Shown here one piece after another: positions 1 to 64,000 of a stretch of DNA of 64,000 nucleotides; positions within the stretch are counted from its first letter, which is position 1, and each line of letters opens with the position of its first letter. Made by a program: the position numbers and the translations under genes. Below the pieces are notes generated by a model, which saw only the letters and a program-made list of their open reading frames with translations, was not told the origin of the DNA and ran no database searches. Where the stretch lies: the NCBI RefSeq assembly GCF_963921235.1, contig NC_086097.1, positions 96,288,001 through 96,352,000 of the forward strand. Direction: 5' to 3'. The stretch is from Mobula hypostoma. Taxonomy: Eukaryota.

Positions 1-854
1 CTGCTGTGATATATCACTTAGCAAATTTGAGATATCCAGGGAATTCCGCAATGTTTCACTTATATTGTTTATAAATTAGCAATGACTTAACATCTCCCCA
101 AGACTGTATATTGCCAATGTAAATGAAGAGCATTTTTACTTCAATTTATTCCTGACAGAAAGTAAATTGATTTGGGAATACATTTAACAAAATTAGATGA
201 CAAAATTAGATGAATTCTGAAGCAATGTCTTAGCTGGATTCCCATGGTCTAATTTGTGCATTTAAACTTCAATTCAAGCTGTACTGAATAAGGCAAAAAT
301 CTAACACTTGCATCTAAACACATCAAAATCATTTTTAAAATATCCAAATTCAAATCAGTTTGCAATGAGGGACTAAATAAATAGGAACATTTATTTACTC
401 CACTGATGCAATCTGAACCCCAGCAGGTCAACACAATAGCTATGTAAGTTAGAGAACTGTATAATATATTACCAATTGTGTCCAATTTATACACAATTGT
501 TTAGATGCTAAGGTACTTTACAATTATGCAAATTGGTTAATTCCAATTCAGTAAGAAATGCCTAGTGCTTGCTAGATTAGACTGACTTTTATCATGTGGT
601 AGTAATTAGCAAATATATTCATTTTATTTAAATCATTAGAAGCACTTTTATTTAGTTTTGTTCCAAAGGAAGATTATGACGTATATACAGTATTCCCTTG
701 GTGAAACAAGATACCAAAAAAAAACACAAACTGCTCAGAGAATTACTAGGAGATATACACTTTTGTTATATTTTGCTTTATATTCATCTTTACCATAAAT
801 ATAGAACCTGTATACATGTACTATATATGTGCTGGTTGGGGCGAGGCATTCCTT

Positions 855-3800
855 GGCCCTGGACCTCAGCCGGCAGCCTCAAGACCCCGAACCCTGGATC
901 GCAGCCTCAAGACTCCCGACCCCGTACCGCAGCCTCAAGACCCCGGACCCCAGACCGCAGCCTGCGGCCTCAAGATCCCAGACCCCAGACTTCAGCCTCA
1001 AGACCCTGGACCCCGGACACCAGACCGCAGCTTCAAGACCCTGGACCCTGGACCACAGCCTCAAGACCTCAGACCACGGACCGTAACCTCAAGACCCTGG
1101 ACCCCGGACCCCAGACCGCAGCTTCAAGACCCCGGACCCTGTACCGCAGCCTCAGGACCCCGGACCTCAGATCGTAGCCTCAAGACCCCAGACCCCAGAA
1201 TGCAGCTTTAAGACCCCGGATGGTAGCCTCAAGATGCTGGGCCGCAGACCGTAGCCTCAAGACCCGGGACACCAGACTGTAGCTTCAAGACCCCAGACAA
1301 CAGACCGCAGCCACAAGGCACTGGACCCCATACCGCAGCCTCAAGATCCAGGACCCCGGACCGCAGCCTCAAGACCCTGAACCCCAGACTGCAGCCTCAA
1401 GACCCCGAAACCCAGACCGCAGCCTCAAGACCCCGGACCACAGCCTTAAGACACCAGACCCTGGAACCCGGCTCCCAGCCTGCAGCCTCAAGAACCTGGA
1501 CCCCAGACTGCAGCCTCAAGACCCCAGACCACAGCCTCAAGACACTGGACCCCAGACTGCAGCCATAAGACCCAGAACCCCAGACTGCAGCCTCAAGACC
1601 CCGGACCCTGGACTGCAGCCGCAAGACCCCGGACCCCAGACTGCAGCCTCAAGACCCCGGAGCCTGGACCGCAGCCTTAAGACACCAGACCCTGGAACCC
1701 GGACCCCAGCCTGCAGCCTCGAGACCCTGGACCCTGGACTGCAACCTCAAGACCCCAGACCACAGCCTCAAGACACTGGACCCCAGACTGCAGCCTCAAG
1801 ACCCAGAACCCCAGACTGCAGCCTTAAGACCCCGGACTCTGGACCGCAGCCTCAAGACCCCGGACTCCGGACTGCAGCCTCAAGACCCCGGACCCCGGAC
1901 CACAGCCTCAAGACCCCGACCTCCAGACCACAGCCTCAAGACCCCGGACTGCAGCCTCAAGACTCCGGATCCTGGACCCCAGCCGGCAGCCTCAAGACCC
2001 TGGACCCTGGACCGCAGCCTCAAGGCCCCGGACTCTGGACCGCAGCCTCAAAACCCTGGACCCCAGACTGCAGCCTCAAGACCCCGGATTGCAGCCTCAA
2101 GACCCCAGACCCCGGACCCCAGTCTGCAGCCTCAAGACCCCGGACCCTGGACCCCAGCCTTAACAGCCCAGACCCCGGACCACAGCCTCAAGTCCCTGGA
2201 CCCCATACAACAGCCTCAAGACCCCGGACCCTGGACCTCAGCCGGCAGCCTCAAGACCCTGGACCCCGGGCCCAGGACCCTGGAACCCAGACCCCAGCCT
2301 GCAGCCTCAGCACCCGGACCCCGGACTCCAGACCGCAGCCTCAAGATCCCGGACCCAGGACCGCAGCCTTAAGACCCCAGACCCTGGACCTCAGCCGGCA
2401 GCCTCAAGACCCTGGACCCCGGGCCCAGGACCCCGGAACCCGGACCCCAGCCGGCAGCCTCAAGACCCCAGACCCCGGACTGCAGCCTCAAGACCCCAGA
2501 CCCTGGACCTCAGCTGGCAGCTTCAAGACCCCCGACTCCGGAGCCAGGACCCCAGCCTTAAGACCCTGGACCCTGGAACCTGGACCCCAGCCTGCAGCTT
2601 CAAGACCCTGGAACCCGGACCCCAGCTTGCAGCCTCAAGACCCCGGACCCCAGACCACAGACGCCAGCCTGCAGCCTCAAGACATAGGAACCCAGCCTGC
2701 AGCCTCAAGACCTCGGACCCTGAACCACAGACTCAAGACCCCGGACCGCTGCCTCAAGACCCACGACCCCAGACCGCAGCCTCAAGGCTCCAGACCGCAG
2801 CCTGAAAACCCCGGACCCTGGACCCCAGACCCCAGGGTCAAGATCCCGGACCCCAGACCCCTCCCTGCAGCCTCAAGACCCCGGACCCTGGACCCCAGAC
2901 CGCAGCCTCAAGACCCCGGACCCTGGACCTCAACCGGCAGCCTCAGGCCCCGGACCCTGGGCCCAGGGCCGGAGCCTTAAGACTCTGGACACTGGAACCC
3001 AGACCCCAGCCTTCAGCCTCAAGACCCCAAACCCCAGCTGGCAGACTCATGACCCCGGAAAGCAGCCCCTAGACCTAGGACCTCGGACCGCAGCCTCAAG
3101 ACCCTGGACCACAGCCTCAAGACCCTCAACCCCAGACCGCAGCATCAAGACCCTCAACCCTGGACCGCAGCCTCAAGACCCTCAACCCTGGACCGCAGCC
3201 TCAAGACCCCAGACCCCAGACTGCAGCCTCAAGACCCCGGACCCCGGACCGCAGCCTCAAGACCTAGGACCGCAGCCTTAAGACCCCGGATCCTGGAACC
3301 TGGACATCAGCCTGCAGCCTCAAGACTCTGGATCCTGGACCCCAGCCGGCAGCCTCAAGACAGTGGACCCCAGACCACAGCCTCAAGACCCTGGACCCCA
3401 AGACTGCAGCCTCAAGACTCCGGACCCCGGACCGCAGCCTCAAGACCCCGGACCCCAGACTGCAGCCTCAAGACGCCAGACCCTGGACACCAGACCGCAG
3501 CCTCAAGACCCAGGACCCCAGCCTACAGCCTCAAGACACCGGATTGCAGCCTCAAGACCCTGGACCCCGGACTGCAGCCTCAAGACACCAGACCCCAGCC
3601 TCAAGACCCTGGACCCCACACCCCCAGCTCAAGACCTCGGACCCCAGACCCCAGGCTCAAGACCGCCGACCCCATACCGCAGCCTCAGGACCCTGGACCC
3701 CAGACCGCAACCTCAAGACCCTGGACCCTCGACCATGGACCTCAGCCGGCAGCCGCAAGATCCTGGACCGCAGCCTCAAGACCCCAGACCTCGAACCGCA

Positions 3801-6800
3801 GCCTCAATACCCCAGACCCCAGATCGCAGCATCAAGACCCCGGGCCGCAGCCGCAAGACCCTGGACCACGGACCACAGCCTCATGACCCCGGACCCCGCA
3901 CCGCAGCTTCAAGACCCCAGGGCCCGGACCGCAACCTCAAGACCCTGGACCCTCGACTATGGACCTCAGCCGGCAGCCGCAAGATCCTGGACCACAGCCT
4001 CAAGACCCCAGACCCCGGACCACAGCCTCAAGACCCCAGACCCTAGTCCGCAGCCTCAAGTCCCCGGACTGCAGCCTCAAGACCCCGGACCCCAGAACGC
4101 AGCCTGAAGACCCTGGACCGCAGCCTTAAGACCCCGGACCCTGGACTCCAGCATCAAGACCCCGGACCCCGGACACCAGACCGCAGCCTCAAGACACCAG
4201 ACCGCAGCCTCAAGACAGCGGACTGCAGCCTCAAGACCCCGGACCCCAGAACATAGCCTCAAGACCCCGGACCGCAGCCTTAAGACCCCGGACCCTGGGC
4301 TCCAGCATCAAGACCCCTGACCCTGGACACCAGACCGCAGCCTCAAGACACCAGACCGCAGCCTCAAGACCCTGGACCGCGGACCCCAGACCCCAGCCTC
4401 AAGACCCTGGACCCCAGACCCCAGGGTCAAGACCCTGGACCCCAGACCCCTGCCTACAGCCTCAAGACCCTGGACCCGGGACCCCAGACCCCAGCCTCAA
4501 GACCACAGACCCCGGACAGCAGCCTCAAGACACCAGACCCCAGACCGCAACCTCAAGACCTCGGACCCCAAACCGCAACCTCAAGACCCTGGACCCTTGA
4601 CCATGGACCTCAGCCGGCAGCCGCAAGATCCTGGACCGCAGCCTCAAGACCCCAGACCCCAGACTGCAGCCTCAAGACCCCAGACCCCAGTCTCAAGTCC
4701 CCGGACTGCAGCCTCAAGACCCTGGATTCCAGACCCCAGGGTCAAGACCCCGGACCCCAGACCCTAGTTTCAAGAACCCAGACCCCAGACCCCTGCCTGC
4801 AGACTCAAGACCCTAGACCCCAGACCCCAGCCTCAAGACCCCGGACCCCATACCGCAGCCTCAAGACCCCGGACCCCAGACCGCAACCTCAAGACCATGG
4901 ACCCTGGACCCCGGACCTCAGCTGGCAGCCTCAAGACCCCGGACCCCGGACTCTGGACCGCAGCCTCAAGACCCCGGATCCCGGAGCCAGGACAGCAGCC
5001 TTAAGACCACAGACCCTGGATCCCAACCGGCAGCCTCAAGACCCCGGACCACAGCCCCATGACCCCGGACCCTGCACCGCAGCTTCAAACTCCAGACCCC
5101 AGACAACAGCCTCAAGACGTCAGACCGCAGCCTCAAGACACCGGACTGCAGCCTCAAGACCCCGGACCACAGCATCATGACCCCGGACCCTGCACCGCAG
5201 CTTCAAGACCCCAGACCCCAAACAACAGCCTCAAGACACCAGACCGCAGCCTCAAGACACTGGACCGCAGCCTCAAGACCCTGGACCCCGGACCGCAGTC
5301 TCAAGACCCCGGACCCCAGACCCCAGACTCAAGACCCTGGACCCCAGACCCCAGGGTCAAGACCCCAGACCCCTGCCTGCAGCCTCAAGACCCTGGACCC
5401 CGGACCCCAGACCCCAGCCTCAAGACCACAGACCCCGGACAGCAGCCTCAAGACACCAGACCCCAGACCGCAACCTCAAGACCCTGGACCCTTGACCATG
5501 GACCTCAGCCGGCAGCCGCAAGATCCTGGACTGCAGCCTCAAGACCCCAGACCGCAGCCTCATGACCCCGGATCCTGCACCGCAGCTTCAAGACCCCAGA
5601 CCCCAGACAACAGCCTCAAGACACCAGACCGCAGCCTCAAGACACTGGACCGCAGCCTCAAGACCCTGGACCCCGGACCGCAGTCTCAAGACCCCGGACC
5701 CCAGACCCCAGACTCAAGACCCTGGACCCCAGACCCCAGGGTCAAGACCCCAGACCCCTGCCTGCAGCCTCAAGACCCTGGACCCCGGACCCCAGACCCC
5801 AGCCTCAAGACCACAGACCCCGGACAGCAGCCTCAAGACACCAGACCCCAGACCGCAACCTCAAGACCCTGGACCCTTGACCATGGACCTCAGCCGGCAG
5901 CCGCAAGATCCTGGACTGCAGCCTCAAGACCCCAGACCGCAGCCTCATGACCCCGGATCCTGCACCGCAGCTTCAAGACCCCAGACCCCAGACAACAGCC
6001 TCAAGACACCAGACCACAGCCTCAAGACACCGGACCGCAGCCTCAAGACTCCGGACCACAGCCTCATGACCCCGGACTCTGCACCGCAGCTTCAAGACCC
6101 CAGACAACAGCCTCAAGACACCAGACCACAGCCTCAAGACACCGGACCACAGCCTCAAGACCCTGGACCCCGGACCGCAGTCTCAAGTCCCCAGACCCCA
6201 AACCCCAGACTCAAGACCCTGGACCCCAGACCCCAGGGTCAAGACCCCGGACCCCAGACCCCTGCCTGCAGCCTCAAGACCCTGGACCCCGGACCCCAGC
6301 CTCAAGACCACAGACCCCGGACAGCAGCCTCAAGATACCAGACCCCAGACCGCAACCTCAAGACCCTGGACCCTTGACCATGGACCTCAGCCGGCAGCCG
6401 CAAGATCCTGGACTGCAGCCTCAAGACCCCAGACCGCAGCCTCATGACCCCGGACCCAGGGCCTCAGCTTTAAGACCCCGGACCCCAGCCTGCAGCCTCA
6501 AGTTCCTGGACCCCGGACCCGAGACTGCAGCATCAAGACTCTGGACCCTGGACCCCAGCCAGCAGCCTCAAGACCCCCGACCCTGGACTGCAGCCTCAAG
6601 ACCCCGGACCCCAGACCGCAGCCTCAAGACCCCGGACCCCGGATCACAGCCTCAAGACCCCGGACCCTGGAAATCAGACCCCAGCCTGCAGCCTCAAGAC
6701 CCCCGACCCTGGACCGCAGCTTCAAGACCCCGGACCCCGGTCTGCAGCCTCAAGACCCCGGACCACAGCCTCATGACCCTGGACTCTGCACCGCAGCTTC

Positions 6801-9800
6801 AAGACCCCAGACAACAGCCTCAAGACACCAGACCACAGCCTCAAGACACCGGACCGCAGACTCAAGACCCTGGACCCCGGACCGCAGTCTCAAGACCCCG
6901 GACCCCAGACCCCAGACTCAAGACCCTGGACCCCAGACCCCAGGGTCAAGACCCCGGACCCCAGACCCCAGACCCCTGCCTGCAGCCTCAAGACCCTGGA
7001 CCCCGGATCCCAGCCTCAAGACCACAGACCCCGGACAGCAGCCTCAAGACACCAGACCCCAGACCGCAACCTCAAGACCTCGGACCCCAAACCGCAACCT
7101 CAAGACCTTGGACCCTTGACCATGGACCTCACCCGGCAGCTGCAAGATCCTGGACCGCAGCCTCAAGACCCCAGACCCCAGACCACAGTCTCAAGTCCCC
7201 GGACTGCAGCCTCAAGACCCTGGACCCCGGACCACAGCCTCAAGACGCTGGACCCCGGCCCCCAGCCTCAAGACCCTGGATCCCAGACCCCAGGGTCAAG
7301 ACCCCGGACCCCAGACCCTAGTCTCAAGAACCCAGACCCCAGACCCCTGCCTGCAGACTCAGGACCCTAGACCCCAGACCCCAGCCTCAAAGACCCCGGA
7401 CCCCATACCGCATCTTCAAGACCCCAGACCCCAGACAACAGCCTCAAGACGCCAGACCCCAGACAGCAGCCTCAAGACCACGGACCCCAGACCGCAGCCT
7501 CAAGACCCCAGACCCCAGACCTTAACCTCAAGACCTTGGACTCTGTACCTCAGCCGGCAGCTGCAAGACCCCAGATCGCAGCCTCAAGACCCTGAACCTA
7601 GGACAGCAGCTTTTAGACCACGGACCCTGGACCCCAACCGGCAGCCACAAGACCCCGGACCCAGGACCACAGCTTCAGGACCCCGGACCCCGGACCGTAG
7701 CCTCCAGACCCCGAACTGCAGCCTCAAGACTCCGCACCACAGACCGCAGCCTCAAAACCCCGGACCCCAGCCGCAACCTCAAGACCCTGGACCCTGGACC
7801 TAAGCCGGCAGCTGCAATACCCTAGACCGCAGCCTCAAGACCCCAGACCCCAGATTGCAGCCTCAAGACCCTGGACCCCGGACTCCAGACCACAGCCTCA
7901 AGACCCCGGACCCCGGAGCCAGGACAGCAGCCTTAAGACCACGGATCCTGGACCCCAACCAGCAGCCTCAAGACCCCGGAATCCAGACCACAGCTTCAGG
8001 ACCCCGGACCCCGGACCGTAACCTCCAGACCCCGGACCGCAGCCTCAAGACTCCGGACCACAGACCACAGCCTCAAGACCCCGGACCACAGACTGCAGCC
8101 TCAATACCCCGGACCCCAGACCGCAGCCTAAAGACCCTGGATCCCGGATCGCAGCCTCAATATCCCGGACCCCGGACCCAGGACCGCTGCCTTAAGACCC
8201 CGGACCCTGGAACCCGGAACCCAGCCAGCAGCCACAGGACCCCGGACCCCAGACTGCAGCCTCAAGATTTCGGACCCTGGACCCCAGCCGGCAGCCTCAA
8301 GACCCAGGACCCTGGACCGCAGCCTCAAGACCCCGGACCCTGGACCGCAGCCTCAAGACCCTGGACCCCAGACCACAGCCTCAAGACCCCAGACCCCAGA
8401 CACCAGACCGCAGCCTCAAGACCAAGGAACCCAGCCTGCAGCCTCAAGACACCGGATCGCAGCCTCAAGAACCTGGACCCCGGACTGCAGTCTCAAGACC
8501 CCGGACCCCAGATGCCAGCCTCAAGACCCCAGACCCCAGACCCCAGACCCTAGCCTCAAGACCCCGGACCCCAGACCCCTGCCTGCAGCCTCAAAACCCT
8601 GAACCCCTGACCCCAGACCCCAGCCTGCAGCCGCATGACCCCGGACCCCGCACCGCAGCTTCAAGACCCCGGACCACAGACCACAGCCTCAAAACCCCGG
8701 TCCCCCGACTACAGCCTCAAGATCCCGGACCCCAGACTGCAGCCTTAAGACCCCGGACCCCAGACCACAATCTCAAGACCCTGGACCCTGGACCTCAGCC
8801 GGCAGCCGCAATACCCCAGACTGCAGCCTCAAGACCCCAGATGCCGGATTGCAGCCTCAAGACCCTGGACCCCAGACTCCAGACCGCAGCCTCAAGACCC
8901 CGGACCCCGGAGACAGGACAGCAGCCATAAGACCACAGACCCTGGACCCCAACCGTCAGCCACAAGACCCCGGACCCAGGACCACAGCTTCAGGACCTCG
9001 GACCACATCCCGTAGCCTCCAGACCCTGGACCCTGGACTGCAGCCTCAAGACCCCAGACCCTGGACCGTAGCCTCAAGACCCTGGACCCTGGACCACAGA
9101 CCCCAGCCTGCAGCCTCAAGACCCAGGAACCCAGCCTGCAGCCTCAAGACCTCGACCCCGGAATGTAGCCTCAAGACCCCGGACCCTGGACCCCAGCTGG
9201 CAGCCTCAAGACCCTGAACAGCAGAATCAACACCCTCGACCCCAGACTGCAGCCTCAACACCCCGGACCGCAGCCTCAAGACCCTGGACCCTGGACCGCA
9301 GCCTCAAGACTCCGGACTGCAGCCTCAAGACCCCGGACCCTGGACCCCAGCCTGCAGCCTCAAGACCCCGGACTCTGAACCCCAGACCCCAGGGTCAAGA
9401 TCCCGGACCCCAGACACCTGCCTGCAGCCTCAAGACCCTGGACCCCGGACCCCAGACCTCAGCCTGCAGCCGCAAGACCCCAGACCCTGGACCCCACACC
9501 GCAGCTTCAAGACCCCGGACCCCAGACAACAGCCTCAAGACCCCAGACCCTGGACCACAGCCTCAAGACCCCAGATGCCGGATTGCAGCCTCAAGACCCT
9601 GGACCCCAGACTGCAGACCGCAGCCTCAAGACCCCGGACCCCGGAGCCAGGACAGCAGCCATAAGACCCCGGACCCAGGACCACAGCTTCAGGACCCCGG
9701 ACCACAGACCGTAGCCTCCAGACCCTGGACCCCGGACTGCAGCCTCAAGACCCCGGACCCCGGACTGCAGCCTAAAGACCCTGGACTGCAGCCCCAAGAC

Positions 9801-12800
9801 CCTGGACCCTGGACCGTAGCCTCAAGACCCCGGACCACAGCCTCAAGACCCCAGACCACAGACCGCAGCCTCAAAACCCCGGACCCCGGACTGCAGCATC
9901 AAGACCCCGGACCCTGGACTGCAGCCTCAAGCTCTCGGACCCCGGACCCAGGTCTGCAGCCTTAAGACCCCGGACCCGGGAACCCGGAACCCAGCCAGCA
10001 GCCTCAAGATCCCAGACCCCAGACCATAGCCTCAAGACCCCGGACACCGGAGCACAGCCTCAGGACCCCCGACCCCAGACCGTAGCCTTAAGACCCCGGA
10101 CCCTGGAACCTGGAACCCAGCCGGCAGCCTCAAGCCTCCAGAACCCGGACCGCAGCCTCAAGACCCTGCACCCCAGACCGCAGCCTCAAGACCCCGGACC
10201 CCGGACCCAGGGCCTCAGCTTTAAGACCCCGGACCCCAGCCTGCAGCCTCAAGTTCCTGGACCCCGGACCCGAGACTGCAGCATCAAGACTCCGGACCCT
10301 GGACCCCAGCCAGCAGCCTCAAGACCCTGGACTGCAGCCTCAAGACCCCGGACCCCAGACCGCAGCCTCAAGACCCCGGACTGCAGCCTCAAGACCCGGG
10401 ACACTGGACCTCAGCCTTAAGACCCTGGACCCTGGACCCCAGACCGCAGCCTCAAGGCCCTGGACCCCGTACCGCAGCCTCAAGACCCTGGACCCTGGAA
10501 ATCAGACCCCAGCCTGCAGCCTCAAGATGCCAGACCCCGGAACCCAGCCGGCAGCCTCAAGACCCCTGACCCTGGACTGCAGCTTCGAGACCCCGGACCC
10601 CAGACTGCAGCCTCAAGACCCTGGACCCTGGATCCCAGCTGGCCGCCTCAAGACCCCGGACCCTGGACTGCAATCTCAACACCCCAGACCCCGGACCGTA
10701 GCCTCAAGACCACAGACCCCAGCCTGCAGCCTCAAGACCCAGGAACCCAGCCTGCAGCCTCAAGACCTCGACCCCAGAATGTAGCCTCAAGACCCCGGAC
10801 CCTGGACCCCAGCCGGCAGCCTCAAGACCCTGAACTGCAGGCTCAAGACCCTCGACCCCAGACTGCAGCCTCAACACCCCGGACCGCAGCCTCAAGACTC
10901 TGGACTGCAGCCTCAAGACCCCGGACCCTGGACCCCAGCCTGCAGCCTCAAGACCCCAGACCCCAGGGTCAAGATCCCGGACCTCAGACCCCTGCCTGCA
11001 GCCTCAAGACCCTGGACCCCGGATCGCAGCCTCAAGACTCCGGACTGCAGCCTCAAGACCCCGGACCCTGGACCCCTGCCTGCAGCCTCAAGACCCTGGA
11101 CCCCGGACCCCAGACCTCAGCCTGCAGCCGCAAGACCCCAGACCCCGAACCACAGCCTCAAGACCCCAGACTGCAGCCTCAAGACTCAAGACCCCAGACC
11201 CTAGACTGCAACCTCAAGACCGTGGACCCTGGACCCCGGACCTCAGCCGGCAGCCTCAAGACCCCAGACCACAGCCTCAAGACCCTGGACCCTGGACCGC
11301 AGCCTCAAGACCCTGGACCCCGGACCCCAAACCTCAGCCTGCAGCCGCAAGACCCCAGACCCCGGACCACAGCCTCAAGACTCCGGACTGCAGCCTCAGA
11401 CCCCAGACCCTGGACCCCAGCCTGCAGCCTCAAGACCCCAGACTCTGGACCCCAGACCCCAGGGTCAAGATCCCGGACCCCAGACACCTGCCTGCAGCCT
11501 CAAGACCCTGGACCCTGGACCCCGGAACTCAGCTGGCAGCCTCAAGACCCTGGACCACAGCCTCAAGACCCCGGACCCCGGACTGCAGTTTCAAGACCCC
11601 GGATCCCGGAGCCAGGACAGCAGCCTTAAGACCACGGATCCTGGACCCCAACTGGCAGCCTCAAGACCGCGGACCCCGGACCACAGCCTCAGGACCCTGG
11701 ACCCCGGACCGCAGCCTCAAGACTTCGGAACACAGACCGCAGCCTCAAGACCTTGGACCCTGGACCACAGCCTCAAGACCCCAGACCCTGGACCCCAGAC
11801 CCCAGCCTCAAGACCCTGGACCCCAGACCCCAGACTCAAGACCCGGACCCCAGACCCCAGCCTCATGACCCCGGACCCCGGACACCAGACTGCACCCTCA
11901 AGACCCAAGACCCCAGCCTACAGCCTGAAGACCCCGGACCCAGGACTGTAGCCTCAAGACCCCGGACCCCAGACCCCAGCCGGCAGCCTCAAGACCCCGG
12001 ACCGCAGCCTGAAGACCCTGGACCCCGGACCGTAGCCTCAAGACCACGGACCCCAGACCCCAGCCGGCAGCTTCAAGACCCCGGACCGCAGACTCAAGAC
12101 CCTGGACCCTGGACCGTAGCCTCAAGACCCCGGACCCCGGACCACAGACCCCAGCCTGCAGCCTCAAGACCTCGACCCCGGAATGTAGCCTCAAGACCCC
12201 GGACCCTGGACCCCAGCTGGCAGCCTCAAGACCTTGAACCGCAGACTCAACACCCTCGACCCCAGACTGCAGCCTCAACACCCCGGACCGCAGCCTCAAG
12301 ACCCTGGACCCTGGACCGCAGCCTCAAGACTCCGGACTGCAGCCTCAAGACCCCGGACCCTGCACCCCAGCCTGCAGCCTCAAGACCCCGGACTCTGGAC
12401 CCCAGACCCCAGGGTCAAGATCCCGGACCCCAGACCCCTGCCTGCAGCCTCAAGACCCTGGACCCCAGACCCCAGACCTCAGCCTGCAGCCGTAAGACCC
12501 CAGACCGCAGTCTCAAGACTTCGGAACACAGACCGCAGCCTCAAGACCCTGGACCCCGGACCACAGCCTCAAGACCCCGGACCCTGGACCCCAGACCGCA
12601 GCCTCAAGACCCTGGAACGTGGACCGCAGCCTCAAGACCCCGGATCGCGGACCACAGACCCCAGCCTCAAGACCTGGACCCCAGACCCCAGCCTCATGAC
12701 CCCAGACCCCGGACACCAGACTGCACCCTCAAGACCCAAGACCCCAGCCTGCAGCCTGAAGACCCCGGACCCAGGACCGTAGCCTCAAGACCCCGGACCC

Positions 12801-15800
12801 CAGACCCCTGCCTGCAGCCTCAAGACCCTGGACCTCGGACCCCAGACCCCAGCCTGCAACCTCAAGGCCCCGGACCCCGTACTGCAGCTTCAAGACCCCA
12901 GACCCCAGACCACAGCTTCAAGACCCTGCACCCTAGACCGCAGCCTCAAGACCCCAGATGCCGGACTCTGGACCGCAGCCGCAAGACCTTGGACTCCGGA
13001 CCCAGGGCCGCAGCTTTAAGACGCCGGACCCTGGAACCCGGACCCCAGCCTGCAGCCTCAAGTTCTTGGACCCCGGACCCGAGGCTGCAGCATCAAGACT
13101 CCAGACCCTGGAACTAGCCAGCAGCCTCAAGACCCTGGACCCTGGACTGCAGCCTCAAGACCCCGGACCCCAGACCGCAGCCTTAAGACCCCGGACCCCG
13201 GACCCCATACCGCAGCCTCAAGACCCCGGACCCCAGACCACAACCTCAAGTCCCTGGACCCTGGACCTCAGCCGGCAGCCGCAATACCCCGGACCGCAGC
13301 CTCGAGACCCCAGACCCCGGATTGCAGCCTCAAGACCCTGGATCCCGGACTCCAGACCGCAGCCTCAACACCCCGGATCCCGGACCGCAGCCTCAAGATC
13401 CCGGACCCCGGACCCAGGACCGCTGCCTTATGACCTCAGATCCTGGAACCCGGAACCCAGCCAGCAACCACAAGACCCTGGACCTTGGACCCCAGCCAGC
13501 AGCCTCAAGACACCGGACCCTGGACTGCAGCCTCAAGACCACAGACCCCGGACCGCAGCTTCAAGACCCCGGACCTCGGACTCCTAACCGCAGCCTCAAG
13601 ACCCTGGAACCAGGACCCCAGCCTGCAGCCTCAAGTTCCTGGACCCCGGACTGCAGCCTCAGGACTCCGGAACCTGGACCTCAGCCGGCAGCCTCAAGAC
13701 CCTGGACTGCAGCCTCAAGACCCCGGACCCTGGACCGCAGCCTCAAGACCCTGGACCCCAGACCACAGCCTCAAGACTCCGGACCCCAGACTGCAGCCTC
13801 AAGACCCTGGACGGCAGCCTCAAGACCCCGGACCCCAGACCGCAGCCTCAAGAGCCCGGACCCCGGACCCCAGTCTGCAGCCTCAGGACCCCGGACTGCA
13901 GCCTCAAGACCACAGACCCCGGACTGCAGCTTCAAGACCCTGCACCCCAGACCGCAGCCTCAAGACCCTGGACCCCGGGCTCCGGACCGCAGCCTCAAGA
14001 ACCTGGAACCCGGACCCCAGCCTGCAGCCTCAAGTTCCTGGACCCCGGACTGCAGCCTTGAGACTCCGGAACCTGGACCCCAGCCGGCAGCCTCAAGACC
14101 CTGGACTGCAGCCTCAAGACCCCGGACCCTGGACCGCAGCCTCAAGACCCCGGACCCCGGCCTTAAGACCCCGGAATCCAGACCCCTGCCTGCAGCCTCA
14201 AGACCCTGAACCCCTGACGCCAGACCCCGCCTGCAGCCGCATGACCCCGGACCCCGCACCGCAGCTTCAATACCCCGGACGCCAGACAACAGCCTCAAGA
14301 CCCCAGACCACGGACAGCAGCCTCAAGACCACAGACCCCGGACCGCAGCCCCAAGACCCCGGACCCCATACCGAAGCCTCAAGACCCCGGACCCCAGACC
14401 TTAACCGCAAGACCCTGGACCCTGTACCTCAGTCGGACGCTGCAAGACCCCGGACCGCAGCCTCAAGACCCCTGACCCCGGATTGCATCCTCAAGACCCT
14501 GGACTCCGCACTCCAGACTGCAGCCTCAAGACCCCGGATCCCGGACTGCAGCCTGGAGAACCCGGACCCCGGACCGCTGCCTTAAAACCCCGGACCCTGG
14601 AACCCAGAACCCAGCCAGCAGCCACAAGAACCTGGACCTTGGACCCAGCCAGCAGCCTCAAGACCTTGGACCCTGGACTGCAGCCTCAAGACCACAGACC
14701 CCGGAGCGCAGCTTCAAGACCCTGCACCTCAGACCGCAGCCACAAGACTCCGGACCCCGGACTCCGGACCGCAGCCTCAAGACCCTGGAACCCGGACCCC
14801 AGCCTGCCGCCTCAAGTTCCTGGACCCCGGACTGCAGGCTCGAGACTCCGGAACCTGGACCCCAGCCGGCAGCCTCAAGACCCTGGACTGCAGCTTCAAG
14901 ACCCCGGACCCTGGACCCCAGACCGCAGCCTCAAGAGCCCAGACTCCGGACCCTGGACCCCAGCCTTAAGACCCCGTACCCCTGCCTGCAGCCTCAAGAC
15001 CCTGAACCCCAGACCCCAGCCTGCAGCTGCATGACCCCGGACCCCGCACTGCAGCTTCAAGACCCCGGACCCCAGACAACAGACTCAAGACCCCAGACCC
15101 CGGACAGCAGCCTCAAGACCCCGGACCGCAGCCTTAAGACCCCGGAACACAGACCGTAGCCTCAAGACCCTGGACCCCGGACCACAGCTGGAAGCCTCAA
15201 GGCCCCCGACCCTGGACCACAGCCTCAAGACTCCGGACTGCAGCCTCAAGATCCCGGACCCTGGACCCAGGACCACAGCCTTAAGCCCCGGACCCTAGAA
15301 CCCAGAACCCAGCCAGCAGCCTCAAGACCCCGGACCCTGGACCCCAGCCAGCAGCCTCAAGCCCCCAGAACCCGGACCGCAGCCTCAAGACCCTGCACCC
15401 CAGACCGCAACCTCAAGACCACGGACCCCGGACTCGGACCGCAGCCTCAAGACCCCGGATGCCTGCACTCCGGACCGCAGCCTCAAGACCCTGGACCCCG
15501 GACCCCAGCCTGCAGCCTCAAGTTCTTGGACCCCGGACCCGAGACTGCAGCATCAAGACTCCGGACCTTGGACCTCAGCCAGCAGTCTCAAGACCCTGGA
15601 CCCTGGACTGCAGCCTCAAGACCCCGGACCCCAGACCGCAGCCTCAAGACCCCGGACCCTGGACTGCAGCCTCAAGACCCCGGACCCTGGACCCCAGCCT
15701 TAAGACCCCGGACCAAGGACCGCAGCCTCAAGACCCCGGACCCCGGACTGCAGCCTCAAGACCCTGGACCTCGGACCCCAGACCCCAGCCTGCAACCTCA

Positions 15801-18800
15801 AAACCCCAGACCCCGTACTGCAACCTCAAGACCCCGGACCCCAGACCACAGCCTCTAGACCCCGGACCCCTGTCTGCAGCCTCAAGACCCTAACGCAGCC
15901 TCAAGACCCCGGACCCCGGACTCGGACCGCAGCCTCAAGACCCTGGATGCTGACTCCGGACCCCAGCCTGCAGCCTGAAGACCCCAGACCCAGGACCGCA
16001 GCCTCAAGACCCCGGACCCCAGACTCCTGCCTGCAGTCTCAAGACCCTGGACCTCGGACCCCAGACCCCAGCCTGCAACCTCAAGACCCCGGACCCCGTA
16101 CCACAGCCTCAAGACCCCGGACCCCAGACCACAGCCTCTAGACCCCGGACCCCTGTCTGCAGCCTCAAGACCCCGGATGCCGACTCCGGACCGCAGCCTC
16201 AAGACCCTGGACCCCGGACCCAGGGCCGCAGCTTTAAGACCATGGACCCCGGAACCCGGACCCCAGCCTGCAACCTCAAGTTCCTGGACCCCGGACCCGA
16301 GACTGCAGCATCAAGACTCCGGACCCTGGACCCCAGCCAGCAGCCTCAAGACCCTGGACCCTGGACTGCAGCCTCAAGACCCCGGACCCCAGACCGCAGC
16401 CTCAAGACCCTGGACCCCGGATCACAGCCTCAAGACCCCGGACCCTGGAAATCAGACCCCAGCCTGCAGCCTCAAGACCCCCGACCCTGGACCGCAGCTT
16501 CAAGACCCCGGACCCCGGTCTGCAGCCTCAAGACCCTGGACCCTGGATCCCAGCTGGCCGCCTCAAGACCCCGGACCCTGGACTGCAGCCTCAAGACGCC
16601 GGATCCCAGACTGCAGCCTCAAGACCCTGGAACCCGGACCCTAGACTCAAGACCCGGACCCCAGACCCCAGTCTTAAGACCCCGGACCCTGGACCCCAGA
16701 CCGCAGCCTCAAGTCCCTGGACCCCATATCGCAGCCGCAAGACCCCGGACCCTGGAAATCAGACCCCAGCCTGCAGCCTCAAGATGCCGGACCCCGGACC
16801 CTAGCCGGCAGCCTCAAGACCCCCGACCCTGGACCACAGCCTCAAGACCCCAGACCCTGCACCGCAGCTTCAAGACCCTGGAGCCCAGACTGCAGCCTCA
16901 AGACCCCGGACCCTGGACCCCAGCCTTAAGACCCAGGACTCTGGACCCCAGACCGCAGCCTCAAGTCCCTGGACCCCATATCGCAGCCTCAAGACCCCGG
17001 ACTCCAGACCGCAGCCTCAAGACCCTGGATCCCGGACCACAGCTGGAAGCCTCAAGGCCCCCGACCCTGGACCACAGCCTCAAGACTCCGGACTGCAGCC
17101 TCAAGATCCAGGACCCTGGACCCAGGACCACAGCCTTAAGCCCCGGACCCTAGAACCCGGAACCCAACCAGCAGCCTCAAGACCCCGGACCCTGGACTTC
17201 AGACAGCAGCTTCAAGCCCCCAGAACCCGGACCGCAGCCTCAAGACCCTGCACCCCAGACCGCAACCTCAAGACTACGGACCCTGGACTCGGACCGCAGC
17301 CTCAAGACCCTGGACCCCGGACCCTGAAACCGGGACCCCAGCCTGCAGCCTCAAGTTCTTGGACCCCGGACCCGAGACTGCAGCATCAAGACTCCGGACC
17401 CTGGACCTCAGCCAGAGGCCTCAAGACCCTGGACCCTGGACTGCAGCCTCAAGACCCCGGACCCCAGACCGCAGCCTCAAGACCCCGGACTGCAGCCTCA
17501 AGACCCCGAACCCTGGACCCCAGCCTTAAGACCCCGGACCCTGGACCCCAGACCGCAGCCTCAAGTCCCTGGACCCCATATCGCAGCCTCAAGACCCTGG
17601 ACCCTGGAAATCAGACCCCAGCCTGCAGCCTCAAGATGCCGGACCCCGGACCCTAGCCGGCAGCCTCAAGACCCCCGACCCTGGACCACAGCCTCAAGAC
17701 CCCAGACCCTGCACCGCAGCTTCAAGACCCCGGAGCCCAGACTGCAGCCTCAAGACCCCGGACCCTGGACCCCAGCCTTAAGACCCCGGACCTTGGACCC
17801 CAGACCGCAGCCTCAAGTCCCTGGACCCCATATCGCAGCCTCAAGACCCCGGACTCCGGACCGCAGCCTCAAGACCCTGGACCCCGGACCCAGGGCCGCA
17901 GCTTTAAGACCATGGACCCCGGAACCCGGACCCCAGCCTGCAGCCTCAAGTTCCTGGACCCCGGACTCGAGACTGCAGCATCAAGACTTCGGACCCTGGA
18001 CCCCAGCCAGCAGCCTCAAGACCCCCGACCCTGGACTGCAGCCTCAAGACCCCGGACCCCAGACTGCAGCCTCAAGACCCAGGACCCCGGATTGCAGCCT
18101 CAAGACCCCGGACACTGGATCCCAGCCTTAAGACCCCAGACCTTGGACCCCAGACCGCAGCCTCAAGTCCCTGGACCCCATACCGCAGCCTCAAGACCCC
18201 GGACCCTGGAAATCAGACCCCAACCTGCAGCCTCAAGACCCCCGACCCTGGATCCCAGCTGGCCGCCTCAAGATCCCGGACCCTGGACCGCAGCCTCAAG
18301 ACGCCGGATCCCAGACTGCAGCCTCAAGACGCCGGATCCCAGACCGCAGCCTCAAGACCCCTGACCCCAGCCTGCAGCCTGAAGACCCCGGACCCAGGAC
18401 CGCAGCCTCAAGACCCCGGACCCCGGACTGCAGCCTCAAGACCCTGGACCTCGGACCCCAGACCCCAGCCTGCAACCTCAAAACCCCGGACCCCGTACTG
18501 CAACCTCAAGACCCCGGACCCCAGACCACAGCCTCTAGACCCCGGACCCCTGTCTGCAGCCTCAAGACCCTAACGCAGCCTCAAGACCCCGGACCCCGGA
18601 CTCGGACCGCAGCCTCAAGACCCTGGATGCTGACTCCGGACCCCAGCCTGCAGCCTGAAGACCCCGGACCCAGGACCGCAGCCTCAAGACCCCGGACCCC
18701 AGACTCCTGCCCGCAGCCTCAAGACCCTGGACCTCGGACCCCAGACCCCAGCCTGCAACCTCAAGACCCTGGACCCCGTACCACAGCCTCAAGACCCCGG

Positions 18801-20600
18801 ACCCCAGACCACAGCCTCTAGACCCCGGACCCCTGTCTGCAGCCTCAAGACCCCGGATGCCGACTCCGGACCGCAGCCTCAAGACCCTGGACCCCGGACC
18901 CAGGGCCGCAGCTTTAAGACCATGGACCCCGGAACCCGGACCCCAGCCTGCAGCCTCAAGTTCCTGGACCCCGGACTCGAGACTGCAGCATCAAGACTCC
19001 GGACCCTGGACCCCAGCCAGCAGCCTCAAGACCCCCGACCCTGGACTGCAGCCTCAAGACCCCGGACCCCAGACTGCAGCCTCAAGACCCAGGACCCCGG
19101 ATTGCAGCCTCAAGACCCCGGACACTGGATCCCAGCCTTAAGACCCCAGACCTTGGACCCCAGACCGCAGCCTCAAGTCCCTGGACCCCATACCGCAGCC
19201 TCAAGACCCCGGACCCTGGAAATCAGACCCCAACCTGCAGCCTCAAGACCCCCGACCCTGGATCCCAGCTGGCCGCCTCAAGATCCCGGACCCTGGACCG
19301 CAGCCTCAAGACGCCGGATCCCAGACTGCAGCCTCAAGACGCCGGATCCCAGACCGCAGCCTCAAGACCCCTGACCCCAGCCTGCAGCCTGAAGACCCCG
19401 GACCCAGGACCGCAGCCTCAAGACCCCGGACCCCGGACTGCAGCCTCAAGACCCTGGACCTCGGACCCCAGACCCCAGCCTGCAACCTCAAAACCCCGGA
19501 CCCCGTACTGCAACCTCAAGACCCCGGACCCCAGACCACAGCCTCTAGACCCCGGACCCCTGTCTGCAGCCTCAAGACCCTAACGCAGCCTCAAGACCCC
19601 GGACCCCAGACTCGGACCGCAGCCTCAAGACCCTGGATGCTGACTCCGGACCCCAGCCTGCAGCCTGAAGACCCTGGACCCAGGACCGCAGCCTCAAGAC
19701 CCCGGACCCCAGACTCCTGCCTGCAGCCTCAAGACCCTGGACCTCGGACCCCAGACCCCAGCCTGCAACCTCAAGACCCCGGACCCCGTACCACAGCCTC
19801 AAGACCCCGGACCCCAGACCACAGCCTCTAGACCCCGGACCCCTGTCTGCAGCCTCAAGACCCCGGATGCCGACTCCGGACCGCAGCCTCAAGACCCTGG
19901 ACCCCGGACCCAGGGCCGCAGCTTTAAGACCATGGACCCCGGAACCCGGACCCCAGCCTGCAGCCTCAAGTTCCTGGACCCCGGACCCGAGACTGCAGCA
20001 TCAAGACTCCGGACCCTGGACCCCAGCCAGCAGCCTCAAGACCCTGGACCCTGGACTGCAGCCTCAAGACCCCGGACCCCAGACCGCAGCCTCAAGACCC
20101 CGGACCCCGGATCACAGCCTCAAGACCCCGGACCCTGGAAATCAGACCCCAGCCTGCAGCCTCAAGACCCCCGACCCTGGACCGCAGCTTCAAGACCCCG
20201 GACCCCGGTCTGCAGCCTCAAGACCCTGGACCCTGGATCCCAGCTGGCCGCCTCAAGACCCCGGACCCTGGACTGCAGCCTCAAGACGCCGGATCCCAGA
20301 CTGCAGCCTCAAGACCCTGGAACCCGGACCCTAGACTCAAGACCCGGACCCCAGACCCCAGCCTCAAGACCCCGGACCCCGGACACCAGACTGCACCCTC
20401 AAGACCCAAGACCCCAGCCTGCAGCCTGAAGACCCCGGACCCAGGACTGCATCTCAAGACCCTGGACCTCGGACCCCAGACCCCAGCCTGCAACCTCAAG
20501 ACCCCGGGCCCCGTACCGCAGCCTCAAGACCCCGGACCCCAGACCACAGCCTCTAGACCCTGGACCCCGGACCCCAGACCGCAGCCTCAAGACCCCAGCC
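855..20600. repeat. ~19.7-kb complex heptamer satellite (units GACCCCG/GACCCTG/GACCCCA/GACCGCA/GACTGCA/GACCACA/GCCTCAA/GCCTGCA/GCCGGCA), roughly 2,800 units
   Basis: Read directly: near-continuous 7-bp periodicity; C-rich plus strand, G-rich minus strand; internal segmental duplications of 385 bp and 1010 bp. Confidence 0.97.
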
Positions 20601-20945
20601 ACGTCCTGTCCTGTAGCCATGTCATGTCCTTGCCTGGTTCTGGGGTCCGAGCGCGAGGCAAGACCCAGGTTCTGGGTCCTTGTCCAGTCTCTGGCTCGGA
20701 CTCCAAGCTCAGGCTCCTAGTTCATGGTTCCTAGTTCTTGTCCCGATTTCCCAAGCCCAGGCTCCTAGTTCATAGCTCCTTGTCTCGGTTCCCTGTCTAG
20801 TCCATGTCCTAGCCCAAGTCTGCGTTCTTGTCCCTGCTCCTTGTCTGTATCCTGTCACGTCCCTACTCTAGTCAAGTCCTGTTCGTAGTACATCAGGGTC
20901 TGTGTCTTGCATTTGGGTCTGTTCCCAACGCCCCCCTTTGTAACA
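20601..20945 (+). mobile_element. Surviving 3' portion of the 5' LTR of a Gypsy (Tf1/sushi-like) LTR retroelement; ends TGTAACA
   Basis: Ungapped direct repeat of 22148-22492 (offset 1547; about 21 mismatches in 345 bp by eye). Canonical ...CA LTR end, followed by a PBS-position sequence and ATG GAC CCA GCA. Confidence 0.85.
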
Positions 20946-21111
20946 GAATGAACCAGCCATTCATGGACCCAGCAACACAGACACTATCCTCTAGTCCCTT
21001 CACCCCAGGTTCCCTCCTGATTGAATAAGACCCCCCCTCACCCGCCCGAGTCGTCCTTAGTCCTGGAAAGCCTCTTCGGTCGCCCGGAGACTCCCATGGG
21101 GGGGCGGTTAC
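20946..21111 (+). mobile_element. 166-bp residual internal domain of the LTR element (PBS-position sequence, MDPA gag-like start at 20963, G-rich PPT at 21098-21104)
   Basis: GAATGAACCAGCCATTCATGGACCCAGCA follows the LTR end directly. GGGGGGGCGGTTAC precedes TGTCATGG. Both match the layout of fish sushi-like chromoviral Gypsy elements; gag-pol is deleted. Confidence 0.75.
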
Positions 21112-21247
21112 TGTCATGGTCCGGTCCGTGAAGTCCACATTCCGGTTCATGGTCCGGTCCGTGGACTCAGGACTCTGGGTCTTCCAGCTGTCCCTTATTT
21201 TGGTTGGGTTAATCATAGGCACCTGATTCCCATCTTGCGGCTCGGAA

Positions 21248-21287
21248 TATAAGTAGCCTTGGGGTTGAGTGTGGGCTGCTGGTTTGT
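21248..21287 (+). promoter_or_regulatory. LTR promoter: TATAA at 21248 with predicted transcript start near 21278 (GCTGGTTTGT)
   Basis: TATAAGTAGCC motif. The sequence 30 nt downstream is complementary to the PBS-position sequence at 20948-20957. Confidence 0.55.
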
Positions 21288-21600
21288 CTTGTCGAGATCC
21301 CCTGGGAGCAACCTGCCAGTGGAAGGCTAGAGCAGCCACTTGCCATCTTTAGGCCGTGTTGGAGAACCATCGCTTCATGGAGCCTTGCTGTCGGTAGTTG
21401 GAGCTGTCTTTGCGGTGTGGATTTGGCCATTTCCCGGGCCAGCTGAGTTGCTGTCAGCCCCTCCGAGCTAGGTAGGGATCTGGCTGTTTCCGTAGCCAGC
21501 CGAGGTTGCTGGCCGTAACTGCAACTCGGAGCAACCCCGATGCAGAGATGGAACTGTCTGTCGTTCTTCGGTGTTTGTCTCTTCTTGTCCTCATCTCCAT

Positions 21601-21835
21601 GGGGTAAGTCAGGCCGTTCTGCCGTTGCCCTGCGGGGGGGATCTGTCTTGTCTTGTCCTCGCCTCCACGGGGTAACTCAGGCCGTTCTGCTGTTGCCCTG
21701 CGGGGGGGATCTGTCTTGTCTTGTCCTCGCCTCTGTAGGGTAAGTCAAGCCATTCTGCCATTGCCCTGCAGGGGGATCTGTCTTGTCTTGTCTTTGCCTC
21801 TGTTGAGTAAGTCCGGCCATTCTGCCATTATCCGA
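21601..21835 (+). repeat. ~68-bp tandem repeat (about 3.5 copies) inside the LTR
   Basis: GGGTAAGTCAGGCCGTTCTGCCGTTGCCCTGCGGGGGGGATCTGTCTTGTCTTGTC-like unit recurring near 21601, 21669, 21737 and, partially, 21805. Confidence 0.85.
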
Positions 21836-21997
21836 CAGATGGACCTGTCCCACCTTGGTGTGGAGATAAAGTTGAGTCCCGGCTTTATGTCTATGTACTG
21901 TCCAGTCTCATGTTAGAATCGTGTTAAAGATGAGTCCGGCTTTTCAAAGGATAAGTCCTGGCTCTATGTTGATGTACGGTTCCCAGTCTGTCTCCGA

Positions 21998-22147
21998 GCT
22001 CCAGCCTCCAAGTTACCAGCCTCCAGCCCCAAGATCCCAGCTTCCAGCCTTCAGCCCCAAGATCCCAGCCTGCAGCCCCAAGACCCAAGACCCCAGCCTG
22101 CAGCCCCAAGACCCAAGCCCCCAGCCTGCAACCTCAAGACCCCAGCC
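21998..22147 (+). repeat. Short (~20 unit) heptamer array in the intact LTR, homologous in position to the 19.7-kb satellite
   Basis: Units GCCTCCA, GCCCCAA, GATCCCA, GCCTGCA, GACCCAA, GACCCCA, ACCTCAA. It ends CCTCAAGACCCCAGCCACGTCC, exactly as the large array does. Confidence 0.9.
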
Positions 22148-25100
22148 ACGTCCTGTCCTATAGCCATGTCATGTCCTTGCCTGGTTCTGGGGTCCGAGCG
22201 TGAGACAAGACCCAGATTCTGGGTCCTTGCCCAGTCTCTAGCTCGGACTCCAAGCTCAGGCTCCTAGTTCATGGTTCCTAGTCCTGGTCCCGCTTTCCCA
22301 AGCCCAGGCTCCTAGTTCATAGCTCCTTGTCCAGGTTGCCTGTCTAGTCCATGTCCTAGCCCAAGTCTGCGTTCTTGTCCCTGCTCCTTGTCTGTATCCT
22401 GTCGCGTCTCTACTCTAGTCAAGTCCTGTTCATAGTACTTCAGTGTCTGTGTCTTGCATTTGGGTCCGTTCCCAATGCCCCCTTTTGTGACACACAAAGC
22501 CATTTAGAGAGCTAATTTTGACTATTAAAAGTATTATTATTGCACTGAAATATTGGTGACAACTGCAATTGCATTGAGAATATCCTTGTTTATATTTGAA
22601 ACTATGCACTGGGGAATTTGGAGGTATGGTATATGGTAAGATTCAACTATCTCAGCAGTGCTTAAAGTTGAAGAGTTAGCATTGTTGCATAATTGCGTTA
22701 ATTGGCCTCCAGCATGCAGGAATCAATTCCTTGCAACTTGGCCTAAGAAGCTCTGGCATTGCCACATGTACAAGTTACACATGCTGAACTTATGATAGTC
22801 CACAGGGATGCCATCTGGCCTTTCACAGAAAGACAAATGTCAAAGTGGTCCAGTCATTGAACAATAAAGGAAAACATTAAAACAAATCTTAAAAGCAATA
22901 AGTTGGGTTTCATGGCGCTTATTATACAGCTGTGTAGTCCATCTGCAGTGAAAGCTTTTAAAGTTATGTGAATTTTGTGAAATTGCCAATCCAACTCTGC
23001 AACAATGCCAAAGAATGAGAATACATTTTCTTTAATTCATCCTTTTTAACAACCAGTTGTACCAACACATATAAATAAGAAAGGAAAATTCTAGAAATTT
23101 CATGTCAGGCAGCATTTATGGAAAGAGAAACAGTCAGCCATTTGGATTTGTGAAGGGTTCAGATTTTTAGCATATACCGTTTTTTTTTAAGATTTTGATG
23201 CACTAATGCACCAATTGGTTCTATATTGCATCTCAAACCATCTCTTCCGTATTATTCCATGATTGAAAAGGTAGATAGGTTCCATTTGCTCCTAAACTTC
23301 ATGCACTTGCAGAGATGCTTAAGACTATGTCGAAACACTTTACTCTTTTTTTGCTTTCTCCACATCTTGGGACTTCTCTAACAGCTGTCCAAGATCAAGA
23401 AAAAAAACTGTGCAGAGAACTGAGACCCAAAACCATGTTCTAAAAGTCAGATGCATTTCTACAATTTTGAATCATGGAAAAGTACCCTTCCCTTGTGCTT
23501 CATTTCTATATCGAAATACTTGGCTCAATTCTTATACATAATCCCAGGAATCTCACTTGAGATATGACAAAGAAATGTTCAAGTCATTCTCCAAAATTAA
23601 TAATGTGCTCCTAAAATTATTGATCTGCAGGACTCAGAAGTCTTTTCATGTTGATTTTCAGAAGGGAGGTATGATAATTGAAGGCTGTTAAGGAAACAAG
23701 CCTGATAAAGACAGGTTTTAAAAACCTTATAATTACAAAATATTGAATGGCCATGATGGAACAGAAAATTCAATTTATAGATTCCGTGACTGAGGACAAA
23801 GTGTATGGTGAGCCTCAATTTCAAAACAGGAAGAAAAAGGGGAAAGAAGAACAGCATATTTAGAGTTTAGGGTGAACTAAAGAAAAAACCTCACAGAAGA
23901 ATTAACAACTACATTTGTACCATGCTGGTAAAAATAAAATATAGTCAAGATAAAGAGGGTACAGTATGGTCGTGAGAAGGGAAAATCCACATCAGTGGAC
24001 AAAGAAGACCTACTAAATTTAGTAGTAACAGCGATAGCCTTGGGCTTTACAGAGAATTAAAAGTAAGAGGAGCTTTGGTTTCTTGGATGCAGCTTCAACT
24101 AAGGAGAAAGTTTACTTCATGGAACAAAATGTAAAAGAAATACTAAACTAATTAAAAAGCCAATAGCACTTCATTAATGATCATGGAGCACACGAGGTTA
24201 AATCTTACTCCAGAGAAATAGCTTTTCACAAATCATTGTTTTGACTCAAATTATAAGAAACTGCAGTTTTAAATTTCTTTCCTCTGTAGATTTCAATGTA
24301 CTGTCAAAATCAGTATACAGGCCAGAGAAAACACAGCTGTAATCTCTAGGTTCTCAAGATGAGTAAGAATAATTCTAGGATCTAAAAGCCTAAGAGTTTC
24401 ATCTTTCCAGAATTTGTGCCTTCTGAGAACAACGTAATTTTATGTCCTTTGAGAAAATGCTCCAAATTTATGATTTGTCAGTTACACAAAGAAGCAGAGA
24501 CAAGTGGTGCTCCAATTATGGGCCTCTCTAGGGCCACAATAAGAATACTATCAGTTTTCTATAATTTTATATTACCCTCAACTAATAGCAAGGGCATCAA
24601 TTTTATAATGTGAGATGTTTAGGAAATGACATTTCAACATGTATATTATTGAGTCTTTTAAGTTCAGCTGCGAGCTGCAAAAATTTAAAACCACACATGA
24701 TAACTTCAATTTACAATATTTACTGTACTTGATATTTTCACCAGTTAACAAATAAACTTGAATATTTATTTTGGTGAAAATGATACTTACTCAAGCATTT
24801 GCTATCAGTCAATGCAAACCAAGACTTTATTTTATGCTCTAGATATATGCTTAAAAATAACTACAGTTTCTAATTATCATTCCTTTCCACTTTGGGTATT
24901 TTTCACACTTTATTATTTCCACTTATGAAATCTTATAACTGGTATGTTATGAACAATAGTTGGTTCAAAAAGAAATATAAAGTGAATTTTATTAAAAAGA
25001 TTAAAATGATTAAAGATTTGTCTCGATAAAAAGCAATTGCAGAGTTCTACATGAGCACTTCAACTTTCACTTGAAACATACTTACTGGAGACAAATGAAA

Positions 25101-26538
25101 GTAATGAAGCAAGTGTGGAGAAGTAGCAGTGAGGAGAAACACAACTCAGAATAGTAAGGTACTGAATTCTTAAGGAAATCAGAGAAGAAAGGTGGTTGTG
25201 CTGATTACATTATTTCAACATTTCTTTGATTATAGAGATTGCGTTAAACATCTAGAGGACAGGCTATACAAAATTCTGTTCATTGAAGAAGCCAGGTAAC
25301 TATAGTCAGCCCTAAACTTCCAGACTGAATCTTTCTTGATACTTGAATACAGAGTGAATTTAGAATACACTTTTGAATTCTAATTTGTAAAACGAGCCGC
25401 GTCTAACAAATTTAACAGATTTCACACAGCACAGCCACAAAGGGATATCGTACATCAGCTTTTCATAAGGAACTTGATCAGATTCTAGGTTGAGATTTGC
25501 TGATTGGGGGAAATGTGCCAGTATGGCAGAAAATGAGCAGAACACTTTTCAAACTTCAGGGTTGCAAAAAATGGTGCCTAGCTCAAGGTTAATAACAGGA
25601 CCAGTAGAGAAAAATGGGATTTTTGTTTTACTGTAAAGAACTTTATGAAGAATTCCTTAAAGGTGCCATACTATTAATGATTTTAGGAATGTCAATGGCT
25701 ATGAAGAACTTTGTGAGATTACAAGCTCTTCTTCCATATTCTGCCCTATAGCTGTTTGATTACAGCTGGGTGCAGAAGAATTTTTTTCCAGCATCTTCTC
25801 ACTCGCTTTTGAAATCTTAGACTGTGGTCCCAATATGCCCAGATCCCAAAGAATTGGATTTTTCTCTCCAATGATCCTAAGGAATCCTGCCTTAGTAATG
25901 CTACATAACACAATAGAACAGGGTTTCTCAACCAGGGTTCTGTGAGGGGTTGCTCAGGGCTCCGTGAGAGATAGTGATAAAAAAAAACATCATTTTTTGA
26001 GCTTTGCACAACTACGATGCTAGCACTCGCAGTGATGGACAGTGACCAAGCAGCCCATTAACAATCTCATTAGAGGTCTCCCAGCCCAGTATGGCAATGC
26101 ACAGTAGGACGGACCATGTTTATTTGGTTGAGTCCATTCTCAGTTTTTGATGCGAGATTGGTGAGCCCTGTACTGAATGCAGGGGAGGACTGTAGTCTGA
26201 TAAGAAGTGTGAAGTGCATTTTCTGAGCATTGAATAGACTTGCCCATTTTTATACTTTATTAACCCCTATGTTTTGCGGACATGTCTGACGGTCCAATGC
26301 GGCGATTTTTGAATTACAATCTTCTGAGTCATTTCACTGCACTAGTGCAACAACGGAGACAAAAAAGTTCTGTCTTTACAATGAAGGCTATTTATCAATG
26401 GGTTTTACATAGACTGGTGATCCAAGTTGTCCTATTCCATTGTGCCTAGTCTGTGGCAAACAACTTAATGCAGGATTGGCTCCAGAAAAATTGAAAAGAC
26501 ATTTAACTACAAATCACAGCCATATGACATATAAAAGT

Positions 26539-26829
26539 AACACACACAAAATGCTGGTGGAACGCAGCAAACCAGGCAGCATCTATAGGAAGAAGTACAG
26601 TCGACGTTTTGGGTCAGACCCTTCATCAGGACTAACGGAAAAAAGATAGTAAGAGATTTGAACCACTTTCAAATCTCTTACTATCTCTTTTTTCCGTTAG
26701 TCCTGACAAAGGGTCTCGACCTGAAACGTCCACTGTACTTCTTCCTACAGATGCTGCCTGACCTGCTGTGTTCCACCAGCATTTTGTGTGTGTTGCTTGA
26801 ATTTCCAAAATCTGCAGATTTTCTTGTGT
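26539..26829. mobile_element. Fold-back (inverted) Penelope-like 3'-end insertion with 14-bp TSD TGACATATAAAAGT
   Basis: Left arm 26539-26662 is the reverse complement of ~26668-26794. TSD copies at 26525-26538 and 26830-26843. Sequence is related to the PLE termini at 35560-35664 and 55250-55396; both arms carry mutated hammerhead motifs. Confidence 0.85.
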
Positions 26830-27069
26830 TGACATATAAAAGTGCTGATTATTTTAAATGGTTATTGGAATCTCAAAACAAACAGAAAAAAAGCTTTTGT
26901 TAATAAAGTCACAGTCAGTAAAAAGACCCAGGAAGCAAGTTATTTAGTAGCAGAACTTATTATCCAGAAAAGGAAAAGTCACACAGTTGTTAAGAACCTA
27001 ATAATGCCAGAATGTAAAATCATAGTGGGTAAAATGCTAGGACATGATGCAGTACAAGAAATTGAAAAG

Positions 27070-28122
27070 CTTTCACGCTCGATGATGATGATAGCTGGTT
27101 CTTTGCTTGCGAAGATCAGGAGGGAAGAAGAGTCCTCAGGAATGACAGCGTGATCGTTGGTGACTGTCGAGGCCAATTCTGGACCTGCAGTCTCTGGAGC
27201 ATTAGGGACACAGGAACAGCTGGAACATGAGTGCTTGGGTAGTAGGATCCTTCCTGCACCTCTGCTTCTCTTCAGCAGTCACTCTTCTGGATTCCACAAA
27301 ATTACTGGCTGTACCGTGAAACAGCATTCTCCAGCGGTCTCTGTCACAAGCCAGCTGCTGCCACTCATTGACTTCGATATTTGCCTGAGAGAGCTGCAGC
27401 TTAAGTTAGTTTTCGTACCTCTTGCACAGGGTGCCACGATCTCCCTTGCCCTGAGAGAGTTCTCCATAGAGTACTGCATTCAGTAACCTGGAGTTGTCCA
27501 TGTGAGACACATGGCCTGATCAGCGTAACTGCTTGAGCAGCAAAGTGTCTTCAATACTTGGAAGTTGAGCTTTCTCCAGGAAACACGATCCTGCCAACTG
27601 ATACCCATGATGGAGCAGAATCAGCACTGATAGAAGTACTCCGGCAAATGGACTTGCTTGTGGTACATGACCCAGGCATCGGAGCCGTATAGCAGTGTTG
27701 TGATGACAGCAGCCCTGTACACCTGGATTTTTGTGGACAGACAGAGCTGTTGGTTCTTCCACATATTTTTCTGGAGGTGCCCGAAGACACTACTAGCTCT
27801 GGTGAGTCGATTGTCATTGTCCCTTACTGTCGTAGCATTGTTTGACATGACGCTGCCCGGGCAGGTGAACTGCTCAACCATGGTGAGCGGGTGGTCGTCA
27901 ATGGTGATCCAAGGTGGGTTGTAAGTGCCATGAGGGGGCTTCTGATGGAGGATCATTGTTTTCTTCAGACTGACCATTAACCTGAAAGCCCTTGAAGCCT
28001 CGGTGAACTGAATGACCACAGCCTGTAGCACGTCCTGTGCGTGCATGAGAAGAGCATAGTCATCTGTATATAGTAGCTCAAGAATGGGCTCTCGCATGAC
28101 TTTTGTTTGGGTGAGAAGGTGG
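27070..28122 (-). mobile_element. 5'-truncated RTE-clade LINE fragment inserted in the hAT transposase
   Basis: ORF 27621-28175(-): ELLYTDDYAL, FRLMVSLKKT, LSTKIQVYRAAVITTLLYGSDAW, typical of the RTE RT C-terminus. (ATC)n tail near 27081-27092. It splits the transposase segment EIEK/PLSN. Confidence 0.85.
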
Positions 28123-28635
28123 CCACTCTCAAATGGTACGATAAGTCGATGTACTGTATTGATGACATGGCACATGATGCTGAGGAGGTTTTATGTGTTA
28201 AACTGAAAACCAACAGCTTCTCTATCCAGGGTGATGAGTCAATAGATTTCACCAATAAATGTCATGTTGTAACATTTCTAAGATTTGTAAATGATGGTGA
28301 AATTCAAGAAAACAACTTCTGTTGTAAAGAACTGTTCGAAACAAAGGCCAAGATATATTTAACTTTTTGTCTTCATATTTGAAAATAAAAGGTCTGCCTT
28401 GAAGGAACTGTGTTGTCATTTGTATTGATTATGCCCCATCAATGGTTGGCTCCATGAGAGGTTTTGTTTTTTTTGTAAAGAAAAGGAAATCCTGATATTG
28501 CCACAACACACTGCTTTCTTTACAGAGAGGTGCTGATGTCAAAAACTCTTGGAAATGAAATGAAAGGTTACAGATAAAAGGTTACACCATAAAAGGTTAC
28601 AGGTAAAAACACTGGTAAATGGGATTGGTATATAA

Positions 28636-28715
28636 CAGGGATTTCCAACCTGAGGTCCACGAACTCCTTGATTAATGGTAGGGGACCATGGCGTTAAAAG
28701 GGTTGGGAAGCCCTG
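28636..28715. mobile_element. 80-bp hAT-type MITE
   Basis: Imperfect TIRs CAGGGATTTCCAACC / GGTTGGGAAGCCCTG, similar to the hAT left end at 25919; TSD not clearly preserved. Confidence 0.7.
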
Positions 28716-29384
28716 ATACAAATGAATACTTGTTGGTGAGCTGAGGACCTGTTGTTGTGAGTTTTGGCTCTATGACACAAGTGCCTAGAAGCACAAGGAA
28801 GTCAGATAGAGAAAGGCTGGCAGCCGTTCTCCTCTTACGGACTTCAGTACAATAAATAAAAATATTTTTAAAAAACTGCCAGCGCTGGTGATCCAAAATA
28901 AAAACAGAAAATTCCAAAAATTCTGCAGGTCAGGCAGCATTTATGGAAAGAGAAACAAGAGCTGATGTTTCAGTTTGAAGGCTTTAAATGTTAATGCTAT
29001 TTATCTGCTCAAAGATGTGGCTGACTTGTGATGTATTATTAGTATTTTATATTTTCATCTTGCATTCTCACAACATTCATTACTAAGGTTAGTTGTTTTT
29101 CCCTATCCCAAATTTCAGATTATCAATTTAAATTCCATAGCTGCTGTGGTCGGGTCTCTAGATTGTGCATCCATGATACGAGTCTGGTAACTTAACCATC
29201 ATACCTTGAATTTTTACGTGAATTTCAGTACTTAAATTTTTTTTTTCCTTTGCTACATGCTTAAATTTTAAACCGTAATCTTCTTTTTGTCGAAAAGTTG
29301 GATTTGAGTAGATAAAACTGTGTCTAAAATGAGGATCCAAGAAACCATATATTGTATACAAGCTGGCGCATAAAAGTTTAGGAA

Positions 29385-31036
29385 CAAAACCATATGATAT
29401 TGAGAGACTGTGTTAGCATGGACTGAAGATTAGCTACCACACAAAAGACAGGGCATCAAATGCTGCAAGGTATGCCAAGGTTCGATTTAGTTATTTACAA
29501 ATATTTATGACCTGGAGGAAAGACAGAATGTAAAGTATCCAAGTTCGCTAATGACATAAAATAGATGAGAGGGTATGTTGTGATGAACAGACATGGACTG
29601 CAACAAGACATTAATAGGTTGAGTAAGTGGGCAAAAACATGGTTAATACAATCTAGTGTGGCAAAAATTAAGGTCACACACTTTGGTAAGAAGAATCTGA
29701 AAAAAGACCATTATATAAATGGAGAAAGATTATGGATGAGTATACAATTGTAGGATTATGTGCATTGAATCATAAGAAGTGAGCATTCATTTTGAGAGGA
29801 CTAGAATATAAAAGCAAGATGTAATGCTGAAGCATTTTAAGGCATTGGTCAGAATGTACATGGAGTATTATGAGCCATTTTGGACCCCTTATCTGAGAAA
29901 GGACATGCTAGCATTGGAGAGGGTCCAGAAGTAGTTCACAAGAATGACCCCAGGAATGAAAGGATTAACATATGAGGAACATTTGACGGCTCTGGTCCTG
30001 TACTCGCTGGAGTTTAGAAGAATATGTAGGGGTCTCATTGAAGCCTATTGAATATAGAAAGACCTAGATAGAGTGGATGTTGAGAGGATGTTTCCTATAC
30101 TGTAGTGGGGTGGGGGGATTAGGACCAGGAGGGCCTTCAGATTAGAAGGATGTTCCTTTACAGCAGAGATGAAGAGGAATTTCTTTAGCCAGAGGGTGGT
30201 AAGTCTGTGGAATTTATTGCCACAGATGGCTGTGGAGTCCAAGTCATGGGTATATTTAAAGTGAATATGATTAAGTTCTTGAATAGTAAGAGTGTCAAAG
30301 GCTATGGGGAGAAGGCAGGAGAATAGGATTAAGAGGGATAATAAATGAGCTATAGTGTAATGGTGGAGCAGACTTGATGGGCAGAATGGCCTAATTCTGC
30401 TTCTATGTCTTATGGTTTAAGTTAGCTGGCAGGTGTAGCAAGAAGTTATGAAAGCAAATGGCATATAGGCCTTTATTTAAAAAAGGTTGGGGTATAGAAA
30501 CAAAGAATTATTGTTATATTTACACAAGGTACTGGAGAAGTACCATCTGTAGTACTCTGCAAAATTTTGGTCAGATTACCTAACAATAGACTAGCATTTA
30601 GAGGAATTCCAAAAGAAATTTACCAGGCTAATTCCTAGAAAGAGATAGTTGTTCTATCATGAGCAGCTAAGGAAATTTGATCAATATTTTTTGGAATTCA
30701 GAAGAATGAGGGGTGATTTTAAGGAAATGTACAAGAGCCTAATTCGACATGACAGTACAAAAGTCAAGATGTTTCCAATATTGGAGGATTTTCAAATGAG
30801 GAAACACAATTATAAGATTAGAGAATAGACACGAAATACTCAGGAAGATCTCACAGAAAGCGGAGGATCTCTATGTCAGAGGGTTATGGAGGCTAGATCA
30901 TTGGAGGTGTTTAAATTTTTTGGAAGATCAGAGAATTGAGTTCTGAGCATTGATAAATCATCCATGATCACGAATGGCAAGGAAGGCTTGAGAGCCTGAC
31001 TCACCTATACCTATTTCTATTTTCTTATGTTCTTAT
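29385..31036 (+). mobile_element. Old decayed CR1 LINE 3' part with a younger CR1 3' fragment nested at ~29785-30418
   Basis: SKFAND, LQQDINRLSKWAKTW and HFGKKN remnants. Two separate CR1-type tails (TATGTCTTATGG near 30405; TTCTTATGTTCTTATG near 31022). Confidence 0.75.
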
Positions 31037-31054
31037 GTATAACATTCCTGTTTT

Positions 31055-31850
31055 GGAATTGGTTTATTATTATTACACTTACTGAGGTACAGTAAAACGC
31101 TTGCTTTGCATCTTATTCATACAGATCAATTCATTACAAAATGCATTGAAGCAGTACAATGTAAAACAATAATAGAATGCATTATAATGCACTTCTTTTT
31201 CCCTTATTAGGGAGAGAGAGAACTTGTGGTATGTTGAATTACCAGGTGAACGAATAGACTCTGGTGTACTGCAATTCTGGATTTTTAATGATGCCTTGCT
31301 GCACGCTTGAGTGCTTGGTGGAGGTGCGATGCTTTTTTGCAGGTGAGGAAGGTAGGGGTCATTGCCCTGCTGCTGCTTGTGCGTGGGAGGGGGGAGCTGG
31401 AGGGGGCTTTGGGGTTCTAACATTTAACTGTCATTCATTCTTTGCGGCACTCCTGTTTTCGTGGATGTTTGTGAAGAAAAAGAATTTCAGGATGTATATT
31501 GTATATATTTCTCTGACATTAAATATACCTATTAAACCTATTGAAAGCATTATAGTCACAGAGAAAGTGCAGTGCAGATAGACAATAAGGTGCAAGATCA
31601 TAAGATAGATTGTGAAGATCAAGAGTTCATTTCATTATGCTAGGAGCCATTCCATAGTTTTATAACAATGGGATGGAAGCAATCCCTGAGCCTGGTGCAG
31701 ATGTTTTCAGGCCTTTGTATCAGCTGCCCTATACAGAGGGAGAAGAATGAAAATCCAGGGTTGGTGGGGTCTTTGATTATGCTAGCCGCTTTACTGAGAT
31801 AGCAAGAAGAAATAGACAGAGACTGTGGAGAAAAGGCTTGTTCGGTAGCA
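31055..31850 (-). mobile_element. Decayed non-LTR retroelement 3' fragment, interrupted at ~31190-31546 by another repeat
   Basis: KAASIIKDPTNPG..TRLRDCFHP remnant in ORF 31640-31906(-). GCATTATA is duplicated around the inner insert. Confidence 0.5.
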
Positions 31851-32030
31851 TGAGCATAATCTTTTTTGACAAAACTCAAAATCATGCATGGTACCTCTGC
31901 AGGCAAAACAAATACTCATCCGAATGAACCTTGGATTTGCAATGATATCCTCTTTAAGATATGAAGTCACAGAACATAATATTTTTGCAGATAAGGAAGA
32001 GAAAACAGGAAGGATATAAACTAATTTTAC

Positions 32031-32108
32031 CTCATAGCACCATCTTCCCAACAGGTAGTATAAAGAAGGATCATCATTTTTCAGTTTAATGGCCTTATCA
32101 ATATGCTC
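32031..32108 (-). CDS. RMDN3: Internal coding exon (78 nt, phase 0/0) of an RMDN/FAM82-family gene: [26 protein letters not shown]
   Basis: Minus-strand acceptor tttttctag and donor GAG|gtaaaa. Peptide matches the recalled RMDN motif EHxDKAIxLxxxxPxxxxLLGRWCY and is in frame with the 48407-48482 exon. Family call is strong; RMDN3 versus RMDN2 is less certain. Confidence 0.85.
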
Positions 32109-33049
32109 CTAGAAAAATAATAATAGGAATGAGACTGTAAATTTCCGCTGCAGCTGAGGAATCAGCAGAATCTGATAATTTCACTATAGGTTAATTGAAA
32201 TTACTACACAAATTTAAGTGCATCTCAGTCTGGCATCTCTATTTTGTACTTTGGTCTAGTTTGTTTTTTTACCTCTCCATAGGCCCTCTGCACAACTTCC
32301 AGGCTAATACTCAATACTTTGCTGAACAAAGACTCCAATGTAAGAGGTGGCTTCTCTTGTTCAAGCTTGTTCAGGTAACTACGATTTATCCCAAGGCACC
32401 ATTTGGGAGGTTATTTATTAGAGAAGTACAAAGACAAGCACATTTTCTTCTCCATCGCCAAAGCAATTTGGCCAGCAAGAACAATGCAATTTCAAAGAGG
32501 GAATGAAGTTCTTCTGGTCATTACGAACTCCTATGGTGACTCCTTAACTGAATGACAGGCGAACGTTGCTTCAATTATTTTTGAGAACTTATCCAACAGT
32601 CTTCCTTTACATGCTTTCTTGTTGTAGGGCTCACCTATGCCAGCGTAACTGCTGGGTCTCAACCTCCTTCAACCTAAGAAAATAGCTCCCCTTCTATTCT
32701 GTCACACTTTTCTGCAGAAATCCTGAAAAGATGTTGCTGCAACAATACTCACCTTCAAATATTAAATCTCAGCACCATGCATGCCTCAGAAAGAAAACAC
32801 TTGCATCTCTACCTCAGCATGCATCTTGCTGTAAGTATTCTATGTATCTTTTAAGGGACCACTTGTCACTTGTTAGAGAGCTGAGAGATAAGAGAGAGTG
32901 AGTCGGGATTGGCTACGGCTACTGAACAGGTTTGTAAGAGACAAGAGTTTTCATTGCAGGGCGAGATCAGCTGTGCATTTCCATGAAACTGAGTACACAA
33001 TTGCTGCTATTGTGACTCCCGTCTCCCCTTACCCCACCAATATTCTGCA

Positions 33050-35664
33050 ATCCCGTCTCCCTCAGATCCCATCGTCAGCTCCTGGTCCCTGCTGGGTCTT
33101 TACCATCCCCTCCGACCTTCAACTGTTGGAGGCAGAATGCTCTGTCCTCAGTAAGGGCCTCACCTTTGTCCCCCTTCACCCACACCACAGCGATTTCCGC
33201 GTTCGCCATGATGCGGAACTCTTCTTCCGCCATCTCCATCTCTGAGCCTACTTCTTCGGCAAGGACTCTTCCACCCTCACCGATGACCCCTTCTCCCGTC
33301 TTCAACCCTCCTCTTCTTCATGGACACCCCGCTCTGGTCTTCTGCCTGCTCTGGATCTCTTTATTGCTAACTGCCGACGGGACATCAACTGTCTTGACTT
33401 CACCGCATCTTGTTCCCATTCCAACCTCAGTACTTCCGAACGCTCTGCTCTCCACTCCCTCCACACTAATCCTAACCTTACTATTAAACCCGCTGATAAG
33501 GGGGGTGCTGTTGTAGTCTGGCGTATTGACCCCTACCTTGCCGAGGCACAGCGACAACTCATGGATACCTCCTCTTATTTACCCCTCTATCATGACTCCA
33601 CTGAGGAGCACCAGGCCATTGTCTCCCACACCATCACCGACTTTATCCGTTCAGGGGATCTCCCATCCACTGCTACCAACCTTATAGTTCCCACACCTCG
33701 CACTTTCCGTTTCTACCTCCTACCCAAGATCCACAAACCTGCCTGTCCTGGCAGACCTATTCTCTCAGCTTGCTCCTGCCCCACCGAACTCGTTTCTGCA
33801 TACCTTGACACGGTTTTATCCCCCCTTGTTCAATCCCTTCCTACCTATGTTCGTGACACTTCTCACGCTCTTAAACTTTTCGATGATTTTAAGTTCCCTG
33901 GCCCCCACCGCTTTATTTTCACCATGGATGTCCAGTCCTTATATACTTCCATCCCCCATCAGGAAGGTCTCAAAGCTCTACGCTTCTTTTTGGATTCCAG
34001 ACCTAATCAGTTCCCCTCTACCACCACTCTGCTCCGTCTAGCGGAATTAGTCTTTACTCTTAATAATTTCTCCTTTGGCTCCTCCCACTTCCTCCAAACT
34101 AAAGGTGTAGCCATGGGCACTCGTATGGGTCCTAGCTATGCCTGCCTTTTTGTTAGCTTTGTGGAACAATCTATGTTCCGTACCTGTTCTGGTATCTGTC
34201 CCCCACTTTTCCTTCGCTACATCGACGACTGCATTGGCGCTGCTTCCTGCGCGCATGCTGAGCTCATTGACTTATTAACTTTGCCTCCAACTTTCACCCT
34301 GCCCTCAAGTTTACCTGATCCATTTCCGACACCTCCCTCCCCTTTCTAGATCTTTCTGTCTCTATCTCTGGAGACAGCTTATCCACTGTCTACTATAAGC
34401 CTACTGACTCTCACAGCTATCTGGACTATTCCTCTTCTCACCCTGTCTCTTGCAAAAATGCCATCCCCTTCTCGCAATTCCTCCGTCTCCGCCGCATCTG
34501 CTCTCAGGATGAGGCTTTTCATTCCACGACGAGGGAGATGTCCTCCTTTTTTAAAGAAAGGGGCTTCCCTTCCTCCACCATCAACTCTGCTCTCAAATGC
34601 ATCCCCGCATTTCACGCACATCTGCTCTCACTCCATCCTCCCGCCACCCCACTAGGAATAGGGTTCCCTTGGTCCTCACCTATCACCCCACCTCTGGGTC
34701 CAACATATCATTATCCGTAACTTCCGCCACCTCCAACGGGATCCCACCACTAAGCACATCTTTCGCTCCCCCCGCCCCGCTTTCCGAAGGGATCGCTCCC
34801 TACGCAACTCCCTTGTCCTTTCGTCCCCCTATCCCTCCCCACTGATCTCCCTCCTGGCACTTATCCTTGTAAGCGGAACAAGTGCTACACATGCCCTTAC
34901 ACTTCCTCCCTTACCACCATTCAGGGCCCCAGACAGTCCTTCCAGGTGAGGCGACACTTCACCTGTGAGTCAGCTGGGGTGATATACTGAGTCCGGTGCT
35001 CCCGATGTGGCCTTTTATATATTGGCGAGACCCGACGCAGACTGGGAGATCGCTTTGCTGAACACCTACACTCTGTCCGCCAGAGAAAGCAGGATCTCCC
35101 AGTGGCCACACATTTTAATTCCACATCCCATTCCCATTCTGACATGTCTATCCACTGCCTCCTCTACTGTAAAGATGAAGCCACACTCAGGTTGGAGGAA
35201 CAACACCTTATATTCCGTCTGGGTAGCCTCCAACCTGATGGCACGAACATTGACTTCTCTAACTTCCGCTAATGCCCCACCTCCCCCTCGTACCCCATCC
35301 GTTATTTATTTTTATACACACATTCTTTCTCTCACTCTCCTCTTTCTCCCTCTGTTCCTCTCAGTATACCCCTTGCCCATCCTCTGGGTTCCCCCCGCCC
35401 CCTTGTCTTTCTCCCTTGGCCTCCTGTCCCATGATCCTCTCATATCCCCTTTGCCAATCACCTGTCCAGCTCTTGGCTCCATCCCTCCCCCTCCTGTCTT
35501 CTCCTATCATTTTGGATCTCCCCCTCCCCCTCCCACTTTCAAATCTCTTACTAACTTTTCCTTCAGTTAGTCCTGTGAAGGGTCTCGGCCTGAAACGTCG
35601 ACTGTACCTATTCCTAGAGATGCTGCCTGGCCTGCTGCATTCACCAACAACTTTGATGTGTGTT
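33050..35664 (+). mobile_element. Penelope-like element (RT + GIY-YIG), 5'-truncated, disrupted by stops and frameshifts
   Basis: FYLLPKIHK, GRPI, MDVQSLYTSIP, GVAMGTRMGP and RYIDD in ORF 33561-34349. The GIY-YIG region ends at TAA ~35272. The 3' end has a hammerhead motif missing one core base (35569-35603). Confidence 0.93.
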
Positions 35665-36267
35665 ACACAATTGATTGTAAGCTTTCACCAAATGCAGCCA
35701 CAGTAAGAGTCTGAATTCAGAAGTACTAAATGCCTGTAGTTATGATATTTATGTGGAAACGTTATGAATACATATCTGTGTTAAATATACTAACAGTGAA
35801 CTGTATGCATTGAGGATGGGGAGAGGGAAGGCAAATGAGGACAAAAGCGAAGGGGGAAGAAGTGGATAGATATAGAGAAGACACGATTTGTAGAAGGTTT
35901 AAATAAAATCAGAAGGGGTGTTGGTAGCTTTATTGGGAATACAGAAAGGAGAGAGAAGAAACAGAAAGAGGAAGTTGGAAAAAAGTAACGTGAAACAAAC
36001 ATGACAAAATAACATCCTATTTCATGGCACCAACTCTGGACCCCATGCTGGCCTTCAGGGCGCAGTGCAGAAGAAGTGCCCCTAACTGAATTTGACCCAT
36101 GAGGCACAGTCTGGCCTATGCTAAAGTAGTATATAAAAATGTGTAATATCTGAAGGTAGTTCTAGGCCCAACTTTATTTACATCAAAGCAATTAGTGCCA
36201 CAGACATCCTGCCTTATATTTTCTCAAGGTAAGATAAAGTGTCTCCATTTTGGTGTGATCAATTACA

Positions 36268-38990
36268 GGGCAGGAATGGATTCTCAATATTCCTGGATTT
36301 CAGTGCTTTAAAAGGGATAGAGAGGGGGAAAAAAGGGGAGGAGGGGTGGCATTACTGGTCAGGGATACTATTACAGCTACAGAAAGGGTGGGTAATGTAG
36401 CAGGATCCTCTTTTGAGTCAGTATGGGTGGAAGTCAGGAACAGGAATGGAGCAGTTACTCTATTGGGGGTATTCTATAGGCCCCCTGGTAGCAGCAGAGA
36501 TACAGAGGAGCAGATTGGGAGGCAGATTTTGGAAAGGTGCAAAAATAACAGTGTCGTTATCATGGGTGACTTTAACTTCCCTAATATTGATTGGCACCTG
36601 ATTAGTTCCAAGAGTTTAGACGGGGAAGAGTTTGTTAAGTGTGTCCAGGACGGATTCCTGTCACAGTATGTTGACAGGCCAACTAGGGGGAATGCCATTC
36701 TAGATCTAGTATTAGGTAACGAACCGGGTCAGGTCACTTAGTGGGTGAGCATCTGGAGGGCAGTGACCACTGCTCCCTTGCCTTTAGCATTATCATGGAA
36801 AAAGATAAAATCAGAGAGAACAGGAAAATTTTTAATTGGGGAAGGGCAATTTATGAGGCTATAAGGTTAGAACTTGTGGGTGTGAATTGGGATGACGTTT
36901 TTGCAGGGAAATGTACTATGGACATATGGTTGATGTTTAGGGATCTCTTGCAGGATGTTAGGGATAAATTTGTCCCAGTGAGGAAGATAAAGAATGGTAG
37001 AGTGAAGGAACCATGGGTGACAAGTGAGGTGGAGAATCTAGTCAGGTGGAAGAAGGCAGCATACATGACGTTTCGGAAGCAAGGATCAGATGGGTCTATT
37101 GAGGAATATAGGGTAGCAAGAAAGGAGCTTAAGAAGGCGCGGAGAAGAGCAAGAAGGGGCATGAGAAGGCTTTAGCGAGTAGGGTAAAGGAAAACCCCAA
37201 GGCATTCTTCAATTATGTGAAGAACAAAAGGATCACAGGAGTGAAGGTAGGACTGATTAGAGATAAAGGTGGAAGTTGTGCCTGGAGGCTGTGGAAGTGA
37301 GCGAGGTCCTCAATGAATACTTCTCTTTGGTATTCACCAATGAGAGGGAACTTGATGACGGTGAGGACAATATGAGTGAGGTTGTTGTTCTGGAGTATGT
37401 TGATATTAAGGGAGAGGAGGTGCTGGAGTTGTTAAAATACATTAGGATGGATAAGTCCCCGGGGCCTGACGGAATATTCCCTAGGCTGCTCCACGAGGCG
37501 AGGGAAGAGATTGCAGAGCCTCTGGCTAGGATCTTTATGTCCTCGTTGTCCACGGGAATGGTACTGGAGGATTGGAGGGAGGTGAATGTTGTCCCCTTGT
37601 TCAAAAAAGGCAGTAGGGATAGTCCAAGTGATTATAGACCAGTGAGCCTTACATCTGTGGTGGGGAAGCTGTTGGAAAAGATCCTTAGAGATAGGATCTA
37701 TGGGCATTTAGAAAATCATCGTCTGATCAGGGACAGTCAGCATGGCTTTGTGAAGGGCAGATCGTGTCTAACAAGCCTGATAGAGTTCTTTGAGGAGGTG
37801 ACCAGGCATCTATGAGGGTAGTGCAGTGGATGTGTTCTATATGGATTTTAGTAAGGCATTTGACAAGGTTCCACACAGTAGGCTTATTCAGGAAGTCAGA
37901 AGGGATGGGATCCAGGGAAGTTTGGCCAGGTGGATTCAGAATTGGCTTGGCTGCAGAAGGCAGAGGTTCATGGTGGAGGGAGTACATCCGGATTGGAGGG
38001 TTTTGACTAGTGGTGTCCCACAAGGATCAGTTCTGGGACCTCTACTTTTCGTGATTTTTATTAACGACCTAGATGTGGGGGTAGAAGGGTGGGTTGGCAA
38101 GTTCGCAGATGACACAAAGGTTGGTGGTGTTGTAGATAGTGTAGAGGATTGTCGAAGATTGCAGAGAGACATTGATAGGATGCAGAAGTGGGCTGAGAAG
38201 TGGCAGATGGAGTTTAACCCGGAGAAGTGTGAGGTGGTACACTTTGGAAGGACAAACTCCAAGGCAGAGTACCAAGTAAATGGCAGGATACTTGGTAGTG
38301 TGGAGGAGCAGAGGGATCTGGGGGTACATGTCCACAGATCCCTGAAAGTTGCCTCACAGGTAAATAGGGTAGTTAAGAAAGCTTAGGGTGTTAGCTTTCA
38401 TAAGTCGAGGAATAGAGTTTAAGAGTCGTGAGGTAATGATGCAGCTCTATAAAACTCTGGTTAGGTCACACTTGGAGTACTGTGTCCAGTTCTGGTCGAC
38501 TCACTATAGGAAGGAGGTGGAAGGATTGGAAAGGGTACAGAGGAGATTTACCAGGATGCTGCCTGGTTTAGAGAGTATGCATTATGATCAGAGATTAAGG
38601 GAGCTAGGGCTTTACTTTTTGGAGAGAAGCAGGATGAGAGGAGACATGATAGAGGTGTACAAGATAATAAGAGGAATAGATAGAGTGGATAGCCAGCACC
38701 TCTTCCCCAGGGCACCACTGCTCAATAAAAGAGGACTTGGCTTTAAGGTAAGGGGTGGGAAGTTCGAGGGGGATATTAGAGGAAGGTTTTTTACTCAGAG
38801 TGGTTGGTGCGTGGAATGCACTGCCTGAGTCAGTGGCAGAGGCAGATACACTTTTGAAATTTAAGAGGCTACTAGACAGGTATATGGAGGAATTTAAGGT
38901 GGGGGGTTATATGGGAGGCAGGGTTTGAGGGTCAGCACAACATAGTGGGCTGAAGGGCCTGTACTGTGCTGTACTATTCTATGTTCTATG
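36268..38990 (+). mobile_element. CR1 LINE, most of ORF2 (APE endonuclease + RT) and 3' tail, inactivated
   Basis: [60 protein letters not shown]; ends TATTCTATGTTCTATG. Confidence 0.96.
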
Positions 38991-39799
38991 ACAGGTAAAT
39001 GAGGGATAACAGATTTATAATTTCCCCACTAGCGCTTTCTGCTAAGATTCCTCTTTGCCTCAAATGTCTTGCAGTTATCAGCCCTAATGTGCTGACAGAT
39101 TGGTGTTCCAAAAAAATAGACAAGATGCTGCTGTTACTTTGTCACAATTAATGTAATGAAAACTGTGGGAAATTGGACACTGCTGGGCTACTTAGTCTGA
39201 TATGAAGTACGGAGATACAACAGATCCAGTCTAATCTGTTCTTCACATTAAATTTGTTCAACTACTTACAGGAATGAATGAAAATAAATCTGTCTTTCTA
39301 ACTTTGAAATCATTCATTTTGGTGCTTCTTTTGCCATCCCAGTGCATGAACATTACAGTAAGTAATATTCTACAGAATGGGGAATTTTATAAGAAAATAA
39401 ATTGTCTTTACATTGGAGCAGTTCATTTTATTTCATACAATTAAAATAACGATGCCTTTCATTTTGCCTTTTGAGTTACCGTGGCAAGTAGCAACTATGT
39501 TAAAAATCTTACAATTTTTGAGTGGTCCTGGATAATTTGACTGTCTAAGAAAAGTAAACTCTCAAGAATTGTGCCAACTTAGATTCAAAGTGCTTGAGAT
39601 GACACAACAATCAGCCAAACATAAAAGATAGACTCTTCTTTGTACTGTATTTTTATATAACACATGTTACAAAATATTTTAGAAACCAAAAGGGAGAGAC
39701 AAGAGACTGTAGATGTTGGAATCTAGAGCAACAAACAATCTGCCGGAGGAGTTCAATAGGTTGAGCAGTATTTGTGGGGTCCATCGACCAGAAACTGAA

Positions 39800-40370
39800 C
39801 TGGAGAAGCCATATATACAATGGGCTATAAGAGCAAGTCAGAGGCTAGGAATCTTGCAGTGATCAACTCATCTCCTAACTCCCCAAGATCTGCCTATTAT
39901 TTACAAGACAACTCAGGAGTGTGAAAAAATCCTTTCCACTTGCCTAAAGTTCATCTTCAACAATACTGATGAAGCTCAACATCATAAAAGATTGAACTCA
40001 CTCTATCACCCAACAATCAGCAAAAACAAGCAGTTGGCACCATCTACCAGATGCACTACAGCAACCCTCCAAGATTCCTTAGATAGCACCTTCTAAATCT
40101 GCCACCTCTATAAGCTAAAAGGGCAAGGGTATTAAAAAGAGGAGCACCACAAACTGTAAGTTTCCCACCAAGTCACACATTATCCAGACTTGGAATTATA
40201 TATCACCATGATTTCTTTACTGTTGCAGGCCAAAATCCTGGAATTCTCTCCCTGACAACTACATGAACCACACTTCAAGAACTACAGCCGTTCAAAAAGG
40301 CAGTTCACCACTACCTTCTAAACAGTAACTCAAGATGGGTAAGTAAATGCTGGCTTAGCTTGTGAAGCCC
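39800..40370 (+). mobile_element. Highly decayed LINE-like 3' fragment
   Basis: Residual LINE C-terminal-like text (e.g. GCAAGTCAGAGGCTAGGAATCTTG, TTCAAAAAGGCAGTTCACCACTACCTTCT); no intact ORF. Confidence 0.4.
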
Positions 40371-41419
40371 ATGAAAGATGGCATTGATGACAGTAACACC
40401 TGCCTAGATTATTACACTCAAGGATCTAAGAGGTAATGGTGCTATAAGCTAAGCCACAATAAACACTAGAGAAAAGAAACTCTATTCAAAATCTCATATT
40501 TGAACTCAGGCTCTCAGGATTATTAGGTGTCCTGGAGTACCAGCTCAGCAGCATAACTACATTACCACGTCTACAAATGTTGACCAAGTAAAATTATTTA
40601 GTCATATTGCATAACTTAATGGTTAATTCAGGACTGCTGGACTAGGCTATTACACCAAAGTCTCATACAATTTAACTGACTACATTTGAATTATTATTTA
40701 TAACTTTGAATGCATTTACGCTTTTAGTGACAGACACGTTTTAAAGATTTACACTTTTTTGCATATGTTTTTAATTAAAAATGCAAGGTATTTGAATTTG
40801 TCTTTATATTTTGAAATACATGTTCTTACTTAGACTTTATATGTCATATTATATGACAGCTTGGTCATTTAATGCTTTTATCTGATACTCATTTAATAAT
40901 CTTTTGCTAGTCTTCAAATTTCAGCTGAAAACATTATTTCTTGTCAGTGTAATCATGAGCCTCTGGAATGTCCTACAAATGTGTTGTTCTGCTGTACCGG
41001 CCTTTGATTTGTTAATATATTTGTAACTTGCCTTGTGCCAAATGAAACAGGCAATTAATTTTCTTCACAAAAAAAGTTGCCATGAAGTTTTTTTCAAATG
41101 TCTTTTAAGAACATTATGGTATTAAATTGCAATGAAAATAGGTTGAATTTATGCACGGGACTAGAGGAGGAAATAACATTTTAGTTACAAAGTTTAAATA
41201 ATTGTACTTTATACAGAAAAGCCTTCAGTCATTTAAAGTATTAAATTATCCATAAACTTTAAAGTTCAGTTCAATAGTAAATACGTACTACAGGGGTTTC
41301 AGGTACCATATTAAACCTTACCTTGTACAATTCCGAAAACTACAAGTGCAAAATATATATTCTAATGCTTACTAGTGCATTCCCACATCAAGTTAGTGAC
41401 AAATTAAAAAAATTTGCTC

Positions 41420-42120
41420 ATCTAAGGGACCAGATAAGTAAGTGTTTGGATAGACAGGGCCTGATTAGGGTTATTCAACGTGGCTTTGTACATGGAAGGT
41501 TGTGCCTAACCAATTCTATTGAGTTTTTTGAGGAGGATACCAGGAAAGTTGATGAAGGAAAGTCAGTGGATGGATCTCAGCAGATCAGGCAGCATCTATG
41601 GAAAAGAGTACAGTCGATGTTTCGGGCCAAGACCCTTCAGTACAGGTTGATAGAGTTGTAAAGAGAAATGTTTGCTCATTGGCTTTCATAAATCAAAGTA
41701 TTGAGCACAGGAGTTGGGGAATTTATACTGAAGTTGTATAAGACAGTGGTCCCCAGCCTCCGGGCCGCGAAGCGTGCAGGGGTGCAGTGGTAGCCGGGAC
41801 GCACTCAGCGCATCTTTAAGAAAAAAGCCAAAATAAACAAGCTAATTAATTAGGTGCTGCCCGGCACGTAAATGTCGGCCCAGATCAGAGGCGATTGCCG
41901 ATTTCACTTGCTCTACACCAAAAGAATCTGAATATGAAGTATATCATATATGAAGAATAACAGTAAATGGTAATGACTGGGAATTCAATGCCTGAAAAGC
42001 TTGTGGAAACAGATTCAATAATAACTTTTAACAGGAAAATGGGAAAAAGACCAGCAAATAAAAGAATAAATTGGACAGCTCTTTCAAGAGACCAGATGGC
42101 CTCTTTCTGTGCTGGTAACA
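41420..42120 (+). mobile_element. Composite of decayed CR1 pieces, a minus-strand PLE terminal fragment (~41575-41640) and a hAT-MITE-like end starting at 41744
   Basis: LDRQGLIR..QRGFVHGRLCLTN remnant; GGCAGCATCTATGGAAAAGAGTACAGTCGATGTTTCGGGCC matches PLE ends; CAGTGGTCCCCAGCC is TIR-like. Confidence 0.6.
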
Positions 42121-42229
42121 TTTCATAATTTCATGATCCAAGTAACTGTTATTTTATAAATTTTGCTTTAAAGTTTAATAACTTGAAGTCAATGAGCTAG
42201 GGGAAAAACTACCTTCAGTAATGTAAATA

Positions 42230-44998
42230 CAGTGAATTCTGGTTAATAGTAAATCAGTTAATCAGGGCAGCTGCTTATTTGGGATAATTCTTAAAGAACA
42301 AAAAATAATTGAGAAAATAGCTGGAATTCCCTTTGTATATTTGAGATACTATGTTGCTTAACTGGGACAGAAGACTGTTGCTGATTTGTTTCTAACTAGC
42401 ATCAGTTGCATGAACTTGTGTGGCCGTAAGACCGTTCGTAGAGCAAGCAGTTTATAAATAGCATAATTTGCTCATGTTTGTGTTGAAGTATTCAGTCTTG
42501 GAGATGCAAGAAATGGCCAGGAATGAAAATGAAATGATTTCACTACTTAAACAAATTAGGAGGTACGAAGAATTTGAAGGTATTAACAGTCACCTTGAAT
42601 GTTACAATGACAATGAAGATTTGGAGGATGCAATCATTGAAAGCATTGTTTGAAGGAAGTTCATTATTTTGTTCATTTACAGTTTATCAAAAGAACACCA
42701 TAAGACACAGGAGCAGAATTAGGCCAATTGACCCATCAAGTCTGCTCTGCTGTTCCATCATGGCTGATTTATCATTCCTCTCCACTCCATTCCCCTGCTT
42801 TCTCCTCTTAACCTTTGACTCCCTGACTAACCAAGAACCTATCAACCTCTGATTTAAATATACTTAATGACTTAGCCTCCACAATTGTCCATGACAATGA
42901 ATTCCACAGATTCATCACCTGCTGGCTAAAGAAATTCCTTCCAATCTCTGTTTTAAATGGACGTCCTTCTGTTCTGAGGCTGTGCCCTCTGGTCTCAGTC
43001 TTACCCACTACAGAAAACATCCTCTCCACATCCACTCTGTCTAGGCCTTTCGATATTTGATAGATCTCCCCTCATTCTTCTAAATTCCAGCAACTACAGG
43101 TCCAGAGCATTCAAACGGTCCTGATGCGTTAACCCTGTCGTTCCCAGAATTATTCTTGTGAACATCCTCTGGATCCTCTCTAGTGCCAGCACATATTTTC
43201 TTAGATAAGAGGCCCAAAACTACTCACAATACTCCAAGTGTGGTCTGATCAATGCCTTATAAAGCCTCAACATCACATCCTTGCTCTTATACTCTAGTCC
43301 TCTTGAAATAAAAGCTAACATTGCACTTGCTTACCTTACCACCAACTCAATCTGCAAGTTAACTTTTAGGAAATTCTGTACCAACACTCTCAAGTCCCTT
43401 TGCACCTCTGGTTTTTGAATTTTCTTGCCATTTAGAAAATAGTCTATGCCTTTATTCCTTCTATCAAAGTGCATGACCATACACTTACTTACACTGCATT
43501 TCGTCTCCCAATCTGTCCGTCTTTCTGCAGACTCCTTACTTCCTTAACACCACATGCCCTCCGCTTACCTTTGTATCCTTGGAAAACTTGGCCACAAAGT
43601 CATCAATTCCATCATCCAAATCATTGATATATAACCTGAAAAGAAGCAGTCCCAATACCACCTCCACCCCCTACCCCCCCGCCGTTGTGGAACACCACTT
43701 GTCACTGGCAGCCAACCAGACTAGGCCCCCTTTATTCCTTTTTTCTGGCTCTTTGCCTCCTGCCAATCAGCCAATCTTCTATCTGTGATAGTAATTTTCC
43801 TGTAATATCATGGGCTCTTCTCTTGTTAAGTAGCCTCATGTGTGGCACCTTGTTAAAGGCCTTCTGCAAATCTAAATAAACAACATCCACATACTCTCCT
43901 TTGTCTATCCTGCCTGTTATTTCCCCAAAGAATTCCAACAGGTTTGTCAGGCAAGATTTCCCCTTAAGGGAACAATGCTGACTTCGGCCTAATTTATCAC
44001 CCGCTTCCAAGTACCCTGAAACCTCATCCTTAATAAAGGACTTCAACAGCTTCCACTAACAGACCGATAATTTCCTTTCTTCTGCCTCCCTCCCTTCTTA
44101 AAGAATGGAGTGACATTAGCAATTTTCCAGCCCTCTGGAACCATTGCAGAATCTAGCAATTCTTGAAAGATCATTACTCCTCCTGTTGGTCTTTAAAAGG
44201 AACAACAGTATGTTGGTTGTCTGTTGTATCCAACGTTGACAGCGAAACCTGTGCTGGAGATTTTTCAAAAGTGAAAAAACCATTGCACTGGGACAATTCT
44301 ACTCTTTCAACCTCGGAACGTCTGGGTCCAGTAGTATGAGTTATCACCACAAACTGGGGTCTTCCACGGTCACACTGGATAACCATGACTTCTTCTGTGC
44401 TTATCATGCACTTCACTCTCCATGCACATGTTTCACTGTCATCACCTTCTTGGCTGTTGGATCTCACTATTGATCTCCTCTGCCCTGTCCATTGGAGCTG
44501 ACTTTACTTGAAATGTCCCTATTTGACTGGGGTATGATACCTGCCGGCTATCCTCACCTGATTTAGCCCACCTGTCAAAGCGGTGTACTGGGGTGTGGCT
44601 GTTGTCGCATGCAATAGCTACTTGGAGCCACAGTTGAGAGGTGAGTGTCCAATGGGACCAAATGTGAGTGAACTACCCAAGAATTGACACGACTAGCCCT
44701 TTCACTGGAGCTGCTACCCCTCTCTGGATACCCATACACAGCAGCATACACCAGGTTCCTCCATCAATAATTATTAAGAGCTAATACACAATTTTTTAGC
44801 ACTGTAATCACATTTGTAGAACTCTAATTAGTTCTGTATTTTATTGAAATACATAATTTATTACTCTTTTAAATGGTAGTTTGTCTTTTTTTTATACCTT
44901 TTTAATTACTTCCATGAAACTTCAACTAATCAGGGCAGCTGCTTAATTGGGCCAAAATGTACTGGTCCCGATCTGCTCCAATTAACTGGAATCTAATG
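42230..44998. mobile_element. Tc1/mariner-pogo (Tigger-like) non-autonomous element with TA TSD, interrupted by later insertions
   Basis: TA|CAGTGAATTCTGGTTAAT ... ATTAACTGGAATCTAATG|TA imperfect TIRs. The subterminal motif TAATCAGGGCAGCTGCTTA occurs near both ends. Acidic C-terminal remnant (NDNEDLEDAIIESIV). Confidence 0.7.
42695..44175 (-). mobile_element. CR1 LINE RT and 3' fragment, decayed, nested in the Tigger-like element
   Basis: KGKSCLTNLLEFF, VDVVYLDLQKAFNKVPH and TRGHSLR..RNFFSQ on the minus strand. Confidence 0.92.
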
Positions 44999-45284
44999 TA
45001 GATCATTTTTCAAGATTCCTCAGAATTTATCGCTATTTCCCCATTATGTAAATCGCTACCTATAACCAATTTAGATCATGTTGATTTTAGATTGAACTTC
45101 AGACCAACTGAATAATCTACAGCTAGTGTGGTTAATATTCAAAGGGACTGCTTTGATCCCTTCTGATTTGATCCAAGTATGAAACTGCTAAGCCATTACT
45201 GAGGTGATCTCTATTTTAATTTACAACAAGCGTTATCTCAAGATTTGGCCTTTTTCACTATTGTGACACATTGGTCATAAGCAA

Positions 45285-47168
45285 GGACATGGTTTGGAGT
45301 TGGTAAAATGTGAGCAGGATAGTTTTTTGAAGCAATACATAGAGGTACCAACTAGAAAAGGGGCAGTGTTGGATCTCCTGTTAGGGAATGAGACAGGGCA
45401 GATGACGGAGGTATTTGTTGGGGAGCACTTCGGGTCCAGTGATCACAATACAATTAGTTTCAGTGTAATAATGGAGAAGGATAGGACTGGACCTAGGATT
45501 GAGATTTTTGATTGGAGAAAGGCTAACTTTGAGGAGATGCAAAAGGATTTAGAAGGAGTGGATTGGGAAAATTTGTTTTATGGGAAGGATGTAACAGAGA
45601 AATGGAGGTCATTTAAAGGTGAAATTTTGAGGGTTCAGAATCTTTATGTTCCTGTTAAGTTGAAAGGAAAGGTTAAAAGTTTGAGAGAGCCATGGTTTTC
45701 AAGAGATATTAGAAACTTGGTTCAGAAAAAGAGAGGGATCTTCAATAAATATAGGCAGCTTGGAGTTAATGAGGTACTCGAGGAATATAAAGAATGTAAA
45801 AAGAATGTTAAGAAAGAAATTAGAAAAGCTAAAAGAAGATACGGGGCTGCTTTGGCAAATAAGTTGAAAATAAATCCAAAGGGTTTCTACAGTTATGTTA
45901 GTGGCAAAAGGATAGTGAGGGATAAAATTGGTCTGTTGGAGAATAAGAGTGGACGGCTATGTGCGGAGCCAAAAGAGATGGGGGAGATTTTGGACAATTT
46001 CTTTTCTTCGGTATTCACTAAGGAGAAGGATATTAAATTGTGTAAGGTAAAGGAAACAAGTAGGGTAGTTATGGAAAGTATGACAATTAAAGAAGACGAA
46101 GTACTGGCACTTTTAAGGAATATAAAAGTGGATAAGTCTCAGGGTCCGGACAAGATATTCCCTAGGACTTTGAGGGAAGTTAGTGTAGAAATAGCAGGGG
46201 CTCTGACAGAAATATTTCAAATGTCATTAGAAACGGAATGGTGCCAGAGGATTGGCATATTGCTCATGTGGTTCCATTGTTTAAAAAGGGTTCTAAGAGT
46301 AAACCTGGCAATTATTGGCCTGTGAGTTTGATGTCAGTAGTGGGTAAATTGATGGGAAGTATTCTTAGAGATGGTATATATAATTTTCTGGATAGACAGG
46401 GTCTGATTAGGAACAGTCAACATGGATTTGTGTGTGGAAGGTCATGTTTGACAAATCTTATTGAATTTTTTGATGAGGTTACTAAGAAAGTTGACGAGGG
46501 TAAAATGGTGGATGTTGTCTATGTGGACTTCAGTAAGGCCCTTGACAAGGTTTCACACGGAAGGTTAGTTAGGAAGGTTCAATTGTTAGGCATTAATATG
46601 GAAGTATTAAAATGATTCAGCAGTGGCTAGATGGGATACATCAGAGAGTAGTGGTGGATAACTGTGTGTCAGATTGGAGGACGGCGTGTAGCGGTGTGCC
46701 TCAGGTTTGTTGCCTGGGTTTCATCTCCTAAGTTACAGAGAAAGGTTGAACAAGTTAGGTCTTTATTCTTTGGAGCGTAGAAGGTTGAGGGGGGACTTGA
46801 TAGAGGTGTTTAAAATTATGAGGGGGATTGATAGAGTTGACATGGATAGGCTTTTTCCATTGAGAGTGGGGAAAATTCAAACAAGAGGATATGGATTGCG
46901 AATTAGAGGACGAAAGTTTAGGGGTAACATGAGGGGGAACTTCTTTACTCAGAGAGTGGTAGCTATGTGGAATGAGCTTCCAGCAGAAGTAGTTGAAGCA
47001 GGTTCTTTGTTGTCGTTTAAAGTTAAATTGGATAGATATATGGACAGGAAAGGAATGGAGGGTTATGGGCTGAGTGCAGGTCGGTGGGACTAGGACAGGG
47101 TAAGAGTTCAGCACGGACTAGAAGGGCCAAGATGGCCTGTTTCCGTGCTGTAATTGTTATATGGTTAT
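45285..47168 (+). mobile_element. CR1 LINE ORF2 fragment with an internal deletion at ~46705
   Basis: LDLLLGNE, SDHN, QHGFVCGRSCLTNL; the sequence jumps from GVPQG to LPG..LSYRERL; tail TTGTTATATGGTTAT. Confidence 0.93.
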
Positions 47169-48406
47169 TAAAGAGGGATTATTCGTCTATCTTTGACTTT
47201 TAGTGGCATTTGCTTGTACTGATTCACCCAAGAAATTCTGTGGATCTTCAAAGACCAGAAATTCAAATACTGTGCTGGAACATTTTGAAATATGATATTC
47301 TGAAAATACCGTTCATTACTTGATTCCCACAAGTAATGTGATGTAATACAGATGCATGCAGCTGAGATACTTGACATCGTGCACTCATTGGTACCCATCC
47401 ACCACCTTAAACAACCACTCCTCCACCATTGACACACAATTGTTGCTTCATTTAGAATGAATAGAAGAAACTTCTGCTAGAGCATTAAACAAGTCTTTAA
47501 CCTTTACATTGGAAACACAATGGCAGACTGAACAAGGGACTACTATAATCTCTGAGTTCCCCTACGATGACTTGGAGGTATGTCACTAATCCTCCATCGC
47601 TGAGTCAAGAACTGACTGCAGTCCTTCAAAAAGGAGGGTTGCTTTACCTGGAAGTGGGCATTAAATGATATTGATGTGTTGTGAATTTAAAAGATGTACA
47701 AAATAAACTGCACCGCAACCAGGATATAATAAATAAACTGAGTGTGTATGATGGAGGTGATGTCATAAGATTGTCATTGCATATTGATGAAGTAGTATAA
47801 CAACACATTACTATCAAATGAGAAATGGTAAGCAATGACTTCTATTCTAACAGACTAGTTTCACTATGTTTTAGGAGCAGCTATAGTCCCCGGAGGCATG
47901 GCGATTGCTCCAGATGATTTAAGGTACAACTGAATAACCACAGCCAATTGATTGAAAGTAAATGCTCCAAATGAACTTTGGTAATCAGCTGCAATAAGGT
48001 TGGTCACATAAAGGCATGATGTGTTTGGAACTTTTACTAATATCTCATGTAATATTTTTGGATTAAAGTAGTCTTCAAGGACAGCTGCAATAGCTCCTGG
48101 CATAAATATGGTGTACTGGCTTAAGATCTAGAATCTTCCATGGCAATGTTCTTGATATTATATCTCTGCAATATTGTAAAGAATAGCTTTTGGTATTCAG
48201 TTCAGCAATCCTCACCTACCTTACTCACTTCATGATGTCCTTGGACAGCACAAAATCCAGCAGTAACATATGAGTTTGGTCTGCTGTCTGCCAAGGATGT
48301 TTACTGTATTGCCAAAAGGCAGAAATTAGTTTTGCAGATCATTGTTACTACTCTAAAAACACCACATTCTCATTGTGGACAAAACATCTGTTATAACTTG
48401 CCCTAC

Positions 48407-48482
48407 CTTGAAAGTATATCCGGCTTTGATTCGATTCTGGACAGTCTCATGGTCAGCCTGTTGGCCAGATATAATAGCATAC
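48407..48482 (-). CDS. RMDN3: Internal coding exon (76 nt, phase 2/0) of an RMDN/FAM82-family gene: (W)YAIISGQQADHETVQNRIKAGYTFK
   Basis: Minus-strand acceptor ttcttttcatttcag and donor AAG|gtaggg. Peptide resembles recalled human RMDN3 [25 protein letters not shown] and joins in frame to EHIDKAI at 32108. Paralogue assignment is tentative. Confidence 0.85.
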
Positions 48483-50049
48483 CTGAAATGAAAAGAATCA
48501 CATCATATGTACTGAAAAGCTATCCAAACAAGACCTTGATAAAGGATTATAACATGCACATTTGCAGAGGTTGGTAAGTAAGATCAAACAAGTTTTGCCT
48601 ATTTTTATAGTGAACCTGGACTTCAAATTTGACTTAGGATATGAGGCAGCCATTTGATCCATTAGAGCTCGCCGCTCCAGTATCCTGAATCCTCTACAAC
48701 ACGATCTATAATTTTACACAACATAGGTCTAACTTTCTTAGAATTATAATATCAACTTTCAATTTTAGCTGTTGAAATATTAGTGAGTTATAAAAACATA
48801 TGAAGTAATATTTTAGAATTATTTCTCATTATCAAGATGGATGTCATCCAGCTTTCTGACATTTTTTATTCTGTGTCTCGTGAGGTATGCCATTATGTTC
48901 TCTTTCTAGATTAGAAACTTTAATGTTTTCTCATTTTGCTCTTAGCTTGTTGCCCCATCGAGAAGCATTTTTGCATTCCTTTGCACAATCAATAAAACTT
49001 CCATTGTTTATTTTGCAGTGAGCTGATTGGAATCAGTACAATATAATTAGAACCACCATAGCTAAAAACATTCTTTCACCTATATTTCAGAGAGTATAAA
49101 GTGACTTCTGAAATATACTGCAGTGCCGCTTGTTTTGCCACCTACTCTCTCATAATCTCTGTATTTTCACATCTGTGTAATATTTTGGGAATGAAAGGAA
49201 TAACAAACTCTCAGGCATGGACTTAACCTGTCAGCCTTTGCAACATTTGACAAGTTGATTTTCCAGAACTTTCCCAGTTAGAAACCTGACACAAGTTCAC
49301 ACAGCCTGGGAGCAATAGAAAACAAGCTTGGAAATATATCTTCAGGAAAAGGAGCAAAGTTTACTCTTCAAAAAAGAAATTGGCAATGTATTTGGTTTCT
49401 TAAAGTTCAAACCATTACATGTTGTCTGAGTAAATATAATCCACAGATCTAGAGGGGGGATATTGAACAGCTATTTATTCATGTTAAGAACATAAGCTAT
49501 ATGGATTTGTTTTAGGAGCTAAGCTGCAGGCATATTTTACCAAAACCAACATATCAAGCTTTGCTTAACACAAGAAACAGAATCACTCATTATTTTGTAA
49601 AGTGATAAAAGTGAAATAGTTAATAGTCAAAGTTACATTTGCAACAACTTATTATGAGAACAGACATTAACCAAAAATTTTAATTATGCCAAAGTACAAA
49701 TGAGGCTGATCACTGCAAACTGGCTGAAGCAAAAGCTAACTTCACAAGATCTCACATTTATTTCCAGATATTTGGGAGGTACCAAATTACTTTTAAAATT
49801 GATAATCAGGTGATCATCAATACTGTTTTCATAAAGATATGATTACTTAAAGTTATGCATAATAGGATGATAACTAATTGGGTTAATGATGAAAACTATA
49901 GAAGCTCTGCTAAATTCCTTGTAATACAATATACCATTAGTGTGATGTTGTGCGACCAATATGCAATCAGACGTTAAGGAAAGTTATAATCTGAGTAGAA
50001 AATTATTTTGCCACTACCTGGTCCAAATTCTTCAAGCATCTTATCAAAA

Positions 50050-52192
50050 ATGTAAACAACAGGAATTCTGCAGATGTTGGAAATTCAAGCAACATACATC
50101 AAAGTTGCTGGTGAACGCAGCAGGCCAAGTAGCATCTATAGGAAGAGGCGCAGTCGACGTTTCAGGCCGAGACCCTTCGTCAGGACTAACTGAAGGAAGA
50201 GTGAGTAAGGGATTTGAAAGCTGGAGGGGGAGAGGGAGATGCAAAATGATAGGAGAAGACAGGAGGGGGAGGGATAGAGCCGAGAGCTGGACAGGTGATA
50301 GGCAAAAGGGGATACGAGAGGATCATGGGACAGGAGGTCTGGGAAGAAAGACGGGGGGGGGAGTGACCCAGAGGATGGGCAAGAGGTATATTCAGAGGGA
50401 CAGAGGGAGAAAAAGGAGAGTGAGAGAAAGAATGTGTGCATAAAAATGAGTAACAGATGGGGTACGAGGGGGAGGTGGGGCCTTAGCGGAAGTTAGAGAA
50501 GTCAATGTTCATGCCATCAGGTTGGAGGCTACCCAGACGGAATATAAGGTGTTGTTCCTCCAACCTGAGTGTGGCTTCATCTTTACAGTAGAGGAGGCCG
50601 TGGATAGACATGTCAGAATGGGAATGGGATGTGGAATTAAAATGTGTGGCCACTGGGAGATCCTGCTTTCTCTGGCGGACAGAGCGTAGATGTTCAGCAA
50701 AGCGGTCTCCCAGTCTGCGTCGGGTCTCACCAATATATAAAAGGCCACATTGGGAGCACCGGACACAGTATATCACCCCAGTCGACTCACAGGTGAAGTG
50801 ATGCCTCACCTGGAAGGACTGTCTGGGGCCCTGAGTGGTGGTAAGGGAGGAAGTGTAAGGGCATGTGTAGCACTTGTTCCGCTTACATGGATAAGTGCCA
50901 GGAGGGAGATCAGTGGGGAGGGATGGGGGGGACGAATGGACAAGGGAGTTGTGTAGGGAGCGATCCCTGCGGAATGCAGAGGGGGGCGGGGGGAGAGAAA
51001 GATGTGCTTAGTGATGGGATCCCGTTGGAGTTGGCGGAAGTTACGGAGAATAATATGTTGGACCCGGAGGCTGGTGGGGTGGTAGGTGAGGACCAGGGGA
51101 ACCCTATTCCTAGTGGGGTGGTGGGAGGATGGAGTGAGAGCAGATGTACGTGAAATGGGGTGATGCGTTTAAGAGCAGAGTTGATAGTGGAGGAAGGGAA
51201 GCCCCTTTCTTTAAAAAATGAAGACATCTCCCTCGTCCTAGAATGAAAAGCCTCATCCTGAGAGCAGATGCGGCGGAGACGGAGGAATTGCGAGAAGGGG
51301 ATGGCGTTTTTGCAAGAGACAGGGTGAGAAGAGGAATAGTCCAGATAGCTGTGAGAGTCAGTAGGCTTATAGTAGACATCAGTGGATAAGCTGTCTCCAG
51401 AGACAGAGACAGAAAGATCTAGAAAGGGGAGGGAGGTGTCGGAAATGGACCAGGTAAACCTGAGGGCAGGGTGAAAGTTGGAGGCAAAGTTAATAAAGTC
51501 AACGAGTTCTGCATGCGTGCAGGAAGCAGCGCCAATGCAGTCGTCGATGTAGCGAAGGAAAAGTGGGGGACAGATACCAGAATAGGCACGGAACATAGAT
51601 TGTTCCACAAACCCAACAAAAAGGCAGGCATAGCTAGGACCCATACGGGTGCCTATAGCTACACCTTTAGTTTGGAGGAAATGGGAGGAGCAAAAGGAGA
51701 AATTATTAAGAGTAAGGACTAATTCCGCTAGATGGAGCAGAGTGGTGGTAGAGGGGAACTGATTAGGTCTGGAATCCAAAAAGAAGCGTAGAGCTTTGAG
51801 ACCTTCCTGATGGGGGATGGAAGTATATAAGGACTGGACATCCATGGTGAAAATAAAGCGGTGGGGGCCAGGGAACTTAAAATCATCGAAAAGTTTAAGA
51901 GCGTGAGAAGTGTCACGAACATAGGTCGGAAGGGATTGAACAAGGGGTGATAAAACAGTGTCGAGGTATGCAGAAACGAGTTCGGTGGGGCAGGAGCAAG
52001 CTGAGACAATAGGTCGGCCGGGACAGGCAGGTTTGTGGATCTTGGGTAGGAGGTAGAAACGGGAAGTGCGGCGTGTGGGAACTATAAGGTTGGTAGCAGT
52101 GGATGGGAGATCCCCTGAGCGGATAAAGTCGGTGATAGTGTGGGAGACAATGGCCTGGTGCTCCTTAGTGGGGTCACGATCGAGGGGTAAAT
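50050..52192 (-). mobile_element. Penelope-like element, 5'-truncated, RT core uninterrupted, GIY-YIG present, complete 3' end
   Basis: ORF 50910-52199(-) contains RYIDD, FLD, YYKPT and LRRICS. ORF 50483-50809(-) contains GVIYCVRCSQCGLLYIGET..RFAEH. Same family as 33050-35664. Confidence 0.95.
50152..50187 (-). ncRNA. Minimal type I hammerhead ribozyme motif in a PLE terminus (core intact)
   Basis: Minus strand reads AGTC CTGACGA AGG GTCTCGG CCT GAAA CG TC GACT: stem I AGTC/GACT, CUGANGA box, stem II, GAAA, palindromic ACGU vestigial stem III, GUC triplet. Confidence 0.8.
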
Positions 52193-54102
52193 AAATCAAT
52201 AAATCAAAAATGTATTGCTTTTTGACATTCAGCCTAATGTATGATATTTTTTGAACACTGCAAACTACATAGACATTTCAAAATGATCTGATAAAGTTTT
52301 ACGGCATCTAAAAATAAAAGTAAGAATAGACTACAGAAATTTGAGTGTTTTATTAACGTTTGTAGCTTAATTATTAATGTGCAATTTTCAGAAATAGCCG
52401 TTGTAAAATGAAATGACATCCACCAACTGTTTACTCTTAATGCAAACTTGCTTAATACAAATTTGTCCTTGCTCTGCTTATTTCCAAAATTTTCAATGCA
52501 GATATTACATAAAGATAAAGACTAGCTTTATTTATCACATGCACATTGAAACATAGAGTGAAATGTGTTGTTTGCATCAATGGCTGATAAAGTCCAAAGA
52601 TGTGTTGGGGGCAGCCCACAACTATTGCTATGCTTCCGGCACCAACATAGCTTTCCCCATGTGTTCGGCTTACTCCTCATGTGTTCGTGGGGAAACTATA
52701 CAAACTCCTTACAGGCAGTGACTGGAATTTAATCACAGTTAATGGGGCTCTAAAATGTCACTATAGCTGCTACATTACCATGCACCCCGCACTATTATTT
52801 ATCCATTTTTAATCTGATAATAGATAACATCAGTACAAAACCTTCTGGTAATTCCACTGGTATCAGGAGATAAACTATGTTTGCTTATATGGATATTAAA
52901 AATGTTCTAAATGGAATGTCAGAGCTCTGTATGTAATCGCTACAATCTAAAACAATAAACAGAACATTTCCACCTGGAGGAACCCATGTGGGAGGGATAA
53001 TGATGTTCACTAGCTATGAAATAAAGGTCACAAACTTTAAACATAGAAAAAACAACTACAGAATAAGTAAGATGAATGGTAGAAGTTATCAAAATAATTA
53101 AATTCTGTTTTCTAATATCAGAACATAAGAATTGCTGGAGGAATTCAGCCATAAGATAACGCAAAATTATTTATTAGTGTATTTATTAGCATATTCTCAG
53201 TTCATACAGATTACTGTGACACAACATTCTGCCAAGTGCTTTCCAATAAAGTAAACCAATGTTTAATATTTAAGTCACCTGTTAACAACATTTTGGAATC
53301 TAAAAATATTTTGAATTTAAATAGCCATTTACAAAATTCAGCCCTCTTCAATTCCATTTAAAATTTATCTACACTTTTCTTGTAAGTAATGTTGGATGAA
53401 TGAATAAGAGCATTGAGGTCTATGCTTAACAAGATACATTCTCTGAGGATACTATCCCTGGTAGATGAAGTTCAGAGGTTGGAAGGAAAATCACAGGATA
53501 AGGGACTGGAATTGCAAATAATTGTTTTCAATTTACTTTAGCATCCATTTTTTGCATTTGCCAGTGTGATTTTTATTAAATTAATTCTGATCAGGCTTAT
53601 AATTCCAACTGCCTCAACCATATATCCAGATGGGCTTCCCTTGCTTTGGCTTCCCTCATCAAGAGAAATATTTTTTTGTTTACGATATTGTTTTTACATT
53701 GAATTCATTAATACCATATCATTTTATTTATTCAAATATGGTAAATGATGACTTCAATTTTAGTTTGATCATTTCACAATGATACTACTAAACATATCTT
53801 GGCATTTCAAGATGCATTGTTTTTCATTTTCAATATTTCAAGAACACATGTTAGTAACAGGTAAGCCATTTTGCTTTACCATAATAGAAAGAGCAGATCA
53901 GTTCGGACATTAAATACCCAAGCTTTCCTTCAAACTCATCATGTGAGAAAACATACCGGAGATTCACCAGTCTTAACAATTTCATCAGCATATTCTAACT
54001 GTTGATTTTGTTGTACATAGAAAATAATTTTAAAGAAAGGTAACACACATAAAAGTTGCTGGTGAACGCAGCAGGCCAAACAGCATCTCTAGGAAGAGGT
54101 GC

Positions 54103-54138
54103 AGTCGACGTTTCAGGCTGAGACCCTTCGTCAGGACT
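54103..54138 (-). ncRNA. Minimal hammerhead ribozyme motif (core intact)
   Basis: Minus strand reads AGTC CTGACGA AGG GTCTCAG CCT GAAA CG TC GACT. Confidence 0.78.
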
Positions 54139-55259
54139 AACTGAAGGAAGAGTGAGTAAGGGATTTGAAAGTTGGAGGGGGAGGGGGAGATCCAAAATGA
54201 TAGGAGAAGACAGGAGGGGGAGGGATGGAGCCAAGAGCTGGACAGGTGATAGGCAAAAGGGATACGAGAGGATCATGGGACAGGAGGTCAGGGAAGAAAG
54301 ACAAGGGGCGGGGGGGGGGACCCAGAGGATGGGCAAGGGGTATATTCAGAGGGACAGAGGGAGAAAAAGGAGAGTGAGAGAAAGAATGTGTGTATAAAAA
54401 TAAGTAACAGATGAGGTACGAGGGGGAGGTGGGGCATTAGCGGAAGTTAGAGAAGTCGATGTTCATGCCATCAGGTTGGAGGCTACCCAGACGGAATATA
54501 AGGTGTTGTTCCTCCAACCTGAGTGTGGCTTCATCTTTACAGTAGAGGAGGCCGTGGATAGACATGTCAGAATGGGAATGGGATGTGGAATTAAAATGTG
54601 TGGCCACTGGGAGATCCTGCTTTCTCTGGTGGACAGAGCGTAGGTGTTCAGCAAAGCGTCCTCCTAGTCTGCATCGGGTCTTGCCAATATATAAAAGGCC
54701 ACATCGGGAGCACCGGATGCAGTATATCACCCCAGCTGACTCACAGGTGAAGTGTTGCCTCACCTGGAAGGACTGTTTGGGGCCCTGAATGGTGGTAAGG
54801 GAGGCAGTGTAAGGGCATGTGTAGCACTTGTTCCGCTTACACGGATTAAGTGCCAGGAGGGAGATCAGTGGGGAGGGATGGGGGGGGATGAATGGACAAG
54901 GGAGTCGCGTAGGGACTCCAACCTGATGGCATGAACATTGACTTCTCTAACTTCCGCTAATGCCCCACCTCCCCCTCAGACCCCATCTGTTACTTATTTT
55001 TATACACACATTCTTTCTCTCACTTTCCTTTTTCTCCCTCTGTCCCTCTCGCTATACCCCTTGCCCATCCTCTGGGTTTTCCCCCCCTCCCCCTTTTCTT
55101 TCTCCCTGGGCCTCCTGTCCCATGATCCTCTCATATCCCTTTTGCCAATCAACTGTCCAGCTCTTGGCTCCATCCCTCCCCCTCCTGTCTTCTCCTATCA
55201 TTTTGGATCTCCTCCTCCCCCTCCAACTTTCAAATCCCTTACTAGCTCTTCCTTCAGTT

Positions 55260-55295
55260 AGTCCTGACGAAGGGTCTCGGCCTGAAACGTCGACT
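55260..55295 (+). ncRNA. Minimal hammerhead ribozyme motif (core intact)
   Basis: AGTC CTGACGA AGG GTCTCGG CCT GAAA CG TC GACT. Confidence 0.8.
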
Positions 55296-58200
55296 GCACC
55301 TCTTCCTAGAGATGCTGCCTGGCCTGCTGCGTTCACCAGTAACTTTTATGTGTGTTGCTTGAATTTCCAGCATCTGCAGAATTCCTGTTGTTTGCATTTT
55401 TAAAGAAAGGTATTTGGTTATTGACATGAAGCACAACATTTGTTAATTAAACACCAGATTCACAGTCATAATGTTCTGTATTTACTTATTAAAAGCAGTG
55501 ACTCTTCACAGAAGGCTCCCATGGAGTCACAGAGCATATTCCAGAGCATATTTGATTCCAGACTCTATATCTTAAAGTCATCATTAGCTAGTACATCAGT
55601 TCAGTAGTTACTAAAGCCCTTAACGGCATTAAGAGCAATATAAAATCTTTTGCCAAACTCTGTTTTACTTTCATTTTCCATAAATATTAACTTTGCCCTA
55701 GACCCTAACTCCATCTCTAGCGTCACAATTGGCCCATCGTCCAGACTCCATTTATACTGTGGACTACCAGTTCATTCTCCATACAGATGAGTTAGACAGA
55801 TGCTGAACTATGACCATTTGAATTTGGATGGGGGATTATCAAAGTTTCACTGTAAACTCATTTATTAGAAGTACACAACATAAAAAGATCTGCTAACATA
55901 TGACTTGCATATTGCAATGTTTAGGAGCTACAGTATAGTAAGATATTACTCAAATATTTAATGGATTATTTCACCGCTATATGAGTACAATCTGTCTTGA
56001 TATTAATGAGTAGAAATGGCATCATGGCAGTTCTGGTAATCACATTAGAGTAAGATTAGCTTGTATTCCATAACTTATCCACATACTTAGAACAATTTAC
56101 AGCTGGGCAATTTACCTGTCTACTTTTATGTCTTTAGAACGCAGAAGAAACTAGAACACCTGGAGGAATGTGTGGTGACATTTGTGGGCTGCCCCCAACA
56201 CATGTTTCAATGTACATGTGATAAATAAATCTGAAACCCATATTAACACAGAGAGAAGGTGGACACAGACAGCACTGGGTCAGATTCAAACCTGGGCTAC
56301 TGGAGCTATGAAGCAGCAGCTCTACCAGCCGTGCTACTATTCCACAATCCCAAGAAAAGCCTAATTTTTATGATTAGTTCAATCCGTCAGTAGATTACAA
56401 CAGACGACAAGGGCAATTCGAAGGGCTTAATGCACTCATGGAACCTTTAAACTTGTTTGTAAATAGAACACAGATTGTAGAGAGATGTCTTTGATTCAAC
56501 CCATAGAACCAATAGCACAGAAGTATTAATGCTGTAGCTGCTCTTCTGAATGTTAATCACCAGTAGCTTTTCTACCTAACATGGATTTATGTTGGGCTTG
56601 AGAAGTGCAAAAATTTCATTAGCACTATTCTTAAATACTGCATACCATTAAGAACTAATCTGCTTAGCTATTTGGATCAACATTAATGGAAATTAGTTTT
56701 GGAAAATAAAATTCAAAGCTGTCCCGAAATATCAAAAATCCCATCCACTCCAACAGATGCGGCTTAATTTGTTGAGTTTCTTCAGTAGATTGTTACTGAA
56801 GCTGTTACTTGGATGAAAACTCTACAACCCGATTCTCTAATTTTGGCCTACTGTCTTGCATATTGATATAAACCAGACACAACAACAATATTGAATTAAT
56901 CTTGTTGGGAAACCTCATGAAGTATAATAGTGCCAATAAAATCAGACATATGGTCATTAATAAAATAAGTAACCATAGAAATGGACTGGAATTTAGTCAT
57001 GACCCTGAGAGCCTGGCCAGGGAAAAGGTTGCTAAGTGATTTTTTTTCCTGAGTCCATAAAATGTCTTAGCATTTCAAATAAAACTTCTTTATGCACACC
57101 GGTGAATCCCTCCAACGAATCTCCTTGTGCATTTTGAGGGCATCTAACATCATCTCCTATTAACATCAAAAGAATCTGTAACTGTGAATTCCTTTTGAAT
57201 GGGAACCATAACTTATAGCTATAAATGATCAACTGCAAGACAGTTCCATGGATCATGATGCTCAGTTGGAAACAAAGTGAATCTGAGGAAGTCATCCATG
57301 TTAGTGTGAAAACTGCAGCATCTTTCATTTTCTGTTGGACTCTGGTTAAAGCTTAGCTTCAAGAGCAAATCAGAATTAACAAATTCTCATTATGTATATT
57401 TTTAAACAAATGTGCATCCACATTCAAAGATACATCTTATGATAGAAAATTGGTTAGTAATTTGAGACACAGCACACATGAATAAAAAGATATCAAATAT
57501 AGATGGAAGACTAAATATATGGATATATGTAAAGGATATGTAAAGGACATGCACTGTATATATAAATATACCACATAAGTTTGTGTAGAATTAACTCCAC
57601 AAAGACAGATATAGAGTGCCAAACAAGCTTTCAAAATAGTGACAAGTTACAAGGATAGAACAGAAAATAAATAAACACTGTTAAACCAGTTAGTATGAAT
57701 AACATATACATACTTTGTCAATAAATTTACTTTGAACTTAAACAACTGGAGCACAACTCATGGTATTTATCATTTAAAAGGTAGAGCTAAAACCCTAAAC
57801 AACTGAAAGCATTTAATTACACTTTGGCATCATGTCAGTTGTAATCTTCCTACTCTGGTACATTTTGTTCTACAACTGGTCATCTATTCCCTTCTCCTGA
57901 AACTGAAATTTCCTTTGCATTCCTTTGAAAAGACAAAGAAATTGGAAAAGGTATGAAGGAGCTGGGGAGGGAGTTTTACCATGACTTCCTTTGCAATAGA
58001 GTTAATTGGGGGGGGATATTGGGGGTAGGAAAGGAGGCAGGAGCCACTCTGTCTGTTAGATTATAAAGCTGGGACCTACAGTACCATATACTTTACCGAA
58101 CTCTGAGGCTTGCACTTTGGCTGACTTCCTTCATACTGGTTCTGATCACATTTTATTATACCCCCGACTGCCCAAGTCCAAGAAATATTGCTCTCCATAG

Positions 58201-58788
58201 TCTTGCACCTCTAATAGGGTAGTGACACTCTCTTCCAAGGTAAACATCATGCTTCTTTTATTCAACAACTTGTGTTTCTTTGTGATACAGGAGCTGCCAG
58301 AATAGATCGCCAACAATCACAAAGGGGGAAGATAAGGCTTTTAAAAAATGCACTTGCTTTGCATGAAAATGAGATTGATTTTCATTAACCTTCAGTAACC
58401 AGGTAATTACCCTATGAAAATGAATCAGTATTTTAAAATAATTCTTTAATACGTCACAAAAATCTTGAAGTGTAATAATAACTATTATATACAGTAGGTG
58501 CAACTATCAACCATCTTGTACACAATAGGATGATATTGATGATATATAATAAGATGATATTGATGATATTGTACACAATAAGATGATATAGCACTGATAT
58601 TTCTTGACGAGACTAGATGAGAATGAAATGCTTGCCAGTAATGCTAATAATGCATACAGAAGAACAGATAATAACAATGTCATATTTCCTAAGTGGTAGA
58701 AATGCAGCATATTTATATTTTATAGAAATGAATCTGAGTACAGAAGATCATTTGGTTCATTCAGCTTGTGCTACATTTTTGGAAGGAG

Positions 58789-59275
58789 TGCCTCCCATAT
58801 AACCCCCCACCTTAAATTCCTCCATATATCTGTCTAGTAGTCTCTTAAACTTCACTAGTGTATCTGCCTCCACCACTGACTCAGGCAGTGCATTCCACAC
58901 ACCAACCACTCTCTGAGTAAAAAACCTTCCTCTAATATCCCCCTTGAACTTCCCACCCCTTACCTTAAAGCCATGTCCTCTTGTATTGAGCAGTGTTGCC
59001 CTGGGGAAGAGGCGCTGGCTATCCACTCTATCTATTCCTCTTATTATCTTGTACACTTGTATCATGTCTCCTCTCATCCTCCTTCTCTCCAAAGAGTAAA
59101 GCCCTAGCTCTCTTAATCTCTGATCATAATCCATACTCTCTAAACCAGGCAGCATCCTGGTAAATCTCCTCTGTACCCTTTCCAATGCTTCCACATCCTT
59201 CCTATAGTGAGGCGACCAGAACTGGACACAGTACTCCAAGTGTGACCTAACCAGAGTTTTATAGAGCTGCATCAT
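58789..59275 (-). mobile_element. CR1 LINE 3' part (continuation of 62942-64000), same family as 36268-38990
   Basis: ORF 58757-59275(-): MMQLYKTLVRSHLEYCVQFWSPHY..TRGHGFKV; near-identical to the 38388-38920 region. Confidence 0.95.
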
Positions 59276-62200
59276 GGGGGCAGGGGGGCAGATAGGAGAT
59301 TTTGTGGGGGAGATCGGGAGTCTCGGATGGTATGTTGCCTCCCTGGTGCCGGGGTCCGGGACATCTCAGATCGGGTGCAGGTTATTCTCGAGAGGGAGGG
59401 CAAGAATCCAGATGTTGTGGTCCATGTAGGGACCAACGACGTGGATAGGAAGAGTGAGGGGGTCCTGCGTAGTGAGTTCAGGGAGTTAGGTGCGAAGCTG
59501 AAGGGCAGGACCTCCAGGGTAACAATCTCAGGATTGCTACCTGTGCCACGTGCAAGTGAGGCGAGGAACAGAAGGATTATACAGATCAATACGTGGCTGA
59601 GAGGATGGTGCAGGAGGGAGAGCTTCAGGTTTTTAGATAATTGGGCTTTGTTCCAGGGAAGGTGGGATCTGTTCCGACGGGACGGTTTACACCTGAAATG
59701 GAGGGGTACTAACATTCTTGCAGGAAAGTTTGCTAGTGCTGCTTGGGGGGGTTTAAACTAAATTTGCAGGGGGCAGGGATCCAGAATGTGAGAGAGGATA
59801 GCGAGATGAAGTATAAAGGACAGGTGGGAACTACACGGTTCCGGAATATTAAGTGTGAAGTAGAGAAAGGTGAGGCGGAACGAGTGATAAGGAGGATACA
59901 TGTGCAGAGGGATGGTCTGATGGAGCATGGAGTTAAATGTGCAGAAAGAGTAAGTAAATTTAAGAAGGACAACAAAATTCAAGGGGCGTATAGCCTGGTG
60001 AGAGTTCGGGGAGCTGGGTTATGCACAATATGCAGCGGTTTAAACAGAGACAGGAGAAATGGGTTAAAAATTCTATATCTGAATGCACGAAGTGTCAGAA
60101 ATAAGGTGGATGAGCTTGAAGCTCAGGTGCGAATGGGTAACTATGACGTTGTTGGGATAACGGAGACATGGCTGCAGGGGGATCAGACCTGGGAATTGAA
60201 TGTACAAGGGTATACGTGCTATCGAAGGGACAGAAAGGTGGGCAGAGGGGGTGGGGTGGCCCTGTTGCTGAGGAATGAGATTCAGTCCCTTGCAAGGGGG
60301 GACATAGAATCAGGAGAAGTAGAGTTAGTATGGATAGAATTGAGGAACAATAAGGGCAAAAAGACCCTAATAGGTGTTATCTACAGGCCCCCAAACAGTA
60401 GCATGGATATTGGGTGCAAGTTGAATAGGGAGTTAACAATGGCATGTGGCAAAGGAAATGTCGCAGTAGTTATGGGGGATTTCAACATGCAGGTGAACTG
60501 GGAAAATCAGGTTGGTACTGGACCCCAGGATAGGGAGTTTGTAGAGTGCCTACGGGATGCATTTTTGGAGCAGCTTGTACGAGAGCCGACCAGGGATAAG
60601 GCTATTCTGGATTTAGTGTTGTGCAATGAACAGGATTTGATAAGTGATCTTGAAGTAAAGGAGCCATTAGGAGGTAGTGACCATAATATGATAAGTTTTT
60701 ATCTGCAAGTTGAGAGGGATTAGGGCAGATCAGAAGTGTCAGTATTGCAGTTGAACAAAGGAGACTATGGAGCCATGAGGGAGGAGCTGGCCAAAGTTGA
60801 CTGGTCGGATATCCTAGCAGAAAAGACAGTGGAACAGCAATGGCAGGTATTCTTGGGAATAATGCACAAGGTGCAAAATCAGTTCATCCCCTGGAGAAGG
60901 ATTCAAAGGGGGGAAAGTGGCCACAGTGATTGACAAAGGAAGTCAGAGATAGCATAGCATTAAGAAAGAAGTATAACAGAGCTAAGGTGAGTGGGAAGAC
61001 GGATGATTGGGAAATTTTTAAGGAGCAACAGAACTTAACTAAAAAGGCAATACGGGGAGAAAAAATGAGGTATGAACGCAAGCTAGCTAGGAATATAAAG
61101 AAGGATAGCAAAAGTTTTTTTTAGGTATGTGAAGAGAAGAAAGATAGTTAAGAACAATGTTGGGCCTTTGAAGAATGAATTGGGAGAAATTGTTATGGGA
61201 AACAGAGAAATGGCAGATGAATTTAATAAGTACTTTGGATCTGTCTTCACTAGGGAAGACACAAGCAATCTCCCAGATGTATGGATGGGTCAAGGACATA
61301 GGGTAACAGAGGAACTGAAACAGATTGACATTAGGAAGGAAACGGTGATGAGTAGACTGATGGGACTGAAGGCTAACAAATCCCCAGGTCCAGATGGTCT
61401 GCATCCTAGGGTACTAAAGGAGGTGGCTCTGGAAATTGCGGATGCATTGGTGATCATTTTCCAATGTTCCTTAGATTCAGGATCAGTTCCTGAGGATTGG
61501 CGAATGGCTAATATTATCCCACTTTTTAAGAAAGGAGGGAGGGAAAAAACAGAGAACTATCGCCCTGTTAGCCAAACATCAGTAGTGGGGAAGATGCTAG
61601 AGTCCATTATTAAAGATGAAATAGCTGCATATCTTGATAGCAGTGATAGGATTGGGCCCAGCCAGCATGGATTTACCAAGGGCAAATCATGCTTGACTAA
61701 TCTATTGGAGTTTTTCCAGGATGTAACCAGGAAGATAGACGCGGGAGATCCAGTGGATGTGGTGTACCTTGACTTTCAGAAGGCATTTGATAAGGTACCA
61801 CATAGGAGATTGGTGGGTAAAATCAGAGCTCATGGCATTGGGGGAAGGATATTGACATGGATAGAACACTGGTTGGCAGATAGAAAGCAAAGGGTGGGAG
61901 TGAATGGGTGTTTCTTGGAATGGCAGGTGGTGACTAGTGGGGTGCCACAGGGCTCGGTATTGGGACCACAGTTGTTTACGATTTACGTCAATGATTTAGA
62001 GGAAGGCATTGTGAATAACATCAGCAAGTTTGCTGATGATACTAAGCTGGGTGGCAGTGTGACATGTGATGAGGATGTTAGGAGAATTCAAGGTGACTTG
62101 GATAGGCTGGGTGAGTGGGCAGAAACTTGGCAGATGGCGTTTAATGTGAATAAATGTGAGGTTATTCACCTTGGAAGCAAGAACAGGAAGGCAGATTATT

Positions 62201-62941
62201 ATCTGAACGGTGTGGAGTTAGGTAAGGGTGAAATACAAAGAGATCTAGGAGTACTTGTTCATCAGTCTCTGAGGGTGAATGAGCAAGTGCAGCAGGCAGT
62301 GAAGAAGGCTAATGGAATGTTGGCCTTTATTACAAAGGGAATTGAGTACAAGAGCAAGGAAATCCTTTTGCATTTGTACAGGGCCCTGGCGAGACCACAC
62401 CTGGAGTATTGTGTGCAGTTTTGGTCTCCAGGATTAAGGAAGGACATCCTGGCAGTGGAGGAGGTGCAGCATAGGTTCACTAGGTTAATTCCTGGGTTGT
62501 CCGGACTGTCTTATGCAAAGAGGTTAGAGAGACTGGGCTTGTACACGCTGGAATTAAGGAGATTGAGGGGGGATCTGATTGAGACATATAAGATTATTAA
62601 GGGATTGGACAAGATAGAGGCAGGAAATATGTTCCAGATGCTGGGAGAGGGCATGGTTTAAGAATAAGGGGTAGGTCATTTAGGACAGAGTTGAGGAGGA
62701 ACTTCTTCTCCCAGAGAGTTGTGGAGGTGTGGAACGTGCTACCTCAGAAGGCAGTGGAGGCCAATTCTCTGGATGCTTTCAAGAAGGAGCTAGATAGGTA
62801 TCTTATGGATAGGGGAATCAAGGGTTATGGGGACAAGGCAGGAACCGAGTATTGATAGTAGATGATCAGCCATGATCTCAGAATGGCGGTGCAGGCTTGA
62901 AGGGCCAAATAGTCTACTTCTGCACCTATTGTTTACTGTCT
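59276..62941 (+). mobile_element. Long CR1 LINE with ORF1 SGNH/GDSL esterase C-terminal part and full-extent but disrupted ORF2; 5-bp TSD ATCAT
   Basis: ORF1: MVCCLPGA, VVVHVGTND, DGLHL. ORF2: LYLNARSVRNK, GITETWL, YRPP, GDFN, SDH, then the 510-aa RT ORF 61129-62661 with KFADDTK. TAG at 60721 and frameshifts near 60890 and 61120. ATCAT at 59271-59275 and 62942-62946. Confidence 0.95.
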
Positions 62942-64000
62942 ATCATTACATCGCGGATCTTAAACTCTATCCCTCGACTTATGAAAGCTAACACCCCATA
63001 AGCTTTCTTAACTACCCTATCTTCCTGTGAGGCAACTTTCAGGGATCTGTGGACATGTACCCCCAGATCCCTCTGCTCCTCCACACTACCAAGTATCCTG
63101 CCATTTACTTTGTACTCTGCTTTGGAGTTTGTCCTTCCAAAGTGTACCACCTCACACTTCTCCGAGTTGAACTCCATCTGCCACTTCTCAGCCCACTTCT
63201 GCATCCTATCAATATCTCGCTGCAATCATCAACAATCCTCTACACTATCTACAACACCGCCAACCTTTGTGTCATCTGCAAACTTGCGAACCCACCCTTC
63301 TATCCCCACATCTGGGTCGTCAATAAAAATCACGAAAAGTAGAGGTCCCAGAACAGATCCTTGTGGGACACTACTAGCCACAACCCTCCAATCTGAATGT
63401 ACTCCCTCCACCACGACCCTCTGCTTTCTGCAGGCAAGCCAATTCTGAATCCACCTGGCCAAACTTCCCTGGATCCCATGTCTTTTGACTTTCTGAATAA
63501 GCCTACCATGTGGAACCTTGTCAAATGCCTTACTAAAATCCATATAGATCACATCCACTGCACTACTCTCATCTATATGCCTGGTCACCTCCTCAAAGAA
63601 CTCTATCAGGCTTGTTAGACACGATCTGCCCTTCACAAAGCCATGCTGACTGTCCCTGATCAGACCATGATTCTCTAAATGCACAGAGATCCTATCTCTA
63701 AGAATCTTTTCCAACAGCTTTCCCACCACAGACGTAAGGCTCACTGGTCTATAATTACCCGGACTATCCCTATTAACATTTTTGAACAAGGGGACAACAT
63801 TCGCCTCCCTCCAATCCTCCGGTACCATTCCCGTGGACAAAGAGGACATAAAGATCCTAGCCAGAGGCTCAGCAATCTCTTCTCTTGCCTCGTGGAGCAG
63901 CCTGGGGAATATTCCGTCAGGTCCCGGGGACTTATCTGTCTTAATGTATTTTAACAACTCCAACACCTCCTCTCCCTTAGTATCAACATGCTCCAGAACA
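62942..64000 (-). mobile_element. CR1 LINE RT region, runs off the window edge
   Basis: ORFs 63229-63966(-) and 62926-63225(-): [25 protein letters not shown]. Confidence 0.95.

Follow-up and report, generated by a model that had tools for sequence, protein, structure and literature searches.

A 20-kb Heptamer Satellite at a Truncated LTR of Mobula hypostoma: a Probable Satellite Birth of a Known Kind Beside Its Own Sister Tract

Introduction

Plants, mouse, human and frog all offer established cases of satellites seeded by the tandem tracts of mobile elements. The passages of Vondrak et al. (PMC7004042) that treat Lathyrus sativus describe short tandem tracts in Ty3/gypsy Ogre elements, often non-autonomous, which occasionally become long arrays; 9 of the 11 satellites studied are Ogre-derived in origin, and the authors weigh expansion against capture. 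The passage from a retroelement tract to a satellite and the same two directions are at issue here. According to those passages the plant tract lies in the 3′ UTR, so that the element holds no sister copy, whereas the tract considered here belongs to a vertebrate LTR and its locus is resolved to the base. In mouse, the minisatellites Ms6-hm and Hm-2 lie within MaLR LTRs (Kelly 1994, as cited in PMC9659126 and PMC6947457) and likewise are short-unit arrays born in the LTRs of a non-autonomous vertebrate element. Human LTR10A/F shares with our locus a variable tandem tract within an LTR: its internal VNTR is polymorphic, both among copies and from one individual to another, and is predicted to expand over more than 11,600 bp (PMC466953). 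It differs by its 28–30-bp unit, by the retroviral nature of the LTR and by multi-kb expansions that are somatic, in tumours; the passages concerned mention neither a 20-kb array in the germ line nor a comparison of sister copies (PMC466953). In Xenopus, the miDNA4 MITE and related models, as described in parts of PMC12628747, also derive a satellite from the internal tract of a mobile element, which lengthens into an array while the element ends are lost. That element is a DNA transposon with decayed ends, whereas in the case reported here a single end has been cut off and the opposite one is intact. No example from a cartilaginous fish and no comparison of two LTRs was found in the literature covered, outside of which lie most subscription papers and supplements.

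The window, that is the whole 64,000-nucleotide stretch of Mobula hypostoma DNA that was analysed, holds a heptamer satellite of about 20 kb joined to the end of an LTR, with the second LTR of the element close by. A preliminary description had read this arrangement as a dated before/after view of satellite birth. We take the locus to represent a mode of satellite birth that is already known, but it does not provide a clean picture of that sort.

Results and Discussion

Organization of the Retroelement

The element follows the canonical order tail, primer site, 166-bp internal region, polypurine tract and LTR, all on the forward strand. The truncated 5′ LTR tail, which corresponds to the R/U5 end, spans positions 20601–20945 and is identical at 324 of 345 positions to 22148–22492. 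It is followed by the non-coding internal region (20946–21111), with a predicted primer-binding site at its start and the polypurine tract at its end, and by an intact 3′ LTR of 1,381 bp (21112–22492) bounded by TG...CA with 5-bp inverted ends. This LTR carries a TATA sequence at 21248, a 68-bp unit repeated 3.7 times at 21576–21826 and a heptamer tract of about 156 bp at 21992–22147, close to the ~150 bp of the preliminary description. Its transcript start is predicted near 21277, and its R/U5 portion already measures about 1.2 kb. The internal region has one short ATG-opened frame that meets a stop after 21 codons. No Pfam coding domain was detected in the element ORFs. The Pfam scan covered 66 of the 68 ORFs of at least 100 aa at 20600–64000 and one shorter ORF (the two left out overlap the array), and its matches, which comprise LINE, Penelope and hAT-type domains and one RMDN exon, are all outside the element. 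In the internal region no Rfam family reached threshold (one match scored far under the gathering score) and no tRNA gene was found.

TRIM elements are recognized by a short non-coding internal region with a primer site and a polypurine tract, and by LTRs of a few hundred bases. The 166-bp internal region agrees with this definition but the 1,381-bp LTR does not. The source element is a non-autonomous LTR retrotransposon, likely of the Tf1/sushi-like Gypsy type. Elements of the Tf1/sushi group of Ty3/gypsy use no tRNA primer, their primer-binding site being complementary to the transcript start (passages of PMC6317226). The present one is also a vertebrate LTR element and may likewise dispense with a tRNA primer, its primer site being predicted to pair with the beginning of the transcript: among 1,367 LTR positions the best self-priming duplex falls 29 bases past the TATA, although 22 of 300 shuffled primers equal it in that interval. 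It differs by the lack of a coding region, so that it offers no sequence for the reverse-transcriptase/integrase phylogeny by which the group is defined, nor for its chromodomain.

The two tails, separated by 1,547 bp, show 21 differences over 345 sites (93.9% identity; 15 transitions and 6 transversions) with zero indels; the 16 bases that precede them are identical and, in the assembly, the junction from array to tail is in register. These observations bear out the estimate by eye (~94%, no indels) and the continuity of the large array with 345 bp of LTR end given in the preliminary description. The differences are evenly distributed (KS P=0.52), on which ground a crossover inside the tail was rejected, and CpG losses are two-sided, with four in the right copy and two in the left. 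The identity of 93.9% alone does not establish that the tails are sister LTRs, since 90–95% is the commonest class (3,778 of 8,847) among the contigs of run X1 that align to the LTR. That figure and the absence of a target-site duplication would both fit tails that stem from different insertions, or an assembly join at one of the array junctions (855 and 20600). We regard either as very improbable: the window has no N, homology across the in-register right junction extends through 16 bases and the 345 bp, little of the array is redundant, the tails enclose a canonical layout and show even, two-sided differences, and the junction of the intact LTR with its right flank is spanned in two organisms by contigs from runs X1 and X5. 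Like a full-length insertion, the locus has a primer-binding site and a polypurine tract enclosed by two LTRs in direct orientation; unlike one, it has a complete LTR on the right only, and no target-site duplication. The latter absence is expected if the left end of the element was lost.

On the minus strand, the window carries an RMDN3-like exon (residues ~330–356) at 32028–32108 and the preceding one (residues ~302–329) at 48407–48490. No RMDN3-like exon beyond residues ~330–356 was found in the 64-kb window, and the element therefore likely sits antisense in the next intron of this host gene. The array likely lengthens this intron by 20 kb; no function is suggested.

Structure and Edges of the Heptamer Array

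The satellite occupies positions 855–20600 (forward strand; 19,746 bp) and has a period of 7 with a 28-bp supra-unit. Parsing gave 7-mers for 2,792 of 2,828 pieces, with 226 distinct heptamer variants ordered by an X(n)-Y/W-Z grammar. The classes are X (GACCCCG type, n=1,455), Z (GCCTCAA, n=661), Y (GACCGCA type, n=511) and W (GCCTGCA type, n=165). The mouse arrays Ms6-hm and Hm-2 are reportedly simple, homogeneous repeats, from which these four classes, the many variants and the block structure set the present array apart. Strict G-quadruplex motifs cover 2% of its minus strand and loose motifs 9%, with a G4Hunter-type mean of 0.85 (1.26 in the sister tract); this content is compatible with array instability, without being evidence of cause.

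The left edge is broken. It interrupts a mature internal motif, as its terminal 49-mer matches internal copies at 42–44 of 49 positions while the bases upstream of it do not match. The left flank (1–854) is AT-rich and single-copy-like, holds no LTR sequence or target-site duplication beside the array, and showed no similarity by BLAST to the LTR or to the rest of the window. No target-site duplication was found at the left junction, the 4–6 bases past the right LTR recurring only at 319–725. LTR positions 1–887 (~890 bp) have no counterpart in the array or to its left. Host LTR sequence thus borders the array on one side only, and the view that the array lies inside one LTR is not upheld.

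Relationship of the Array to the Sister Tract

As in Ogre-type satellites, the units have their homologue in a short tract whose place in the element is fixed, which supports a derivation of the array from the heptamer tract of this LTR family. The sister tract has a W-Z'-X grammar with one CpG and no Y unit. Outside the junction, array and tract are 74–79% alike and share their grammar, and the W-type 28-mer supra-unit of the array is 3 of 28 bases off the sister tract. At the right end of the array (20327–20600, forward strand) sister-tract-like units occur in the order found in the intact LTR, and the final 16 bases are those of the sister. Units which the sister tract has and the array seldom uses gather close to the tail. 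Sister-tract units are enriched there as a colinear chain: the score of the terminal 30-unit segment is matched by 2 of 94 non-overlapping segments and that of the 40-unit segment by 1 of 70 (only itself), while the terminal 20 units are unremarkable (equalled by 14 of 141). Two uncommon runs had been cited as common to both tracts. Both were located in the array, at 20403 and 20486. GACCCAA-GACCCCA-GCCTGCA has two array occurrences and its rare unit three, and every one of them falls within a single family of block duplicates. GCCTGCA-ACCTCAA is found 9 times against 3.3 expected, weak evidence on its own because several copies are block duplicates of each other.

The likeness does not extend to a preserved unexpanded counterpart, as had been proposed: only 17% of the array heptamers are found in the sister tract, and the commonest Z-type unit of that tract makes up 4 of its 18 units against 2 of 2,827 in the array. 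Within the array the unit type changes 16–21 bases from the tail. A scan for the tract-tail junction gave no match in genome-contig and viral-contig collections; four metagenome-contig matches were dismissed as chance, their alignments being just 19–20 bases long.

The LTR family is abundant and its tract varies in length and sequence among copies, with 60–67-base skips and small insertions. In organisms A and B the depth aligning at the tract end is just 2–3% of that of the LTR body. This variability would suit a scenario in which both LTRs held a longer, diverse tract at insertion, the 5′ copy then expanding and the 3′ copy contracting, so that the short tract would be the derived one. One in-register deletion in the last 115 bp of the array indeed yields the end of the sister tract (20486–20600 against 22124–22147), and several frequent variants are each confined to one context, the pattern expected of seeds amplified early on. 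We nevertheless consider this scenario unlikely. Mutation origins are even across size classes with no small-seed spike (99% threshold), so that the seed would need about 2.5 kb or more, and a multi-kb tract in R/U5, which is copied during minus-strand strong-stop synthesis, would have to survive that step.

Block Duplications and Array Growth

Within the array, 191 block duplicates exceed the null maximum of 14.3 (null from two simulated arrays). They are 0.1–1.3 kb long, in tandem or up to 13.5 kb apart, with a median non-CpG divergence of 2.1%. A copy within 4.7% exists for 66% of the units, and collapsing these copies leaves no more than 1,400 of the 2,827 units. The array has therefore at least doubled through block copying younger than the LTR split. 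The 130-fold growth after integration proposed earlier stands as an upper bound, about 2-fold being accounted for by block copying. The segment 855–3700 (forward strand) has the fewest detectable block duplicates (18–31% covered) and is likely the oldest part. The youngest part, 15704–20444 (forward strand), has block duplicates with few differences: a 1,010-bp tandem duplicate (12 differences in 1,269 bp), a copy at an offset of 3,690 bp (8 differences in 967 bp) and a 273-bp block whose second copy lies 13.5 kb off at 6481 (3 differences). Three marker pairs without a shared derived base were excluded from the dating as non-homologous, and ungapped duplicate divergences, inflated by non-homologous edges, were set aside.

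Comparison of the Array with the LTR Clock

The non-CpG divergence between the tails is 4.7% (2.35% per lineage). Organism B (1.0% apart) shares the element insertion and organism D (6.3% apart) likely lacks it, a sensible bracket which supports this value. LTR-LTR conversion, known in plants (parts of PMC7251063), could make the element far older than its clock, but is disfavoured by the likely absence in D.

The LTR divergence had been put forward as an internal clock for the array. It does not serve as one, since the array units are 2.0–2.6 times more diverged than it permits (P from 0.002 to 1e-5). At array rates, 38.6 non-CpG differences would be expected in the tails against 15 seen (P=1e-5), and 12.2 transversions against 4 (P=0.007; ratio 3). 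For class-invariant G and C sites the array/tail ratio is 2.0 (P=0.002), and 1.5 for the G rate alone (P=0.08). Mutations common to at most 7 units amount to 4.0–5.4% per lineage against 2.35% in the tails, the same sum being 2.3% at a lenient threshold, which over-merges. The CpG/non-CpG ratio is 11.7 in array duplicates and 8–10 in the tails; as the array ratio is not below that of the tails, no repair-type acceleration is visible in the array (P=0.024 for a 2.3-fold one). CpG decay was rejected as a clock: about half of the Y units retain their CpG, 7 of 13 tail CpGs are concordant, and the comparison is non-discriminating after conditioning.

Origin of the Array

The explanation we prefer, with a confidence slightly short of even, is that the satellite grew in place, changed faster than its neighbours and later lost its left side. 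The seed would be the final W-Z-X units of the 5′ LTR tract, Y possibly arising as an in-register X/W chimera. The tract would then have grown in situ as complete units and blocks were copied over and over, with the G-rich opposite strand perhaps contributing to instability, while array substitution outpaced that of the LTR tails. A 1.5–2.6-fold rate would be required; substitution in or near satellites is reported to be 2.2–3.8-fold faster (passages of bioRxiv 2020.09.08.285395). A later deletion would have removed the left part of the array together with the LTR front and the target-site duplication. The canonical element layout, the even two-directional tail differences and the sister-like units colinear beside the tail speak for growth in place. 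Against it stand the two additional steps demanded (deletion and rate increase), the age excess of array over tail, the unchanged CpG/non-CpG ratio and the 17% heptamer sharing.

A close rival, plausible though somewhat less probable in our judgement, is that an older array, made of the same units of family origin and grown at another LTR copy, was joined to the 5′ LTR through heptamer homology and then grew. Joining could proceed by one-sided break repair copying several kb of the donor, or by recombination with a neighbouring array. A single event would delete the LTR front and the target-site duplication and spare the right end of the tract, after which the captured piece at least doubled. 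The short tracts in thousands of LTR copies may, with that same qualified probability, act as landing pads, one of which would here have received, by homology, a copy of an older satellite with which it shares its ancestry; this copy would have replaced the front half of the LTR and then multiplied in place. Such a capture accounts jointly for the 2–2.6-fold age excess and the unchanged CpG/non-CpG ratio, as well as for the missing left part, the cut through a mature array and the switch of unit type next to the tail. Long-range copying is real here, as the 273-bp block over 13.5 kb attests, and the family is abundant with a variable tract. The depth of tract-like sequence relative to the LTR body, a summed contig depth that gives a hint only, is 2.6 in organism F and 0.1–0.2 in A, B and D. 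Three points weigh against capture: no donor array was seen, a look-up covering 275 stretches having shown nothing similar in this genome; the 74–79% likeness of array and tract outside the junction is low for strand invasion; and the age excess is built on 14–15 tail differences, so that a 1.5-fold rate difference would erase most of it. If capture is correct, the satellite would spread between loci by way of the retrotransposon family that gave rise to it, and the divergence of the two LTRs would date the arrival of the array rather than its birth.

The value of the locus lies in the control that it carries within itself: a 20-kb array resolved to the base has a sister tract and a pair of LTRs next to it, and relatives about 1%, 3% and 6% apart add to this. 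This control exposes a conflict, as the array appears to be about double the age of the LTR pair. Either substitution in a young vertebrate satellite runs at about twice the rate of its surroundings, or a new locus was seeded with an older satellite via an LTR tract; both alternatives inform how satellites begin and spread.

Composition of the Array and Its Junction with the LTR

The tandem array extends over 19,746 bp of the window (855-20600), with a period of 7 bp and a supra-unit of 28 bp. It was parsed into 2,828 pieces, 2,792 of which are 7-mers; there are 226 heptamer types. The unit classes are X (GACCCCG type, 1,455 units), Z (GCCTCAA, 661 units), Y (GACCGCA type, 511 units) and W (GCCTGCA type, 165 units), and X-X-Y-Z is the most frequent supra-unit (245 occurrences). 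The array is continued in register by the 345-bp tail of a truncated 5′ LTR (20601-20945). This tail is identical at 324 of 345 sites, without indels, to the end (22148-22492) of the intact 3′ LTR (21112-22492), confirming the junction reported in the preliminary description. Non-CpG differences between the two tails amount to 15 in 319 (4.7%; 95% interval 2.7-7.6%). The 16 bases directly preceding each tail are identical in the array and in the short heptamer tract of the intact LTR (21992-22147, the sister tract).

The left side of the array is organized differently. LTR positions 1-887 are matched neither within the array nor to its left, no target-site duplication of the element was found, and the left edge begins within a motif that occurs many times inside the array. 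The left end is thus a break through a mature array, and the proposed location of the satellite inside one LTR is not supported.

The LTR Element and Its Probable Host Intron

A primer-binding site and a polypurine tract are found in the 166 bp that separate the tail from the intact LTR. When the primer site is compared with every LTR position, its best duplex begins 29 bases past the TATA box (a result equalled by 22 of 300 shuffled primers), a position at which the primer site of self-priming Tf1/sushi elements is expected to pair (PMC6317226). This predicted self-priming start would place the heptamer tract in R/U5. A Pfam scan of ORFs revealed no coding domain left in the element. A second tandem repeat (68 bp × 3.7, 86% matches) is present inside the intact LTR at 21576-21826.

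The best protein hits identify the host as a ray. An RMDN3-like gene is represented on the minus strand by two intact exons (48407-48490 and 32028-32108). No exon following the latter was found within the window, so that element and array likely sit in an intron no shorter than 32 kb. Most of the remaining window is occupied by LINE (esterase, endonuclease, RT) and Penelope-like (RT, GIY-YIG) fragments (33246-38386, 43732-46615, 50483-55403, 59246-62661). A BED zinc-finger fragment of a hAT-type transposase (26413-26649), scoring under the Pfam cut-off, is broken by a two-part inverted short repeat (26535-26835) whose halves match other sites of the window.

Comparison of the Array with the Sister Tract

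Array and sister tract have a common W-Z-X grammar and are 74-79% alike. Close to the tail, units of the sister tract occur as a colinear chain, whose terminal score is reached by 2 of the 94 non-overlapping windows of 30 units and by 1 of the 70 of 40 units, but by 14 of the 141 of 20 units. Only 17% of the array heptamers are found in the sister tract, which has no Y unit and a single CpG (43 CpG per kb in the array), and the Z variant most frequent in the tract (4 of 18 units) represents 2 of the 2,827 array units. The sister tract can hardly be regarded as a preserved unexpanded counterpart. A longer seed tract at insertion, followed by contraction of the sister tract, is unlikely.

Growth by Block Copying and Divergence of the Units

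A unit-level search of the array identified 191 block duplicates above the null maximum (from 2 simulated arrays), with a median non-CpG divergence of 2.1%. A copy within 4.7% exists for 66% of the units and merging such copies leaves at most 1,400 of 2,827 units (9.8 kb). The array therefore at least doubled, by block copies, over a period equal to the age of the LTR split; this much of the ~130-fold growth first suggested is supported. The youngest copies are located at 15.7-20.4 kb and 5.1-6.5 kb. A 273-bp block found at 6481-6753 and 19949-20221, 13.5 kb apart and with 3 differences, is a case of non-tandem copying within the array.

At non-CpG sites, array units have diverged from the consensus of their class by 6.1-6.3%, versus 2.35% per branch for the tails, so that the use of LTR divergence as an internal clock for the array is not supported. 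Changes from the Z-class consensus are spread across 19 of 21 possible single changes. Array rates predict 38.6 tail differences where 15 are seen (P = 1e-5), and 12.2 versus 4 for transversions only (P = 0.007). At the two sites common to all unit classes, where chimeric units could not imitate a change, the array/tail ratio is 2.0 (P = 0.002), dropping to 1.5 (P = 0.08) when the lower rate, that of G, is applied. Mutations common to at most 7 units total 4.0% (99% threshold) to 5.4% (blocks only), or 2.3% with a lenient, over-merging threshold. In array duplicates the CpG/non-CpG ratio is 11.7, no lower than the 8-10 of the tails, which argues mildly against repair-driven acceleration (P = 0.024). 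As these estimates are all built on 14-15 tail differences, most of the excess would vanish if the rates differed 1.5-fold.

Our tentative preference is for growth in place. The last heptamer units of the 5′ LTR tract would have been the seed, slippage would have given rise to the X-X-Y-Z unit, and blocks would have been copied by unequal exchange and template switching. The array would accumulate substitutions more quickly than the tails and would subsequently have lost its left part through a deletion that also took away the front of the LTR and the target-site duplication. There is precedent for faster change in the vicinity of satellites (bioRxiv 2020.09.08.285395). The tenfold rate reported for Arabidopsis centromeres is mostly due to conversion between units (bioRxiv 2025.06.02.657473), a process that would not raise the distance from consensus. 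It is also quite possible, if somewhat less probable, that a single event, mediated by heptamer homology, joined the LTR to an older array sharing its ancestry, which subsequently grew; this would account for every anomaly but requires a donor array.

Relatives and the LTR Family

At least half of the words were present in 8 of the 21 sequencing runs listed, and four runs were aligned to 21830-25500. A contig of organism A (run X1), which may be the source sample, is identical to 22454-23133. That of organism B (run X5; flank 1.0% apart) has 2 differences over 22456-23133 and spans the LTR-flank junction by 37 bases; the insertion is therefore older than the A-B split. Flank contigs of organisms F (3.3%) and D (6.3%) cease aligning at 22577 and extend 393 and 1,146 letters further. 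Bin depth points to another short piece, which ends at 22575. Both break at the same place (22576-22577), 84 bp beyond the right end of the LTR, and alignment seems to resume just left of it; the A/B lineage has probably undergone a deletion here. No LTR tail-to-flank join of D or F is found among the eight long pieces listed per run. If the indel at 22576 is common to F and D, several hundred bases in D are not LTR tail and D likely lacks the insertion. The contigs listed would then date the insertion between 1.0% and 6.3% divergence, in agreement with the LTR clock.

The summed depth of the LTR family, which is not a copy number, is thousands of times that of the flank in A and B. Among the contigs aligned from run X1, 3,778 of 8,847 are 90-95% alike to the LTR, so the 93.9% identity of the tails alone does not prove that they are sisters. 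That they derive from different insertions, or that the assembly is artefactual, is improbable; we consider the array a real feature and its initial interpretation partly supported. At 22076-22131 the ratio of tract-like to LTR-body depth (summed contig depth, not copy number) is 2.6 in F (run X18) and 0.1-0.2 in A, B and D, hinting at separate tract expansions or another subfamily mix in F.

No cartilaginous-fish case and no two-LTR comparison were found in the literature searched, which left out most subscription papers. Satellites that arise when tracts internal to mobile elements expand are already known, having been described for Ogre elements (PMC7004042), MaLR LTR minisatellites (PMC9659126, PMC6947457), LTR10 VNTRs (PMC466953) and MITEs (PMC12628747).
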